Assembly (NCBI GenBank): GCA_049515895.1
Contig: JBEKTQ010000022.1
Coordinates: 1 to 51,080, forward strand
Length of the DNA stretch: 51,080 nucleotides
From: Candidatus Bathyarchaeia archaeon
Lineage (GTDB): Archaea; Thermoproteota; Bathyarchaeia; Bathyarchaeales; Bathycorpusculaceae
Direction of reading: 5' to 3'
The notes under the pieces were generated by a model, which was given only the letters and a program-made list of their open reading frames with translations, searched no databases and was not told the origin of the DNA. How positions within the stretch are numbered: position 1 is the stretch's first letter; the number at the start of each line of letters is the position of its first letter. Shown in pieces: positions 1-51,080 of this stretch. The position numbers were made by a program, and so were the translations under genes.

Positions 1-270
1 GCCAATCGTCCAGATCTATTTCCATTTCTTTGACTTTTCCTATTTTCTCGTCTACCGCCCACAATTCTTTATCCAAAATCTCTTTACTTTTCGCTTTCGC
101 ACTCATACTTATCTATCCCTCCCTTTCCACGTTATAATTTGAGCTACCTTTTTAAATGGTCATTGGCGGAATTAAACGGGTGTGACTGTGAAGCCACAGC
201 GACATCTAGGTATCAACCGAGATTTTGCTTGAAAAATGGATTATGTATAAGTATTGAATTGAGTCAGCGT

Positions 271-969
271 TTAATGCGTTGCTTCTAACATTATGCGCCT
301 AAAAATTTCTATGCCGTGTCTAACACCTAGTTTTTTCTCACCCAATCTTTCTCGATATTTAATGGGAATTTCCACGATTCCAAAACCTTCCAGCTTCACA
401 TGATGATTAAGCTCTACCTCAACGTCAAAGCCTTTGGATTTCACTTTCCAACATCTAAGAATTTCCGCACGGAGTACGCGTAGCCCTGTCAGCGGATCGG
501 CTAACCAGACGCCGTTTAGAAAGTTTTGAGCAAAACCTATGAGCCGATTACCAAGGTAAAAAGCGTAATTCAGCCCCTTCATGTCTTGGTAGCCACTGAA
601 TCGGTTACCGCAAACCATACCCACATCAGGATTCTTCTCAAGCATCCGAATCATTTCAGGAACGTGTTCAGCAGGGTACGTGTAATCTGCATCTGTGATA
701 ACCACGTAATCAACTGTTAAATCCGAGTGCTCAATCGCTTTCGCTATCGCATCGCCCTTGCCTAATCCATCTTGAATTACAACGTCGGCACCCATGCTTT
801 TAGCTATCTCAACGGTTCGATCCGTACTTCTGCCGTCAACAACCAGAACACGTGGACTAGCAAGGTTAGCCTTAAGCTCAACGATAGTTGGTCCTATGCC
901 TTCTTCCTCGTTCAAAGCAGCAATGATAACTTGCGTCGAGGGGACACCCTGCACTTCTCCTTTCCCCAC
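271..969 (-). CDS. Glycosyltransferase family 2 (DPM1-like)
   Basis: VIIAALNEE, VVDGRSTD, GLGKG, TDAD (DxD), DPLTGLR, FDVEVEL and R-x-GEKKL motifs of dolichol-phosphate-sugar synthase-like GT2. Confidence 0.9.
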   Translation of the reverse strand: MGKGEVQGVPSTQVIIAALNEEEGIGPTIVELKANLASPRVLVVDGRSTDRTVEIAKSMGADVVIQDGLGKGDAIAKAIEHSDLTVDYVVITDADYTYPAEHVPEMIRMLEKNPDVGMVCGNRFSGYQDMKGLNYAFYLGNRLIGFAQNFLNGVWLADPLTGLRVLRAEILRCWKVKSKGFDVEVELNHHVKLEGFGIVEIPIKYRERLGEKKLGVRHGIEIFRRIMLEATH

Positions 970-1278
970 TCACATCAACGCTCTTTTTAAGCATAACTTG
1001 TTTAGACTCTTATTTAATACACTATGGAAAAAACGGAAATATATCAACACTTTCAACCTTAGCTTTTTATTCCGCATAATTGACACTCCCACGGCTGAAG
1101 CCAGTGGGATTCCGTCCTGCTCTTCTTGCCCTGACCAAGCGTTCTTAATGTACGCCTTGATCTGCGCAAGCCTTTCGGTGGATATGTCTAGCGTAATTTG
1201 TTGTTGTTGCCGCTGAACTGTTTTTACATACTCGCGGGGTTTTTCATGGTCAATATTACGCTGTGATATTGCAGTCAT
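970..1278 (-). pseudogene. Truncated/chimeric copy of the small protein at 48483-48863
   Basis: First ~46 aa nearly identical to 48483..48863; the frame then runs through an IS200/IS605-like hairpin into AT-rich sequence upstream of the GT2 gene. Confidence 0.6.
1080..1112 (+). mobile_element. IS200/IS605-family end-like subterminal hairpin (orphan)
   Basis: TTGAC-ACTCCCACGGCTGAAGCCAGTGGGATTC: imperfect hairpin CCCACGGC-TGAA-GCC(A)GTGGG preceded by a TTGAC pentamer; no tnpA/tnpB nearby. Confidence 0.6.
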
Positions 1279-1459
1279 GGGAAAATCAAACTCCTAAATC
1301 CAAACGCTGATTTTGACATAGACAGAATAGTGTCGAAAATAACAGTGTTATGTTGTTGTTTTTCGATGGTTAAATGGTAAAGTCGCATGGAAGCGCCACA
1401 AGGCACCATTTGTGAAGTCAACAGTGTAGGGCATTTCGTTTTGAGGTACCCTACGATGC
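1138..1459 (-). repeat. ~320-bp repeat, copy 1 (inverted relative to 48303-48623)
   Basis: Direct alignment: 137/141 nt identical over the coding part, lower identity over the upstream ~180 nt. Confidence 0.95.
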
Positions 1460-1686
1460 ACAGGGGGTATACTTGGAGTCACACTTTCACTTTCTCCTGC
1501 ATCTCCGCGTAGTTTATGGATCCTCGCGCGCTTGGCTTCAGCGTGCCTGGCTTTCTCTTCCGGCGTCCAGTCCCTGTAGGGATGCAGCTGATAGCGCCTC
1601 CTGCGGGCCGCTCTCTCCGCTTCACAATGTTTTTGGTACTGCCTCCTTGAAACGTCTCAGCACCTCAGACCTTGGCGCCTGCACAT
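1348..1686 (-). pseudogene. GC-rich virus/plasmid-like ORF relic with in-frame TGA
   Basis: MCRRQGLRC*DVSRRQYQKHCEAERAARRRRYQLHPYRDWTPEEKARHAEAKRAR...; TGA at 1657-1659; local GC visibly higher than the flanks. Confidence 0.3.
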
Positions 1687-1897
1687 GAATGAAGTCAACG
1701 TGGTTGAAAGCATCGCCTTCGCTAAGGCCAGGCTCACTTCCTTTCATCTCAAAAACCAACTCCTGGTAAACAAGAAACACACAGATGCAGCGGAGCGCCA
1801 AAGAAAAAGAAGGAGATTGGCGGGAGATGTAAACTGGCCAAAGTGGCGATAGTTAATATAATCGTATTGCACGCAGGGTGATTTAGATTTCCGCTTA

Positions 1898-2143
1898 TTA
1901 TTCGCTTAATTCCATTTTCTCTAGTTCATCTTTTTCAGCTTCGTCTTTTAATTCCGAGATTCCATAGTTCACTTTATCCTGCTGAAAAGGAGTTGTATGG
2001 TCTTCACAGAGGAAAAGCTTGCTAAGTACACCCCCACGTTCATAGCGAATGAAGCTGCCTTTGTCCACACGCTTGACCTTGTAAACGTCAACTTTGAATT
2101 TGGCTTCTTTGCCACAGTCCTCAGAACTTCTATCACACTTCAT
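1898..2143 (-). CDS. Small Cys/His zinc-finger protein
   Basis: N-terminal C-x6-C and LCEDH motif, acidic tail. Confidence 0.6.
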   Translation of the reverse strand: MKCDRSSEDCGKEAKFKVDVYKVKRVDKGSFIRYERGGVLSKLFLCEDHTTPFQQDKVNYGISELKDEAEKDELEKMELSE

Positions 2144-2986
2144 CGCTTTCTCATCCTATTTTCCATGTTTTCAATGTTTTCCGCGAGTCTCATAGTCGGC
2201 CTCAAGTTCACGGATGCAAGAAGCCATAGAATCAGCGTTCGTGTTAACGACCACCTATTAAATGGATTAATTCGCGCATCATAATGACTACGCTGGGATA
2301 CATTACGAATGCACATAAGTTTACAATAATCATTTAGTCGTCTCCTGTCTTGTTTTCCCTAAAGATTACTACTTGCTCACTTCTGCAGAACAGCAAAGAA
2401 GCCTCTCCATTTCGCTCAGACAATTTAACGATTTCAGCTTCTTAAGGCAAATTTCTAAAGTTGGAATATATCGTGTATTGGAGTCAAAAGAGGAAGAGTG
2501 CGTAGATTTCTAAATCAGACCTTTTTCAGCAGGTTCAAAAATGCTCAGGGATCTCTTCTTTCAGGTAGTAAGAGTGGTCCAAAACCCAAGTTTCTACAGA
2601 ACTTTTTTCCATTCTAAAAACAACACATTTTTTAAAATCAAACCTGCAGCGAGGCTTCGGCATTAGCTAACGAACAAACTACGGGTGGATAACAGCCACC
2701 ATAGATGGTATTTCAGCGTTTCAAGAAGGTAAACTGACGTTTTCAGCAAGCAATTCAAGAATTTATTTTACTTCAAAAGAAGAAGACTCCCGCAGCAAGC
2801 ACACTTCTTCTTCCACTTAGGACTGGTTATCGCTATTTTCATGGATGGTGTATGTTCTCTTTATGAAAGAACGAAGTGACTGTAAAAAAGGGGATTGTAT
2901 GAGGGAGACATCGCCACTGACAGCTGAATACAATCGTATTTGCACTAAGTTATCGAAAATTTAAAAAGCTTACTTAGCCTTCCCAC

Positions 2987-4066
2987 TTGATTATGAAGAC
3001 TTCTGTAAAAATTGGGTCGGCGTGGGGCATTCCCATCGAGCTGCACCTGACCTTTATCCTGTTGATAGTAGCGGTGCTGGGACTCTCAATCTACTACAAT
3101 CAAATTTATTCTTTCATCCTCATAGTGTTCCTGTTTGTTTTCGTGCTTTTCCATGAGCTCGCGCACTCGGTTATTGCAAGACGATACGGCATTAAGGTCC
3201 GCAAAATCATTCTCTACCCTATCGGCGGAGTTTCCGAGATAGAGGAGATACCTGAAAACCCAAGAATAGAGTGGCGCATGGCTTTTGCGGGTCCCCTCAC
3301 AAGCCTGATCCTTGGAGCAGTACTTGTGGTCATAAACTTTGTATTACCACTAAAACTGATATTTGCCCCATCGTCAATTTTAATTTCCACCGGGAACCTG
3401 CTGCTTGACTTGGGATACCTGAATCTGCTTCTTGGCGCGTTCAATTTGCTACCAGCTTTCCCGATGGACGGGGGCAGAGTTCTAAGGGCGCTACTAGCTG
3501 AACGCATGAAGTTCACCGACGCCACTAAATACGCAAGTTACATTGGTAGAATCCTCGGAATCGGCATGGCGTTTTTCGGAATCGTTTTTCCAGGGTACTT
3601 TTTGCTTATTGTAGTTGGTGTTTTTGTTTATGTGGGAGCCAGCGAAGAAGCGGAACAAACTATTGTCTCCACGACTTTGGCAAGTGTCCGTGTAAAAGAT
3701 GTAATGCAATCTGAAATCGGTTCAGTTCGCCCCGACGAAACCCTTTCTGACGCCTTCGAAGTCATGTTTAAGTCCAAGTACCATGACGTGCTTGTTGAAA
3801 AAGACGGGATCTTTAAGGGTATTGTCACGTGGAATGAAATAATCAAGATTCCAAAGGATCAACGCGACAGCATCAAAGTTGAGCAGCTGCCGGTGAAGAG
3901 CATTTCAACTTTCCCAGACGAAGCGGTCTTTGAAGCGTACAAGCTGATGACCAAAGAAAAAATCGATTTGATGCCCGTTGTCGAAAAAGACACGTCTACA
4001 AAGGTTGTAGGGGTCTTAACAAGCGAAGCGGTCGCGAGCGCTTACGAGAAAGCTAAGAGTCGTTAA
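2987..4066 (+). CDS. Site-2 protease (M50) with tandem CBS domains
   Basis: HELAH, NLLPAFPMDGGR, multiple TM segments, C-terminal CBS pair (VKDVMQ ... LMPVV). Confidence 0.95.
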   Translation: MIMKTSVKIGSAWGIPIELHLTFILLIVAVLGLSIYYNQIYSFILIVFLFVFVLFHELAHSVIARRYGIKVRKIILYPIGGVSEIEEIPENPRIEWRMAFAGPLTSLILGAVLVVINFVLPLKLIFAPSSILISTGNLLLDLGYLNLLLGAFNLLPAFPMDGGRVLRALLAERMKFTDATKYASYIGRILGIGMAFFGIVFPGYFLLIVVGVFVYVGASEEAEQTIVSTTLASVRVKDVMQSEIGSVRPDETLSDAFEVMFKSKYHDVLVEKDGIFKGIVTWNEIIKIPKDQRDSIKVEQLPVKSISTFPDEAVFEAYKLMTKEKIDLMPVVEKDTSTKVVGVLTSEAVASAYEKAKSR

Positions 4067-4092
4067 CGACGCTATTTCCTGTGAAACCGCAA

Positions 4093-4449
4093 TCACATGG
4101 GCCTGTACCTGCTTTTCTCGGAGAAGTAATCCATCACTCTGGTCGCGTCGAAGAATTTAGCCGAATGGGGTATTCCCGCGGGAATCAGGTATTCGTCACC
4201 TTTCTTATAGTGCCGCAACTTGCCGTCGATGTTTAACTCCATTTCGCCGTCTATTACCATGCCCCACTGTGCATAGGTATGACTGTGCGCGGGCATGTCT
4301 GTGCCCTTTTCAAACTGGAAAAAGACAAGTTGGCTTGACTCCGCCTGTAGAATCCAAGCTTTGCCACCTTCACAGGAAACTTTCGCTTCTGGCAAATGAG
4401 TTATGACGTCTGGATAACCGGAAACCTTCTGAACCTTTGCCTTACTCAA
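4093..4449 (-). CDS. Cupin domain protein
   Basis: PAHSH ... QWGMVIDG ... GDEYLIPAGIPHSA cupin motifs. Confidence 0.9.
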   Translation of the reverse strand: MSKAKVQKVSGYPDVITHLPEAKVSCEGGKAWILQAESSQLVFFQFEKGTDMPAHSHTYAQWGMVIDGEMELNIDGKLRHYKKGDEYLIPAGIPHSAKFFDATRVMDYFSEKSRYRPM

Positions 4450-4608
4450 GCATTTTACCCCAAGGAGATAACAACCTGGGAAAGAGAAAAACCCTTTGAT
4501 GGTTCAAGTTGATGGCAAATATTTGGGTCTGCGTTTTATGTCCGCAGCCATTTTTTGGGTTGCGAATTGTTACATCGATAGGTCAGCGGCAATGATGACG
4601 GACAGGAT

Positions 4609-5127
4609 TTACTGTGTTGTATCTTTCACTTGCTCTTCATTGCCTTGTCGACTTGCCCCACAGTTCGGGCACTTGTCGAGCCTTTCGTCATAGACCGTCC
4701 CGCAATAGGAGCAGCGAATTTTTGAGCTTTGCTTTTCCATCTCAATCTCCAACGAGCCATCTTTTAGCACAACGTCTATTTTTTCGGCTTTAGCCCATTC
4801 TGGCCCGTCTTTGGGCGCCCTCCATCGGGTGTTGCCGTTTTCATCTGTGTATTTAGTGAAGCCTTCGAGCTCCAACAGTTTCTCACGTTGTTCGGGAGTC
4901 GCATTTTGCATGGCGCTAAACGTGCGTCGGTTGCTAGTCTGAGGCTTATTCTTTTTGGCTTTGCGAGAACTGTAAACTGCAGAAACCGCGAATATTATGA
5001 TGACGAAGGCTCCTATTGCGAAAGGTAAAAAACCATAGTAAACCCAGACCACATACAACCCGATGGCAAGAATGAACAGCAGGATGCCGATACATGTGTA
5101 AATTTCTTCTTTGCCTCTTGAACTCAT
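4609..5127 (-). CDS. Membrane protein with C-terminal zinc ribbon
   Basis: Two N-terminal TM helices; CSYCG ... CPNCGA. Confidence 0.8.
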   Translation of the reverse strand: MSSRGKEEIYTCIGILLFILAIGLYVVWVYYGFLPFAIGAFVIIIFAVSAVYSSRKAKKNKPQTSNRRTFSAMQNATPEQREKLLELEGFTKYTDENGNTRWRAPKDGPEWAKAEKIDVVLKDGSLEIEMEKQSSKIRCSYCGTVYDERLDKCPNCGASRQGNEEQVKDTTQ

Positions 5128-5519
5128 TATTTCACCACCAGCGACAAGAAACCAAATGTAAACAGGAAACCTGTTAGCAACCGAAGCATGTTGTTGCTTT
5201 CTCCGAAACCCGTGAGTTGGGAGGTCCCATCAATCACCATCGGCACCATCATGACTATCCCAGCAAATAAGGGAATCTGCAGGTTAAGAAGAGCTAATGA
5301 AATGAAGCCGAAAAAGCCTACTAGCAAGCCCGTGCATCGGGAACATATAGGGAATGTGTGCCCAAGAATTGCAAGGCTTCTTTCAGGACGCCTGTGGCAA
5401 AAAAACGCGAAGCCAAGCTGCTTTTTTCCGACATTTAGAAGCAGGACTGGGCCAGCTCTGGCATCCCAAATGAACTCAAAAATCCTTCTCTTGACTGGGG
5501 CTGATTGAGGGCCAATCAA
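5127..5519 (-). CDS. DUF2085-type membrane protein
   Basis: CHRRPERS, CSRCTG, PMVIDG, SNNMLRLLTG motifs; start uncertain. Confidence 0.85.
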   Translation of the reverse strand: MIGPQSAPVKRRIFEFIWDARAGPVLLLNVGKKQLGFAFFCHRRPERSLAILGHTFPICSRCTGLLVGFFGFISLALLNLQIPLFAGIVMMVPMVIDGTSQLTGFGESNNMLRLLTGFLFTFGFLSLVVK

Positions 5520-5638
5520 AACAAAAACACCTTCAATACACTGTTACAACTTTTGATGTTTAACTCTATCGGGAAGCAAAATAGCAAAATACCGCCACTA
5601 CAAAAGTTGGCTTTTTAGCGTTCAGAATTCAAATGGGT

Positions 5639-5965
5639 TCAGATTTGATATTTTGGTCGTTTGGATTCTTTTACCCAGAATTGTTCGTCATCAACCATTA
5701 TTACTTGAACTTCAACGACGTTTCTTGGACAAGTTATTGCTGCGCGGAACTTGGGGGGTAAGTCGGGTTTTGCCAGAAACGTCATTCTAGACTCCTCTAA
5801 CTGTTCTGCTATGCGCTCGGTTTTTTTGTTGGGGTAGCCGTGGTACTTTACGCTTTTCCCTTCGGTGATTGCTTTATCGAAGTCGGCTTTGCTGCATTGG
5901 ATTAGTTTTGCGCCATTTCGGACGAACCAGTATGGCAGATTCTTAGACATAATAATCGTCGGCAA
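5639..5965 (-). CDS. Hypothetical protein
   Basis: 108-aa ORF with plausible composition, no recognised motif. Confidence 0.55.
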   Translation of the reverse strand: MPTIIMSKNLPYWFVRNGAKLIQCSKADFDKAITEGKSVKYHGYPNKKTERIAEQLEESRMTFLAKPDLPPKFRAAITCPRNVVEVQVIMVDDEQFWVKESKRPKYQI

Positions 5966-6168
5966 TAGGGTTCAGGTTGACTCTTAATTAACATTGTTGT
6001 TGCTGACACAGATTAGCGCCTCAGAAGTCGAATTTGAATCAATCATTACGAAGATCTAATCCGCTTCATACTAACGTGTTTGTCATCATAGACGCTTTAA
6101 ACATCAATTTCAGCAAGCAAACCAGTTTTATGAAACGAAAATTGATTTGATAAGAAAATTCTGCAGGT

Positions 6169-6309
6169 TTAACGTTTGATAGTGAGCGTAAGATAATGGC
6201 CTTTATGGTCAACCATCCGATGGATTCTCAATTCTTCAGGATTATGAAATTTCGCGGAACATAATCTGCACTTAAATACCTCTCCATAAATAACCTTGTT
6301 ATCCAACAT
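6169..6309 (-). CDS. C2H2 zinc-finger microprotein (46 aa)
   Basis: FKCRLC-x12-H-x4-H; ATG at 6309 preceded by GGAGAAGG. Confidence 0.75.
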   Translation of the reverse strand: MLDNKVIYGEVFKCRLCSAKFHNPEELRIHRMVDHKGHYLTLTIKR

Positions 6310-6509
6310 CGAAATCGACCTTCTCCACAAGCCTATGGTTAACAACACTAAGCGACTTATAAACAAAAGAATAATTTCAGCTTGAATCATCATGATTTTC
6401 GTTAAATAGCATTAGAAGTAAATTCTAAAGAATTCTCAAATCCAATTTTGCGCTCGCATCAATTTTCCAACACGTTAAAACTTATATAGAATATCTAATA
6501 ATTTTAAAT

Positions 6510-6743
6510 ATGGTTGTCAAAATGTCGATAGATATAAAACTTGAACGCGGCGTCAGAGGATACACCATCGTTAGGAAAAAATGCCCGAACTGTGATGCCG
6601 AATTAATCTTCAAGATCCATAAGAACGCAATTCACGACGTCGGCGGAGAAGGACTCTATTACCCCGAAGAAAAGGTTGTCCGCTGCAAAGTATGCATGAG
6701 CACATTCAAATACGAAACCAAGCTCACGGCTGAAAAAAAATAG
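6510..6743 (+). CDS. Zinc-ribbon small protein
   Basis: CPNC ... CKVC; TTATATA box just upstream. Confidence 0.7.
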   Translation: MVVKMSIDIKLERGVRGYTIVRKKCPNCDAELIFKIHKNAIHDVGGEGLYYPEEKVVRCKVCMSTFKYETKLTAEKK

Positions 6744-6931
6744 ACCTAATCAAGAAATAACAAGTGCTATCGTAACCACTTCATGAGCTTAGCGCAAAGA
6801 CTTGATTTCACAGGTTGATCTCCAACCTTCAGAAATTTTTGCTGTGAAAAATCCAACGACTTTGTTCTTATGCTTTTAAAACATTAAGCGAATCCTGGCA
6901 ATAGCACTGAAATACTTTCTGTTTATCAGCA

Positions 6932-6979
6932 AGTGAGTCGGGTGGGATTTGAACCGTAATGGGTTCAAACCACAAAGAC
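6932..6979 (-). repeat. 48-bp tRNA-3'-end-bearing element, copy A (att-like scar)
   Basis: Minus strand GTCTTTGTGGTTTGAACCCATTACGGTTCAAATCCCACCCGACTCACT; 44/48 identical to 24957-25004. Confidence 0.9.
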
Positions 6980-7106
6980 TTTAAAAAGTAAAAATAATGC
7001 AGATTCTTTAAAAACAGTTAATAGCGAGCATTTCTACGCGAAAAGCGAGCTGAACCAAGCTTCTCCTGCCAAGTTATTTCTGGTAGCTATTAAGTAAAAT
7101 CATCTT

Positions 7107-7137
7107 TGACGCCCTTGCCCAGCTAGGCTATCGGCGG
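7107..7137 (-). ncRNA. Orphan tRNA 5' half (positions 1-29), isotype undetermined
   Basis: CCGCCGA TA GCCT AGCTGGGCAA GGGC G TCA: acceptor 5' strand, U8/A9, D-arm with A14, G15 and GG; no matching 3' half in the window. Confidence 0.65.
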
Positions 7138-7153
7138 TTCTGAACTCAAGAGA

Positions 7154-7231
7154 TGGTGGGGCTGGAGAGATTTGAACTCTCGTCTATAACGCCCGAGGCT
7201 ACAAGCCTAGACCAAGCTAGCCGACAGCCCC
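7154..7231 (-). tRNA. tRNA-Pro (CGG)
   Basis: GGGGCTG/CAGCCCC acceptor, anticodon arm GTAGC-CT-CGG-GC-GTTAT, T-arm GAGAG-TTCAAAT-CTCTC, encoded CCA. Confidence 0.93.
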
Positions 7232-7327
7232 TGTTTATGTTTGACTTGGTTTTTTCGGGGTTTATAGAATAATGCTGGCTTAGGCTTTAAACTTTAACGG
7301 TTGAAAAATGTTTGTTGTTGACGTTGG

Positions 7328-7930
7328 TTAAACGCTGGTTGCCGCGGTAACAGGAGGCGTCGTGGTCGATTCGGACTCGCTTAGAGCTGAGCTGACATGG
7401 CTGTGGTATAGTCTTGCGGTTATACATAGCGCGGTAGCTACTACTGCAAGATAGAAGGGCAATTGAAATGTTCCTGAGACCAAAGCGCTAACGGTGGCGC
7501 CCATAGTCCAGCTTCCAGGTAGCGTGACTGTTGCTGAACCATTCAGTGGAAGGTATACACCGAAATGTCCCGCGATCAACAAAATTATTGCTAGGACCAC
7601 AACAAAACTTACAACTGAATACAACGGTTTTTTATACGAGAATCCGAGCAGGTGTTTAGCGTAAGGTTTTGTCGGAACCAACGAGTAAATCAGCATAATT
7701 ATTCCGCTGGCCGAGAATGTTAGTATGGTTACAAGGTTGAGGGCCCAAATTAGAGGTATTGTAAATTGCGTGCCGAATAAACCGAAATTTGTGTTGACGG
7801 GAGAAGCATTGATTTTAATGAGGCTTTGGCCGACGGTTAGCTGCCACCAGGGCATGTAAAGGGAGATTGCGAGAGCTATTAGCGTGATGATTCCAGCAGC
7901 GAGACCAATCCAGTTTATTTTTCTAGTCAA
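7328..7930 (-). CDS. Multi-pass membrane protein
   Basis: Four hydrophobic segments; translationally coupled to the upstream gene. Confidence 0.8.
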   Translation of the reverse strand: MTRKINWIGLAAGIITLIALAISLYMPWWQLTVGQSLIKINASPVNTNFGLFGTQFTIPLIWALNLVTILTFSASGIIMLIYSLVPTKPYAKHLLGFSYKKPLYSVVSFVVVLAIILLIAGHFGVYLPLNGSATVTLPGSWTMGATVSALVSGTFQLPFYLAVVATALCITARLYHSHVSSALSESESTTTPPVTAATSV

Positions 7931-7931
7931 A

Positions 7932-8525
7932 TCAGGTTCCCCCTGGGCTTCCTGTTAGACTTTGCAGGTTTGAAATTGAACCCGCGTCGATGTGGTCAAT
8001 GTGCACAAGAACTCCGCCGACATCTACGTTTACATTGTTCAAGGCAATGTTGAGGTTGCCCCCAGTGTTTTGCGCTGCAAGCTGATTTACTGCGTCAGGA
8101 TTCAAATTTCCTGAGGCATTTATTACCGAATTTGCTCCTGGCGGTATGCTGATTGTTTGAGGCATGGAGATGTTGCCCAATGAAGTGCCATCTTCCGTGA
8201 CTACTTGCGCTGACAGATGATCGAACGAAATTTCGGTTGATAGAGGGTTAGTGAAATTGAATGGGTAAGTAAAGGCGCCGGTGGTTGGATTGTACTTTGG
8301 TTGCCCAGCCGGCTGGGGGATTTGAAAATTCGGCAGCGAAGGCGAAGCTGACGACTGTGGCCCAGCAGAGGTTCCGCTGTTCCCACCGCCGTTCATTAAG
8401 TTCTTCATTTGAGGCGGAAGAACCAACCCCAACAAATTGTCCTTGTAAGCGTACACTTCAGCCACTAAAGGCACAATAATGATCATAATGGAGAGAACTG
8501 TTAAAGCCACCTTGACTTTATCCAT
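7932..8525 (-). CDS. Membrane-anchored protein, LEA2/WHy-like beta domain
   Basis: N-terminal TM, Pro/Ser linker, FNFTNP motif. Confidence 0.7.
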   Translation of the reverse strand: MDKVKVALTVLSIMIIIVPLVAEVYAYKDNLLGLVLPPQMKNLMNGGGNSGTSAGPQSSASPSLPNFQIPQPAGQPKYNPTTGAFTYPFNFTNPLSTEISFDHLSAQVVTEDGTSLGNISMPQTISIPPGANSVINASGNLNPDAVNQLAAQNTGGNLNIALNNVNVDVGGVLVHIDHIDAGSISNLQSLTGSPGGT

Positions 8526-8750
8526 AACCTGCTTGCCCTGCTTAGATGTTATTCGGCTCTAACCGCTTTTAATAGTTACGTAACAAGAATTCAGTCTCTG
8601 AATCAATTTTCTTAGACCATGATCAGTAGGTACTTGATCTGTTTCGGTTGAATTCTTAAGAGTAGATTTCTCTCTCTCCCAATCGACTGGTTTTTTCTCA
8701 AGACTTTCACGAATCTGCTACACGAAGAGTGACGCGAATGGACAAGAAAA

Positions 8751-8803
8751 GTCGAAAAGGAGTTGGAAGAGTCGGGTTGGGTCGGGATGGGTCGCAACCT
8801 GCA
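8751..8803 (+). repeat. Phased 10-bp GTCG array ending in CGCAACCTGCA
   Basis: GTCG at 8751, 8771, 8781, 8791 (GTCGGGTTGG GTCGGGATGG GTCGCAACCTGCA). Confidence 0.7.
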
Positions 8804-8936
8804 ACGCCTCAAGCTCAAACCGAGAAAGTAACCCAAAACACAATGAGGCAAAATTCGCCGCCTTTTGTCTCAGCGGTCTTTTTTGGGCTTCCTAAATGCC
8901 TGAGTTTTCTTTTGTTTCTGCGAGTTTGGTCGGTGT

Positions 8937-9031
8937 TTGACTTTAGTTGACGTTTGTTGACGTTAATTGACGTTTATTGACTTTGGTTGACGTTAGTTGA
9001 CTTTTGTTGACGTTAGTTGACGCAACCTGCA
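8937..9031 (+). repeat. Tandem array of nine 10-bp units, consensus TTGACKTTDR, ending in CGCAACCTGCA
   Basis: TTGAC at 8937, 8947, ... 9017 with exact 10-bp spacing. Confidence 0.95.
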
Positions 9032-9314
9032 GATGATTTAAGCTTTTCCACAAAAAAGCAACCCAAAACACAAACAACAAAAAACGCCGATAAAAATGAT
9101 TAACCCCTCGGTAATTCGGCACCGCTTATATACGAAACTTACACGTACTCCATGCAACGATTTGACGAGCCACGGAACGCAAACAAGCAAACGGCTAGAC
9201 GCTTTAAAGCGAAGTTTAAAAACGGGGCAACTTCAGGCTTAAAGTTTAAGGTTATAGTTCAAACACTCTTTTATTGCCCGTTCTCAGTCCAGACAAATAG
9301 TGAGTTGAACTAAT

Positions 9315-9965
9315 TTGCGTAACCGTTTCGTTGACAGATGGAAAAAGAAAGACGAACAGCCTACTCTTGTATCGAAAGTTAAAAACGTCGTCAAGCCACA
9401 AGAAAACCTCAAGGGACAAATCGCCCTGGTCATTCAACGCATTGACGTGCAAACGAGAACATTAGACAACGCGGTACAACGATTTCAAAACCGCGACGCA
9501 GACGTCTTTAACCGAGTCGTAAAAGCTTTTTCAGAAAGGGATGAGGCACGAGCACACATTCTCGCCACAGAACTCTCGGAAATACGCAAAATCGAGAAAA
9601 TGATAACAAACGCCTCTCTTGCCATGCAAAGCGTATCAATGCGCCTGAACACGGTTTCAGAAATGGGAGACCTAGTGGCTGTGCTTAGTCCCGCGAAAAA
9701 CGTGATAAACAGCATTCGCTCGGGGATGTGCGATATACTTCCAGAAGCAAGCACCGAACTCGGAAACATCGGCAACCTCCTAAACGACATAGTCGGCACC
9801 ACCTGCCAAACCGCAGACATACCCGTCAACACCACACGAATAGACCCCGAGGCAGAAGCAATCCTAAAAGAAGCAGAGATAGCCACTGAGAGAAAACTCA
9901 AACAGCAACTTCCCGAAGTATCCGCAGGTGATTCAAGAGAAAGACTGGCAAGCTTGGAAGCCTAG
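9315..9965 (+). CDS. Snf7/ESCRT-III family protein (CdvB1/B2-like paralog)
   Basis: ARAHILATELSEIRK, SMRLNTVSEMGD, PEASTELG, EAEAILKEAE ... LP tail typical of TACK CdvB paralogs; no C-terminal wH. Confidence 0.9.
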   Translation: MRNRFVDRWKKKDEQPTLVSKVKNVVKPQENLKGQIALVIQRIDVQTRTLDNAVQRFQNRDADVFNRVVKAFSERDEARAHILATELSEIRKIEKMITNASLAMQSVSMRLNTVSEMGDLVAVLSPAKNVINSIRSGMCDILPEASTELGNIGNLLNDIVGTTCQTADIPVNTTRIDPEAEAILKEAEIATERKLKQQLPEVSAGDSRERLASLEA

Positions 9966-10011
9966 CAATCCATCCTTTCCCACCCTTTTTTACAAAACAA
10001 GAAAAGAGGGT

Positions 10012-10341
10012 TTAAGCTATTCTTGTTATGGCCCTTTTCTTTGTGTCGCTCATTTTGTTGGTTATTTCTTGAAATACCAAATAGTTCTCTTCCATAGGTT
10101 GGGAGAGGAAATATACGGTGGAGTAGTGGGTTCCGACTGGGATGACAAGTTTGTTTTTTTCTAGAATCGTCAGGTGATGCCTTATTGTCTTGTAGTCAAC
10201 TTTGAGTTGTGTGGCTAGCTGGTTTGCGTTTCTCGGGTTGTTTCGGACGCTTTTGATTATTTTGGCGCGGGTCTTTCCGCCTTTTGATCCTATGATTAAC
10301 CACCCGAGTAAATGTTTTAGCGGTTGATCGTTGGTTATCAT
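10012..10341 (-). CDS. ArsR-like winged-helix transcriptional regulator
   Basis: WLIIGSKGGKTRAKI, PRNANQLA, DYKTIRHHL motif of the archaeal wHTH family. Confidence 0.9.
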   Translation of the reverse strand: MITNDQPLKHLLGWLIIGSKGGKTRAKIIKSVRNNPRNANQLATQLKVDYKTIRHHLTILEKNKLVIPVGTHYSTVYFLSQPMEENYLVFQEITNKMSDTKKRAITRIA

Positions 10342-10374
10342 GTTGGTTTACCTGCAATTCTATATATATGCACT

Positions 10375-10395
10375 GCTACTATTTAAGGTAGTAGC
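10375..10395. promoter_or_regulatory. Putative BlaI operator 1, overlapping the TATA box of the divergent wHTH gene
   Basis: GCTACTA-TTTAAGG-TAGTAGC inverted repeat; minus-strand TTAAATA lies inside it. Confidence 0.75.
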
Positions 10396-10541
10396 TGCTA
10401 TGAACCGTCACAGCCTCCGTTCAGAGCTTGCTCAACCCATTGATGCAATACATTCGAAAAAAACAGAAGAAGGAACGGGAAACCTTCGCTTACCAAATTT
10501 TCGAAACTAAAAAGGATGCAAGTTGGGAAAAGCTTAAAGAG

Positions 10542-10560
10542 CTACTATAGAAGATAGTAG
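10542..10560. promoter_or_regulatory. Putative BlaI operator 2, just downstream of the blaI-like promoter
   Basis: CTACTAT-AGAAG-ATAGTAG perfect inverted repeat after GAAAAG-CTTAAAGA (BRE/TATA-like). Confidence 0.8.
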
Positions 10561-10574
10561 TGCGGTAGCACGCT

Positions 10575-11024
10575 ATGACTGAAGACAAAAAACCCGGATT
10601 CTCACAATACAACATGGGAGGTAAAGCCTTAGAAGCATTCTTGGGACCACTTGAAGCCAACGTCATGGAGTCAATTTGGGGCTCAAGGAAAACGCCGGTT
10701 ACAGTAAGAGAAATCTATGAAGTTCTTAAAAAAACAAGAGGCTTAGCCTACACAACCGTCATGTCTACCATGGACAGGCTGTTTGAAAAGAAGCTTCTTG
10801 ACCGCAAAATAGAGAAGGGCAGAGGCGGGCTGTACTATGTTTATTGGCCATCGCTTGAAAAGCAATCCTTTCAAAAATCCGCTGTTCGCGAGGTTCTTTC
10901 AAGCCTTATCGACAACTTTGGTGAAGTTGTGGCTAACTGTTTAGTGGATGAAACCTCCTTAAGCGAAGAAGAACGCATAGCTCTAAAAGATCAATTAAAC
11001 AGGAACATATCAAAAAAGAAGTAA
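10575..11024 (+). CDS. BlaI/MecI/CopY family repressor
   Basis: LGPLEANVMESIW, TVREIYE, LAYTTVMSTMDRLFEKKLL motifs. Confidence 0.93.
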   Translation: MTEDKKPGFSQYNMGGKALEAFLGPLEANVMESIWGSRKTPVTVREIYEVLKKTRGLAYTTVMSTMDRLFEKKLLDRKIEKGRGGLYYVYWPSLEKQSFQKSAVREVLSSLIDNFGEVVANCLVDETSLSEEERIALKDQLNRNISKKK

Positions 11025-11044
11025 GTTTGGAAGGTGTGCTTTGA

Positions 11045-12484
11045 ATGGGTTTTGAAGGCATCCTCAACCAGATTTTTCAACCATACTTCTACTATTCCGT
11101 AATATTCCTAGTTGTTTCGTTTTTATCCGTCAAAATCCTAACTAAATACTGCAGCTTCCTAGGGCAAAGAACAAAGAGCCTACTGTACCTCTTCCCATTA
11201 GTCCTTCCCCTAGCAGTTATGCTTGTCGCTTTTCCTTCAACAGGCATTCAGACAACCTACCAACAAATAAAAATCCTAAGTACAGCTGGCAATAATGGAG
11301 CCGCAAACTCGTTTCCATTTGGTCCCTTCTTTCCGCCTCCTGTGCCACAGGTTATTAATGTAACAAGCACAGTGCTTTCGGTTACAGGAATAATGTGCTA
11401 CATCGGGCTAATTGCAGGAGCCTTATTCGCGGTGTCGATGGTTCTTGCCGATGACCGATTAGCAAGAAAGATACTGCATGTAATTTTGCTGTCTCAAGAA
11501 GAGCATCAATGGCTGCAGGTAAAGATAACCGAAGCCTCCAAAAAATTAGCCATATGCGCGCCTAAAGTTGGAATCGTCGAAGACCTGCGGCCTAACGCAT
11601 TCACGATTGGCTACGGTAAAAGAGCAACAATAGTTTTCTCGATTGGACTACTCAACATACTAAACAAGGAAGAAATAGTCGCTGTTGCGTCTCATGAGTT
11701 GGCGCATGTTAAAAACAACGATTTCTTCTTCAAAACCATATCTAACGCCTTGACAACTGTTTCCTTTTTCAACCCGCTTGCATATATTTCGGCTTCAACC
11801 GCTCAAAGAGAGAGGGAAATGCTTGCTGATGAACGGGCAATAGGGCTCCTCGAAAAACCTTCGGCTTTAGGAGACGCACTTGTTAAGATTTGCAAAGCAA
11901 TTCAAAACCTGCCCAAAGAAAGCATGCTGGTTAACTTCTCTTCGAATCTTCTGATTACTTCTTCAGTTCTGCACAGAGTCGGAATACTTGCAACCCACCC
12001 GAGATTAGATATGCGACTAAGAAACATCTCTGCGCCGAAACCACACAACAATCGCTGGAGTAGTCGAAATACCCGCTTGGCTTTTGTCCTTTCCTTCCTC
12101 TTGATTTTTTCCGCTGTAGCAGTTAGCCTGGCAATGGTGGATCTGCAAGTGAATTTCACAGCGGATTTCGCAGCCTCACATTACCTGAAGGCATTTCCGA
12201 GCGATTTTAGGGTGACGGGCTACCAAATGGGTTCATTCAATGGCACTTTGATGCCCGGAGTAGCTGCGGTTTCCTTTAATGACGCGCAAAGCGTACATGT
12301 GCTAATTTACTGCCCTGACCCAGCCGCAAGAATCAGAACTAGTTACGCAGAAATGGGCGACAACGTGGGATTTAACCCACAGGAAATTTCAGTTGGAGGA
12401 TTCATCGTGATCTCCCCACAAAATCCTTCATATTCTCCAATTCAAACGCCTATTAGTTTGCCTGACTCGATATGGATAGGGTAA
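11045..12484 (+). CDS. BlaR1-like membrane zinc metalloprotease (M56/M48) with non-PBP C-terminal domain
   Basis: TM helices, PNAF, HELAH, EMLADE, THP; adjacent to the BlaI gene. Confidence 0.88.
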   Translation: MGFEGILNQIFQPYFYYSVIFLVVSFLSVKILTKYCSFLGQRTKSLLYLFPLVLPLAVMLVAFPSTGIQTTYQQIKILSTAGNNGAANSFPFGPFFPPPVPQVINVTSTVLSVTGIMCYIGLIAGALFAVSMVLADDRLARKILHVILLSQEEHQWLQVKITEASKKLAICAPKVGIVEDLRPNAFTIGYGKRATIVFSIGLLNILNKEEIVAVASHELAHVKNNDFFFKTISNALTTVSFFNPLAYISASTAQREREMLADERAIGLLEKPSALGDALVKICKAIQNLPKESMLVNFSSNLLITSSVLHRVGILATHPRLDMRLRNISAPKPHNNRWSSRNTRLAFVLSFLLIFSAVAVSLAMVDLQVNFTADFAASHYLKAFPSDFRVTGYQMGSFNGTLMPGVAAVSFNDAQSVHVLIYCPDPAARIRTSYAEMGDNVGFNPQEISVGGFIVISPQNPSYSPIQTPISLPDSIWIG

Positions 12485-12544
12485 ATCTGCTGACTGCAAT
12501 AGTCGAAAACTTGAAAACCGATCCAACTGCTTCCAATTCCTTTC

Positions 12545-13333
12545 TTATTGTGCTTGAATGTAGCTAGTAGTAAAGCCTTCTCCATCGGCTGTAATGGTTG
12601 AGACTGAAGTTAACTGCGTGTTGACGCTGTTAGTCATTTCTATCCTTGAAAAATAAAACGATTTTATCGGACCCGATTTATTTTCTGTGGCCAAATGGCA
12701 GCTTGTGAAAGTGACATTTCCAAAATCGGCTAGAGCGCTAAGCTTGGTACTCACAGTAGGCCGCTCAATTACCCACTCGCCTGAAGAACGCGTAGAGTTA
12801 TAGAAGACAGTTGTACCGAAATATTGTCCAGTTGTTGAATCACTTATCTGAATGTTCCATCGGTTTACAGATGAATCAACCAAACGTAAAGATGCAACCA
12901 TTATGTCCCCGGGAGAAACAGCTAAAGTGTTTATTCTGACGGCGTAAGCGGGGAGCAGCTCATACCAAGCATAATAGGTTTCTTGCCCACCACTCACGTC
13001 TTGTTCCGTTCCTGCCTGAATTAACGTGTTATCGAGTTGTCCGCCGACTCCAATCCACACGGATGAGTGTTCATCGCTTGCCGAAGTGACAACTGTGGGA
13101 ATAGTCCAGGAAGCGTTCATGGCAGTGACTTGAATCTTGGCGTTAGTGTCTCTCGAAATGATGTATCCAGCCCAGCTTAGGCTTGAAATAGTTTCTCCCT
13201 GAGGGTTATTGGCAAAAATTAATAGCAGAGCGGTGAGGAAAGACAGCACCAGCGCTAAGAGCATAATCCATATAAGAATAAGAAAAATCACTCGGTTTCG
13301 AAATTTCATCTTTCCAAACACGCCGTTCACCAA
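12545..13333 (-). CDS. Glutamic endopeptidase, family G1 (eqolisin-like), membrane-anchored
   Basis: SWAGY, WIGVGG, LIQAG (catalytic Gln), YYAWYE, EWVIERP (catalytic Glu), LADFG. Confidence 0.9.
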   Translation of the reverse strand: MVNGVFGKMKFRNRVIFLILIWIMLLALVLSFLTALLLIFANNPQGETISSLSWAGYIISRDTNAKIQVTAMNASWTIPTVVTSASDEHSSVWIGVGGQLDNTLIQAGTEQDVSGGQETYYAWYELLPAYAVRINTLAVSPGDIMVASLRLVDSSVNRWNIQISDSTTGQYFGTTVFYNSTRSSGEWVIERPTVSTKLSALADFGNVTFTSCHLATENKSGPIKSFYFSRIEMTNSVNTQLTSVSTITADGEGFTTSYIQAQ

Positions 13334-13539
13334 TCAGAGTCGACTAACTTCCGCCTGTTGCGATAGTGCTAGCCCGAAAAATATTCAATTAAGTTGTGCA
13401 GGCGCTAAATAAAAGTATTTGTTGAAGCAATTCTTTTCAAAGAATTGGAGGAGACGAAGTTACACTTGAAAAGCTTTAAAACAACTATTCAGGTAAGGTT
13501 TACTAACGCTTAATTCCTTGAGGGTACAGTGTACTTTTT

Positions 13540-14379
13540 ATGTTTCATGTCAAACCGATGAGCAAAGCTGATTTTCGGTTTGCGACAAAACTCGCGAACA
13601 CCATGAACTGGAACATGGCAAACGAAGACTTCCAGTTTATGATTAGTCTCGAACCTGAAGGTTGCTTTGTCGCATTTCACGGCAGGGAACGCGTTGGCAT
13701 AGCGACAAGCATAAGTTTCGGCAAGGTGGGCTGGTTCGGGAACTTGATCGTTAAAGAAAAATACCGAAAAAAGGGAGCAGGAAAACTTCTTGTAAGACAC
13801 TCTATCAAGTACCTTCAAGCGAGAGGCGCACAAACCATCGGGCTTTACGCGTATCCAAGCCTTGCCGATTTCTACGGCAATTTAGGATTCAAAGTTGATG
13901 AGGATTTCGCGGTTTTGCAAGCTAAAGACTTAGGTTCCTTAGCGTCCGAAGGCTTACCGAGAGTGACAAGGCAGCAGATTAAGGCAATTGAGAAGTTTGA
14001 TAGACAAAGTTTTGGAGGAGACAGACAGAAACTGCTTGAATCTATCATCCTTGAAAAAGGCAATTTAAGCTATTTCAAATCTGAAGAAAATGAAGTTGCT
14101 GGTTACGTTGCTGCCACGGTTTATGAGAAAATGGTTTGGATAGGACCACTGATATGCCGGGAAGGTAAAGTGGATGTTGCAATCTCGCTTCTTAGAACAG
14201 TTCTATCCAACGTGGCGGGCAAAAGCGTTTACTTGGTTCTTCCAAGGAAGGAGGCGGCCCTCGCGGACATGCTTTTTAGTGCTGGCTTTAAGGAAGATTT
14301 TTCAGTGTCAAGGATGTTTTTAGGTCAAGCTGTGGCAAAAAATTGTATATATTTGGCTGAATCTTTAGAACGAGGATAA
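13540..14379 (+). CDS. GNAT acetyltransferase (tandem GNAT, YitH-like)
   Basis: V-x-EKYRKKGAG acetyl-CoA motif, FYGNLGF, second GNAT with IGPL. Confidence 0.88.
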   Translation: MFHVKPMSKADFRFATKLANTMNWNMANEDFQFMISLEPEGCFVAFHGRERVGIATSISFGKVGWFGNLIVKEKYRKKGAGKLLVRHSIKYLQARGAQTIGLYAYPSLADFYGNLGFKVDEDFAVLQAKDLGSLASEGLPRVTRQQIKAIEKFDRQSFGGDRQKLLESIILEKGNLSYFKSEENEVAGYVAATVYEKMVWIGPLICREGKVDVAISLLRTVLSNVAGKSVYLVLPRKEAALADMLFSAGFKEDFSVSRMFLGQAVAKNCIYLAESLERG

Positions 14380-14382
14380 GAT

Positions 14383-15750
14383 TTGATGTGTGAAGATAAT
14401 AGCAAAGCTTTGGTTGAAGATTTTCTCAAAAGCTCTATGTCAACCGTGAAAATCCTAGTCCAGAAGCTTTTTGCTTTCAAACAGGAAAGACGAAGCAGAC
14501 AGGTAACACTGTTCCGCTATTTCAACGGCAAAAAAGTCAGCGAGCAGTTCAATGGAAACCAGTTCTTTTTAAGAGGTTCGGTTGAATACACAAACCCTCA
14601 CTTAACCGTTGAGGAAGTTCAGGGAATTATCGGCACCCGGCTGCTTGAGGTCTCGGCCAACTACTTTGACATCATCGGGCTGCATGAACCAGACGGAGGC
14701 GATGTTACTCAGATTTGCGAGCGTTTGAATAAGCCGACTGAAGGCTACGTTGTTCCTTTCTTGTTGAACACTGACGATGTTGAGGCTGACCGCTACTCAA
14801 TGAACCCGCTCAAGCAATCCATCGTTGACAGCGGGCAAAGCGCGTTTCCAGTGGCCTACGTTAGAACAGACAATTTGAAAGTTGATGAAGCCTACGCGAA
14901 AAAGTACGATGGATCCTTGATTTCAAAAGGCGAAACGGAACTGATAACCAGCTGCCTCAAGGCATGTGACGGCTCTTATTTGGATTTTGTTGATTCAGTA
15001 AAGTACCAGCAGCTTGAGGACTTATCCAAGTTTTTTGGTATGAATCTGTCGCTGTATTCGTTGCGGATGCCTCTTTCAACTTTGAAGTCGGAAGGCAAAG
15101 GTGGGTTGCTGCATCACATTATCAATGAAAGCCACCTTGACTATAACGCTGTAAATGAAGCTTACTCGTGCATGGGTAGAAGCATGTCGAATCGCACGAC
15201 CTTGCTGACGGTGCCACACTCAAAAAAGGGCTATGGCTCCAAACGGGCAGCTCGCGGCAAAATACATTTTGAAAACAACAAGCTTCTTGATGTCGCTGTA
15301 AAATATAAAACCACCAAACTGTATCCTAATGCGATGGACGAGGAGGATATTGCGGTCGCGCATTGTGACGACAGCTTCACAGTAACGGGAGAAAAGCTTT
15401 CAGATTACAACTTTGAGGAGACGCCGTCTTCACCGCAATTTTTCTTATACTCTTTGGGTTCACCTGAAAACGGCGCAGTTTGGCATGGCGTTGGCGCCTT
15501 CGGTTCTACAGGGCTTCTGCACAGTTATTCGTCTGCCCGTCATGCCTGCAGTGAAGGCAAATTAATCAAAAATTTAAGCGCAAAATACGGCGTTAACGTT
15601 GAATTGCCTTTGCAGTTTAACCTTGCTCCAGAAGGTATGTGGAGCCACCCAATTCACCGTAACATTGATGCTAGCATCGGAAGCATTGAAGATCTGCCGG
15701 ATTTGGTGCGTCGGGGAATGAAACTTGAGTATCTTTCGTTTTTTAAGTAG
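14383..15750 (+). CDS. Hypothetical protein (455 aa, no recognised family)
   Basis: Long ORF tightly coupled between the GNAT and HExxH genes. Confidence 0.8.
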   Translation: MMCEDNSKALVEDFLKSSMSTVKILVQKLFAFKQERRSRQVTLFRYFNGKKVSEQFNGNQFFLRGSVEYTNPHLTVEEVQGIIGTRLLEVSANYFDIIGLHEPDGGDVTQICERLNKPTEGYVVPFLLNTDDVEADRYSMNPLKQSIVDSGQSAFPVAYVRTDNLKVDEAYAKKYDGSLISKGETELITSCLKACDGSYLDFVDSVKYQQLEDLSKFFGMNLSLYSLRMPLSTLKSEGKGGLLHHIINESHLDYNAVNEAYSCMGRSMSNRTTLLTVPHSKKGYGSKRAARGKIHFENNKLLDVAVKYKTTKLYPNAMDEEDIAVAHCDDSFTVTGEKLSDYNFEETPSSPQFFLYSLGSPENGAVWHGVGAFGSTGLLHSYSSARHACSEGKLIKNLSAKYGVNVELPLQFNLAPEGMWSHPIHRNIDASIGSIEDLPDLVRRGMKLEYLSFFK

Positions 15751-15755
15751 GAGCA

Positions 15756-16304
15756 TTGGCTGCTTTGACGGCGCTGGAACATGCGGTTTTCAGAATTTTG
15801 CGTTTGTTCCGAAAACTTCCTTTTGACCCGGTTGGCCTTATGAATCAAAAAGTTGTTTTCGCAGAATATTTCAAGGGGTTCGGAAAAAATGAAGCTGTAA
15901 GAGGCATTTTCGGCGAAAAAACCGATGAAGTCCTTAGCCACCTTATTGTGGAGATTAGTTGGATAATGGGCTACATGTACGTGGATGGCAGCGACGGGCA
16001 CCTAGTCATAAGCAAAGGCTATCTAAACAACGGCGACAAAACCGACATTTACCTGGACCTAATCCATGAACTTTGCCATGTCAAGCAGTTTATGAATGGG
16101 AAAGAACTATTTGACCCACGATATGACTACGTTGATAGACCCACCGAGATTGAAGCTTATCGCTACACCGTTAAAGAAGCCAGACGCTTAGGGCTCAGCG
16201 ACCAAAGAATTTCCTGCTACTTGCGAACGGAGTGGATGAGCAACGAAGACTTTTCACGACTAGCTAAATCGGTTGGCATTCACATCTCCAACGCTTCACG
16301 ATAA
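15756..16304 (+). CDS. Small zincin-like metallopeptidase
   Basis: IHELCH (HExxH) and downstream EIEAY third ligand; start 15756 (TTG after GGAG) or 15840. Confidence 0.75.
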   Translation: MAALTALEHAVFRILRLFRKLPFDPVGLMNQKVVFAEYFKGFGKNEAVRGIFGEKTDEVLSHLIVEISWIMGYMYVDGSDGHLVISKGYLNNGDKTDIYLDLIHELCHVKQFMNGKELFDPRYDYVDRPTEIEAYRYTVKEARRLGLSDQRISCYLRTEWMSNEDFSRLAKSVGIHISNASR

Positions 16305-17470
16305 ACCCGCATCATTTTTTGGGCGCAAAGATCCCATGTGAAGTTCTCAGAAACAAACTTTCTTCCCTCTGCACCCATTTTTTCGCGCAACCCCCTATCT
16401 GACAAGAGCCTCATCACAGCATCCGCGAATTCGTCCGTGTTGCCACGCTTAACCAGCAATCCCGTTTCTCCTTCGCGCACAGCTTCGTTTATTCCGCCAA
16501 TATTGAAAGAGACAACGGGCTTAGCAGACGCTCCTGCTTCAAGCAGCACTATGCCTTGCCCTTCTTGGATTGATGGCAAAACAAAAACGTCAGCACAATT
16601 GTAGGCAGCAACAAGCAGGGCTTCGTTGAGGTTGCCTAGAAACTTGAATGTTCCCGAAAGGTTGGCAGCCTTCAAGTCGCCAAGAATATGGCTCTTTAAA
16701 GGTCCTTCCCCGACGATCACGAATCTTGTTTTCTTGAATTCTTTAACAATTTTCTCAGCTGCCTTAACAAGAAAAGGCAGACCTTTCCGGGGAATCAAGC
16801 TACCGACGAAAAGCACGCATGGTTCATCGCCTAATCCGAACCGTTGCTTGACAGCTGAAAGGTCGGCAAGCGGCTTAAACTTCTCCGGGTCGACACCATT
16901 TGGGGCAATCCGAACCTTTGATGGGTCTGCGTTGTAGAATTGCTTAATCTTTTCAACTGAATAATTGCTTATGGTTACGATAAGCGTCGCGTTTTCCGCC
17001 GTTTCCTTTTCAAGCATTGCAAGTCGATGCATGAAATAGTTGGTTGCTCTCCCCCTCAAGGATTGAGAACCGCTCTTGCGCGCCTGGTCGTACTCGTCTG
17101 CGAGTACCCCGTGAACAGTGTGGACAAACGGCTTTTTGATGCCTTGCTTTTTTAGGGTTCTTAAAAGTCCGTACCCGCTCGCCGCGTGTGCCTCGTAGAC
17201 GTCAGCATCTTTGCTGAGGGCTTTTTTGGATACGCTTCGGTTAAAGAACCAATTATCCAAAGGGAAAAGCCTATCAGTTGAATAGCACGGAACAAAACTT
17301 GCACCGTTAATGTTGACGGACTCTTTGAAGCCTGCCTTGGTGCCGCTGTAAACGGTAATGTCCGTTTGGTTTGTCAGACGCTTGGTGGTCTCGATTATTC
17401 GCCTTTCTACCCCTCCATAAAAGAGGTGTGGCGGCTGAGTGTTTAGGACGGCTAATCGAAACTTCCCCAT
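16280..17470 (-). CDS. Glycosyltransferase family 4
   Basis: GGVE, HTVHG, PNGVD, RKG, PSIQEGQGIVLLEA (E-x7-E). Confidence 0.93.
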   Translation of the reverse strand: MGKFRLAVLNTQPPHLFYGGVERRIIETTKRLTNQTDITVYSGTKAGFKESVNINGASFVPCYSTDRLFPLDNWFFNRSVSKKALSKDADVYEAHAASGYGLLRTLKKQGIKKPFVHTVHGVLADEYDQARKSGSQSLRGRATNYFMHRLAMLEKETAENATLIVTISNYSVEKIKQFYNADPSKVRIAPNGVDPEKFKPLADLSAVKQRFGLGDEPCVLFVGSLIPRKGLPFLVKAAEKIVKEFKKTRFVIVGEGPLKSHILGDLKAANLSGTFKFLGNLNEALLVAAYNCADVFVLPSIQEGQGIVLLEAGASAKPVVSFNIGGINEAVREGETGLLVKRGNTDEFADAVMRLLSDRGLREKMGAEGRKFVSENFTWDLCAQKMMRVYREALEM

Positions 17471-17670
17471 TCAATACACTTCTCAAAGGCGGTTTTTTGT
17501 TTTATATTAGGCTATTGTTAACTTATTTTTGAATATAAGTTCGATTGCTTTTTTGATTATTTCGGAATTGCTTTTAGGTGCTTTGCAGAACTAGAATAGA
17601 ACAGGTTCATTTGTTGGTTATTTGGCGCTTTATAGTTTAAATAGTCTTTTAACTTATTTTGCGGTACGGG

Positions 17671-20600
17671 ATGAACGCCGTGACGGAAATTGAAGAGACT
17701 GAAACTGATTCGACAAGTTTGCCTGCAAACTACTCTCCGCTTGCCTTGGAGAAGGAAATCCGCGAGTTCTGGCTTACTCAGAAAATTCGCGAGAAACTTG
17801 AGCTCTTAGAACAAAACGCTAAAGGGTTGCTTGGTTACGTGGAAGGTCCGCCTACGCTGAACGGTATCCCTCACATTGGGCACGCCCGCGGCAGAGTGAT
17901 GAAGGACGTTCGCTACAGATGGAAAACCATGGAAGGCTATTACATGCCGTTTTGGGCTGGATGGGACTGCCAAGGTTTGCCAGTGGAACTGGAGGTTGAG
18001 AAGCTTCTCGGGGTTAGGAACAAGCGTGAATCAATCGAGAAATACGGGATGGAACGGTTCATTGATGAATGCAAGAAAGCTATTATGCGCTATCATGCCA
18101 TGTGGCTGCAGGCTGACTCAAACCTCGGCGTGTTCATCAACCAAGAGAAAGCTTATTGGACATACAAGGACAGCTACATCGAGCGAGAATGGCAAATCCT
18201 AAAGTGTGCTTGGGACCAAAAACTGCTTGAAGAAGGCCACTATGTTGTCGCTTACTGTCCTGGCTGCCAAACCAGTCTCAGCAGCGCCGAAGTCGGATAC
18301 GAAGGCAGCTACAAAGAAGTGGAAGACCCATCATTGTACTTCAAGTTCAAAGTTGTCGGCAGCAAAAACGAGTTTTTCTTGATATGGACAACCATGCCCT
18401 TCACCATAATAACTGACACCATGCTCGCGGTTCAACCATCCGCTGAATACGTTAAAGTCAAGGTGGGTGAAGAAACTTGGATAATGGTTAAGCAAAGGGT
18501 TGAACCCGTAATGGCGGAGCTTGAAATCACAAAGTTCCAAATCGCCGATTCGGTTCTCGGCAAAAACTTAGAAGGAACAGCCTATGAGTACCCACTCAAA
18601 GACATGATTCCTAAACAAGCGGAAAACGAAACCCTGCATCCATTAGTTCATAAGGTCATTGGCGAGGACTTTGTTGACGTCAACACCGCCACTGGCGTTG
18701 TGCATCTTTCGCCTGGTAACGGCGAGGATGATTTTTGGGCGGCACAACGCAGAGGAGTTCCAATCTTCGCGCCTTTCGACGACGAAGTAAAATTCACCAA
18801 TGACGCAGGGCTATTCACTGGTATTTTCGCTCGTGAAGCAGATTTCCTGGTTGTTGAGGAACTTCGCAATAGAAACGCTTTCGTGAAAGTCACCATGGTG
18901 AAGCATGAGTACCCGACGTGCTGGCGTAGTCATCACAAGCTGGTTTGGCTAGCGAGAAAAGAATACTTTCTGCGAACAGACAAGATAAACAGCAAGGTTC
19001 TAGAAGCAGCAGAAAAAGTAGATTACTTCTTCGATGAACCCAAAAACCGTTTCTTTGGCTTCCTCAAAGAAGGAAAACCTTGGTGCATTAGCCGCGAACG
19101 CATTTGGGGAACACCACTGCCAATCTGGACTTGCGAAAGCTGCGGAGAAAAGCACATAATCGCTAGCAAAAAGGAGCTCCTTGACTGTGCATTAGAAGCA
19201 GTTCCAGACGACTTTGAGTTACATAAGCCTTGGGTGGACCGTGTCACATTCAAATGTGAGAAATGCGGCGGAATCATGCGCCGCGAGGATTTCGTGTTGG
19301 ATACATGGCACAACAGCGGTGCTTCACCTTACGCACGCTTCACCGATGAGGAAGTTGCAAAGTTTGTGCCCTCCGATTTTCTAACTGAAGGTATCGATCA
19401 AACCCGAGGCTGGGCGAACAGTCTGCTGCTGGAACATGTCATCTTGACGGGGAAGTCTGAGGCACCGTATAAGTCATTTCTGTTTCAAGGGCTCACGCAG
19501 GACGCTAAAGGCAGAAAAATGAGCAAAAGCCTCGGCAACGTCGTTGAAACCAACAAACTTTTGGAGAAGAACTCCGCTGATCTGTGCCGCTTCTATATGA
19601 TGCGAAAATGCTCTTCGATTGACTTCATGAACTTCGACACGCAGGAACTCAATAGACGCTCGTATCAAGTGCTATCAACGCTGTACCACTTAAGCAGGTT
19701 CTTTTTGCAAAACGCAACTTTTGACGAATTCACCCCATCCAAATATACTTTGGAGTGGGCTTCCAAAGTGAATAAACTTCAAGCCGCCGACAGGTGGCTC
19801 CTCTCTAAATTGCAGGAGAAAATTGAGGATTACACAGCTAAACTTGGGCGATGCGAATTCAGCAACGCCGTCGCCGTCTTAGATGACTTCGTGATTGAAA
19901 CTCTCAGCAGGCTTTATGTGCCCATGATTCGCAAAGAGCTTTGGACCGACGAACCTGAAACGTTTGAGCGCCGTCAAACTATCTATGCATTGCTTTATCA
20001 CACCTTGAAGGCTGTAACCTTGCTGTTCAACCCCGTTACGCCTTACCTAAGCGAGGCACTTTACCAGAAGATTTTCAGGCAGCTTGAACCGGATCTGCCT
20101 GAATCGGTCAACATGGCGCCCTGGCCAACACCAAACTTGGAACTCCGAGACAAAACCCTTGAAGAACAATTCGAAATCTTACTTGAGACGGTTTCAATAG
20201 GTTACGCTGCAAGGCAAGAGGGCAAACTAAAGCGTAGATGGCCCCTTAGCAAAGCGATAGTAGTAGCCCCAGAAAAAACATTAGGCGCATTACAACATCT
20301 GGAATCCTTATTCTTGGAGCTTACAAACGTGAAGGGCGCAGAATACGCGACAAAAGTTCCCGAATACGTTGGAGGCGAAAACTGGGTTTCGTCACAAGTC
20401 GACAACGTCATCGTGTTTGTGAGCGGGCAACGAGACGAAAACTTGCTTGGCGAAGGAATAATGCGCGACTTAGCACGACGCGTTCAAGCTCTTCGGAAAG
20501 AAATGGGTTTTGTGCCAACTGAAATTTTAGAGTCCGTGCATATCGCCGAGTTAGATGCAGAAAGTATGGGTTTGCTTGAGCCGTTCTTGGAGGAAATGGC

Positions 20601-20715
20601 TGGGTTGGTACGAGCGAGGAAAGTGTATTTGCATAGCAGCTGCAAAGAAGAAGTTGACGCGGATTGGCATCAATCGGAACTAGACAACAAAAAAATATAC
20701 CTCAACATACACTAA
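17671..20715 (+). CDS. ileS: Isoleucine--tRNA ligase (archaeal/type 2)
   Basis: EGPPTLNG-HIGH, GWDCQGLPVE, WCISRER, EGIDQTRGW, KMSKS. Confidence 0.96.
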   Translation: MNAVTEIEETETDSTSLPANYSPLALEKEIREFWLTQKIREKLELLEQNAKGLLGYVEGPPTLNGIPHIGHARGRVMKDVRYRWKTMEGYYMPFWAGWDCQGLPVELEVEKLLGVRNKRESIEKYGMERFIDECKKAIMRYHAMWLQADSNLGVFINQEKAYWTYKDSYIEREWQILKCAWDQKLLEEGHYVVAYCPGCQTSLSSAEVGYEGSYKEVEDPSLYFKFKVVGSKNEFFLIWTTMPFTIITDTMLAVQPSAEYVKVKVGEETWIMVKQRVEPVMAELEITKFQIADSVLGKNLEGTAYEYPLKDMIPKQAENETLHPLVHKVIGEDFVDVNTATGVVHLSPGNGEDDFWAAQRRGVPIFAPFDDEVKFTNDAGLFTGIFAREADFLVVEELRNRNAFVKVTMVKHEYPTCWRSHHKLVWLARKEYFLRTDKINSKVLEAAEKVDYFFDEPKNRFFGFLKEGKPWCISRERIWGTPLPIWTCESCGEKHIIASKKELLDCALEAVPDDFELHKPWVDRVTFKCEKCGGIMRREDFVLDTWHNSGASPYARFTDEEVAKFVPSDFLTEGIDQTRGWANSLLLEHVILTGKSEAPYKSFLFQGLTQDAKGRKMSKSLGNVVETNKLLEKNSADLCRFYMMRKCSSIDFMNFDTQELNRRSYQVLSTLYHLSRFFLQNATFDEFTPSKYTLEWASKVNKLQAADRWLLSKLQEKIEDYTAKLGRCEFSNAVAVLDDFVIETLSRLYVPMIRKELWTDEPETFERRQTIYALLYHTLKAVTLLFNPVTPYLSEALYQKIFRQLEPDLPESVNMAPWPTPNLELRDKTLEEQFEILLETVSIGYAARQEGKLKRRWPLSKAIVVAPEKTLGALQHLESLFLELTNVKGAEYATKVPEYVGGENWVSSQVDNVIVFVSGQRDENLLGEGIMRDLARRVQALRKEMGFVPTEILESVHIAELDAESMGLLEPFLEEMAGLVRARKVYLHSSCKEEVDADWHQSELDNKKIYLNIH

Positions 20716-20740
20716 ATAGGCGGCACGGAAAGGAAAGAAC

Positions 20741-20917
20741 ATGACAGAAGGGAAAAACAACAACCATTTCTACAAGTGCCCACATTGCGCTTGCGTATTT
20801 TTGACCCAAGCCGACTTGCAAAAACACATGAACCGCTTCGGAGACCGCAAAGAAGAGCATGAGTTTTCTTACCGCAAAACGCACGGAAGAATAGAACACG
20901 GCTATGGAGAAGAATAA
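20741..20917 (+). CDS. C2H2-like zinc-finger microprotein (58 aa, not in ORF track)
   Basis: MTEGKNNNHFYKCPHCACVFLTQADLQKHMNRFGDRKEEH...; purine-rich leader; follows ileS. Confidence 0.75.
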   Translation: MTEGKNNNHFYKCPHCACVFLTQADLQKHMNRFGDRKEEHEFSYRKTHGRIEHGYGEE

Positions 20918-20986
20918 TTTTTTCGCTGTGTTTCCAACCGAAAGCTCTAAATGCGCTTCAGCGCTATTTTTTCAAAAACGCAAGTT

Positions 20987-21064
20987 GGGCCGGTAGATCA
21001 GTCTGGTATGATCGCCGCGTTCGCAACGCGGAAGCCGCGGGTTCAAATCCCGCCCGGTCCACCA
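20987..21064 (+). tRNA. tRNA-Ala (CGC)
   Basis: GGGCCGG/CCGGTCC acceptor with G3:U70, CCGCG-TT-CGC-AA-CGCGG, GCGGG-TTCAAAT-CCCGC, CCA. Confidence 0.97.
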
Positions 21065-21487
21065 AATGCGTTTTAACCTATTTTGGAAATAGGATTTGAT
21101 TAAATAATTAAGCGAGACCCATCGGACCCGCCTCCTTGTCTAGTATGGGTCTCTATGGGAATTTGGCTCCAAATGAGGTTGGAGCTTGGCTTCAGATGTC
21201 GAGGACCCATTCCCGTTTTCTTTTAAGGTGATTAGCATAATGCTCTGCTTCAAGAGGGCATGCAACAGGTTTTAGACGGCGGAGAAGGGTATCTTCTCAA
21301 CGGACGTTTATAAGCACTTGTGTAATGGTTTGTAAGAAGAAGAATTTGTCTGCGTCATTTTTCTGTCAGCTAAGATGGTTTAGAACTCAAAATAAGCCCG
21401 GTTAGCGAACGCCAAGACCCGAGGCCTCCCCCCAAAATTACACAAAACTGTGTAATGGCCATGAGTGTTTTCGCTCTACCTGATTAC

Positions 21488-21512
21488 GGTTCAAATCCCG
21501 CCCGTTCCACCA
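21488..21512 (+). repeat. Direct repeat of the tRNA-Ala 3' end (attR-like)
   Basis: GGTTCAAATCCCGCCCGTTCCACCA, 24/25 identical to 21040-21064. Confidence 0.92.
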
Positions 21513-21907
21513 CAGATTTCTCTTTTCATAAGAGAGAACTCTGGTTAGGAGAAAAATTTGAGTTCATTTGGATTTTTCGAATATCAATGTAGCCTTAACG
21601 ATTTCAGGTTTGATGTGGAGATAGCTCTACTAGCTCCGTTGCCCATTCAAGAGTGACAAAGTTGTAGTGGTTTACCCTGGACTAACCGAGTGAGAAATCA
21701 GGTATATCTTATAACGGATCGAGCACAAGAGTTGGTTTGGTTGTGAAGAGAAGGGAGAGTATGAGAAGCCAAACCACTCTTTTCTATAACATTGTTCTAT
21801 AATCTCTTTCCGTGGGTGTTTTTTAGTTGATGATGCCTACTAAAGAAATGGGAGATTTTGAAGGGGAGCTCTCTAGTAATAAGACGATGAATTTGAGGAA
21901 TTGAAAT

Positions 21908-22249
21908 TTGAAAGCAAGAAATACGTACACTTTGGCTGGAAAACGTAAGCTAGGGTTTGAAGCAACCTTGATGCCTAAAGAAACGTTAAGGAAGAAGCTG
22001 GTGGGAGCTAAGTTTGGTGTGGCTCCAAATTTAAGTGTTCTTCAACGTTTTCGGATTCAACTTTTTGGCGGTGCATTTCTACGTTGGGTTAAGCCCGCAG
22101 GCTATTCCGGTGCTGTACCCGTTTACCTAGTAAAGTGTAGTCATCATGGCTTGTACACAGATACTCCACATGGGTATAGCAAGTATTTTCAATGCCCTGA
22201 TTGTTTGGCTGAAGCCAAAGAAGAAGCTGATAAACACAAATTTCCCTGA
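21908..22249 (+). CDS. Zinc-finger protein, mobile-element-like
   Basis: KCSHHG ... PHGY ... CPDC. Confidence 0.7.
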   Translation: MKARNTYTLAGKRKLGFEATLMPKETLRKKLVGAKFGVAPNLSVLQRFRIQLFGGAFLRWVKPAGYSGAVPVYLVKCSHHGLYTDTPHGYSKYFQCPDCLAEAKEEADKHKFP

Positions 22250-22277
22250 AAACAAAAAGCAGCTTACCACTAAAGAA

Positions 22278-22451
22278 ATGGAAGATGAGGGGAAGCTCTT
22301 GAGTAATAAAAACGATGAAATTGAGGAATTGACACAAGCACTTGACCTCTTAAACGATGAAATCAATACCCTCGTTGAGCTGCTAGAAAGACGAGGGATT
22401 TTAACAAATCAACGTTCGCTAATGATTAGTTGTTCCAATGCTGACGGATGA
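22278..22451 (+). CDS. Short coiled-coil protein, possibly truncated
   Basis: MEDEGKLL...LDLLNDEINTLVELLERRGIL heptads; ORF track 22146-22451. Confidence 0.45.
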   Translation: MEDEGKLLSNKNDEIEELTQALDLLNDEINTLVELLERRGILTNQRSLMISCSNADG

Positions 22452-22457
22452 TGCAAA

Positions 22458-22757
22458 ATGAACGCCAACGATAGCCACGGTCGATTCGAAGTATCTGTTA
22501 ACCTTTTTGTTGATCCGACCCAGAAGGCGCAGGTTATATATGCCCTCGAAAAGGTTGAAAACATCGAGGAAATTTATGATGTAAAAGGGGAATTTGATAT
22601 CGTTTCTATAGTTTCGGCCTCGAGCATGGAAGAATTCCACGATGTCTTGAAGAAAAAAATCATGAAAATCAGGGGCGTCCAAAGCATCATAACCTCAGTC
22701 GTACTCAAAACATATAAACAGCCCAAATCCACCTTGGGCAATATTCATACCCGGTAA
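22458..22757 (+). CDS. Stand-alone Lrp/AsnC ligand-binding (RAM) domain protein
   Basis: EEIYDVKGEFDI ... IMKIRGVQSIITSVVL; no HTH. Confidence 0.88.
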   Translation: MNANDSHGRFEVSVNLFVDPTQKAQVIYALEKVENIEEIYDVKGEFDIVSIVSASSMEEFHDVLKKKIMKIRGVQSIITSVVLKTYKQPKSTLGNIHTR

Positions 22758-23130
22758 CCAAGGTCTTAGCGCGCGTTTTAAATTTAGGCCATAAGTTCCA
22801 ATGGAAAATGGGGCGTTTCCACTATTTAATTTAAAAGAAATCGCTAACGATATAATAAAATTTGTAGTCCTAAGTTCCAAAGTGCGCATTTACACTGAAA
22901 GTGGAGGGTTGAAGGAGAGCAAAATTGGAGCGTCCCGATTTTATTCTTTTGACTGCGATGAGATTGGGGAAGGGAAAGAGAAACCGTTACGCCGTGTTTT
23001 TCTTGTTACCTTTTGTTTGTATGCTTTTCATTATAGGTTGGGTTTTGTCAAACCTGTAATTAGTTATTTGAGTAAAATAAAGACTTTTCAAAAAAACAAA
23101 AAAGGGAAATAAGTTTTGGTTGCTAGACTC

Positions 23131-23240
23131 TTATGGTTTTTTCCTAAGCATTAGCAAACCGACTATGGCTATTGCAATGATTATGGCGATTACTCCGATC
23201 CCCATGTACATCGTCAGGTCAGAAGCAGTTGCACAGTTTG
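23131..23240 (-). pseudogene. Orphan C-terminal membrane-anchor fragment of a surface protein
   Basis: ATASDLTMYMGIGVIAIIIAIAIVGLLMLRKKP* with no upstream protein body. Confidence 0.6.
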
Positions 23241-23483
23241 CCGCTATCTTACATTTTCTCGGAGCAGCAGTTTGCGGCGGATTATTTTTTGCGTTTATGA
23301 GGCTCAAAAGGGCAGCTAAGCAGATTATTGCCTGAACTCCAAGTTCCTTAAAAAAAAATAGTCACCTCGAGTCTTTGGCGGTCGTTGTTTACCGAAAAAG
23401 CTGATTAGAAACCGCCAAGGGTTAAATACTGTTTGTAGAATAGTCTTCTCTCTCTTGGCCAAGCATGCGGGAAAGAAAGCAAA

Positions 23484-24683
23484 ATGAAAAAGAATGTAAT
23501 TCTTATTTTCATTCTTTGCGTGTTTTTAGTTTTGGTGTTCTCCCTGAGTATTTCGTGTGGAGTAGCCAACTCTAGCGGCAATTCTGAGGTACAGCCTGCC
23601 GTTTACTGGTGGACTATGTTCCACAATGATCTGGCACGCACAGGTTATTCAAATTCAACAGCGCCAAACACAAACGCTACCCTATGGACGTTCACGACTG
23701 GCGGCGACGTGAATGATCCAGCCGTTGTTGACGGCGTAGTATACATAGGCTCTTATGACGACCAGGTTTACGCTTTGAATGCTGCAAATGGTGCCTTCAT
23801 ATGGAATTTCACGACCCATGGCTACATAGATACTTCTCCTACCGTAGTTAACGGCATAGTCTTCGTAAATTCAGATGACAACAAGACTTACGCTTTGAAC
23901 GCTAAAAATGGCGCCCTCATATGGAGCTACACAACTGGACGGAGGATTGATAGTTCTCCTGCCGTAGCCGGGGGCATAGTGTATGTATGCTCAGACGACC
24001 ATAAGGTTTACGCTTTGAATGCTACTAATGGAGCCCTAGTATGGAATTACACAACCCGTGGGGAAGTGAACTCTTCTCCTGCCGTGGCGAACGGATTGGT
24101 TTTCGCGGGCTCACAAGACCACAACGTTTATGCATTAAATGCTTCTACCGGCGCTCTCGTCTGGAAGTACCCCACCAGCGGCTACGTGGATTCTGGTCCT
24201 GCCGTTGCTTATAAGATGGTTTTCACAGGCTCAGCAGACCACAAAGTCTACGCTCTAAATGCTTCTACCGGCGCTCTCGTGTGGAACTACACAACCGGCA
24301 ATATTGTAGCTGCCTCTCCCGCCGTGGCTGACGGCATCGTATTCGTAGGCTCGCTTGACCAAAAAGTTTACACTCTGAATGCCACAAATGGCACCCTCAT
24401 ATGGAGCTACACAACCGGCGGTATTTTGGTTTCCTCTCCTGCCATAGCCAACGGCGTGGTCTATTTAGGCTCATGGGACCACAAGGTTTATGCTTTTGGT
24501 TCGTCAAACGTCTACGCTTTATCCATCTTGAATTGGATCGTTCCAGTTTTAGTAGTTTTGGCAACTGCTATAAGTGCTGCGCTGCTTCCGTTTTCTGGTC
24601 GGAAAAGAAAAAGAAAGGGGAACCTCGTAGATTCCGCTGTTCAGGAAAATCCCCCAGAGTCAAAGCCGAATGGCACTTTGTAA
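23484..24683 (+). CDS. PQQ-like (BamB-type) beta-propeller surface protein
   Basis: Signal peptide, WWTMFHND...RTG, seven ~40-aa repeats SSPAV-x-G-x-V(Y/F)-x-GS-x-D-xx-VYALNA-xx-G-xxx-W, C-terminal TM plus basic tail. Confidence 0.93.
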   Translation: MKKNVILIFILCVFLVLVFSLSISCGVANSSGNSEVQPAVYWWTMFHNDLARTGYSNSTAPNTNATLWTFTTGGDVNDPAVVDGVVYIGSYDDQVYALNAANGAFIWNFTTHGYIDTSPTVVNGIVFVNSDDNKTYALNAKNGALIWSYTTGRRIDSSPAVAGGIVYVCSDDHKVYALNATNGALVWNYTTRGEVNSSPAVANGLVFAGSQDHNVYALNASTGALVWKYPTSGYVDSGPAVAYKMVFTGSADHKVYALNASTGALVWNYTTGNIVAASPAVADGIVFVGSLDQKVYTLNATNGTLIWSYTTGGILVSSPAIANGVVYLGSWDHKVYAFGSSNVYALSILNWIVPVLVVLATAISAALLPFSGRKRKRKGNLVDSAVQENPPESKPNGTL

Positions 24684-24956
24684 CCAAGTTGAGGTTGTTG
24701 ATGATACTGTAAAGTTGATTGTTCCAGAAGGGTCCCGCAAAAAGAGGAAACTTGAATTTTCAACAATTTGCTCCTGCCCCTTTGGGAGCAAGTCCGTTCC
24801 GACGCAGCCCTTCATGACCGCGTGTAGACCGGCTTGTATTCATTTAGGCTGCCCATGTACTACTAAGGTTTTGAGCCCAAAAGGGTTCAAGGATCTCCAG
24901 CTCCAAACTTTGATTATAAACTCACAAAACCTGATTCTACAAATTTTGGCAACAGT

Positions 24957-25004
24957 GTCTTTGTGGTTTGAACCCATTTCGGTTCAAATCCCGCCGGATT
25001 CACT
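24957..25004 (+). repeat. 48-bp tRNA-3'-end-bearing element, copy B (att-like scar)
   Basis: GTCTTTGTGGTTTGAACCCATTTCGGTTCAAATCCCGCCGGATTCACT; 44/48 identical to copy A. Confidence 0.9.
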
Positions 25005-25079
25005 ATTGAATTTTAACATAAAAGGAAGTGACTTCGGGTTATTCCGTTATCACTGAACCGAAAGAAAGTCGCTTGTTTG

Positions 25080-25105
25080 ATATATCGATTTTCGATATAT
25101 ATCGA
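25080..25105. promoter_or_regulatory. Overlapping palindromes, candidate operator
   Basis: ATATATCGA-TTT-TCGATATAT overlapping the perfect 14-mer TCGATATATATCGA. Confidence 0.45.
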
Positions 25106-25397
25106 GAAATAAAATAACGTTTTATATTGAGACTTACTACACTGAAGTGTATCGGAGTGTAACAAATGAACAGTACAACACAACTACAAGAAAACCCAAG
25201 TGGGGATCCATCAGATCCGATCCCTGTTTGCCTGATTTACCTTCGCAAAAGCGAAAAAGCAAGGCAGACAGAGGAATCATAGAGAAGAAATCGGAGACTT
25301 CAAAACAAAAATGCTCTAAATAGGTCATTTTTTAGTCTTTTACAGCGTGATTGTTATTAAGACCGATTTTCAGTTCTCTTAGATCGAAGAGAAGAAA

Positions 25398-25928
25398 ATG
25401 GAAAAAATCAAGTTATTGACATTGGCTCTGTTAACTGTTTTGATGTTGAGCGCAATGATGATTTTTCCAGCGTATGCTTCCGACCCTACAACATTTAGCC
25501 TTACGTTATCGACAAACCAAATACAATACAAGATATCTGCAGGAACCATGTTCAACGGTTCAATCGCCACCACAGGAATGGTTCGGTTCTGGGTTACAGC
25601 GCCAAACGAAATTGAAATCGTCAACTTAGGCATAATAGACAAAACCAGCAGCTTTAGTTTCGTGGCCCAACAAAACGGAACCTACACCTTCAACTTTGAA
25701 AACGACCTGCCCAACACAATTCAAGTAACTTTTTCATACACAGCAAACCCCCAACTCCTAAACAGCAACACAGGAATTCCCCTAACTTACTTTCTGGTAG
25801 TGGGAACTGTAGCAGTTGCTGGAAGCCTTCTGATATTCTTCGGCATACGCCACAAAACGAAAAAAGCAAAATCCGCCAACCAGAATACGGAGCTAAACAC
25901 CGAACAAACCAACAATTCAGACACGTGA
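25398..25928 (+). CDS. GOLD/p24-like domain membrane protein
   Basis: Signal peptide, VRFWVTAPN, FSFVAQQNGTYTFNFEN, C-terminal TM and basic tail. Confidence 0.7.
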   Translation: MEKIKLLTLALLTVLMLSAMMIFPAYASDPTTFSLTLSTNQIQYKISAGTMFNGSIATTGMVRFWVTAPNEIEIVNLGIIDKTSSFSFVAQQNGTYTFNFENDLPNTIQVTFSYTANPQLLNSNTGIPLTYFLVVGTVAVAGSLLIFFGIRHKTKKAKSANQNTELNTEQTNNSDT

Positions 25929-26033
25929 AAACCCGATTCACTTATCTCAATGGCGCTTTAAGGATCAACATTTGCCGACCAAAACTGGCGATTATTTTCA
26001 TAACAAGTATAAGGACTTTTAGCCGCTGCTTAG

Positions 26034-27422
26034 TTAGAGTCTGTTTAGTTCTTGTCTTTTATGGTGGATGGCTGCGACTGAAGCGTTTACGTTTTTTTCT
26101 TCAACAACCAGTATGATCTGCGATGTATGCGGAGCAAAAACTCCTCGTTTTATGTTAATTCCTGAAAGCGAGCTGATTGCCATGGATGCGACGCCAGGAG
26201 AATCTTTCATTCTATCCCCGATCAAGGTGACGACGCCTAACCCATATTCTATCTTCATCTTCTCGTCAAACCTCTTCAACTTCTCTTCGTTCTTCCTGAT
26301 GAAATCCGCATCCAAAAAGAGGAAATCGCGGATTCGCAAGCCTGTTTCAAGGGCTTCGGCTCCTAAATCTAAAAAGTCGTTTCTCCGTTCCCAAATCCGC
26401 AATAGATCCTCAAACGATCTACTTTTCTCGTCGTTCATCGTTAGTATTGCGCAACCAGATTTTCCTGTTAAGCATTTCACTACTTCTCCGCCGCTGGTTT
26501 CTGCTTCAATCGCAGAATACATTTCAGGCTCATCGATCGGCACAACCTTTAACGGTTGCCTAAATCGTCTAGCCATAGCTATCGCTGGACTCTGCACTAT
26601 TTTCATGCCCATCATCGAGGCTTTATGTGCCTCATTGTAAGTAAGCGCCTTAACATGCTCGGTTTTCTGCCCCTGTACTACCTTGGGGTCAGCGCTTTGC
26701 AAAAGCACATCTTTGTAGAGAAGCGTTTCAGTGCTGTATAGGTCCTTCAGCAGGCACGAAGTAAAAACCGCCGTTAGATCCGACCCGCCTCTCCCCAAAA
26801 CGGTCTCAAGACCGTCAGTCGTTTCGCCTAAAAACCCCGCTAAACAAAGAACCTTCCCATCCTCTAAAGGTCCGAGCAGGGCATGAATCCTCTTTTTACT
26901 TAGCCCGTAATGAGGGAGGGCATCCTCAAAATTATCATCCGTCACGATGGGCCACTCTTCCATCGAAACATGGCAAGAATCCAAGCCGTTGCTCCTTAAA
27001 ATGTAATCCATCAGAGTGGACATAGCGACTTCTCCGCCGAGGGCGAGAATTCTGGCTTTGATGTTGCCGCTGAACCGTTTATTAACTGAGTCAAGAGTCG
27101 CCTGCGTTAACGCCTCAAAATTCGCCAGCTCCTCGAATGCTTCCTTTTGCAACTCGCTACTAACGTGAGCCTTTGCCAAACGCCTATAAACTTTGAAAAC
27201 GGGAGCAACAGGCAAGGCGCATGATTGCGCGTAGGATTCCCCGATGTTTACTAGCGCATCGGTGGTGCCCATGGGAGCCGAAAAAACAACGATTGGGCCA
27301 AACCTGTCTTTTTCTCGTATCGCCCTTATGCGTTTGATGATTTTTGGGATTCCTTTTCCTTCAACGTCGAGAAGGCTGCCGCCGAATTTTGCTACTGAAA
27401 GAGACTTGAAACCGCATTCCAC
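26034..27422 (-). CDS. lysC: Aspartate kinase
   Basis: VAKFGGS, VVFSA, LGRGGSDLTA, SADPK, C-terminal ACT (LIGDRMKDSPGVAS). Confidence 0.9.
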   Translation of the reverse strand: MECGFKSLSVAKFGGSLLDVEGKGIPKIIKRIRAIREKDRFGPIVVFSAPMGTTDALVNIGESYAQSCALPVAPVFKVYRRLAKAHVSSELQKEAFEELANFEALTQATLDSVNKRFSGNIKARILALGGEVAMSTLMDYILRSNGLDSCHVSMEEWPIVTDDNFEDALPHYGLSKKRIHALLGPLEDGKVLCLAGFLGETTDGLETVLGRGGSDLTAVFTSCLLKDLYSTETLLYKDVLLQSADPKVVQGQKTEHVKALTYNEAHKASMMGMKIVQSPAIAMARRFRQPLKVVPIDEPEMYSAIEAETSGGEVVKCLTGKSGCAILTMNDEKSRSFEDLLRIWERRNDFLDLGAEALETGLRIRDFLFLDADFIRKNEEKLKRFDEKMKIEYGLGVVTLIGDRMKDSPGVASMAISSLSGINIKRGVFAPHTSQIILVVEEKNVNASVAAIHHKRQELNRL

Positions 27423-27571
27423 CTAATAGGAAAAGGCAACTGAACTCTAGCTTTAATAATTTTCCTACATACCCCGACAAACAGAATCAATGTTGATAAG
27501 CCTGAAATTGTATTCGAAAGGAAAAAGAAATAAGCCCCGAGCCATTCCAAACTGGTGAGGTTCTATTTGAT

Positions 27572-27976
27572 ATGTATGATGGATACGTGTTTTTCTGCGA
27601 CAAATCTTCCCTTCAACAATGTCTGAGCAATAAACGTTACACTTGCGTGGGCGAAAAAGCCAAACCTGAGGAGCTGAAAGCCGGGTCAGTGGTTTTCCTC
27701 TACAACGCTGACGACAAGAGTTTGCTTGGGCCCTTCACGACTCTGGAGGAAGGCGATGAGCTGGGTGCAGGCACATGGGTTGAAAATGAAGAACACCAAT
27801 ACCCCTACGATGACATCAAAGTAACATGGGAAGACCTGCACACGATCCAAAATGCGCCTGAAAAGCTCCCGTTCCTAGCAGACCCTAAAACGTGCAAACT
27901 GTCGACTGGCCAAACGCAGCGGACTTTGGACCTCCTCAAAGAGGGACAGCCATACATTTCGGAAAAAAACAGGTAA
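27572..27976 (+). CDS. DCD (development and cell death)/EVE-like domain protein
   Basis: GYVFFCD...CL...G-xx-VFLYN-xxxx-SLLGPF matches the DCD pattern G(Y/F)IF-x-C ... LFLYN ... L-x-G-x-F. Confidence 0.65.
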   Translation: MYDGYVFFCDKSSLQQCLSNKRYTCVGEKAKPEELKAGSVVFLYNADDKSLLGPFTTLEEGDELGAGTWVENEEHQYPYDDIKVTWEDLHTIQNAPEKLPFLADPKTCKLSTGQTQRTLDLLKEGQPYISEKNR

Positions 27977-28339
27977 GCACAAACTGCGGCCTTAGCGGTC
28001 GCCAAACTTTTTTGCATCTAAGCAAACGATTTTGTGGCAGCTAGGGCAGCGAGTGAAAGTCAACTCCAAACCGTTCAAGACATCAAAGAATCTTTCCTTG
28101 TACAGCTCGCGTTCTTTGTGGCTACAATTAAGCTGGCTCTCACTAACCAGCCCTTCCTTATCCATTCTCCTTTCTCCAATCTAGTCATGCCGAAAAACCG
28201 TTATAACCTTTATGGAACTTAACGCCAACTTGTCTATTCGTTGATGCAGCGACTTTACTTTATAAAAACAAGCCAAAAACGTGAAGCGTTAAATACAATA
28301 ATTCTGCATGCATTAGTACCTAACTTGGAGAAGCAAAAC

Positions 28340-29419
28340 GTGAAAGAAAAAGGTCCTCTACTCATTGTACCTTGGCGATGCACCTTCGCATGCGACAGCA
28401 ACTGCGTACACTGCACCTCCTCAGGCAAACCGGCAGTTCCCAACGAACTTGACACGAAGGATGCGTTGAAAATGGTCGATCAGATTGCCGATTTCGGGGC
28501 GAGCTTTTTCGGAGTCACAGGCGGGCAACCTTTTCTGCGAAAGGACCTTTTACAAATCATCGCCCACGCTCGAGAACTGGGTTTGAATGCAAGCATCATA
28601 ACTGACGGACGCCTAATGGACAAGGCAGCCTTTGATAACCTCGTAAAGTGTCAGGTTAAGATTTCAGTCAGCATCGACGGCGCGAAAAAAACCAATGATG
28701 CGATCCGTGGAGCCGGTGCTTATGCCTCTGCTGTTTCTGCGATAAAGAAATTTTCAAAGGAGAAACTCCTAAACTGTCTTGTCTACACTTTTGCTAACGC
28801 TGGCGCAGTGACCAACGCCAACGTTGAAGATATGCGTCATGTGCTTGATCTGGCCTGCAAATATGACGCGCGGTGGGTGGTTTTCCACGGGATGATCCCG
28901 TATAGCCAAGACAAAGAAAATCTTAAAGCCGACCTGACGCCGCAGCAGTACGAGTGGGTATGCAATCAACTCTATGACTTGACCTTGGAGTACAAGGGAA
29001 AACCGGGCATTAACATTTACATTCCCTTCTACGCCCGAGTTGCGAAACAGCGAGGCATGCCTGACTTCGAAAACTGGTATAACAACTTCTTTCTTGGCAG
29101 ATGCTTCTTCGGCAAGTTCTTCAGCGTTGCGGAAAACGGCGACGCCATACCATGCAGCTACAACGATGCGTACAGGCTTGGAAACGTTAAGGAAAAGTCT
29201 CTTAAACAGATATGGGATGACATGCAGAGCAGCGAGTTTTTTGCTGAAGTAAAGGACAAAAGCAAAATCAAGGGCAAATGCGGCGTCTGTGAATATAAGA
29301 ATATCTGCGGCGGCTGCCGATCAGCCGCGCTTTATTACACTGGAGACATTTTGGGCTCGGATCTGCGGTGTGCGTATATTCCGCAAGCCTTAAAGCGAAA
29401 AAATAGCATCAAATCCTAA
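28340..29419 (+). CDS. Radical SAM/SPASM domain protein (PqqE/AhbC-D-like)
   Basis: CDSNCVHC, TGGQP, SIDG, SPASM C...PC...CGVC-x5-CGGC...C; start probably GTG 28340 (track 28241). Confidence 0.92.
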   Translation: MKEKGPLLIVPWRCTFACDSNCVHCTSSGKPAVPNELDTKDALKMVDQIADFGASFFGVTGGQPFLRKDLLQIIAHARELGLNASIITDGRLMDKAAFDNLVKCQVKISVSIDGAKKTNDAIRGAGAYASAVSAIKKFSKEKLLNCLVYTFANAGAVTNANVEDMRHVLDLACKYDARWVVFHGMIPYSQDKENLKADLTPQQYEWVCNQLYDLTLEYKGKPGINIYIPFYARVAKQRGMPDFENWYNNFFLGRCFFGKFFSVAENGDAIPCSYNDAYRLGNVKEKSLKQIWDDMQSSEFFAEVKDKSKIKGKCGVCEYKNICGGCRSAALYYTGDILGSDLRCAYIPQALKRKNSIKS

Positions 29420-29647
29420 GTTTGCTCGTGATTTTTCTTCGATCGGGCGCGCAAGGCAAATGATTAACCTACGGCGGCGACAAATTAAGCTTGAACTTTG
29501 AAATAATTTGGCGTGAAGCCGACACTGAGGGCAAACTAAAAATATCGTTATTTTAATCAAAGAGGGTTAATAGGAGTGGCGTGCACCCAAAAAAATTAAG
29601 GAAGAGAGAGGGGGGTAAAAGGAATCATCTGGATGCACGTCACACGT

Positions 29648-29920
29648 TTATGAACTTCTCGAATACTGGCGAAAGAGGGTTCCGTAAGTTCTTCTTGAAT
29701 TGTTACGGTGCAGCTGTGCTTTGGTTTTGGGGTAGAGCTGTTTTTGTGAATCTTTGCTTGTGATGAAAACCGATCCGCCGTTTTTCAGATGCTCTTTAAC
29801 TTGGAAGAAATCTACATGATCTGCTTCTTGAACTCCAACGTCGTCGCTTGTGCCGTTGGCCAGTAATAGGACTTGAAACATTTGCGTCTTAGTTTTTTTG
29901 TTTTCAACAGAAGTCTTCAA
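29648..29920 (-). CDS. Hypothetical protein
   Basis: 90-aa ORF with GAAGGAAGGG upstream; HLKNGGSVFITSK. Confidence 0.65.
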   Translation of the reverse strand: MKTSVENKKTKTQMFQVLLLANGTSDDVGVQEADHVDFFQVKEHLKNGGSVFITSKDSQKQLYPKTKAQLHRNNSRRTYGTLFRQYSRSS

Positions 29921-30031
29921 AGAACTTTCCCTTCCTTCAGATTAGAGAATAATTATTATTTAATTCAATAAATTCTTAAAGTTATGTGATTGTTAAACGA
30001 CTACTACAAGGCGCTTTTAAATGCTTTTTTA

Positions 30032-30688
30032 TCATTGCAGGATGTACTTGGTCACCCGTTTGTCCTCTAAATTCCGAACAATTAAATCAGGACTCTCCTT
30101 TTCAAGCTCCGACTGGGAATAGACGCCAGTAAGAACCGCGACGCAACTCATGTTAGCCAATTTAGCCGCTTTAACCCCGAACACAGAATCCTCAAGTACT
30201 ACGCACCTTTCAGGCTTTGCTTGAAGCATCGCTGCTGCTTTCAAAAATATTTCCGGGTCGGGCTTTGAATGCGAGATCGACTCAGCTGTGAGGACCGCAC
30301 TGAAGTACTTCTCTAAGTTTTTTGCTTTTAGCAAATGGCTGATGACTGAGTGGTTGTTCATCGATGCTAAACTCATTCTTATTTTGCCATTCAATCTGTC
30401 AAGAAGCTCTCTGGCACCAGGGAAAAGTGTTACTTGGTCGGTGAGTTCGATTTCAAGCTCGCTTTTACGTTCTACGAGGCGCTGGACCGTTTTTTCGTCA
30501 AAAGGCGTTCTAGCTGATCGCAGAATATCTCTGAAAGTTTCTGCTGCTCCAATGCCGATTCGACGCTCAATATACTCGTTGCTTACTTTGCAGTTGATTT
30601 CACCCAGTGCCTTCTGGAATGAAATCACTATTACTCGACGAGTGTCTCCTAACGTGCCGTCCCAATCAAAAATAGATGCTTCAAACAT
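30032..30688 (-). CDS. HAD-family phosphatase (beta-PGM-like)
   Basis: FDWDGTL, KPDPEIF, EDSVFG. Confidence 0.93.
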   Translation of the reverse strand: MFEASIFDWDGTLGDTRRVIVISFQKALGEINCKVSNEYIERRIGIGAAETFRDILRSARTPFDEKTVQRLVERKSELEIELTDQVTLFPGARELLDRLNGKIRMSLASMNNHSVISHLLKAKNLEKYFSAVLTAESISHSKPDPEIFLKAAAMLQAKPERCVVLEDSVFGVKAAKLANMSCVAVLTGVYSQSELEKESPDLIVRNLEDKRVTKYILQ

Positions 30689-30699
30689 GGTGGCTCAGG

Positions 30700-31506
30700 C
30701 TAGTTTAGGTTCAGTTTTTCTCTGATTTCCTGGCTTTTCTTTGTTGCTTCTTCTATGGCGCGAATCATTGCAGGGCGGATTTGGCTTTGCTCAATCTGAT
30801 ATATCGCTTCAATGGTTGTTCCGCCGGGCGTGGTGGTCATGTCTTTGATTTTTGATGGTTCCTCATTCAGGTCTAAGACGAGTTTGCCGGTTGCCATCAT
30901 GGTTTGGGCTGCGCAGGTTAACGCAATGTTGCGGGGTAGCCCCACTTTCAAGCCAGCATAAGTTAGAGCCTCAACAATTATGGACATGTAGCCTGGACCG
31001 CTTCCGCTTAGTGCGGTTATTGCATCTAGGTACTTCTCGTCTAATTCGTCGCATATTCCGAACATATTAAGTAAGGTTTTAACTTTCTCCTTCATTTCAA
31101 AAGTGACGTTAGGTTCGCAGCAGTATGCGGTATAGGCAGCTTGCACCAAGGCGCCAAGGTTAGGCATGATCCGAACGATTCGAGCTTCAGGCGCGTTCTT
31201 CCTCAGAAACTTAAGCGGGACCGTGGCAGCAACAGAAATCAACAGTTTATCTTTGATTTCCCCGCTGATTTCCTTCAGAACCTTCGCTACGTCGCCAGGC
31301 TTAACAATAATGAAAACGACGTCAGCTTCCGCCGCAGATTTCACATTGTCCGTTGAAGTTTTGATCCCGAGGCTTTCAAACTCTTTAAGCCTTTCAAGCG
31401 CAATGTCAACCGCGGTCAATTTGCCTTCGTAGCCGCCTTTAACTAGGCTTTTGATTATGGCGCCACCCATCATTCCCGAGCCAATTATCGCGATTTTGTC
31501 GTTCAT
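30700..31506 (-). CDS. proC: Pyrroline-5-carboxylate reductase
   Basis: IGSGMMG, VKP, RIMPN, SGSGP, TPGGTTI. Confidence 0.96.
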   Translation of the reverse strand: MNDKIAIIGSGMMGGAIIKSLVKGGYEGKLTAVDIALERLKEFESLGIKTSTDNVKSAAEADVVFIIVKPGDVAKVLKEISGEIKDKLLISVAATVPLKFLRKNAPEARIVRIMPNLGALVQAAYTAYCCEPNVTFEMKEKVKTLLNMFGICDELDEKYLDAITALSGSGPGYMSIIVEALTYAGLKVGLPRNIALTCAAQTMMATGKLVLDLNEEPSKIKDMTTTPGGTTIEAIYQIEQSQIRPAMIRAIEEATKKSQEIREKLNLN

Positions 31507-31581
31507 AACTGTTCACCTTACTGTTTTAAGGACAGCAACTTTACCCTTTAAACTTTTGTTTACCTAAAAAGACCTGGAATT

Positions 31582-32793
31582 TTAGCTGTTGCTCGTATCC
31601 TTGAGCATTTTATGCATTGTTAATGCTGAAGCGTTTGTTCTTATGCCTCGGGTGTTAAAATGGGTCTGCACAGCTTGGTAACCACTGTTTCGGAGCGCGT
31701 TTGAAAAGACTTGTATTGATGGCGATGGCAAACCAAGCTTTCCGCTGAGCTTGTCAAGCAAGTAATATGTTATTGGTGCTGAAGCCTCTTGCTTCGTTAA
31801 GAAAAGAAGTTTTGCGATTCGAGCATTGTTCCTGAAAGCTACAGTTTGGTTTTCTTTAATCATTAATTCAATAAACTTCTGGTCAAAGATGTTTCCTAGC
31901 CAAAGTGGACCTGCATAATCCATTTTTGAGCCGCATTCGGGGCAAGTAAGGTTCCCGAAAGGTTGGCGTGTAGTTTCTCGGTGAAGGCAGTTGAAGCAGT
32001 GAAGGATGTACCCGAGGGTTTTGACGCTTTCGTCGGCTTTTTCTGCACCGTAGGCGACTTGAGCGTATAGTCTAATGTAGTGTTCACTGCTGTGACTGAA
32101 AACCACTTGGATCCCAATATCGTGTTTTGCAGCTAAAGTTGCAGTGCAGCCTGCAATAAGGCGAACGGCGAGTTCATGGCAATACTCCGTCCGTAGCGGT
32201 TTTCCGCCGTATTTTCGTATGCAGGCTTTCTGGTGTACTCCGCACAGTGGCGCCAAGTCGGTGGCGGTTGAAGCCAGCAAGCCATGGTTGCGAAGCGCCC
32301 TTATTGCTGAACTCACGTATGGGACAGGAGCGCCAAACGGGTCAACATCAACTATGTCAAAACGTTTCTTAGGCGACGCATTGCAGCTTAAAACGCAGTT
32401 TGCATCCTTATGCTTGACAGTAACCATCTTTTCTAGCCCGTTAAGGTGCACGTTATGCTTTGCAACTTTGAATGCTCGTTCGTTAATATCGCTGATCAAA
32501 ACTCGCTTCACGCCTGCAATTTCGAGGGCAAAGCGAACGCCTCGGATTCCTTGGCTGGTTAAGGGTTCACAGATGTTGATTTCCCTTTTAACCATGCGTT
32601 GGTATGCCTGAAACGCTAAAACTGAAAGGTCTCGGTTGAACTCCATAACTGGGTTGTAGAAAACTGGAGCTTTGGAAGGTGCATAATCTGAAGGGTTGAT
32701 GCTGTAGGCTTTAAGTTTCGGCACCAAAACTTGCACTTTGCCTTCTCTGATTATTTCGCTTGGAAAATCTGGCTCGTAGATGCTGCTCGCCAT
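31582..32793 (-). CDS. trm1: tRNA (guanine26-N2)-dimethyltransferase
   Basis: VFYNPVMEFNRD, GIRGVRF, DVDPFG, TATD, zinc knuckle, GPLWLG. Confidence 0.96.
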   Translation of the reverse strand: MASSIYEPDFPSEIIREGKVQVLVPKLKAYSINPSDYAPSKAPVFYNPVMEFNRDLSVLAFQAYQRMVKREINICEPLTSQGIRGVRFALEIAGVKRVLISDINERAFKVAKHNVHLNGLEKMVTVKHKDANCVLSCNASPKKRFDIVDVDPFGAPVPYVSSAIRALRNHGLLASTATDLAPLCGVHQKACIRKYGGKPLRTEYCHELAVRLIAGCTATLAAKHDIGIQVVFSHSSEHYIRLYAQVAYGAEKADESVKTLGYILHCFNCLHRETTRQPFGNLTCPECGSKMDYAGPLWLGNIFDQKFIELMIKENQTVAFRNNARIAKLLFLTKQEASAPITYYLLDKLSGKLGLPSPSIQVFSNALRNSGYQAVQTHFNTRGIRTNASALTMHKMLKDTSNS

Positions 32794-32852
32794 GTAGTTT
32801 GGTTCCCAGCTGGATTTGCTTATCAAAAGAATTTTATCGACATATTAGACTT

Positions 32853-33434
32853 ATGGTTAAACTGGTGCAGAAGCTGTTGCATAAGAGGGTTTTGCTTATG
32901 ACGGGAGCTCCGGGCGTCGGGAAAACAACAGTGCTCATTAATACGGTGGAAGCTCTTAAAGCCGAAGGGGTAAGCGTCGGCGGCATGATTAGCCGTGAAG
33001 CAAGAGAAGGCAACGCGCGAGTCGGCTTCGAAATACTTGACTTGACCAACGGTAAGCGAGGGTGGCTTGCGAACGTAAATCAGAAAGATGGCCCGCAAGT
33101 CGGCAAGTACCGGGTGAATCTGCAAGACCTTGAAAACATAGGGGCAAAAGCGGTCATGGAAGCCGTTGAAAAATGCTCTGTCGTGGCAATTGACGAGATC
33201 GGTCCCATGGAACTCTACTCCCACAAGTTCAAGCAAGCTGTAAAGCAGGCTTTGCTAGATCAAAAACCTGTGTTAGCTGTGGTGCACGCGAAAGCCAAAG
33301 ACCCATTAATACAAGAGGCAAGGCAAAGGGAGGACGCTGAAATTTTCATTGTAACTTTAGCAAACCGTGAAGCTTTACCTGAAAAGCTAAGAATGCAGGC
33401 GCAGTTAGTTCTCCAAGCTCAACAGGTTATGTGA
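32853..33434 (+). CDS. THEP1-family nucleoside triphosphatase
   Basis: TGAPGVGKTT, RVGF, VGKY, IDEIGPMEL. Confidence 0.93.
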   Translation: MVKLVQKLLHKRVLLMTGAPGVGKTTVLINTVEALKAEGVSVGGMISREAREGNARVGFEILDLTNGKRGWLANVNQKDGPQVGKYRVNLQDLENIGAKAVMEAVEKCSVVAIDEIGPMELYSHKFKQAVKQALLDQKPVLAVVHAKAKDPLIQEARQREDAEIFIVTLANREALPEKLRMQAQLVLQAQQVM

Positions 33435-33781
33435 ATCAAAGCTATAAAATTCTTTTGTTCTTTCTCAATTTCGCGGATGACTTCAGGCGTTGACAGGATT
33501 ATAGCGTTGAATTTTTTCAGTATGTCGAGAGCCTTAGGAGTTATGGGTAAGGCGGATTGGTGACCGGTTCCAATATATAATGCTTCGAATTTTTCTTTGG
33601 TCAGAAATTCTAGTTCGAGTTCGGAAAGAGGGGTGTGACCGTAGTTTGGCTTTAGTTCTTTTGACTTCTTTTTTTCTCTTTTTGTTATCGACCCGTCTGA
33701 ATGGATGATGATGTCCTTTTCATATTTGTCACCGTTGACACTAATCCACCCAAACTTTGATTTCACGGATTTAATTTTCAT
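33419..33781 (-). CDS. Mth938-like (DUF498) protein
   Basis: FGWISVNG...KD, GHT, IGTG, C-terminal HITC. Confidence 0.88.
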   Translation of the reverse strand: MKIKSVKSKFGWISVNGDKYEKDIIIHSDGSITKREKKKSKELKPNYGHTPLSELELEFLTKEKFEALYIGTGHQSALPITPKALDILKKFNAIILSTPEVIREIEKEQKNFIALIHITC

Positions 33782-33811
33782 GGGCTAACCGAACTATTAA
33801 TGATTGCAATC

Positions 33812-34120
33812 TTATTTTGGCTTTGTGCTTGGCGCCTTGCTTTTAGGTTTATTCTTAGTTCTTGGGGTTTTAGGTCTTGCGGGTTCGTCCCAATACTTAT
33901 CAAATTCTTCGGGTGACATGACATCCAAGTTTTGTAGTTGTTGGCTGAAAGCGTCAAGGGCGCATCGGTTGTTGAGGTGCGCATGGTAAACTTCGATAAG
34001 AAGGTTCAAAGCCATTGACTTTGAAATCGGCTTTTTAGCCATGAAAGTTAATTCCTCAGCTGCTTTAGCTAAATCGTCGTCGATTTTATCGGGCAAAATT
34101 AGTGTTTTCATGCTTACCAA
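33812..34120 (-). CDS. Hypothetical protein, possible ribbon-helix-helix N-terminus
   Basis: KTLILPDKIDDDL...ISKSMAL; basic tail; coupled to the flavodoxin gene. Confidence 0.65.
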   Translation of the reverse strand: MVSMKTLILPDKIDDDLAKAAEELTFMAKKPISKSMALNLLIEVYHAHLNNRCALDAFSQQLQNLDVMSPEEFDKYWDEPARPKTPRTKNKPKSKAPSTKPK

Positions 34121-34666
34121 CTACAAGCTCTTTGCTATTTGCTCCGCGTCCATTTTAACCTTCGCCAAATCTTCAGCCGTCGGCTTCCCGCGGATATCGC
34201 CGAGCCTGCCCAGTGTGCTGTTGTCTTCTCTTCCATGAAACTCGCCTACAATGTACCATTCACCGACCACTGTGAAGCCGAAATGCTCAAAATACTGGCG
34301 CATCGTCTTTCCAGCAGGCGTTGCCTCATCAACTCCCGTGTGCGGTCCCGAATAAGTGCAGAAAACCAAGGCGTTCTTGCCCGCGACTTTTGGGGCGCAA
34401 GGCTTGATTTTTCCTTGGCTACGGTAAAGGTTCAGCTTAGCCTTCAGCAAGTCAGCCATTGGCTTAGCAGGCTGCCACTCAATAGATGGCGAACCAACGC
34501 AGACCAAATCATAGGCGTAAAAGTCCAATTCAACCGCTTCCTGAGGCTTCTTCAACTCAACCTTGAATCCGGCTACCTCTAAGCCGTCCTTGATTGCGAA
34601 GGCAACTCTCTGGGTGTTCCCAGTGTTTGACCAGTAAACTATTAGCGCGGACTTCAAGCTTAACAT
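34121..34666 (-). CDS. Flavodoxin-family protein
   Basis: YWSNTGNT, VGSP, FCTYSG. Confidence 0.9.
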   Translation of the reverse strand: MLSLKSALIVYWSNTGNTQRVAFAIKDGLEVAGFKVELKKPQEAVELDFYAYDLVCVGSPSIEWQPAKPMADLLKAKLNLYRSQGKIKPCAPKVAGKNALVFCTYSGPHTGVDEATPAGKTMRQYFEHFGFTVVGEWYIVGEFHGREDNSTLGRLGDIRGKPTAEDLAKVKMDAEQIAKSL

Positions 34667-34866
34667 GCCTCTGTTCTCTCCAACTGAACGGCAAGAGTAT
34701 TTTAGTTTTGTTGGTGTACAGCTGAGTTTGGAAGGTATTCAAGGAATCACACATCCTAGCTGAACCACTTTAACAAAATCAAAACATGAAAATCTTGGTT
34801 CCAGCTCTCGCTTTAAAGTATAAATATCGTGTCAGCACTAGGCTACTTAAGTTCTGGGTGACACCT

Positions 34867-36105
34867 ATGAGAATAGGTTTCTTTGTTTATGAATATCCGC
34901 CACAGACGGTTGGCGGCTTAGGCACTTACGCTGAGTACGTAACCCGTGAGTACGTTGACATTGGACATGATGTTTCAGTTTTCACGCTCAACAATAACGG
35001 TTTAAAAACAAGAGAAATCCTGCGAGGCGTGGAAGTTCATAGGCCCCAGATAGCGGACGCAAGCAACATCTGGCCTTTCTTTGTGGTTGACGACCTAAAA
35101 AAATGGGGCACCAACATTAAACTCTTCAACGATATTTTTATCTACAACATCTTAAGCGCCACCAAATTCATCAACGGCTTAATTAAAAAAGAGAAATACA
35201 ATTTTGACGTCGTCTGCGTCCACGATTGGCTAAGCAGCATCTCAGGCTTAGTGGTTAAGAACGAAACCAAAATACCTGTTGTTTTCCACACGCACAGTAC
35301 GGAATGGGGCAGGAGCGGGGGGCAAGGCTCCGAAGTAGTGTCTCATTTAGAGAGGGCAATGGCTCAAAACTCCGACCGCATAATAACTGTTAGCTACGCA
35401 ATGCAGGACGACCTTGTGAAACACGGTTGGTCGCCCTCCAAAATCAGCGTCGTTTGGAACGGCGTAGACGCTGAAACCTACAACCCACAGAATGTACAAA
35501 AAGAAGACGTAATTGCAATCCGAAAAAAATACGGGATACCCGAGGGTTGGAACATGCTACTTTTCGTGGGAAGACTTACCTGGGTGAAAGGCGTACGAAG
35601 CCTCCTGCAGGCGATGCCTTTGGTTCTCAAAGAAAACCCTAATACCAAACTGGTTATTTTAGGCAAAGGAGAAGAACAAGTCGACATCACTGAAACAGCC
35701 GAGCGACTAAACGTCAAAGATAAGATCGTTTACCGATTCGACTTCGTGTCTGAGCAAGAGCGCATTTTGCATTACGCAGCCTCCGACATCTGCATTTTCC
35801 CGTCGACTTACGAGCCTTTCGGAATAGTGAGTTTGGAAGCGATGGCTATGGAGAAGCCCGTTGTTGTAGGTGCAAGAGGTGTAGTTGGCTTCAAAGAGCA
35901 AGTAGTGAATAGCGGAACCGACCAAAATGGAGTTCATATTAACGGTGAAGACGCCGCTGACATAGCTTGGGGCATAAACGAAACGCTGCGAGACCCCAAC
36001 AGAGCGAGGAACTGGGGCGAAAACGGTAGACGAAGAGTGCTGGAGTATTTTACCTGGCGTAAAGTCGCTGAAGAGACAAGCAAAATCTACGAGTCACTAA
36101 TGTAA
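34867..36105 (+). CDS. GT4 glycosyltransferase (glycogen synthase-like)
   Basis: EYPP-x-x-GGLG, HDW, HSTE-x-GR, NGVD, PSTYEPFGIVSLEAMA. Confidence 0.92.
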   Translation: MRIGFFVYEYPPQTVGGLGTYAEYVTREYVDIGHDVSVFTLNNNGLKTREILRGVEVHRPQIADASNIWPFFVVDDLKKWGTNIKLFNDIFIYNILSATKFINGLIKKEKYNFDVVCVHDWLSSISGLVVKNETKIPVVFHTHSTEWGRSGGQGSEVVSHLERAMAQNSDRIITVSYAMQDDLVKHGWSPSKISVVWNGVDAETYNPQNVQKEDVIAIRKKYGIPEGWNMLLFVGRLTWVKGVRSLLQAMPLVLKENPNTKLVILGKGEEQVDITETAERLNVKDKIVYRFDFVSEQERILHYAASDICIFPSTYEPFGIVSLEAMAMEKPVVVGARGVVGFKEQVVNSGTDQNGVHINGEDAADIAWGINETLRDPNRARNWGENGRRRVLEYFTWRKVAEETSKIYESLM

Positions 36106-36136
36106 AACTCAAAGAACAAAAAAAGAAAAGATTAGG

Positions 36137-37129
36137 CTAAGTTGCCAGCATATCTGCGACTTCAAGCAATCTCAAATCTATTGGCTTCCGCCCTTTAGCG
36201 GCTTTCTCTAGCTCAAAACCAACAATCTCTCCTTTCTGTAAACCAACCGCCATGTTGCCTTTTCCTTGGCAGATTAAATCGATTGCTTTCTCCGCAAATA
36301 AACTGGCTAGCAGTCTGCTGCGTGCAGTTGGGCTTCCACCCCGCTGTGCATATCCGAGAATTGACAGTCGCACTTCAGCTTCTGTTTGCTGCTGCATTTC
36401 CGCGGCAAGCTTGGTTGAGTTACCACAACCTTCTGCTGCAACTATGATTCCTGCTCGTTTGCCCTTTTTTGCGTTTTCCTCCATCATCTTGACAATATCA
36501 GCAAGACTCACTGGTTGTTCTGGAATCAAAATGACCTCTGCACCCACCGATATACCCACTTCCAGCGCTAAGAACCCTCTCTTGCGTCCCATCACTTCAA
36601 CGATAAAGACCCTCTCATGCGAAATCGCTGTGTCCCTAATTTTGTCGATGGTGCCGACTGCCGTATTAACTGCAGTGTCAAAGCCGATTGTCTCTTCAGT
36701 TCCGTAAACGTCATTGTCAATTGAGGCAGGAATCCCAACCATCAATGCATCGCTTTTCCTGCTCAATTCCACCGCACCCTTGAATGAGCCATCGCCGCCG
36801 ATCACAACTAGACCGTCGACGTTGTTGATTGATAATGTTTCTGCACCTTTTTCTACACCGCCTTCTTCCTCGAAGCCTGCGCAACGCAAAGTGTGAAGTA
36901 TGGTTCCGCCTAACTGGATAATACCGCCGACGCTTCGGGGCGTCAGCTTTCTGCTCGAGTTCGTTAACAGCCCATCCCAACCCCGCTCGAAACCTATAAC
37001 TTGAAAACCCTTTGAATGTGCAATCCTCGTTACTGCTCGGATAGCAGCATTCATTCCTGGAGCATCGCCGCCTGAAGTCACAACGCCAATTGTCCTGGCC
37101 AAACTCATCAAGTCTCCTTTAGGCACCAC
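36137..37129 (-). CDS. pfkA: ATP-dependent 6-phosphofructokinase (bacterial PfkA type)
   Basis: TSGGDAPGMN, GGT, IGGDGS, SIDND, EVMGR, LGYAQRGG. Confidence 0.95.
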   Translation of the reverse strand: MVPKGDLMSLARTIGVVTSGGDAPGMNAAIRAVTRIAHSKGFQVIGFERGWDGLLTNSSRKLTPRSVGGIIQLGGTILHTLRCAGFEEEGGVEKGAETLSINNVDGLVVIGGDGSFKGAVELSRKSDALMVGIPASIDNDVYGTEETIGFDTAVNTAVGTIDKIRDTAISHERVFIVEVMGRKRGFLALEVGISVGAEVILIPEQPVSLADIVKMMEENAKKGKRAGIIVAAEGCGNSTKLAAEMQQQTEAEVRLSILGYAQRGGSPTARSRLLASLFAEKAIDLICQGKGNMAVGLQKGEIVGFELEKAAKGRKPIDLRLLEVADMLAT

Positions 37130-37253
37130 AGTTCCCTGTAATAAATCACCTAAACATTTCTTTCGTCAAGATTAAAATGTTTAGTATTGCAAATATTGAC
37201 TGGTAGACTCCAAAAAACATAAATTGCTTCGCCATTATCCTTATGGACTTAGT

Positions 37254-37407
37254 CGGGAGGTAGCTCAGCCTGGCAGAGCTCTCGAACCGGCTAACATGCT
37301 TAGCTGATGGAGACGCTGTAGAGGTCTACCCACGGTGGGCTTCATTCAAGCCTGTGCAGGCCACAGATACCGAGCCGTCGCAGGTTCAAATCCTGCTCTC
37401 CCGACCA
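37254..37407 (+). tRNA. tRNA-Tyr (GTA) with two BHB introns (30/31: 37285-37314; 37/38: 37322-37368)
   Basis: C1:G72 and A73; spliced anticodon arm CTCGG-CT-GTA-GA-CCGAG; both junctions fold as bulge-helix-bulge. Confidence 0.93.
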
Positions 37408-37446
37408 AACTCTTTCCATTCCAAGAAGAAAAAACTACTTAAGAAA

Positions 37447-38544
37447 TTAGACTTTGATTTCTTCGCTTAAGCCTGCTTCTGGGTACGGGAATAGGTGAGC
37501 CTTTTCCATGGGGTACGTTATTGTAACGTCTTCACCAACTTCAAACCAATTCTCCGCCAACGAAGGACGATTTATTACGAGGCGGTCACCGTTGTCAAGC
37601 CTAATCTCATAGCGCACCACGGTTCCTTCGAAAGTAACTTTCTCTATTTTCCCAGCCAATCCGCTTTCAGATGCGATTTTTCCGTTTTTCATTTCGCAGG
37701 TTTCAGGTCTAATTGCTAGGACGATTCTTTCGCCATCTTTTATACCTGAATTTTTGGCTTTAACTTTTAAGCCGCCCCGTAACTCGATTTCGCACCATCC
37801 GTCTGTTTGGTCGATGTAGCCTTCGAGAAGGTTAGATTCGCCGATGAAGTGGGCAACGAACAGGCTGTTCGGGTGCATATAAAGCTCTTGGGGTGAGCCA
37901 ATCTGCACAATTTTGCCTTTCTTCATCACGGCTATTCGGTCTGAAATTGACATGGCTTCTGACTGGTCGTGAGTGACATGAATTGCGGTGAGTTTGAGGT
38001 CTTTAGCCATCCGCCTGATTTCATAGCGTATTTCGTTTCTCACCTTGGCGTCCAGTTGCCCGAGAGGTTCATCCAAGAGCAGGGTTTTGGCGCCTGCAGC
38101 TAACGCGCGTGCAACGGCTATTCTTTGCATCATGCCGCCGCTCAATTCACTGGGATAAGCACTTAGGCGTTCGTCAAGTTTGACCAGTTCCAGCACTTCA
38201 TGCCCAATTGTATCAGCTTCTTTTGCATCGTAATTTTTGACTTTTGGTCCATAGAGGACGTTGCCCCATGCGGTCATGTGTGGAAACAGGGCGAAGGTTT
38301 GGAACACAAATCCAATGTCACGGTCTTCAGGAGGATCTTTGTCAACGCGCCTGTCGCCGATGTAGATTTCCCCACTGTCAGGTTCAATGAGCCCAGCGAT
38401 GAGCCGCAGCAACGTGGTTTTTCCGCATCCGCTTGGCCCAAGCAGCGCGAAGTATTCTTGGTCACGTATGGTTAAGCTTATGTTGTCTAAAGCGTAGATT
38501 TTCCCGTATTTTTTTGTAACGTTCACGATTCTGACGTCAGGCAT
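37447..38544 (-). CDS. ABC importer ATP-binding subunit (PotA/FbpC-like, TOBE)
   Basis: GPSGCGKTT, LSGGM, LLLDEP, HVTHDQ, C-terminal TOBE. Confidence 0.95.
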   Translation of the reverse strand: MPDVRIVNVTKKYGKIYALDNISLTIRDQEYFALLGPSGCGKTTLLRLIAGLIEPDSGEIYIGDRRVDKDPPEDRDIGFVFQTFALFPHMTAWGNVLYGPKVKNYDAKEADTIGHEVLELVKLDERLSAYPSELSGGMMQRIAVARALAAGAKTLLLDEPLGQLDAKVRNEIRYEIRRMAKDLKLTAIHVTHDQSEAMSISDRIAVMKKGKIVQIGSPQELYMHPNSLFVAHFIGESNLLEGYIDQTDGWCEIELRGGLKVKAKNSGIKDGERIVLAIRPETCEMKNGKIASESGLAGKIEKVTFEGTVVRYEIRLDNGDRLVINRPSLAENWFEVGEDVTITYPMEKAHLFPYPEAGLSEEIKV

Positions 38545-38594
38545 AAGTTGACTCTCCTATGGAAAACGTTTTGTGGTTTTTAATGGTTTTCATG

Positions 38595-40283
38595 CTAAGT
38601 TTTCCCTTTTCTCGTTATAAGCCTCAAAACAAGCAGTATGATGAAGCTGAAAAGGATCAAAATGCCGCATGCCAAGCCAACGGTGAGTGCGGTGACCCCT
38701 GGAATCGGCGAGGCAACCCCCCGGATTGCGTTAACCCAGTTAACTATGAGGACAGGCGCAGTAACAAGGTTAGTGCTTACAGCCAATGTGGCTCCTGTTT
38801 CACTTACGCTTCGTGCGAAAACGATTATGGCGCCGGATAGAATCGAGTATTTTGCCAGCGGCAAAACGATTGAGCGGAAGACAGTGAAGGGTTTAGCTCC
38901 CAAGGTTTTGGCTGCTTCCTCCATATCAACGCTTATTCGCTCCATGGCCGCCGACATTGACCTGACGAAGTAGGGATATGTAATGGCCAAATGGGCGAAA
39001 ATCAGCAAGAGAAACGCGGGTACACCAGGGACGCCTTGCCAGAAGAATTTCAGTGAAACTCCTAACGCAATCGACGGCACAATTATTGGCACATTAATTA
39101 ATGTGTCAAGGACCGCCGAGGGAGTTTTGCCGAATGTTTGGCGAGAAATCAGTATAGCCATAGGTATGCCCAAGATAATGCCCAGCACCGTGACTATCCC
39201 TGCTAACCCATAGGATAGGACTAGGCTCTGCCAGAAACTTCCCCACACGCTCGCCCCAGTCAACGCTTGAATCACAGGGGTTCCCGAAGCTATCGCCTGG
39301 AAAGCAGGCAACGCCACGAAAAGCGACGGCACCAAAACAACAACCAAGAAAACAAACAAGGCGATGCCGTTACGAGTCCAAGCCGTCTTCTTGTAGCTCA
39401 GCTTCTTTTCTAAAACGGGCAAGCCGTGTCCGAATGGCAACTTTATCTTTGGACTCAAAACTTTAATCAAACCGAAAATAGTCAACGAAACTGAAATGAG
39501 GATTAGGCTTGTGAAAACGGTTGCGCCTTGATAGGTGGCTTGCGGGATTAAGCCTTTTTTGAACTCATTGCTTAAGGTTTGCAGGAAGACGGGACCGTTT
39601 ACAAACGCTCCCGCGACAATGAAGGTTGCGCCCGTCTCTGAAAGTGATCGAGCGAAAGCGAGCAAAAACGCCGCAATCAATGACGGTTTAATGATGGGGA
39701 AAGTAACTGTTCTTGAAGCGGTCAGCGGGGGAGCGCCAAGGGTTCTTGAGGCCCGCTCGTACTCCATCTTGTAATCCAGCAGCGAACCTACGATGACACG
39801 GACTACAACTGGGAACGAAAACGTAAAATGGAGCAGCATTACAAGGAGCCAGCCGGGAGAAATAATCGATGAGCCAAAAAGAGTTGAGATGGGTCCCCCA
39901 CCTGAACTCCAGAAAAGCAAAAGCGAGTAGCCCAAGGCGGCGGTTGGAACAATAAAGGGAATGTCCGCCAAAGTGTCTAGAACGCTTAGCCACCGGGATC
40001 TGCCGCGCGTGATAAGCCAGGAAAGCGGAATCCCTGCCAGCAAGTCTAATGCGGCGACAATTAAGCCTATGATGAATGAGTTCCTAATCGCCGTCCACGC
40101 CGTGTTCATTAGGGCGGGTTGGTTGATGACGTTTTGTACGGTTGGTATTTTAATCAGGATACCGAGGATGGGTGGAATAAGGATCAGCGCAAAAAAAACT
40201 GCAACCGCAGAAATGTAGAGGGAGTACTTTAAGGGTTTTTTAGAGGACCATTTGTTTAGTGTGTTCCACAGTTTGCTAAGCAC
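38595..40283 (-). CDS. ABC importer fused double permease (FbpB/ThiP-like)
   Basis: Two EAA loops (ERASRTLGA, EEAAKTLGA), about 12 TM. Confidence 0.92.
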   Translation of the reverse strand: MLSKLWNTLNKWSSKKPLKYSLYISAVAVFFALILIPPILGILIKIPTVQNVINQPALMNTAWTAIRNSFIIGLIVAALDLLAGIPLSWLITRGRSRWLSVLDTLADIPFIVPTAALGYSLLLFWSSGGGPISTLFGSSIISPGWLLVMLLHFTFSFPVVVRVIVGSLLDYKMEYERASRTLGAPPLTASRTVTFPIIKPSLIAAFLLAFARSLSETGATFIVAGAFVNGPVFLQTLSNEFKKGLIPQATYQGATVFTSLILISVSLTIFGLIKVLSPKIKLPFGHGLPVLEKKLSYKKTAWTRNGIALFVFLVVVLVPSLFVALPAFQAIASGTPVIQALTGASVWGSFWQSLVLSYGLAGIVTVLGIILGIPMAILISRQTFGKTPSAVLDTLINVPIIVPSIALGVSLKFFWQGVPGVPAFLLLIFAHLAITYPYFVRSMSAAMERISVDMEEAAKTLGAKPFTVFRSIVLPLAKYSILSGAIIVFARSVSETGATLAVSTNLVTAPVLIVNWVNAIRGVASPIPGVTALTVGLACGILILFSFIILLVLRLITRKGKT

Positions 40284-40509
40284 AGTCCAGCTCCCAAATT
40301 TTCAACGTCGACTTTGCTCAAAGCGCAAGGTTATGCATTGTTGATATATTAGCTGTTTCCTTAAGCGACCGTTTTAACCATATTTCCATGTTAGAATATA
40401 TATTTTGGCGTTGACACACATAGGCTATAGTGGCTGGCACCCATGGCACCCAAGCGCTACAGTCGACATAGAAGGCTTTATCAAGTTTAACTATTAGAAT
40501 TATAGTTAG

Positions 40510-40740
40510 GTGAATTTTTTGGAAGAGAAACATAGGATAATGAAAAAAAGTTTTGAGACTGAAATGTACGTGGACGGAAAAAAGCTGCCTCTGAACAATT
40601 TTGTGCAGGAAACCATCGGTAATATTATGGCTGGATTTTCAAGATCTCTAAAATGGATGGAAACAGAGCCTGAAACGATTGAAGTAAAAATTAAGCGGTT
40701 GCCAGCCGCCACTGATGTTGATGCTCACGTGTATCCTTGA
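40510..40740 (+). CDS. Small protein resembling the MobB C-terminal domain
   Basis: VDGKKLPLNNFVQE-x-I-xxx-(I/M)-x-G-xxx-SLK. Confidence 0.65.
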   Translation: MNFLEEKHRIMKKSFETEMYVDGKKLPLNNFVQETIGNIMAGFSRSLKWMETEPETIEVKIKRLPAATDVDAHVYP

Positions 40741-40747
40741 TCAGCTG

Positions 40748-41551
40748 TTAGCTGACGACTTTTCTGAATTGATATAGGGTAGCGCTCATGGTGATGATTG
40801 CAACTAGTCCAATTACTCCCCAAGCGGGAAGTATTGTGCTCCATTGATAACCGGTGATCATAAGTGCTCGGGTTGCGGTGACGCAGTAGCTGACAGGGTT
40901 AAACATTGAGACAGTTTGCACCCATGAGGGCAGGAAACTAAGAGGGAACAGCGCTGGACTTAGGAACAGCAGTGGGAAAGTGATGACTCCGCCTATTGCG
41001 AAAACCGTCTCAGAACTCCTCGTTTTCATGCCCAACGCTAAAGAAATTCCTGACCATGCAAGTCCAAAGAAGGCAAGTGTGAAAAAGATGAGCAAAATTC
41101 CGACGACGCCAGTGGTGACGTAAAAGGGCTTGTTTTCTGCAGCACCTAAAGCGTATCCTAAACCGAGAATTATAGCTGTCTGAACAACTACCCTGAACGC
41201 ATCACTACTTAACCTGCCAAGCAGAATCGCGGAACGACTTACTGGCGTCACAAGCATTTTCTGCAAAAATCCCGAGTCAATGTCAGCTACTATCGAGTTT
41301 CCTGACTGCAGAGCGCTGCCAAAAGCGTTTTGCATCACAATTCCCGCAGCCGCAAACTCTAGATAGGCTATTGTGACTCCGTTTACCGTGGGTAGTATTC
41401 CTGGGACCTTAGCAAGGTTGTTTAGTAGTTGCGTGAATAATACGAGGAACAAGATGGGTTGGAAGAGGGAGAAGAAAAGTAGGATGGGTGTTCGAACGAG
41501 TTTCGTGAGGTACCTTATGAATATGTAACGGGTATCAGAAAGTAGGGTCAT
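40748..41551 (-). CDS. ABC-2 type exporter permease
   Basis: LFQP, G-x-LQKMLVTPVSR, LSPALFP, FNPVSY. Confidence 0.93.
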   Translation of the reverse strand: MTLLSDTRYIFIRYLTKLVRTPILLFFSLFQPILFLVLFTQLLNNLAKVPGILPTVNGVTIAYLEFAAAGIVMQNAFGSALQSGNSIVADIDSGFLQKMLVTPVSRSAILLGRLSSDAFRVVVQTAIILGLGYALGAAENKPFYVTTGVVGILLIFFTLAFFGLAWSGISLALGMKTRSSETVFAIGGVITFPLLFLSPALFPLSFLPSWVQTVSMFNPVSYCVTATRALMITGYQWSTILPAWGVIGLVAIITMSATLYQFRKVVS

Positions 41552-41557
41552 TTTCGT

Positions 41558-42556
41558 TCATCTCCTTGCACCGCCCCACATGGGACTTGGGGCCTTGACC
41601 AGTTCCTCGGTACGGATTCTTTTGCCTGTGTGTTTCATGAAAACATCATCCAGAGAGGGCGAAGAAAACGTTACCGACGCAATCCGAATGTCGCTAGCAT
41701 CTAAGGCACGCACGATATCAGCTATCAGCAACCCAGCGTTTTTGGCGTATACTGTGAGGCATTCCTCCGAATCCATTATTTGGTTGACGTCTGTGAGGCT
41801 TTTTATGATTTCTTTGGCTTTAGTACTGTCTCGCTGGCAGTTTTCAAGTGAAATCCTGATAGAGTCGGCGCCGATTTCACGTTTAAGCTCAGGTGGAGAG
41901 CCGCTTGCAACTATTTTTCCTACGTCAATTATTGAAAGTCGTTTGCATAGTCTGTCGGCTTCTTCAAGATACTGGGTGGTTAAGAAAATAGTTATTCCTT
42001 GTTCTTTGTTTAGTTTTTCCAGATAACTCCAAATGGCTGAGCGCGATTGTGGATCTAAACCAGTTGTTGGTTCATCTAGAAATAGGATTTTTGGGTTGTG
42101 GATTAGTGCAGTGGCAAGATCGAGGCGCTTTTTCATGCCGCCTGAGTAGTTTCTAGCACGTCTGTCGGCGGCCGCTTCAAGGCCTACCAAGATGACAAGT
42201 TCGTCAACTCGTTTTTTTATTTCCTCACTATCCATCTGGTGGAAGTGTCCTTGAAGGGTTATGTTTTCTCTTCCGGTTAGGTCACCATCGACGGTTGTTT
42301 CTTGGCTTTGAACCCCTATGATCTTTCGGATGTCAGCTGCCTGCTTTTCGATGTCGTATCCTGCGACTGTGGCGGTGCCAGATGTTTTTCTGAGAAGTGT
42401 TGTTAGAATTTTGATAGTAGTGCTTTTTCCTGCGCCGTTTGGTCCTAGAAAACCGAAGAATTCTCCTTCTTGCACGCTGAACGAGATGTTATCAACGGCT
42501 TTGGTGCCGTCGGAATAAACTTCAACAAGGTTATTAACAGAAATAATGTCTGCCAT
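41558..42556 (-). CDS. ABC exporter ATP-binding subunit (DrrA-like)
   Basis: GPNGAGKST, YSGGM, LDEPTTGLDP, PSLDDVF. Confidence 0.95.
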   Translation of the reverse strand: MADIISVNNLVEVYSDGTKAVDNISFSVQEGEFFGFLGPNGAGKSTTIKILTTLLRKTSGTATVAGYDIEKQAADIRKIIGVQSQETTVDGDLTGRENITLQGHFHQMDSEEIKKRVDELVILVGLEAAADRRARNYSGGMKKRLDLATALIHNPKILFLDEPTTGLDPQSRSAIWSYLEKLNKEQGITIFLTTQYLEEADRLCKRLSIIDVGKIVASGSPPELKREIGADSIRISLENCQRDSTKAKEIIKSLTDVNQIMDSEECLTVYAKNAGLLIADIVRALDASDIRIASVTFSSPSLDDVFMKHTGKRIRTEELVKAPSPMWGGARR

Positions 42557-42890
42557 AAACTATCAATAATCTAGGTTTACACTTGGTAAAATAAACGTTA
42601 TGTTCCCGTTACATAGAAACAACAGCAAGAAAACATTTTTGCAGCGCGTTAGCGCATAGTTGTAGAATTGAACTGCGTTTTCAGCCTCTTTTGTATTCTT
42701 ATTTTTCTTTCACCTTTTCTAAGCAAGTCTTTCGTAAAGATCATCTGCGCCTTAAAAAAATTGTTAATAGTGCCACTTAACTTGACAAACGTATAACTTC
42801 AAACAAGAAGTCCTCTTATTCTTAAACAGATTTGATTTGCATAGCAAAATATTAAAACAAATGTGAACATATTATCGCTCGGTAATCAAA

Positions 42891-43271
42891 ATGGACAACG
42901 AAGACCAAATGTTGGAAGAGTTAAAGAAAATCAGAGCCGCTGTTGAAAAAGGCCCCCCGCCAGCACCTCCAAAGGGCTTATGGAACGAATTCAAAGATTT
43001 CCTGTCATCGTACAAAGTTCTTGGTTTAGCTGTTGCTTTTGTCTTAGGCTTGTATCTTGGCGCTGTTGTTAAGGCAGTTGTCGCAGACTTCATTATTCCG
43101 CTCTTAGGTTTAGCGATTCCAGGCATGGCGAACTTAGCTACATATGCGGTTACTGTTACGAAACAATCGTTTGGCATTGGCGACTTCTTGGTGGCGCTAA
43201 TTACCTTCATCTTTGTGGCACTTATCGTGTTCCTCATAGTGAAGGTGGCCAAAAGATGGAAAATAGACTAA
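42891..43271 (+). CDS. mscL: Large-conductance mechanosensitive channel
   Basis: EFKDFL, LAVAFVLG, V-x-DFI-x-P, GDFL-xxx-ITF. Confidence 0.9.
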   Translation: MDNEDQMLEELKKIRAAVEKGPPPAPPKGLWNEFKDFLSSYKVLGLAVAFVLGLYLGAVVKAVVADFIIPLLGLAIPGMANLATYAVTVTKQSFGIGDFLVALITFIFVALIVFLIVKVAKRWKID

Positions 43272-43471
43272 ATTACGCTCTATTTTCTTTTTTCTTTTTT
43301 TTATTCAATGATTATCGCTATTCCGATTTTCAGTTCCAATCCTTATTTTTGTTCCTGAACCAGTTCACCAAACAAGCACCAACCAACGAAGATTAAGTAA
43401 TGCGTCACGAAGACTTCTAAATAATGGAAAAAGACCAAATTCTACGGCCGAAATTACATAAAAAGCGCTCT

Positions 43472-43900
43472 TTAAGATACTTTGAATAGGATGCGCTTTG
43501 GGATACCCTCGTCCTCCAGTACCAGGTACTTGAGTCCCTCTGTGTCGCCGAGCTGATCTAGCCATTTTAATGCGTCGTGCGCTTTCTGTAATTCCAAAAG
43601 TCGTTCTTGATGGCTCCGTACGACTTCTTCGATGGCTGTTAACTCATGGAATGCATTAGCGTCCAAGACGATATTTAATGAGCCCACTGTTATTTCGCCT
43701 GAATAATCTGTTGGGTTGGTTTTTCTCCCTGCGAGCTTCAATATAACTTCGCGAACTTTTTTTGATTTTTCCGCCAAAGTCCTGATTTCGTCTAATCTGC
43801 GCAGATATTCGCCCAGTAAGCTTTTAGTTTCAGATAAATCCCTGTCTATTTCCCCTGCTATTGCCTGTGCCGATGTATATTCCTTTATTTGGACAACCAG
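43472..43900 (-). CDS. Coiled-coil hypothetical protein (142 aa) with probable CTG start
   Basis: Frame of track ORF 43472-43777 stays open to CTG at 43900; GGAGG 8 nt upstream; in-frame TAA two codons before. Confidence 0.75.
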   Translation of the reverse strand: MVVQIKEYTSAQAIAGEIDRDLSETKSLLGEYLRRLDEIRTLAEKSKKVREVILKLAGRKTNPTDYSGEITVGSLNIVLDANAFHELTAIEEVVRSHQERLLELQKAHDALKWLDQLGDTEGLKYLVLEDEGIPKRILFKVS

Positions 43901-44075
43901 TTGTTATGCCTCCAAAACCGGGCGCACTTCTTTTTGCACTGTCATTTTCTCTATTTTTTGGCTGGTTGCACTTATACGATTTATGAATTTGAAATAATAA
44001 CAAGAAGACTACAAAGTAAACCACAATTGCTTTAATACAAGTAGGCGAATAAGCTTCTTGCCATGCTGATTTGAA

Positions 44076-44498
44076 ATGAGACTCAAGTTAGAAACATTTG
44101 TCTATTACACCGATTTGGGGAGGCGTTTTCGGTTCGCAGTTCTTGACCTAGACCGATCTCTTGATTATCCAGCGAATTTTGTCTGCCTTTTGCCGACAAA
44201 GATCTACAATGAAGGAAAAGTAAACAATGGTTTTTTCAAGATTTTTGGAGATAAAAGTTCAGAGCAAGCCAAGCTATTATTAACTAAAGCTTTGAAAGGT
44301 GAAGATGACCCAGAAGTTAAAGCTGAAATCAAAAGAAGGTTAACGCTGCTTGAGCCTAAACAGGAATGCAAAATCAAATGCAGCGCCTGTGGAAAACTCT
44401 TTCAGCCTCAACATGCTAGAAGATTCAAGAATAATTTTTGTGAAAAATGCAGGAAGAAAAAGTTCAGAAGCGACAGCGACGCCAGCACACCAACTTGA
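44076..44498 (+). CDS. Hypothetical protein with C-terminal zinc ribbon
   Basis: YPANFVCLLP; CSACG ... CEKC. Confidence 0.8.
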   Translation: MRLKLETFVYYTDLGRRFRFAVLDLDRSLDYPANFVCLLPTKIYNEGKVNNGFFKIFGDKSSEQAKLLLTKALKGEDDPEVKAEIKRRLTLLEPKQECKIKCSACGKLFQPQHARRFKNNFCEKCRKKKFRSDSDASTPT

Positions 44499-44735
44499 TA
44501 AGAAAGCTTAGTAACTCAAAGCGAATCCAGTGAAATAGCCTTTTGAAATGGCTAAAGTTGCTAGAAATCTATGTCGTGGACAAATGAGCCGACTCTCAGA
44601 AACTAAATAGAAGGTTAAGCGCGTACAATACTTAACCTCTTCCAGATTCCTATTATTCCGGGAAAAAAAATATTCCTGTCATCGAAACACCCCTTAAGAA
44701 GCAATTGACTCTTAAGTCAACTGGGAAGAGAAGAT

Positions 44736-45308
44736 ATGGCTGAGAACCCTGGCTCGAAAGATAAGGCTTTAGAAGCTTTAGATTTCATAATCAACGTTCT
44801 AAAAGAACATGAACAGAGTTTGGATAAATCGATTGATGAGTTGGCAACTGTAACCGAGCAGATACGCGTTACCACAGACGGACTGAATGGCAAAGTGGAA
44901 GAGATAGAAGAAAAAACAAATAATTTGCAAAAAGAAGTAACAAACCTAATGGGCAAAGTGTTAAACGAACCAAAAAAAGCACTGCCAACAGCGACAACAG
45001 AAGATGTGCCTCAGGCTCAAGCAACACCTGCCTTATCACCCGCAGGAGTTCCAGGTGGACCCTTTGTGATTTTGCGTTGCAAGCATTGGGAGGATTTTCA
45101 AGCCTTAGCAATGCACGTACCTACGTTGTCCTTTAGCTATAAAGAGGATGGGAAGATTCTCCATGCTGATGCGATTAGGGGAAACCAAATAATCACATAC
45201 ATAGGAGCAATTCCTAATTTCTCCAAGATTCTTAAGGCGTGGTTGTCCCGGGAGTTAGACATAACCGAGCATAATATCTTGGAAGGTTTCTTAGACAAGT
45301 CGAAATAG
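44736..45308 (+). CDS. Coiled-coil hypothetical protein
   Basis: ALDFIINVLKEHE, heptad region, Pro/Ala linker, C-terminal domain. Confidence 0.8.
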   Translation: MAENPGSKDKALEALDFIINVLKEHEQSLDKSIDELATVTEQIRVTTDGLNGKVEEIEEKTNNLQKEVTNLMGKVLNEPKKALPTATTEDVPQAQATPALSPAGVPGGPFVILRCKHWEDFQALAMHVPTLSFSYKEDGKILHADAIRGNQIITYIGAIPNFSKILKAWLSRELDITEHNILEGFLDKSK

Positions 45309-45601
45309 CGCTTTTGTAAAAATGTTAGATGTTAAAGGATTTTTTGCAAGACATCAGTCTGTTTTGCTGAAAATTGATTCATTAGGAATATCGATTCGGC
45401 AAAGTTCCTTGAAAAGAGAATCATCGTTTTAGTGACCTGGCTAGATTTCATAAGATTCATGAATTGAGTTGTTAATCTGGAATACCTGATCAAAGTAATC
45501 AAATCAGATTTAGACTTACGGAGTTCAAAACGTAATTCTTGCGGTCACGTGTCTTTCATAACATATATATTGTATAGCAAGATTTAATATAATGACCAAC
45601 G

Positions 45602-46228
45602 GTGAAGCAGTTGGAAAATAGTCAGCAGAACTCAAAAATCGTTTTACATAGCAAAAAGAAAATGATAACGATAGCAGTGGTCGTTCTTATTATAGCACTA
45701 GTAGCCACAGCCAGCGGACTATTGATAACCAGTAAAAACCCAACCAACAACCAAACTACCGATCAAGTTGCCAATCAAAACAACCCTCAATCCTGGATCA
45801 AAATAGGCGCTTACGCCACATACAAAGGCCAAGCCACCATCCTAACAATGACCGTTACCTTTGACGCAAAAATGGAAATAGTCAATCTAAATGAAACTCA
45901 CATTCAAGTCTTAACTGACTTCAACATGTCAACACCCTACGGCGCAACCGAAAACACGACAACCACTTGGGTAAGCAGGGAAAATATGACTTTCCAACCA
46001 AACGGCTTAACGTTGAACAACACTTATAGCACACAAATAACCTTGCCAAACCTTGGAACAAGAAGCTGCACCGTCTACGAATACAATGGCCAGGGCATCA
46101 GCGCGGCCTACTACGTTGACAACAAAATCCAGTGGCCCATTAAAATGGTTATGCGCTCTCCACCAGTAGATGGGCAGTCTTACAGCATGGACATAAACTT
46201 GGTGGACACAAACATACGGGGCCTGTAA
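45602..46228 (+). CDS. Membrane-anchored secreted protein
   Basis: KKK plus TM, Asn/Gln linker, W-x-K-x-GAYATY beta-rich domain ending DTNI. Confidence 0.8.
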   Translation: MKQLENSQQNSKIVLHSKKKMITIAVVVLIIALVATASGLLITSKNPTNNQTTDQVANQNNPQSWIKIGAYATYKGQATILTMTVTFDAKMEIVNLNETHIQVLTDFNMSTPYGATENTTTTWVSRENMTFQPNGLTLNNTYSTQITLPNLGTRSCTVYEYNGQGISAAYYVDNKIQWPIKMVMRSPPVDGQSYSMDINLVDTNIRGL

Positions 46229-46397
46229 CTGCCGCAAAATCACCACAAGTGAAATTGCTTAAAAAAACAGAATAACAATCTAAAACCCAGCTTTCCATAA
46301 AGCCGATTCCTTGACCTGATCGGCTAATGAACCAGATAGCGGAATGAATAGTGGCACCAGCAGATAACACCACTTTCATTATTTCCGACCAAGAACC

Positions 46398-46760
46398 TCA
46401 CCAATCAGGTTTTCTCTTCCAAATGTTGAATGTGCATTGACCCCAACAGTAAGAACCCGCTTTGAATTGACAGCCGTTGCAGGCAATACCAGTGAATTTA
46501 GGTACAGACTCTATTTTTGAGTGGACACGAACAAAAACCTTTTTCGGTTCAGTTTGACTCACAGGCCCGCCTTCTTTTTTAAACTTCAAACGTCTCGGGC
46601 ATCCTTCATAAATTGAAGGATTCGAAAAAATGGACAGAGGGCAAGTTTCATCTCCACACTCACGAACGCTTAACTCAAATTCCCCTATACCGGTCACTGT
46701 TTTAGAGTATTCACAGTAGGACACTTTTCCAGCGCCTTTCCCATCTTCAGCTGTGGTCAT
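46398..46760 (-). CDS. Cys-rich hypothetical protein
   Basis: Eight Cys including C-x4-CP and CNGC-x6-CWGQC; AGGAG upstream. Confidence 0.65.
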   Translation of the reverse strand: MTTAEDGKGAGKVSYCEYSKTVTGIGEFELSVRECGDETCPLSIFSNPSIYEGCPRRLKFKKEGGPVSQTEPKKVFVRVHSKIESVPKFTGIACNGCQFKAGSYCWGQCTFNIWKRKPDW

Positions 46761-46976
46761 AGCTGTTGCGATCTCCTGAGAATCAATTTTTTTCCGCTTT
46801 CGCTAATTGTTTCCAGACTCTTTCCTAAATTTATTAAATCAATCTTAATTTGAGATTTTGAATCATCCATAAAACCGCCCCGGCAAGAGAGTGAATTGAG
46901 TTATGATCCAAATAGTGATTATTTGATTGATAAAGCTTCTACTTGCCTGTTCATTATTAGGAGCGCCAAAGTCGCT

Positions 46977-47204
46977 TTACATAACTGAGCCCACGAAGCT
47001 GAAAAGTATTAGGATAACACCAATTATCATGAAAATCGAACCAATAGCATAGTCGCGTTTTCCATGCTGGTACACCTGTTGGTTTGAATGACTTGTTTTG
47101 CCTTTCCTTTTATTTTCCCAGTACGCATGAATTTGGCATGAAAAGCAAAATGGCAAACCGGTGATAACAAAAACTACACCCAACACAAAAAGAGCGACTT
47201 CCAT
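46977..47204 (-). CDS. Small two-TM membrane protein
   Basis: Two hydrophobic helices. Confidence 0.6.
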   Translation of the reverse strand: MEVALFVLGVVFVITGLPFCFSCQIHAYWENKRKGKTSHSNQQVYQHGKRDYAIGSIFMIIGVILILFSFVGSVM

Positions 47205-47327
47205 GTTCTCTTAATAAGATCCTTACAAATAAAAAGTTGCCTGAAACCAACTAAATGTGCGAATAAGTACCTACTTTAGAGCTCTGCTGCTTCTCCCAGA
47301 ATACTGATTTTTTGCAACAAGTAAAGG

Positions 47328-47627
47328 GTGCTCGAATGGTCATGGTGTCCATTTTTTGCTGACTTAGGCTCCGACATATTTCAATTGTCGAAATATCCCT
47401 TAAAAACACTGGAACGTGAAGTTTCTGTTAAGGTTGAAAAGTCTTTAGGTGGTATGGTTTTGAAACCAGGTGAGAGAATGGTACGCCGCGTTTTTGGCGG
47501 TTGCCCTAAACGTAAGGTTTGTAGTTTTTACCAGATTGAAAGTAAAACCTGCATTTACGGCCCATACAGGTATTGCGGGAAATACCGTTCTATAATTGAA
47601 CAAAAAATCAACGTGGATATGCTCTAA
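47328..47627 (+). CDS. Cys-rich microprotein (true start probably downstream)
   Basis: CP-x4-C-xx-Y ... TC ... YCGKYR. Confidence 0.55.
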   Translation: MLEWSWCPFFADLGSDIFQLSKYPLKTLEREVSVKVEKSLGGMVLKPGERMVRRVFGGCPKRKVCSFYQIESKTCIYGPYRYCGKYRSIIEQKINVDML

Positions 47628-48302
47628 AATTAATTTAGCTAGGAACAAAAAAGATAACATTAATTTTTGCTTTTCGTTACTCAACGATGTAACTAATAGT
47701 TTTGTTTGCTTAGGGCTGTATATAGCAATCGGTTCCTTGTTTTGTGGATTCTTGAGGGACTTCACATGCGCTCCACACACTTGCTGGTGGATTTACAACA
47801 GCAAACAAGAAATAGAAATAGTAGAGCAAGGCTTCGAATCGTTAGAACCGAATGGCAGGGAATGAGCAAGTCTATATGGAAAAGTTGATGCATCAGCAGC
47901 AAGACCAATTCGGCATGATTAACTTGAGACCGAAAAGCACAAATTCATCTCCACAAACTATCACCACTGCAAAACTGGCAAAAGCGTTTATAACCTGTCT
48001 TAACATCAGCACGGGTTGTGAACCATCTGAAACAATGTGTGTGCGGTCGTAGTCTAGTTTGGTCTAGCACTCGACAGGTGATATCACCCGTAGATTTTCG
48101 GTTTCCTTTTGCGCTTTCCCCTTTTTCTTTTTTTGTGATGTCGTCTCCAGGCAGTTTGTATTTAATTTGTAGCGCAAAAATTGCAGGGTGCATTCATGGA
48201 GTACATTGTTGACCCCAACCACAAGAACACCACCAAGGTAATCGGCAAGGCCTGCATCACTTGCCAGGTCCGCATCATTGAGGGCAACTACGTTGTAACT
48301 AA

Positions 48303-48623
48303 GCATCGTGAAATGCCTCAAAACCAAATGCCCTACACTGGCGACTTCACAAATGGTGCCTCGTGGCGCTCCATGCAACTTTACCATTTAGCCATTGAAA
48401 AAGTACGACATGACAGTTTTATTTTTGACATTATTCTGTCTATCTCAAAATCAGCGTTTGGATTTAGGAGCTTGATTTTCCCATGACTGCAGTATCACAG
48501 CGTAATATTGACCATGAAAAACCCCGCGAGTATGTAAAAACGGTTCAGCGGCAACAACAACAAATTACGCTAGACATATCCACCGAAAGGCTTGCGCAGA
48601 TCAAGGCGTACATTCGGAACGCT
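48303..48623 (+). repeat. ~320-bp repeat, copy 2
   Basis: Reverse complement of 1138-1459. Confidence 0.95.
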
Positions 48624-48863
48624 GAGCGCGGACGCCTCCCCATGGTTAACGACGGCGCCGACGTCACTCGGCCGATAACTGACGAGCAGGTCCAGAAGTT
48701 CCTGGAATGCGAAGAATGCCAATCTAACCCAGTGGTTTTTTTCCAATTCAACTCGAAGAGGGGCCTGAAAGGCAAGAAGGGCACAACGCTATGTGTGGGG
48801 TTATGCGCTCAACATTGGATCAAGTTGTCGGACACTGTTATCGGATGGAGCGAAGTGAAATGA
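48483..48863 (+). CDS. Small zinc-finger protein, mobile-element-like
   Basis: TAGGAG upstream; QRQQQQ tract; CEEC ... LCAQH. Confidence 0.75.
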   Translation: MTAVSQRNIDHEKPREYVKTVQRQQQQITLDISTERLAQIKAYIRNAERGRLPMVNDGADVTRPITDEQVQKFLECEECQSNPVVFFQFNSKRGLKGKKGTTLCVGLCAQHWIKLSDTVIGWSEVK

Positions 48864-49089
48864 TTCCTAAAACTGGTTCTGTCTGTCGGTTCGTGTCTGT
48901 TTGTCTGTCTTAGGTGACAGAGAGAAGAGGAGGGAGAAGGAGAAGCGAGCGCGCTCTGTTTCTTTTTGCTTAAAAGATTTTAGAATCGAATTCAATGGTG
49001 TTTAGGATGTGTCAAATTTGGATATATGTTCGTGGTTGAAATAAGTGATTTATTAAGATATCATATTCATTGAAGGTGGGCAAAACTAA

Positions 49090-49749
49090 ATGGAGAAAAT
49101 CACGGTTAATTTGCTTGAACTCTCTGATTCTCAAATTGAGCTTTCGCCTCTTCTCTCAAGTATGGAAGAACTAAAAAAAGAATTTATCGAGGAAACAATG
49201 GTTTTTGCTTCTGAATGGTACAAAAAAACAGCAAAAGAATACGTTACCAAGTATCCTGAAGTCACCTTAAACATGAGTCAAGAAAAAATAGCTAAAATGA
49301 AAGCAAATGTCAACGAATTGGTTGGAAACACCGAAAAAATAGTCAAAGGCGAGTTAGACAATCCTGCACTATGGTGGCACCAAAACCCGAATCTGAATAT
49401 CGCCGTCGAACAATACACGCAAATAGCCGATAAATACCCAGAAATTCTTGACCGCGCAGTAAGACATGTACTGGGACGCTTAGGTGCAATACTGGAAGAA
49501 TTTAGATTCCACGTTAATGCTGTCGGCAACATCGGCTTATACCAAGAATTCTGGTTTGAGCGCACAATGGGCAGCGGACAAATAATTCCGTACTATCCGC
49601 ATCTTCTTAAATGGACAGAAGAAATGCAAAACACCATCCGAAAATACACTGTACAATACAAGCAAGCCGTCGCATTATATAACGAAATACAAAAATTCAA
49701 AGAACAACAGAAAAAACAACAAGCCTTAACACGATGGGAAGATATATAA
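49090..49749 (+). CDS. Hypothetical helical protein
   Basis: 219-aa ORF, GAAGGTGG upstream. Confidence 0.8.
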   Translation: MEKITVNLLELSDSQIELSPLLSSMEELKKEFIEETMVFASEWYKKTAKEYVTKYPEVTLNMSQEKIAKMKANVNELVGNTEKIVKGELDNPALWWHQNPNLNIAVEQYTQIADKYPEILDRAVRHVLGRLGAILEEFRFHVNAVGNIGLYQEFWFERTMGSGQIIPYYPHLLKWTEEMQNTIRKYTVQYKQAVALYNEIQKFKEQQKKQQALTRWEDI

Positions 49750-50217
49750 AAACAACTGACCCTAGATCACAGCCCGCACCGCACCACCGCACATTCACAA
49801 GAGGAAAGAACATACTCTGTATATTTGTCTTGCACACCTTAAGAAATTCAGTCTACTCAGAACAGATTATTATTTTCGATGAAGATAAGTCTCAAATCTA
49901 GCGCGCACGCTTACGAAGGCTACTTTAACCAAAATCGACTTAAAAGATTGGTTAAGGAGCATAAAGACTACACCAGTGAATTTGATGAAGTTACAGATTT
50001 GATTGAAAGAAAAAAGGATTTACGAATTCGATGAACATAATGAGGTCCGTTTCAGCATCAGTGTAAACACCTGTTAAAAGTCCAATTGCATATGTTATGC
50101 TGAGAAGTGAACTAAAAATTAAGGCTAAACTCAAGAGCTTCTTTCTGTAGACCAAGACAGAATTTTCACACCATTCAGTAAAAAGAGTGGAGCAAATTCC
50201 GATTGTATTAGAGTGAC

Positions 50218-50556
50218 CTATGTTCTCTTAATTATTACTGCGATGAGTCCAATTATTCCTCCGAGGATAACTAGCAATCCGCCAAGTCCACCGCCAATGA
50301 TTCCAACGATTATAAGTACAATTGCCCAAACGATGGTCGTTACGCTTTTTGCTCCAATGATTGCTATGATGCCACAGATGATAGAAACAATTCCGAAGTA
50401 GGCAAAGCTAAATGATATAAATGGTCCAAAGTATGTGAAAGCGTATCCGATGAGTGATAGCAGCCCGAAGATTACCAGCAGTATTCCTCCAATTAGAGCT
50501 AAGTAGTAGGCTATTCGAGAAATTTCTGACATATTCAAATTCACCTCCCTTATCAA
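50218..50556 (-). CDS. Small Gly-rich multi-TM membrane protein
   Basis: Four hydrophobic segments; GGAGGTGA before the internal ATG (MSEISR). Confidence 0.8.
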   Translation of the reverse strand: MIREVNLNMSEISRIAYYLALIGGILLVIFGLLSLIGYAFTYFGPFISFSFAYFGIVSIICGIIAIIGAKSVTTIVWAIVLIIVGIIGGGLGGLLVILGGIIGLIAVIIKRT

Positions 50557-50918
50557 CTAAGTAAGGGACCAAATTCTGTTTTACAATCAGAACTTAGTTA
50601 ATGCTGCAAATACAAACAATTCTGATATTATCATTTTAACGGCACCCAACATAAAAACTTAGTCCTAAATCGGATTGGCTGCACAATGGCGAACTATGCA
50701 ATAGATTGAAGGAAGCGCTGACGTTTTAGAGGTTTCATGTCAATTTAAAAGTGACTTATACTGTAAGCAGTTTTTTGTCTATGTGAAAACAGTATGGAAA
50801 GCTGCTAGTTTGGTGTGACAGCAAACTCCATGGTACTATCGCAGTTCCTAAGCGAAGCAAATAAACCATGCAACCGTCTCATAATTCTTAAATATCAGCC
50901 CCGTACTCCTCATGTAAC

Positions 50919-51080
50919 ATGACCGCTCAAAAAGAAAAAGTATCGGCAGGAAGCAATGTTGAAGGGATTGAGAGGATAGTTGAAGGACTTATCGATGCAT
51001 TAGCTGACAAGCATTCGCAGATCGACATCAACTTCCAAAACACGAATATAAGAATTCCAGGGATGCAGATGAGCATTGAA
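50919..51080 (+). CDS. Hypothetical protein, 5' part (runs off the window)
   Basis: MTAQKEKVSAGSNVEGIERIVEGLIDALADKHSQIDINF..., open to the end; TTAAATA upstream. Confidence 0.65.
   Translation, partial: MTAQKEKVSAGSNVEGIERIVEGLIDALADKHSQIDINFQNTNIRIPGMQMSIE

Follow-up and report, generated by a model that had tools for sequence, protein, structure and literature searches.

The 51,080-nt stretch analysed here (JBEKTQ010000022.1:1-51080 of GCA_049515895.1, Candidatus Bathyarchaeia archaeon; 'the window') carries two tRNA genes, each followed on the same strand by a copy of a 48-bp element, here called H1. Copy 1 (6932..6979, minus strand) lies ~175-200 nt behind tRNA-Pro(CGG) (7154..7231, minus) and copy 2 (24957..25004, plus strand) 3.9 kb behind tRNA-Ala(CGC) (20987..21064, plus). 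No other RNA families were identified (Rfam, gathering threshold; also at E<=1 over 20900-25100). As stated in the original prediction, the two copies are co-oriented with the upstream tRNA gene and identical at 44/48 positions (left half 23/24, right half 21/24). H1 units consist of a conserved left arm, TTGTGGTTTGAACCC, a variable spacer of 4-7 nt, and GGTTCAAATCC followed by a tRNA 3′ end, mostly of tRNA-Ala. In copy 2, the arm GTCTTTGTGGTTTGAACC and spacer CATTTC precede GGTTCAAATCC (from 24981) and a decayed tRNA-Ala-like 3′ end, CGCCGGATTCACT. Copy 1 has the same arm, spacer CATTAC, the T-loop and a decayed end, CACCCGACTCACT, with three mismatches in 23 nt to the end of tRNA-Ala(CGC); it lies behind tRNA-Pro and has no Pro tail. 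The tails, initially described as decayed tRNA 3′ ends, can be specified as tRNA-Ala-like. The inverted repeat TTTGAACC-N6-GGTTCAAA is present in both copies, and the window contains three matches to it at <=2 mismatches, versus 0.05 expected from shuffled sequences. As single strands, copies 1 and 2 fold into an 8-bp stem with a 2-nt bulge and four further pairs (z -1.9 and -3.3).

In congener G019 the site behind tRNA-Ala(CGC) is empty (IleRS, tRNA-Ala(CGC), 115 nt, then GOLD-domain and aspartokinase genes), while the window has ~4.2 kb of extra sequence between tRNA-Ala(CGC) and the GOLD-domain gene, with copy 2 near its far end. At the same point, seven other congeners have gaps or inserts of ~1 to >13 kb, or other content. 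The insert in the window begins directly behind the tRNA gene with E1 (21065..21482, plus), a gene-less repeat of ~390-440 bp present in six copies at 90-95% identity in this genome, which has no inverted ends, contains a tRNA-Arg-like tail relic (21118-21131) and is found at several-fold greater depth than its flanks in metagenome contigs. At the right junction of E1 (21483-21510, plus), ATTAC is followed by a duplicate of the terminal 25 nt of tRNA-Ala(CGC), CCA included, with 24/25 identity. This tRNA end had been noted as a third copy preceded by the same ATTAC; the tail is present, while the shared ATTAC is probably coincidental, since conservation in the H1 family is lowest in the spacer and the left arm here belongs to a different repeat, the other junction-bearing copy of which reads GTTTG instead.

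The cargo between the two tRNA-tail copies (21511..24862, plus) comprises small orfs along with genes for an AsnC ligand-domain protein (22458-22757) and a PQQ beta-propeller protein (23484-24683); this 3.4-kb segment was not found as one unit in 60 congeners. It is followed by the upstream part (24863..24956, plus) of a ~140-nt H1 module ending in copy 2, 72-81% conserved with loci in G072, G020, G047 and G053. Within the module are an older, decayed hairpin-plus-tail, TTTGAGCCCAAAAGGGTTCAAG (24870-24891, plus), and an AATTTT box 23-29 nt before the GTGG of copy 2; most H1 copies have this or another A/T-rich box at that distance. The H1 unit of copy 2 recurs in metagenome contig L103. Copy 2 is not the outermost boundary of the insert, as ~320 nt of unrelated sequence (25005..25323, plus) precede the return of similarity to G019 at ~25324, in the promoter region of the GOLD gene. 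The native tRNA flank is accordingly missing to the right of the copy 2 tail, and it is also absent from copy 1.

tRNA-Pro(CGG) anchors a second variable interval, which ends at an M50 peptidase gene (2987-4066). The arm upstream of copy 1 (6980..7153, minus) represents a second subfamily, common to loci in G016, G064, G076 and G042, and includes a decayed stretch resembling a tRNA 5′ half (7110-7135, minus). The segment behind copy 1 (4067..6931, minus) carries genes for a cupin, a zinc-ribbon membrane protein and a DUF2085 protein plus small orfs, none of which turned up in this interval in the six relatives used for comparison. Cargo seen in the analysis includes surface proteins, redox enzymes, toxin-antitoxin and defence genes.

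H1 is not confined to these two copies: there are seven in this genome, on six contigs, and further units in relatives and in peat or wetland metagenome contigs. Across a library of 185,579 species, Bathyarchaeia/Bathyarchaeota MAGs were the only source of the pattern. Of the seven own-genome units, three are no more than 4 kb downstream of a tRNA gene on their strand (simulation, P 0.00075) and five no more than 21 kb (P 0.0004); only copy 2 and the unit on contig C23 follow a tRNA-Ala. Comparison with relatives ties gene-content breakpoints to H1 units. Copy number, tRNA linkage and breakpoints together bear out the proposal that H1 units are end signatures of DNA inserted at tRNA loci. Half of the units from genome_contigs (12/24) carry the exact 11 nt found after the T-loop of one of the genome's three tRNA-Ala genes, and a unit 7.1 kb behind tRNA-Ala(TGC) in G072 has a TGC-type tail. 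Near-identical ~140-nt arms adjoin CGC-, GGC- and TGC-type tails, placing the crossover to the left of the isoacceptor-specific bases. Exact GGTTCAAATCC sites number 56 in the genome, versus at most five for shuffled 11-mers, and by hand count roughly half are orphans outside tRNA genes.

The original prediction placed a 6-bp crossover spacer between the two arms, which does not agree with the family as a whole. Nearly every copy differs in the spacer (at least 20 versions of 4-7 nt) and identity to the tRNA gene begins only to its right, as a 23-25-nt block starting at the GG of GGTTCAAATCC and running from the T-stem/loop to the 3′ end. For both reasons the crossover would be better placed inside GGTTCAAATCC, i.e. 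in the T-loop. An H1 unit of G047 consists of the arm, GGTTCAAATCCCGCCCGGTCCAC and TTTCAAAATGTCCAACTCATATTTATGGCTCAGCC, the last matching the flank directly after the tRNA gene in G019, and thus reads as a clean attR (arm, tRNA tail and native flank). In G016, an element with a decayed integrase lies between two tRNA-Ala(CGC) tail copies.

The left arm mirroring the T-loop is an unusual feature, and the palindrome that it forms is most likely a binding site on the arm of the element. Selection on the palindrome as such was considered and rejected: in the own-genome copies the arm erodes about as fast as the tail, mismatches in the stem (e.g. TCTGAACC) go uncompensated, and the match between arm and loop comes down to two possibly related cases (a CTTGAA hairpin arm beside 2/2 TTCAAG loops versus 2/55 TTCAAA loops; P ~0.004, with possible shared descent). 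Nor is an 'anti-T-loop' arm a general rule, being found at 6/81 T-loop motif sites scored outside predicted tRNA genes from an incomplete gene list, and mostly in H1 units.

No PF00589 match was obtained on the six contigs carrying the seven H1 units or in one whole unit-bearing genome, of unestablished completeness, in profile searches that could miss divergent recombinases. Similarly, none of the 20 orfs of the window, including those of the 21511..24862 cargo, had a match to a recombinase or integrase, and no integrase was found among 24 orfs of the C23 island, among 79 orfs around 19 metagenome H1 units, or between tRNA-Ala(TGC) and the H1 unit in G072. The only hint of an integrase is a weak tblastn match 13 kb from the unit on C17, and viral_contigs contained no match to a free element carrying the H1 site. 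H1 units without a nearby integrase are unusual; this absence fits the predicted supply of a recombinase in trans and equally fits dead relics. Four DNA read runs, examined as contigs, gave no excision junction at an H1 unit itself. One contig in run X1 joins 21061 to 25336, weakly (27 nt on one side, 90% likeness), and matches the empty site of relatives; loose ends after 21062 likewise correspond to empty-site flank. Both probably derive from relatives rather than from excision in this strain.

Copies 1 and 2 are best explained as attR-type junction relics of DNA inserted at the tRNA T-loop segment, to which we assign a probability of roughly 60%. Under this explanation, one family of elements would insert by site-specific recombination in GGTTCAAATCC of tRNA genes, mainly tRNA-Ala, restoring the gene with a tail copy of its own. 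The original tail would be displaced across the insert to its distal end and there adjoin the conserved end of the element, the H1 arm TTGTGGTTTGAACCC. Repeated insertion and decay would then account for the variable islands behind tRNA-Ala(CGC) and tRNA-Pro(CGG), which have no integrase today. Insertion probably also targeted relic T-loops within islands, and units with foreign tails, e.g. copy 1 behind tRNA-Pro, would be explained in this way. The enzyme was presumably a tyrosine integrase. Integrases use three sublocations within tRNA genes, of which the T-loop is one (Williams 2002 classes, cited via PMC8371274), and archaeal cases are on record of integration at the T stem-loop, of tandem integration, of integrase loss and of attR tRNA fragments (PMC8371274, PMC9897764). 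The family is undescribed, as first proposed, with respect to this particular arm only; insertion at a T-loop is otherwise a known kind of event. A keyword search of the literature, which is not proof of absence, returned no description of a palindromic arm beside a tRNA T-loop att site. A plain attR model explains neither the arm mirroring the T-loop nor gene-less arrays of 45-110-nt units with mixed tails.

Cis-mobilisable elements (CIMEs) of streptococci, considered here together with accretion at att sites, are integrase-less, att-bounded DNA that could be moved by the integrase of a related element. H1 segments are likewise att-bounded and lack an integrase, but have no identified helper, and their mobility is hypothetical here. 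H1 units recall integron attC sites and CALIN arrays in standing between unrelated genes as imperfect palindromes that all point the same way, contain a bulge and vary at the centre; however, H1 arrays lack an integron integrase, attI and promoter, their genes face both ways and one half-site is a tRNA tail. With no integrase beside the arrays and this mixed gene orientation, an attC cassette array was rejected. The archaeal dif/XerA site has a similar geometry (two 11-nt inverted repeats around a 6-nt spacer, PMC8371274; 8-13-nt arms around 4-7 nt in H1), but H1 is found in seven copies per genome rather than one, has a variable spacer (at least 20 versions) and is associated with tRNA-linked islands, so that a chromosome resolution site was also rejected. 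Tycheposon islands of Prochlorococcus (bioRxiv 10.1101/2020.12.28.424599) share variable tRNA-side islands, scattered partial tRNAs, degenerate elements and cargo outlasting the mobile part; they are bacterial and defined by integrases, whereas H1 is archaeal, known from junction modules alone and has a palindromic arm. H1 units are also close in form to the attR tRNA-gene fragments left by tyrosine-integrase elements that cross over in the T stem-loop (integrated archaeal plasmids and viruses). In both, a direct copy of the tRNA 3′ part marks the distal boundary of DNA inserted after an intact tRNA gene, with identity from the T-stem/loop onwards, and tandem inserts and integrase loss occur (PMC8371274, PMC9897764). 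H1 differs in that no integrase was found in or near the bounded segments, the arm carries an inverted T-loop copy right beside the core, and some units are distant from the tRNA gene they match or stand in gene-less mini-arrays.

Alternatively, H1 units could be live sites of a cassette system, with a recombinase encoded elsewhere that recognises palindrome and T-loop and transfers integrase-less gene cassettes, as well as mini-units devoid of genes, from one tRNA gene or relic T-loop to another. Such a system would be akin to integron attC sites or to cis-mobilisable elements. Co-oriented junction arrays dividing cargo without an integrase (four junctions in 10 kb in G072, five in 21 kb on C23) would fit such a system, as would mini-arrays whose 45-110-nt units end in Arg, Gly, Val and Ala tails, the arm/loop match at TTCAAG with the reservation on descent given above, and the six E1 copies at 90-95% identity, which imply recent spread of integrase-less DNA beside tRNA tails. 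We nevertheless regard it as rather unlikely, as no recombinase was identified, cargo genes lie in both orientations, the 3.4-kb cargo was not seen as a unit in 60 congeners, arm and tail decay alike with uncompensated mismatches, and the sole joint in the reads matches the empty site of relatives. Equally doubtful is the broader scheme of a T-loop-centred cassette system in the genus, perhaps in many archaea, in which the 11-bp T-loop segment would serve a trans-acting recombinase as its universal crossover point, H1-like palindromic arms would be recognition sites and every tRNA tail relic a landing pad, with cassettes and mini-units shuffled among tRNA-anchored islands and inserts able to seed T-loop introns.

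It is very unlikely that H1 is transcribed as a small RNA or is part of a disrupted tRNA (T-arm intron, split-tRNA 3′ half or AATTTT-driven tail-like RNA). The A/T-rich box 23-29 nt before GTGG has promoter-like spacing, but the T-run could equally be a terminator. Non-canonical introns are numerous in the tRNA genes of this genome, one of them in the T-loop of tRNA-Ala(GGC), yet all three tRNA-Ala isoacceptor genes are intact. GTGG, GCGG or ATGG would pair with CCCAC, CCCGC or CCCAT across the insert in three own-genome copies, whereas such pairing fails in others, e.g. L020, L025, L033 and L012. There is also no tRNA 5′ part or Rfam match upstream, and the fold is a plain 8-bp hairpin; without a 5′ exon or bulge-helix-bulge, and with tRNA-Ala genes intact, a multi-intron or split tRNA gene was rejected. 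Least tenable is a transposon or MITE end (casposon-like or IS-like), with the arm as terminal inverted repeat and the tail as target-site duplication: a duplicated 23-25-bp tail does flank inserts, but in the whole genome (<=2 mismatches) the inverted arm occurs only within H1 palindromes (known units and the C23 copy), other matches not being partner ends, which largely refutes this origin; E1 likewise has no inverted ends.

tRNA-anchored islands and tRNA-fragment scars are textbook features. The H1 scars have a conserved, lineage-specific module, an arm mirroring the T-loop, no integrases, and gene-less arrays with the tails of several tRNAs. If only relics, they are still useful markers of island borders in Bathyarchaeia MAGs. 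If active, they would reveal the means by which uncultivated peat archaea swap accessory genes, and would offer a concrete route to T-loop introns and to tRNA gene disruption, a process proposed from Caldiarchaeum population data (PMC3293823).

Two 48-nt units in the window, copy 1 (6932–6979, minus strand) and copy 2 (24957–25004, plus strand), are identical at 44 of 48 positions, as stated in the original prediction. Each consists of GTCTTTGTGGTTTGAACC, a spacer (CATTAC in copy 1, CATTTC in copy 2), the T-loop segment GGTTCAAATCC and a tRNA 3′-end-like tail (CACCCGACTCACT or CGCCGGATTCACT). The inverted repeat TTTGAACC-N6-GGTTCAAA reported earlier is also present, with three window matches (≤2 mismatches) vs 0.05 expected by chance, and the single-stranded fold of each copy has a stem of 8 bp, then a 2-nt bulge and four further pairs. 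Two tRNA genes of the window were detected with ARAGORN and Rfam, which overlook some intron-bearing tRNAs: tRNA-Pro(CGG) (7154–7231, minus strand) and tRNA-Ala(CGC) (20987–21064, plus strand). At 21483–21510, a third junction has ATTAC followed by a 24/25 match to the final 25 nt of tRNA-Ala(CGC). A decayed tRNA 5′-half-like stretch (GCCGATAGCCTAGCTGGGCAAGGGCG; 7110–7135, minus strand) lies just behind tRNA-Pro, within the arm leading to copy 1, and a probable intron-bearing tRNA-Leu is found at about 37254–37407. Non-canonical introns are present in many tRNA genes of this genome, in the T-loop of tRNA-Ala(GGC) and in the D region of tRNA-Pro(GGG), Arg(CCU) and Leu(UAA) (contigs C3:43674–43779, C14:67880–68060, C35:60–210, C15:3650–3810 and C30:10418–10560).

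The two copies belong to a larger family, H1, with seven units in the source genome (3.18 Mb, 53 contigs, the window being C22): two in the window and others at C10:119931, C17:17736, C20:41617, C37:1194 and near C23:32126. All genomes used are MAGs, in which contig ends frequently coincide with repeats, and estimated contamination of the source genome is 4.87%. The H1 consensus comprises an A/T-rich box (AATTTT) 23–29 nt upstream of TTGTGGTTTGAACC(C), a spacer of 4–7 nt in at least 20 versions, GGTTCAAATCC and a tRNA 3′ end. With window positions 24700–25040 as query, 22 of the 61 genus members, the source genome included, gave matches at E ≤ 0.001; a stricter pattern was present in 4/41 relatives, all four within the genus, and in none of 16 genomes from other families of the order. 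TGGTTTGAACC-N6-GGTTCAAATCC occurs in 24 stretches of genome_contigs (185,579 species), every one titled as a Bathyarchaeia or Bathyarchaeota MAG, and in 42 metagenome contigs, with no matches in viral contigs. In half of the genome_contigs units (12/24), the 11 nt behind the T-loop are exactly those of one of the three tRNA-Ala genes of the source genome (eight CGC-type, two GGC-type and two TGC-type). The ~140-nt H1 arms are 72–81% identical between species.

Three of the seven units in the source genome lie within 4 kb behind a same-strand tRNA gene (simulation P 0.00075) and five within 21 kb (P 0.0004), in support of the proposed link to tRNA loci. Comparison of the IleRS-tRNA-Ala(CGC) locus across nine congeners revealed an empty site in one of them, G019, where a GOLD-domain gene comes 115 nt behind tRNA-Ala(CGC), and this gene, the aspartokinase gene and two further genes keep the order seen in the window. 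Compared with this arrangement, additional DNA occupies 21065 to about 25323 of the window, in agreement with the predicted association with variable gene content. The tRNA-to-GOLD distance is about 1 kb in G016, 4.6 kb in G045, 12.2 kb in G056 and 12.6 kb in G063, and the GOLD gene was not found in the 11–14 kb compared behind tRNA-Ala(CGC) in G003, G047, G072 and G021; further tRNA-Ala tail copies are present in several of these loci. In G047, one unit (L023/L071) consists of the H1 arm, GGTTCAAATCCCGCCCGGTCCAC and TTTCAAAATGTCCAACTCATATTTATGGCTCAGCC, the last being the flank directly behind the tRNA gene in G019. This is an attR signature, i.e. element end, displaced tRNA tail and native flank, and together with the G019 empty site it supports the view that H1 units are end signatures of DNA inserted at tRNA loci. 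Four co-oriented T-loop junctions lie 1.9, 3.9, 7.1 and 10.1 kb behind tRNA-Ala(TGC) of G072, that at 7.1 kb being an H1 unit with a TGC-type tail. The interval between tRNA-Pro(CGG) and an M50 peptidase gene is variable (about 2.5–8 kb in the four of six relatives with both ends seen), and that of G047 includes a genuine tRNA-Pro tail copy. Separately, an AT-rich palindromic repeat (ATATATCGATTTTCGATATATATCGA; 25080–25105) is found in the extra DNA that separates copy 2 from the promoter of the GOLD gene. In G051 (C2:144906–149872) and G064 (C10:25977–27936), 1.4–4 kb of DNA absent from the window lie between the IleRS 3′ part and tRNA-Ala(CGC), which may reflect an insertion in or behind IleRS.

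Identity to tRNA genes starts at the GG of GGTTCAAATCC, the spacer being excluded in every case, contrary to the originally proposed crossover within the 6-bp spacer. Since near-identical ~140-nt arms adjoin CGC-, GGC- and TGC-type tails alike, strand exchange most likely took place within the T-loop segment, left of the isoacceptor-specific bases. A T-loop crossover agrees with the class of bacterial and archaeal tRNA integration sites located at the T stem-loop, as described in PMC8371274; the evidence is likewise in line with the tandem integration and integrase loss on record there, and with attR tRNA fragments, which are common according to PMC9897764. H1 units probably represent attR-type relics of elements that integrated into tRNA-Ala genes at the T-loop, the best-supported reading and one to which we assign a probability of roughly 0.6.

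The main rival, considered unlikely, is that H1 units are still-active sites of a cassette system with the recombinase supplied in trans. It draws support from a gene-less repeat of about 390–440 bp, E1, which in the window extends from tRNA-Ala(CGC) to the third junction (21065–21482) and is present in six copies with 90–95% identity in the source genome (also C13:11734–12150, C20:41695–42112, C2:122746–123124, C32:21914–22354 and C17:59349–59691). E1 lies immediately behind a tRNA gene or a relic tRNA tail. An inverted GGATTCG precedes the tRNA-Arg-like tail with which it starts, 2/6 copies end in a T-loop plus tRNA tail, and in metagenome contigs it reaches several-fold the depth of its flanks; it resembles either a miniature insert that has been spreading recently or a structured RNA element. 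Mini-arrays, in which 45–110-nt units carrying tails of Arg, Gly, Val and Ala type are chained on some contigs with no intervening genes, also favour active sites, as does the match between arm and loop: CTTGAA arms accompany TTCAAG loops in 2/2 hairpins vs 2/55 for TTCAAA loops (roughly P 0.004, a value affected by possible shared descent of the two matches). However, no H1-bounded segment was seen moving in the data examined, and no enzyme was found.

No recombinase linked to H1 was identified in the loci searched. The PF00589 profile, which may overlook divergent recombinases, had 13 matches in the source genome, none of them on C22, C10, C17, C20, C23 or C37; ORFs of the window (0/20), of the C23 island (0/24) and around 19 metagenome units (0/79) likewise gave no match. 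Candidate integrases beside tRNA genes are present on C8, C12, C16 and C35 of the source genome. Five related loci have 65 ORFs, one of which encodes an integrase; it is decayed and lies in a G016 element with a different arm. In five further genomes, no integrase lies closer than 16 kb, the one at that distance being on the wrong side, and one genome lacks any. A tblastn search gave a weak integrase-like match at a distance of 13 kb from the C17 unit. No RNA run covers the region. One contig from four DNA runs joins 21061 to 25336, with 27 nt only on one side, and loose ends after 21062 correspond to the empty-site flank; both probably derive from relatives with the empty site rather than from excision in this strain.

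The left arm of H1 is the T-loop plus 3′ strand of the T-stem, inverted and two bases short. Apart from the CTTGAA/TTCAAG match, stem mismatches are uncompensated, and arm and tail are similarly decayed in copies from the source genome. That H1 is an RNA gene or intron is very improbable, this reading failing its defining tests. Least probable of all is a transposon, which likewise fails such tests: a genome-wide search found the arm only inside H1 palindromes, so that it has no partner copy such as a transposon end would have.

Other junction families share the T-loop segment. Exact GGTTCAAATCC sites number 56 in the source genome, vs ≤5 for shuffled 11-mers, and roughly half (by hand count of the site list) lie outside tRNA genes; these adjoin various other conserved left arms, and a right arm that recurs among them, CATAGAGAC, comes straight after the T-loop. 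About nine T-loop junctions have another left arm, the imperfect palindrome GCGGGTGACATCTCCAC (e.g. C23:13655, C23:19836, C26:23080, C7:39932, C2:186794 and C1:225032). An older, decayed hairpin plus tail (24870–24905) is nested inside the ~140-nt H1 module.

Cargo genes include those for PQQ beta-propeller proteins, AsnC and TrmB regulators, short-chain dehydrogenases, flavodoxin and pirin, as well as PIN and MNT/HepT toxin-antitoxin components, a restriction-modification system and a TIR protein. The 3.4-kb cargo segment of the window was not found as one unit in 60 congeners. A small gene at 22458–22757, encoding an AsnC/Lrp ligand-binding domain alone, looks island-associated, with copies (78–83% DNA identity) in the tRNA-Ala(TGC) island on C23, on C40 and on C19, and also in many congeners. 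MNT/HepT pairs lie beside tRNA-Ala genes or fragments in G016 (L050, 7950–8587) and G072 (L054, 17423–18057).

Under the attR-relic reading, elements would insert at the T-loop of tRNA-Ala genes and leave such relics behind, and islands would grow through repeated insertion and decay, comparable to the island model proposed for tycheposons (bioRxiv 10.1101/2020.12.28.424599). Relic T-loops may in turn serve as secondary landing sites, which would account for copy 1, with its Ala-like tail behind tRNA-Pro.

Follow-up and report, generated by a model that had tools for sequence, protein, structure and literature searches.

A tRNA-like 5' segment that lies just behind a tRNA-Pro gene in the genome of a Candidatus Bathyarchaeia archaeon is very probably a non-functional, tRNA-derived stump in the decayed scar of integrative elements that use this tRNA-Pro(CGG) gene as their attachment site. 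The window (the whole stretch of DNA that was analysed, 51,080 nucleotides) is contig C22 of genome G000, an assembly of 3.18 Mb in 53 contigs at ~44% G+C. The tRNA-Pro(CGG) gene, with an encoded CCA, occupies 7231..7154 on the minus strand (ARAGORN; Rfam RF00005, 50.3 bits) and is followed on the same strand by a 16-nt spacer (7153..7138; TCTCTTGAGTTCAGAA) and by the segment (7137..7107), which reads CCGCCGA TA GCCT AGCTGGGCAA GGGC G TCA and is shaped like tRNA positions 1-31. Its D-stem is fully paired, A14, G18, G19 and A21 are in place, and it begins with C1, like the tRNA-Tyr of the same genome; downstream of 7107 the trailer reads AAGATGATTTTAC. Both coordinates and letters were reproduced as given in the preliminary description, which had reported a tRNA 5'-like segment 16 nt 3' of the tRNA-Pro CCA on the same strand. 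The arrangement is real and not an assembly artefact, because an independently assembled Logan contig from run X1, which may be the source sample, covered 6600-7180 with 0 differences. Contigs of two other runs left 7008-7143 (run X2) and 7106-7143 (run X4) uncovered, gaps that speak neither for nor against the arrangement; the contigs of RNA run X23 had nothing on this DNA, which in a set of contigs need not mean absence. In run X2 the tRNA-Pro contig diverged in its letters beyond 7154 and by eye resembled the flank found in the relative G019, which hints at the presence of other strains.

The DNA right after the tRNA-Pro CCA reads as the conserved left arm of a tyrosine-integrase element family. 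The left-arm motif (TCTCTTGA plus GTTCAGAACCGCCGATAG; 7128..7153, minus strand) was delineated by pattern search across the genus, and the pattern GTTCRGAACCRCCGNTAG is found exactly at 7128-7145, within ~10 nt after the CCA, which marks the left end of the tyrosine-integrase elements of the type found in G003, a complete genome. With up to one mismatch, 9 of the 120 genomes searched in the genus contain this pattern, at 10 places in all; by eye, eight of the 10 places were directly behind a tRNA-Pro gene or an orphan tRNA-Pro-like 3' end, and in six of these eight an integrase ORF then follows, the window and G051 being the two where it does not. Copies behind tRNA-Pro were seen in G003, G102, G113, G076, G051 and G077, on contig C14 of G000 and in the window. 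The supposed acceptor strand of the segment together with U8-A9-G10 (CCGCCGATAG) is identical to the last 10 nt of the left-arm motif. The same CCGCCG variant is carried by G051, where unrelated DNA and no D-arm comes after it; G051, with the left arm nearest to that of the window, was considered as a closer relative and set aside, the alignment past the arm being unconvincing.

In G003 the integrase, of the tyrosine type and 429 aa long (PF00589 at 30.1 bits, cut-off 27.1), starts 55 nt after the tRNA-Pro CCA, and G000 carries an integrase 77% identical to it behind the tRNA-Pro(GGG) gene on C14. Across the genus, a tRNA gene or an orphan tRNA 3' end was seen by eye just upstream of the integrase at 26 of 27 loci of the family. 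Moreover, a 63-nt copy of the 3' part of tRNA-Pro lies ~760 nt downstream of the tRNA-Pro gene in G016. Its sequence neighbourhood marks tRNA-Pro(CGG) as an integration hot spot of the genus, where integrative elements have their attachment site (attL side).

The likeness of the segment to a tRNA was quantified with a profile HMM trained on the initial 33 nt of 35 G000 tRNAs without introns, with which the whole assembly was scanned by nhmmer. The stretch 7135..7108 (minus strand) aligned to tRNA positions 3-29 with 11.8 bits (rank 16). Among the 28 matches of at least 10 bits, 26 were intact tRNA 5' ends and one was an orphan stump on another contig (C17:12069), the remaining one being the segment, while the best scores in context-preserving shuffled genomes were only 7.4-8.7 bits. 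Raw emission log-odds divided the segment (26.5 bits) into 6.9 bits from model positions 3-10, the part common to the left-arm motif, and 19.5 bits from the D-arm part at model positions 11-29. Judged by these scores, the tRNA likeness is real and exceeds chance, yet it rests on only ~28 nt, and what appears specifically D-arm-like is only the ~19 nt after the left-arm motif.

A look-alike that arose by chance, with the left-arm motif supplying CCG-N-TAG and the next 19 nt of element DNA being D-arm-like by accident and no tRNA involved, is an unlikely alternative that must nevertheless be weighed. Consistent with it, the first 10 nt of the segment are accounted for by the left-arm motif; the nhmmer E-value is 1.3 per genome; the Rfam tRNA model gave no truncated match at E <= 10 on the cut-out 7107-7160, and in general no match for the stump or for the orphan T-arm described below, even when these were searched as cut-outs permitting truncation; and a loose D-arm regular expression is so common (45 matches in the genome, 23-40 in five shuffles) that it does not discriminate. 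Against an accident speak the shuffled genomes, none of six of which reached 9 bits as compared with the 11.8 bits of the segment; the share of the D-arm part alone (19.5 of 26.5 raw bits); the fully paired D-stem with the four tRNA-typical bases named above; and the other element ends, since the only one of 15 (10 distinct sequences) with any profile match was the segment itself and the other 14 had none.

The search for a parent tRNA bears on the same question. The 31-mer of the segment had no second copy in the assembly (best match 13 nt). Degenerate patterns of the segment gave no match in viral contigs, and in 185,579 species genomes they gave none in one search and, with the pattern TAGCCTAGCTGGNNNAGGGCGTC, two in another, both non-tRNA; this lack of any tRNA with such a D-arm favours an accident. 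An att duplicate is marked by three features: i) near-exact agreement with a portion of an intact tRNA gene, normally at the other end of the element, which was found neither in the assembly nor in relatives nor in the 185,579 species genomes with the patterns used; ii) an adjacent integrase gene, of which tblastn with two integrase types showed no remnant in window positions 1-7100; and iii) a position at a mobile-element border or in a variable island beside a tRNA gene, which the segment does have. Since no parent tRNA was found, the segment is only a candidate att duplicate of a tRNA, and for the same reason a chance origin of the 19-nt piece keeps its minor share of the probability.

Three further orphan tRNA 5' stumps exist in G000, and all three appear from their sequences to adjoin integrase-type genes. 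The first, at C17:12069, consists of 40 nt of tRNA-Gly(CCC) and is followed 2 nt later by the ATG of an integrase, with the intact gene 4 kb downstream. The second, in the window at 48043-48067 (plus strand), consists of 25 nt of the 5' end of tRNA-Gly(GCC), of which the intact gene is at C25:2171, and continues into the palindrome GGTGATATCACC and a T-rich stretch. The third, at C16:53889, consists of 20 nt of tRNA-Arg(TCG), lies 16 kb upstream of the intact gene and has the same palindrome/T-rich layout as the stump at 48043; the 416-aa ORF after it matched no Pfam family, and from its C-terminal motif it looks like a divergent tyrosine recombinase. The palindrome GGTGAYRTCACC follows both the stump at 48043 and that at C16:53889. 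In the trailer of the segment, AGATGATTTTAC (7094..7105, minus strand; MAFFT alignment A1) may be a decayed copy of this palindrome: 11 of 14 aligned columns were identical to the 48043-type end by hand count of the MAFFT alignment, and the spacing from tRNA position 1 is much alike. The resemblance is weak, and so it hints only faintly that the D-arm piece was once a stump of the kind seen at 48043 and on C16.

The segment lies in a strain-specific variable island, which extends from tRNA-Pro to a syntenic M50/CBS protease gene (4067..7153; tblastx against four relatives). The flanks, 2987-4066 with the protease gene and 7328-8525, are conserved and syntenic in the four relatives by tblastx; the gap from tRNA-Pro to the protease gene measures ~1.4 kb in G016, 3.1 kb in the window, 5 kb in G019, 7.9 kb in G004 and over 16 kb in G003. 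Small ORFs of the island matched a cupin, a Zn-ribbon membrane protein, DUF2085 and a C2H2 finger (Pfam, PHROGs). No integrase remnant was detected in window positions 1-7100 by tblastn with two integrase types. Separately, a 36-aa remnant of a third integrase type was noted at 1646-1750 (minus strand), 5.3 kb from the segment; it is 53% identical to residues 7-42 of the 416-aa ORF on C16 and has a similar upstream T-rich/CCAGGAG region, and from this resemblance it reads as another decayed element end within the first 7 kb of the window.

About 130 nt downstream of the segment, an orphan tRNA 3' end was found at 6973..6934 (minus strand), which bears out the earlier claim of a tRNA-derived scar at that distance. 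It consists of GTGG, a 15-nt insert (TTTGAACCCATTACG) and GTTCAAATCCCAC CCGACTC A, the T-arm being interrupted by an 8-6-8 inverted repeat (TTTGAACC CATTAC GGTTCAAA). At least six copies of this hairpin T-arm are present in G000, with T-stems that co-vary (GTGG/CCAC, GCGG/CCGC, ATGG/CCAT), and relatives carry copies as well; a search of the genome for a 5' acceptor plus D-arm that would match their acceptor strands gave none. Because a hairpin T-arm directly precedes the left arm and integrase in G047 (L038), we read the copy at 6973..6934 as a probable right arm of this element family together with an att-like core. In the relatives, the hairpin T-arm also takes a perfectly palindromic form (TTTGAACCCAATTGGGTTCAAA) and occurs as a pair of neighbouring copies (G003:C1:886145-886268, L026; G012:C13:527021-527064, L023); the palindromic form therefore reads as a T-arm on both strands.

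Between the two ends, the stretch 6939..7066 (minus strand) is internal and right-end DNA of a miniature element: G016:C5:107726-107844 matches query positions 175-302 (window 7066-6939) at 72% identity and belongs to a ~230-nt mini-element that also has a left-arm-like motif. The whole of 7153..6934 thus looks, by its layout, like a collapsed or miniature element made of left arm, ~150 nt and right arm/att. Its ends do not make one clean element, because the att-like core with its CCGACTC acceptor strand matches neither tRNA-Pro nor the stump. That the integrase of the family acts in trans to move the ~220-nt unit as a non-autonomous miniature integrative element is an unlikely possibility, and the homologous ~230-nt unit in G016 bears on it.

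Two similar arrangements were noted elsewhere in the window. A second hairpin T-arm lies at 24957-25004 (plus strand; GTGG TTTGAACC CATTTC GGTTCAAAT CCCGC CGGATTC A) and shares 97% identity over 36 nt with the copy at 6934-6973, and a left-arm-like motif (CCCAAAAGGGTTCAAGG) is located ~85 nt upstream of it at 24876-24892; the region 24876-25004 may be a miniature element. At another tRNA gene, tRNA-Ala(CGC) (20987-21064, plus strand), the 3' 25 nt recur with one mismatch ~420 nt downstream (21483-21510), preceded by GATTAC, and to judge from the repeat the two copies resemble an att pair that encloses only a tiny remnant.

Two other explanations of the segment depend on the tRNA complement of the genome. 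ARAGORN and Rfam together left several isotypes apparently missing, because the genes carry introns at unusual places. Reading of the sequences yielded Pro-GGG (C14:67899-68036), Glu-CTC (C1:184197-184301) and Arg-CCT (C35:~71-203), each with a D-loop intron; Ala-GGC with a T-arm intron (C3:43674-43779); Ser-TGA with an intron at position 7/8 (C25:51462-51575); Trp with several introns (C13:55738-55941); and Tyr, Leu-CAG, Leu-TAA and Leu-CAA. The tRNA-Tyr(GTA) gene, parsed by eye at 37254-37404 (plus strand), has a C1-G72 pair and two introns (~30/31 and 38/39), in agreement with the 30/31 intron claimed for it before; it was missed by ARAGORN without the intron option and by Rfam at the gathering threshold, and ARAGORN with introns called it Leu(CAA). 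A tRNA-Asp(GTC) gene with a D-loop intron was found at C5:~16687-16800 via its ortholog in G003; it went undetected by ARAGORN, and in G003 it is below the Rfam cut-off. Even with the intron option on, ARAGORN and Rfam between them did not detect tRNA-Asp, and they gave several intron-bearing genes a wrong label or only part of their extent. With the intron-bearing genes included, whose anticodons were assigned by reading of the sequences, all 46 of 46 expected anticodons were present (ARAGORN, Rfam and reading by eye). These 46 anticodons are the usual archaeal set. PMC3218864 likewise gives a total of 46 for Thermofilum. As a side observation on the assembly, contigs C48 and C50-C53 (2.7-3.7 kb) have 55-60% G+C, as compared with ~44% elsewhere, and a stretch of C50 looks like a bacterial-type 5S rRNA; these contigs may be contaminants in the bin.

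The preliminary description had offered, as one of two readings, the stump of an intron-containing tRNA broken by the element whose scar lies downstream. The link of the stump to that scar held up, and the idea of a resident intron-containing gene beside tRNA-Pro that was broken in place did not, its 'acceptor' part being the left-arm motif. Such a gene is very improbable here, even though many tRNA introns of G000 sit at non-canonical sites (D-loop, T-arm, 7/8, 30/31) and the element scar is only 130 nt away, on several grounds: i) the first 10 nt of the segment belong to the element arm; ii) in G003, G019, G016, G013 and G004 tRNA-Pro is followed by element DNA or other sequence; iii) no neighbouring tRNA was seen by eye in the first 250-330 nt after tRNA-Pro in 4-5 relatives; iv) the tRNA set is complete without the segment; and v) the acceptor strand of the downstream orphan T-arm is not complementary to the 5' strand of the segment. 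A single multi-intron tRNA gene over 7148..6934 was likewise considered and rejected: CCGACTC pairs with the upstream GAGUU at only five of seven positions, an anticodon arm is missing from the intervening DNA, and 6930-7153 folds no better than ordinary sequence (z = -0.67).

The other earlier reading, a working 5' half of a split tRNA that is transcribed together with tRNA-Pro and joined by trans-splicing near 29/30-30/31 to a distant 3' half, is supported by none of the searches and appears extremely unlikely. In its favour, the segment is undegraded and tRNA-like and starts with C1 as the tRNA-Tyr of the genome does, and split tRNA-Lys genes joining at 30/31 are described in PMC3218864. 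A T-arm followed by T[CT]GG[CT]GG gave 10 regular-expression matches in the assembly, none of them a tRNA; with the last two bases left free there were 21 matches, and the only two with 5-bp T-stems inside tRNA genes were the intact tRNA-Val(TAC) and tRNA-Ile(GAT), each with its own 5' half. The earlier observation that no TCGGCGG acceptor strand stands behind a T-arm in the window is thus correct and extends over the assembly, and the genome search that had been proposed for a 3' half came out empty in these 53 contigs; this is an absence from the assembly, and a partner could be unassembled. The proposed check for a missing isotype also returned nothing missing, so that a joined product would supply no otherwise absent tRNA, all 46 anticodons being already encoded.

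Conservation and pairing were no more favourable to a split gene. A 23-mer of the segment with up to three mismatches matched in 2 of 100 other congeners, in both cases the D-arms of intron-bearing tRNA(CAT) genes, and a 28-mer with up to three mismatches matched in none of 400 other genomes of the order; the segment accordingly had no true match in the 100 congeners or the 400 order genomes, and it sits in an island specific to the strain. By eye count, G+C makes up about one quarter of the trailer, as the earlier remark on an AT-rich trailer unlike the GC-rich leaders of known split tRNAs had it. Complements of at least 10 nt to the trailer occurred at 145 places, none adjoining a tRNA 3' half among the matches listed; a loose T-loop pattern flagged three of the 145 places, none of them a tRNA by eye among the matches listed, and no trailer-leader pairing with a BHB motif and G/C-rich stem was found. 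Finally, the 'acceptor' is an element motif. A variant in which the stump serves as the 5' half of a trans-spliced 47th tRNA, element-borne and co-transcribed with tRNA-Pro, with the 3' half in unassembled or mobile DNA, would be equally remote from what we consider probable.

The favoured reading, a stump in the scar of integrative elements, would proceed as follows. Integrative elements insert at tRNA-Pro(CGG), and the DNA directly after its CCA is their left arm GTTCRGAACCRCCGNTAG. In the window copy the usual integrase promoter and gene are missing, and in their place are the 19-nt D-arm-like piece, ~130 nt of element DNA and the right-arm/att-like orphan T-arm. The D-arm piece would go back to the 5' part of a tRNA that an integration had duplicated or captured, an origin suggested because the three other 5' stumps in G000 adjoin integrase-type genes. 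A deletion or illegitimate recombination would then have joined this relic to the left arm at the common TAG. The segment would have no product, save at most read-through RNA from tRNA-Pro.

Split (trans-spliced) tRNA genes are known from Nanoarchaeum equitans and Caldivirga. They are also described for Staphylothermus and Aeropyrum in PMC3218864, according to which known split halves pair via a BHB motif and a ~14-bp G/C-rich stem. The segment resembles the cases described there in ending near position 30, a split position in use, but it differs from them in having no 3' half, no complementary G/C-rich leader-trailer stem, no missing isotype to supply and no match found in relatives; moreover, at 16 nt behind tRNA-Pro it has no room for a promoter of its own. 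It is closer to tRNA fragments made by integration in archaea, of which examples are a 5' tRNA-Thr fragment beside a recombinase-bearing insertion in Caldiarchaeum subterraneum (PMC3293823) and partial tRNA genes from integrations in Thermococcaceae (PMC9897764); six partial tRNA fragments are also mentioned for Aeropyrum (PMC3218864). As in the first two accounts, an orphan piece lies beside recombinase-element DNA in a variable region by a tRNA gene and has no function of its own. On the other hand, a textbook fragment repeats, almost letter for letter, a portion of an intact gene situated at the opposite end of the element, whereas for the segment no parent gene was found, its integrase gene is gone, and its first 10 nt are element arm, not tRNA.

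The family as a whole is similar to the pNOB8/SSV-type tyrosine integrases at tRNA genes in having the integrase gene by the tRNA 3' end and short conserved repeats near the crossover; the window copy departs from those systems as a ~220-nt remnant without integrase. The repeats of this family are T-loop-like GGTTCA motifs in the left arm, in the core and, inverted, in the right arm, and the integrase may bind them.

The segment thus most likely belongs to the known class of tRNA gene fragments left by mobile-element integration and is an ordinary feature of its kind. It adds one more case in which orphan tRNA pieces by tRNA genes are, as usual, integration footprints and not split genes. For annotation in this lineage it carries a caution: where an isotype only seems to be missing, a stump of this kind could be matched to it in error. 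The surrounding system may merit study in its own right: in it, archaea from peat metagenomes host a family of tyrosine integrases whose arm motifs are T-loop-like and whose att sites are hairpin T-arms, possibly with miniature derivatives.
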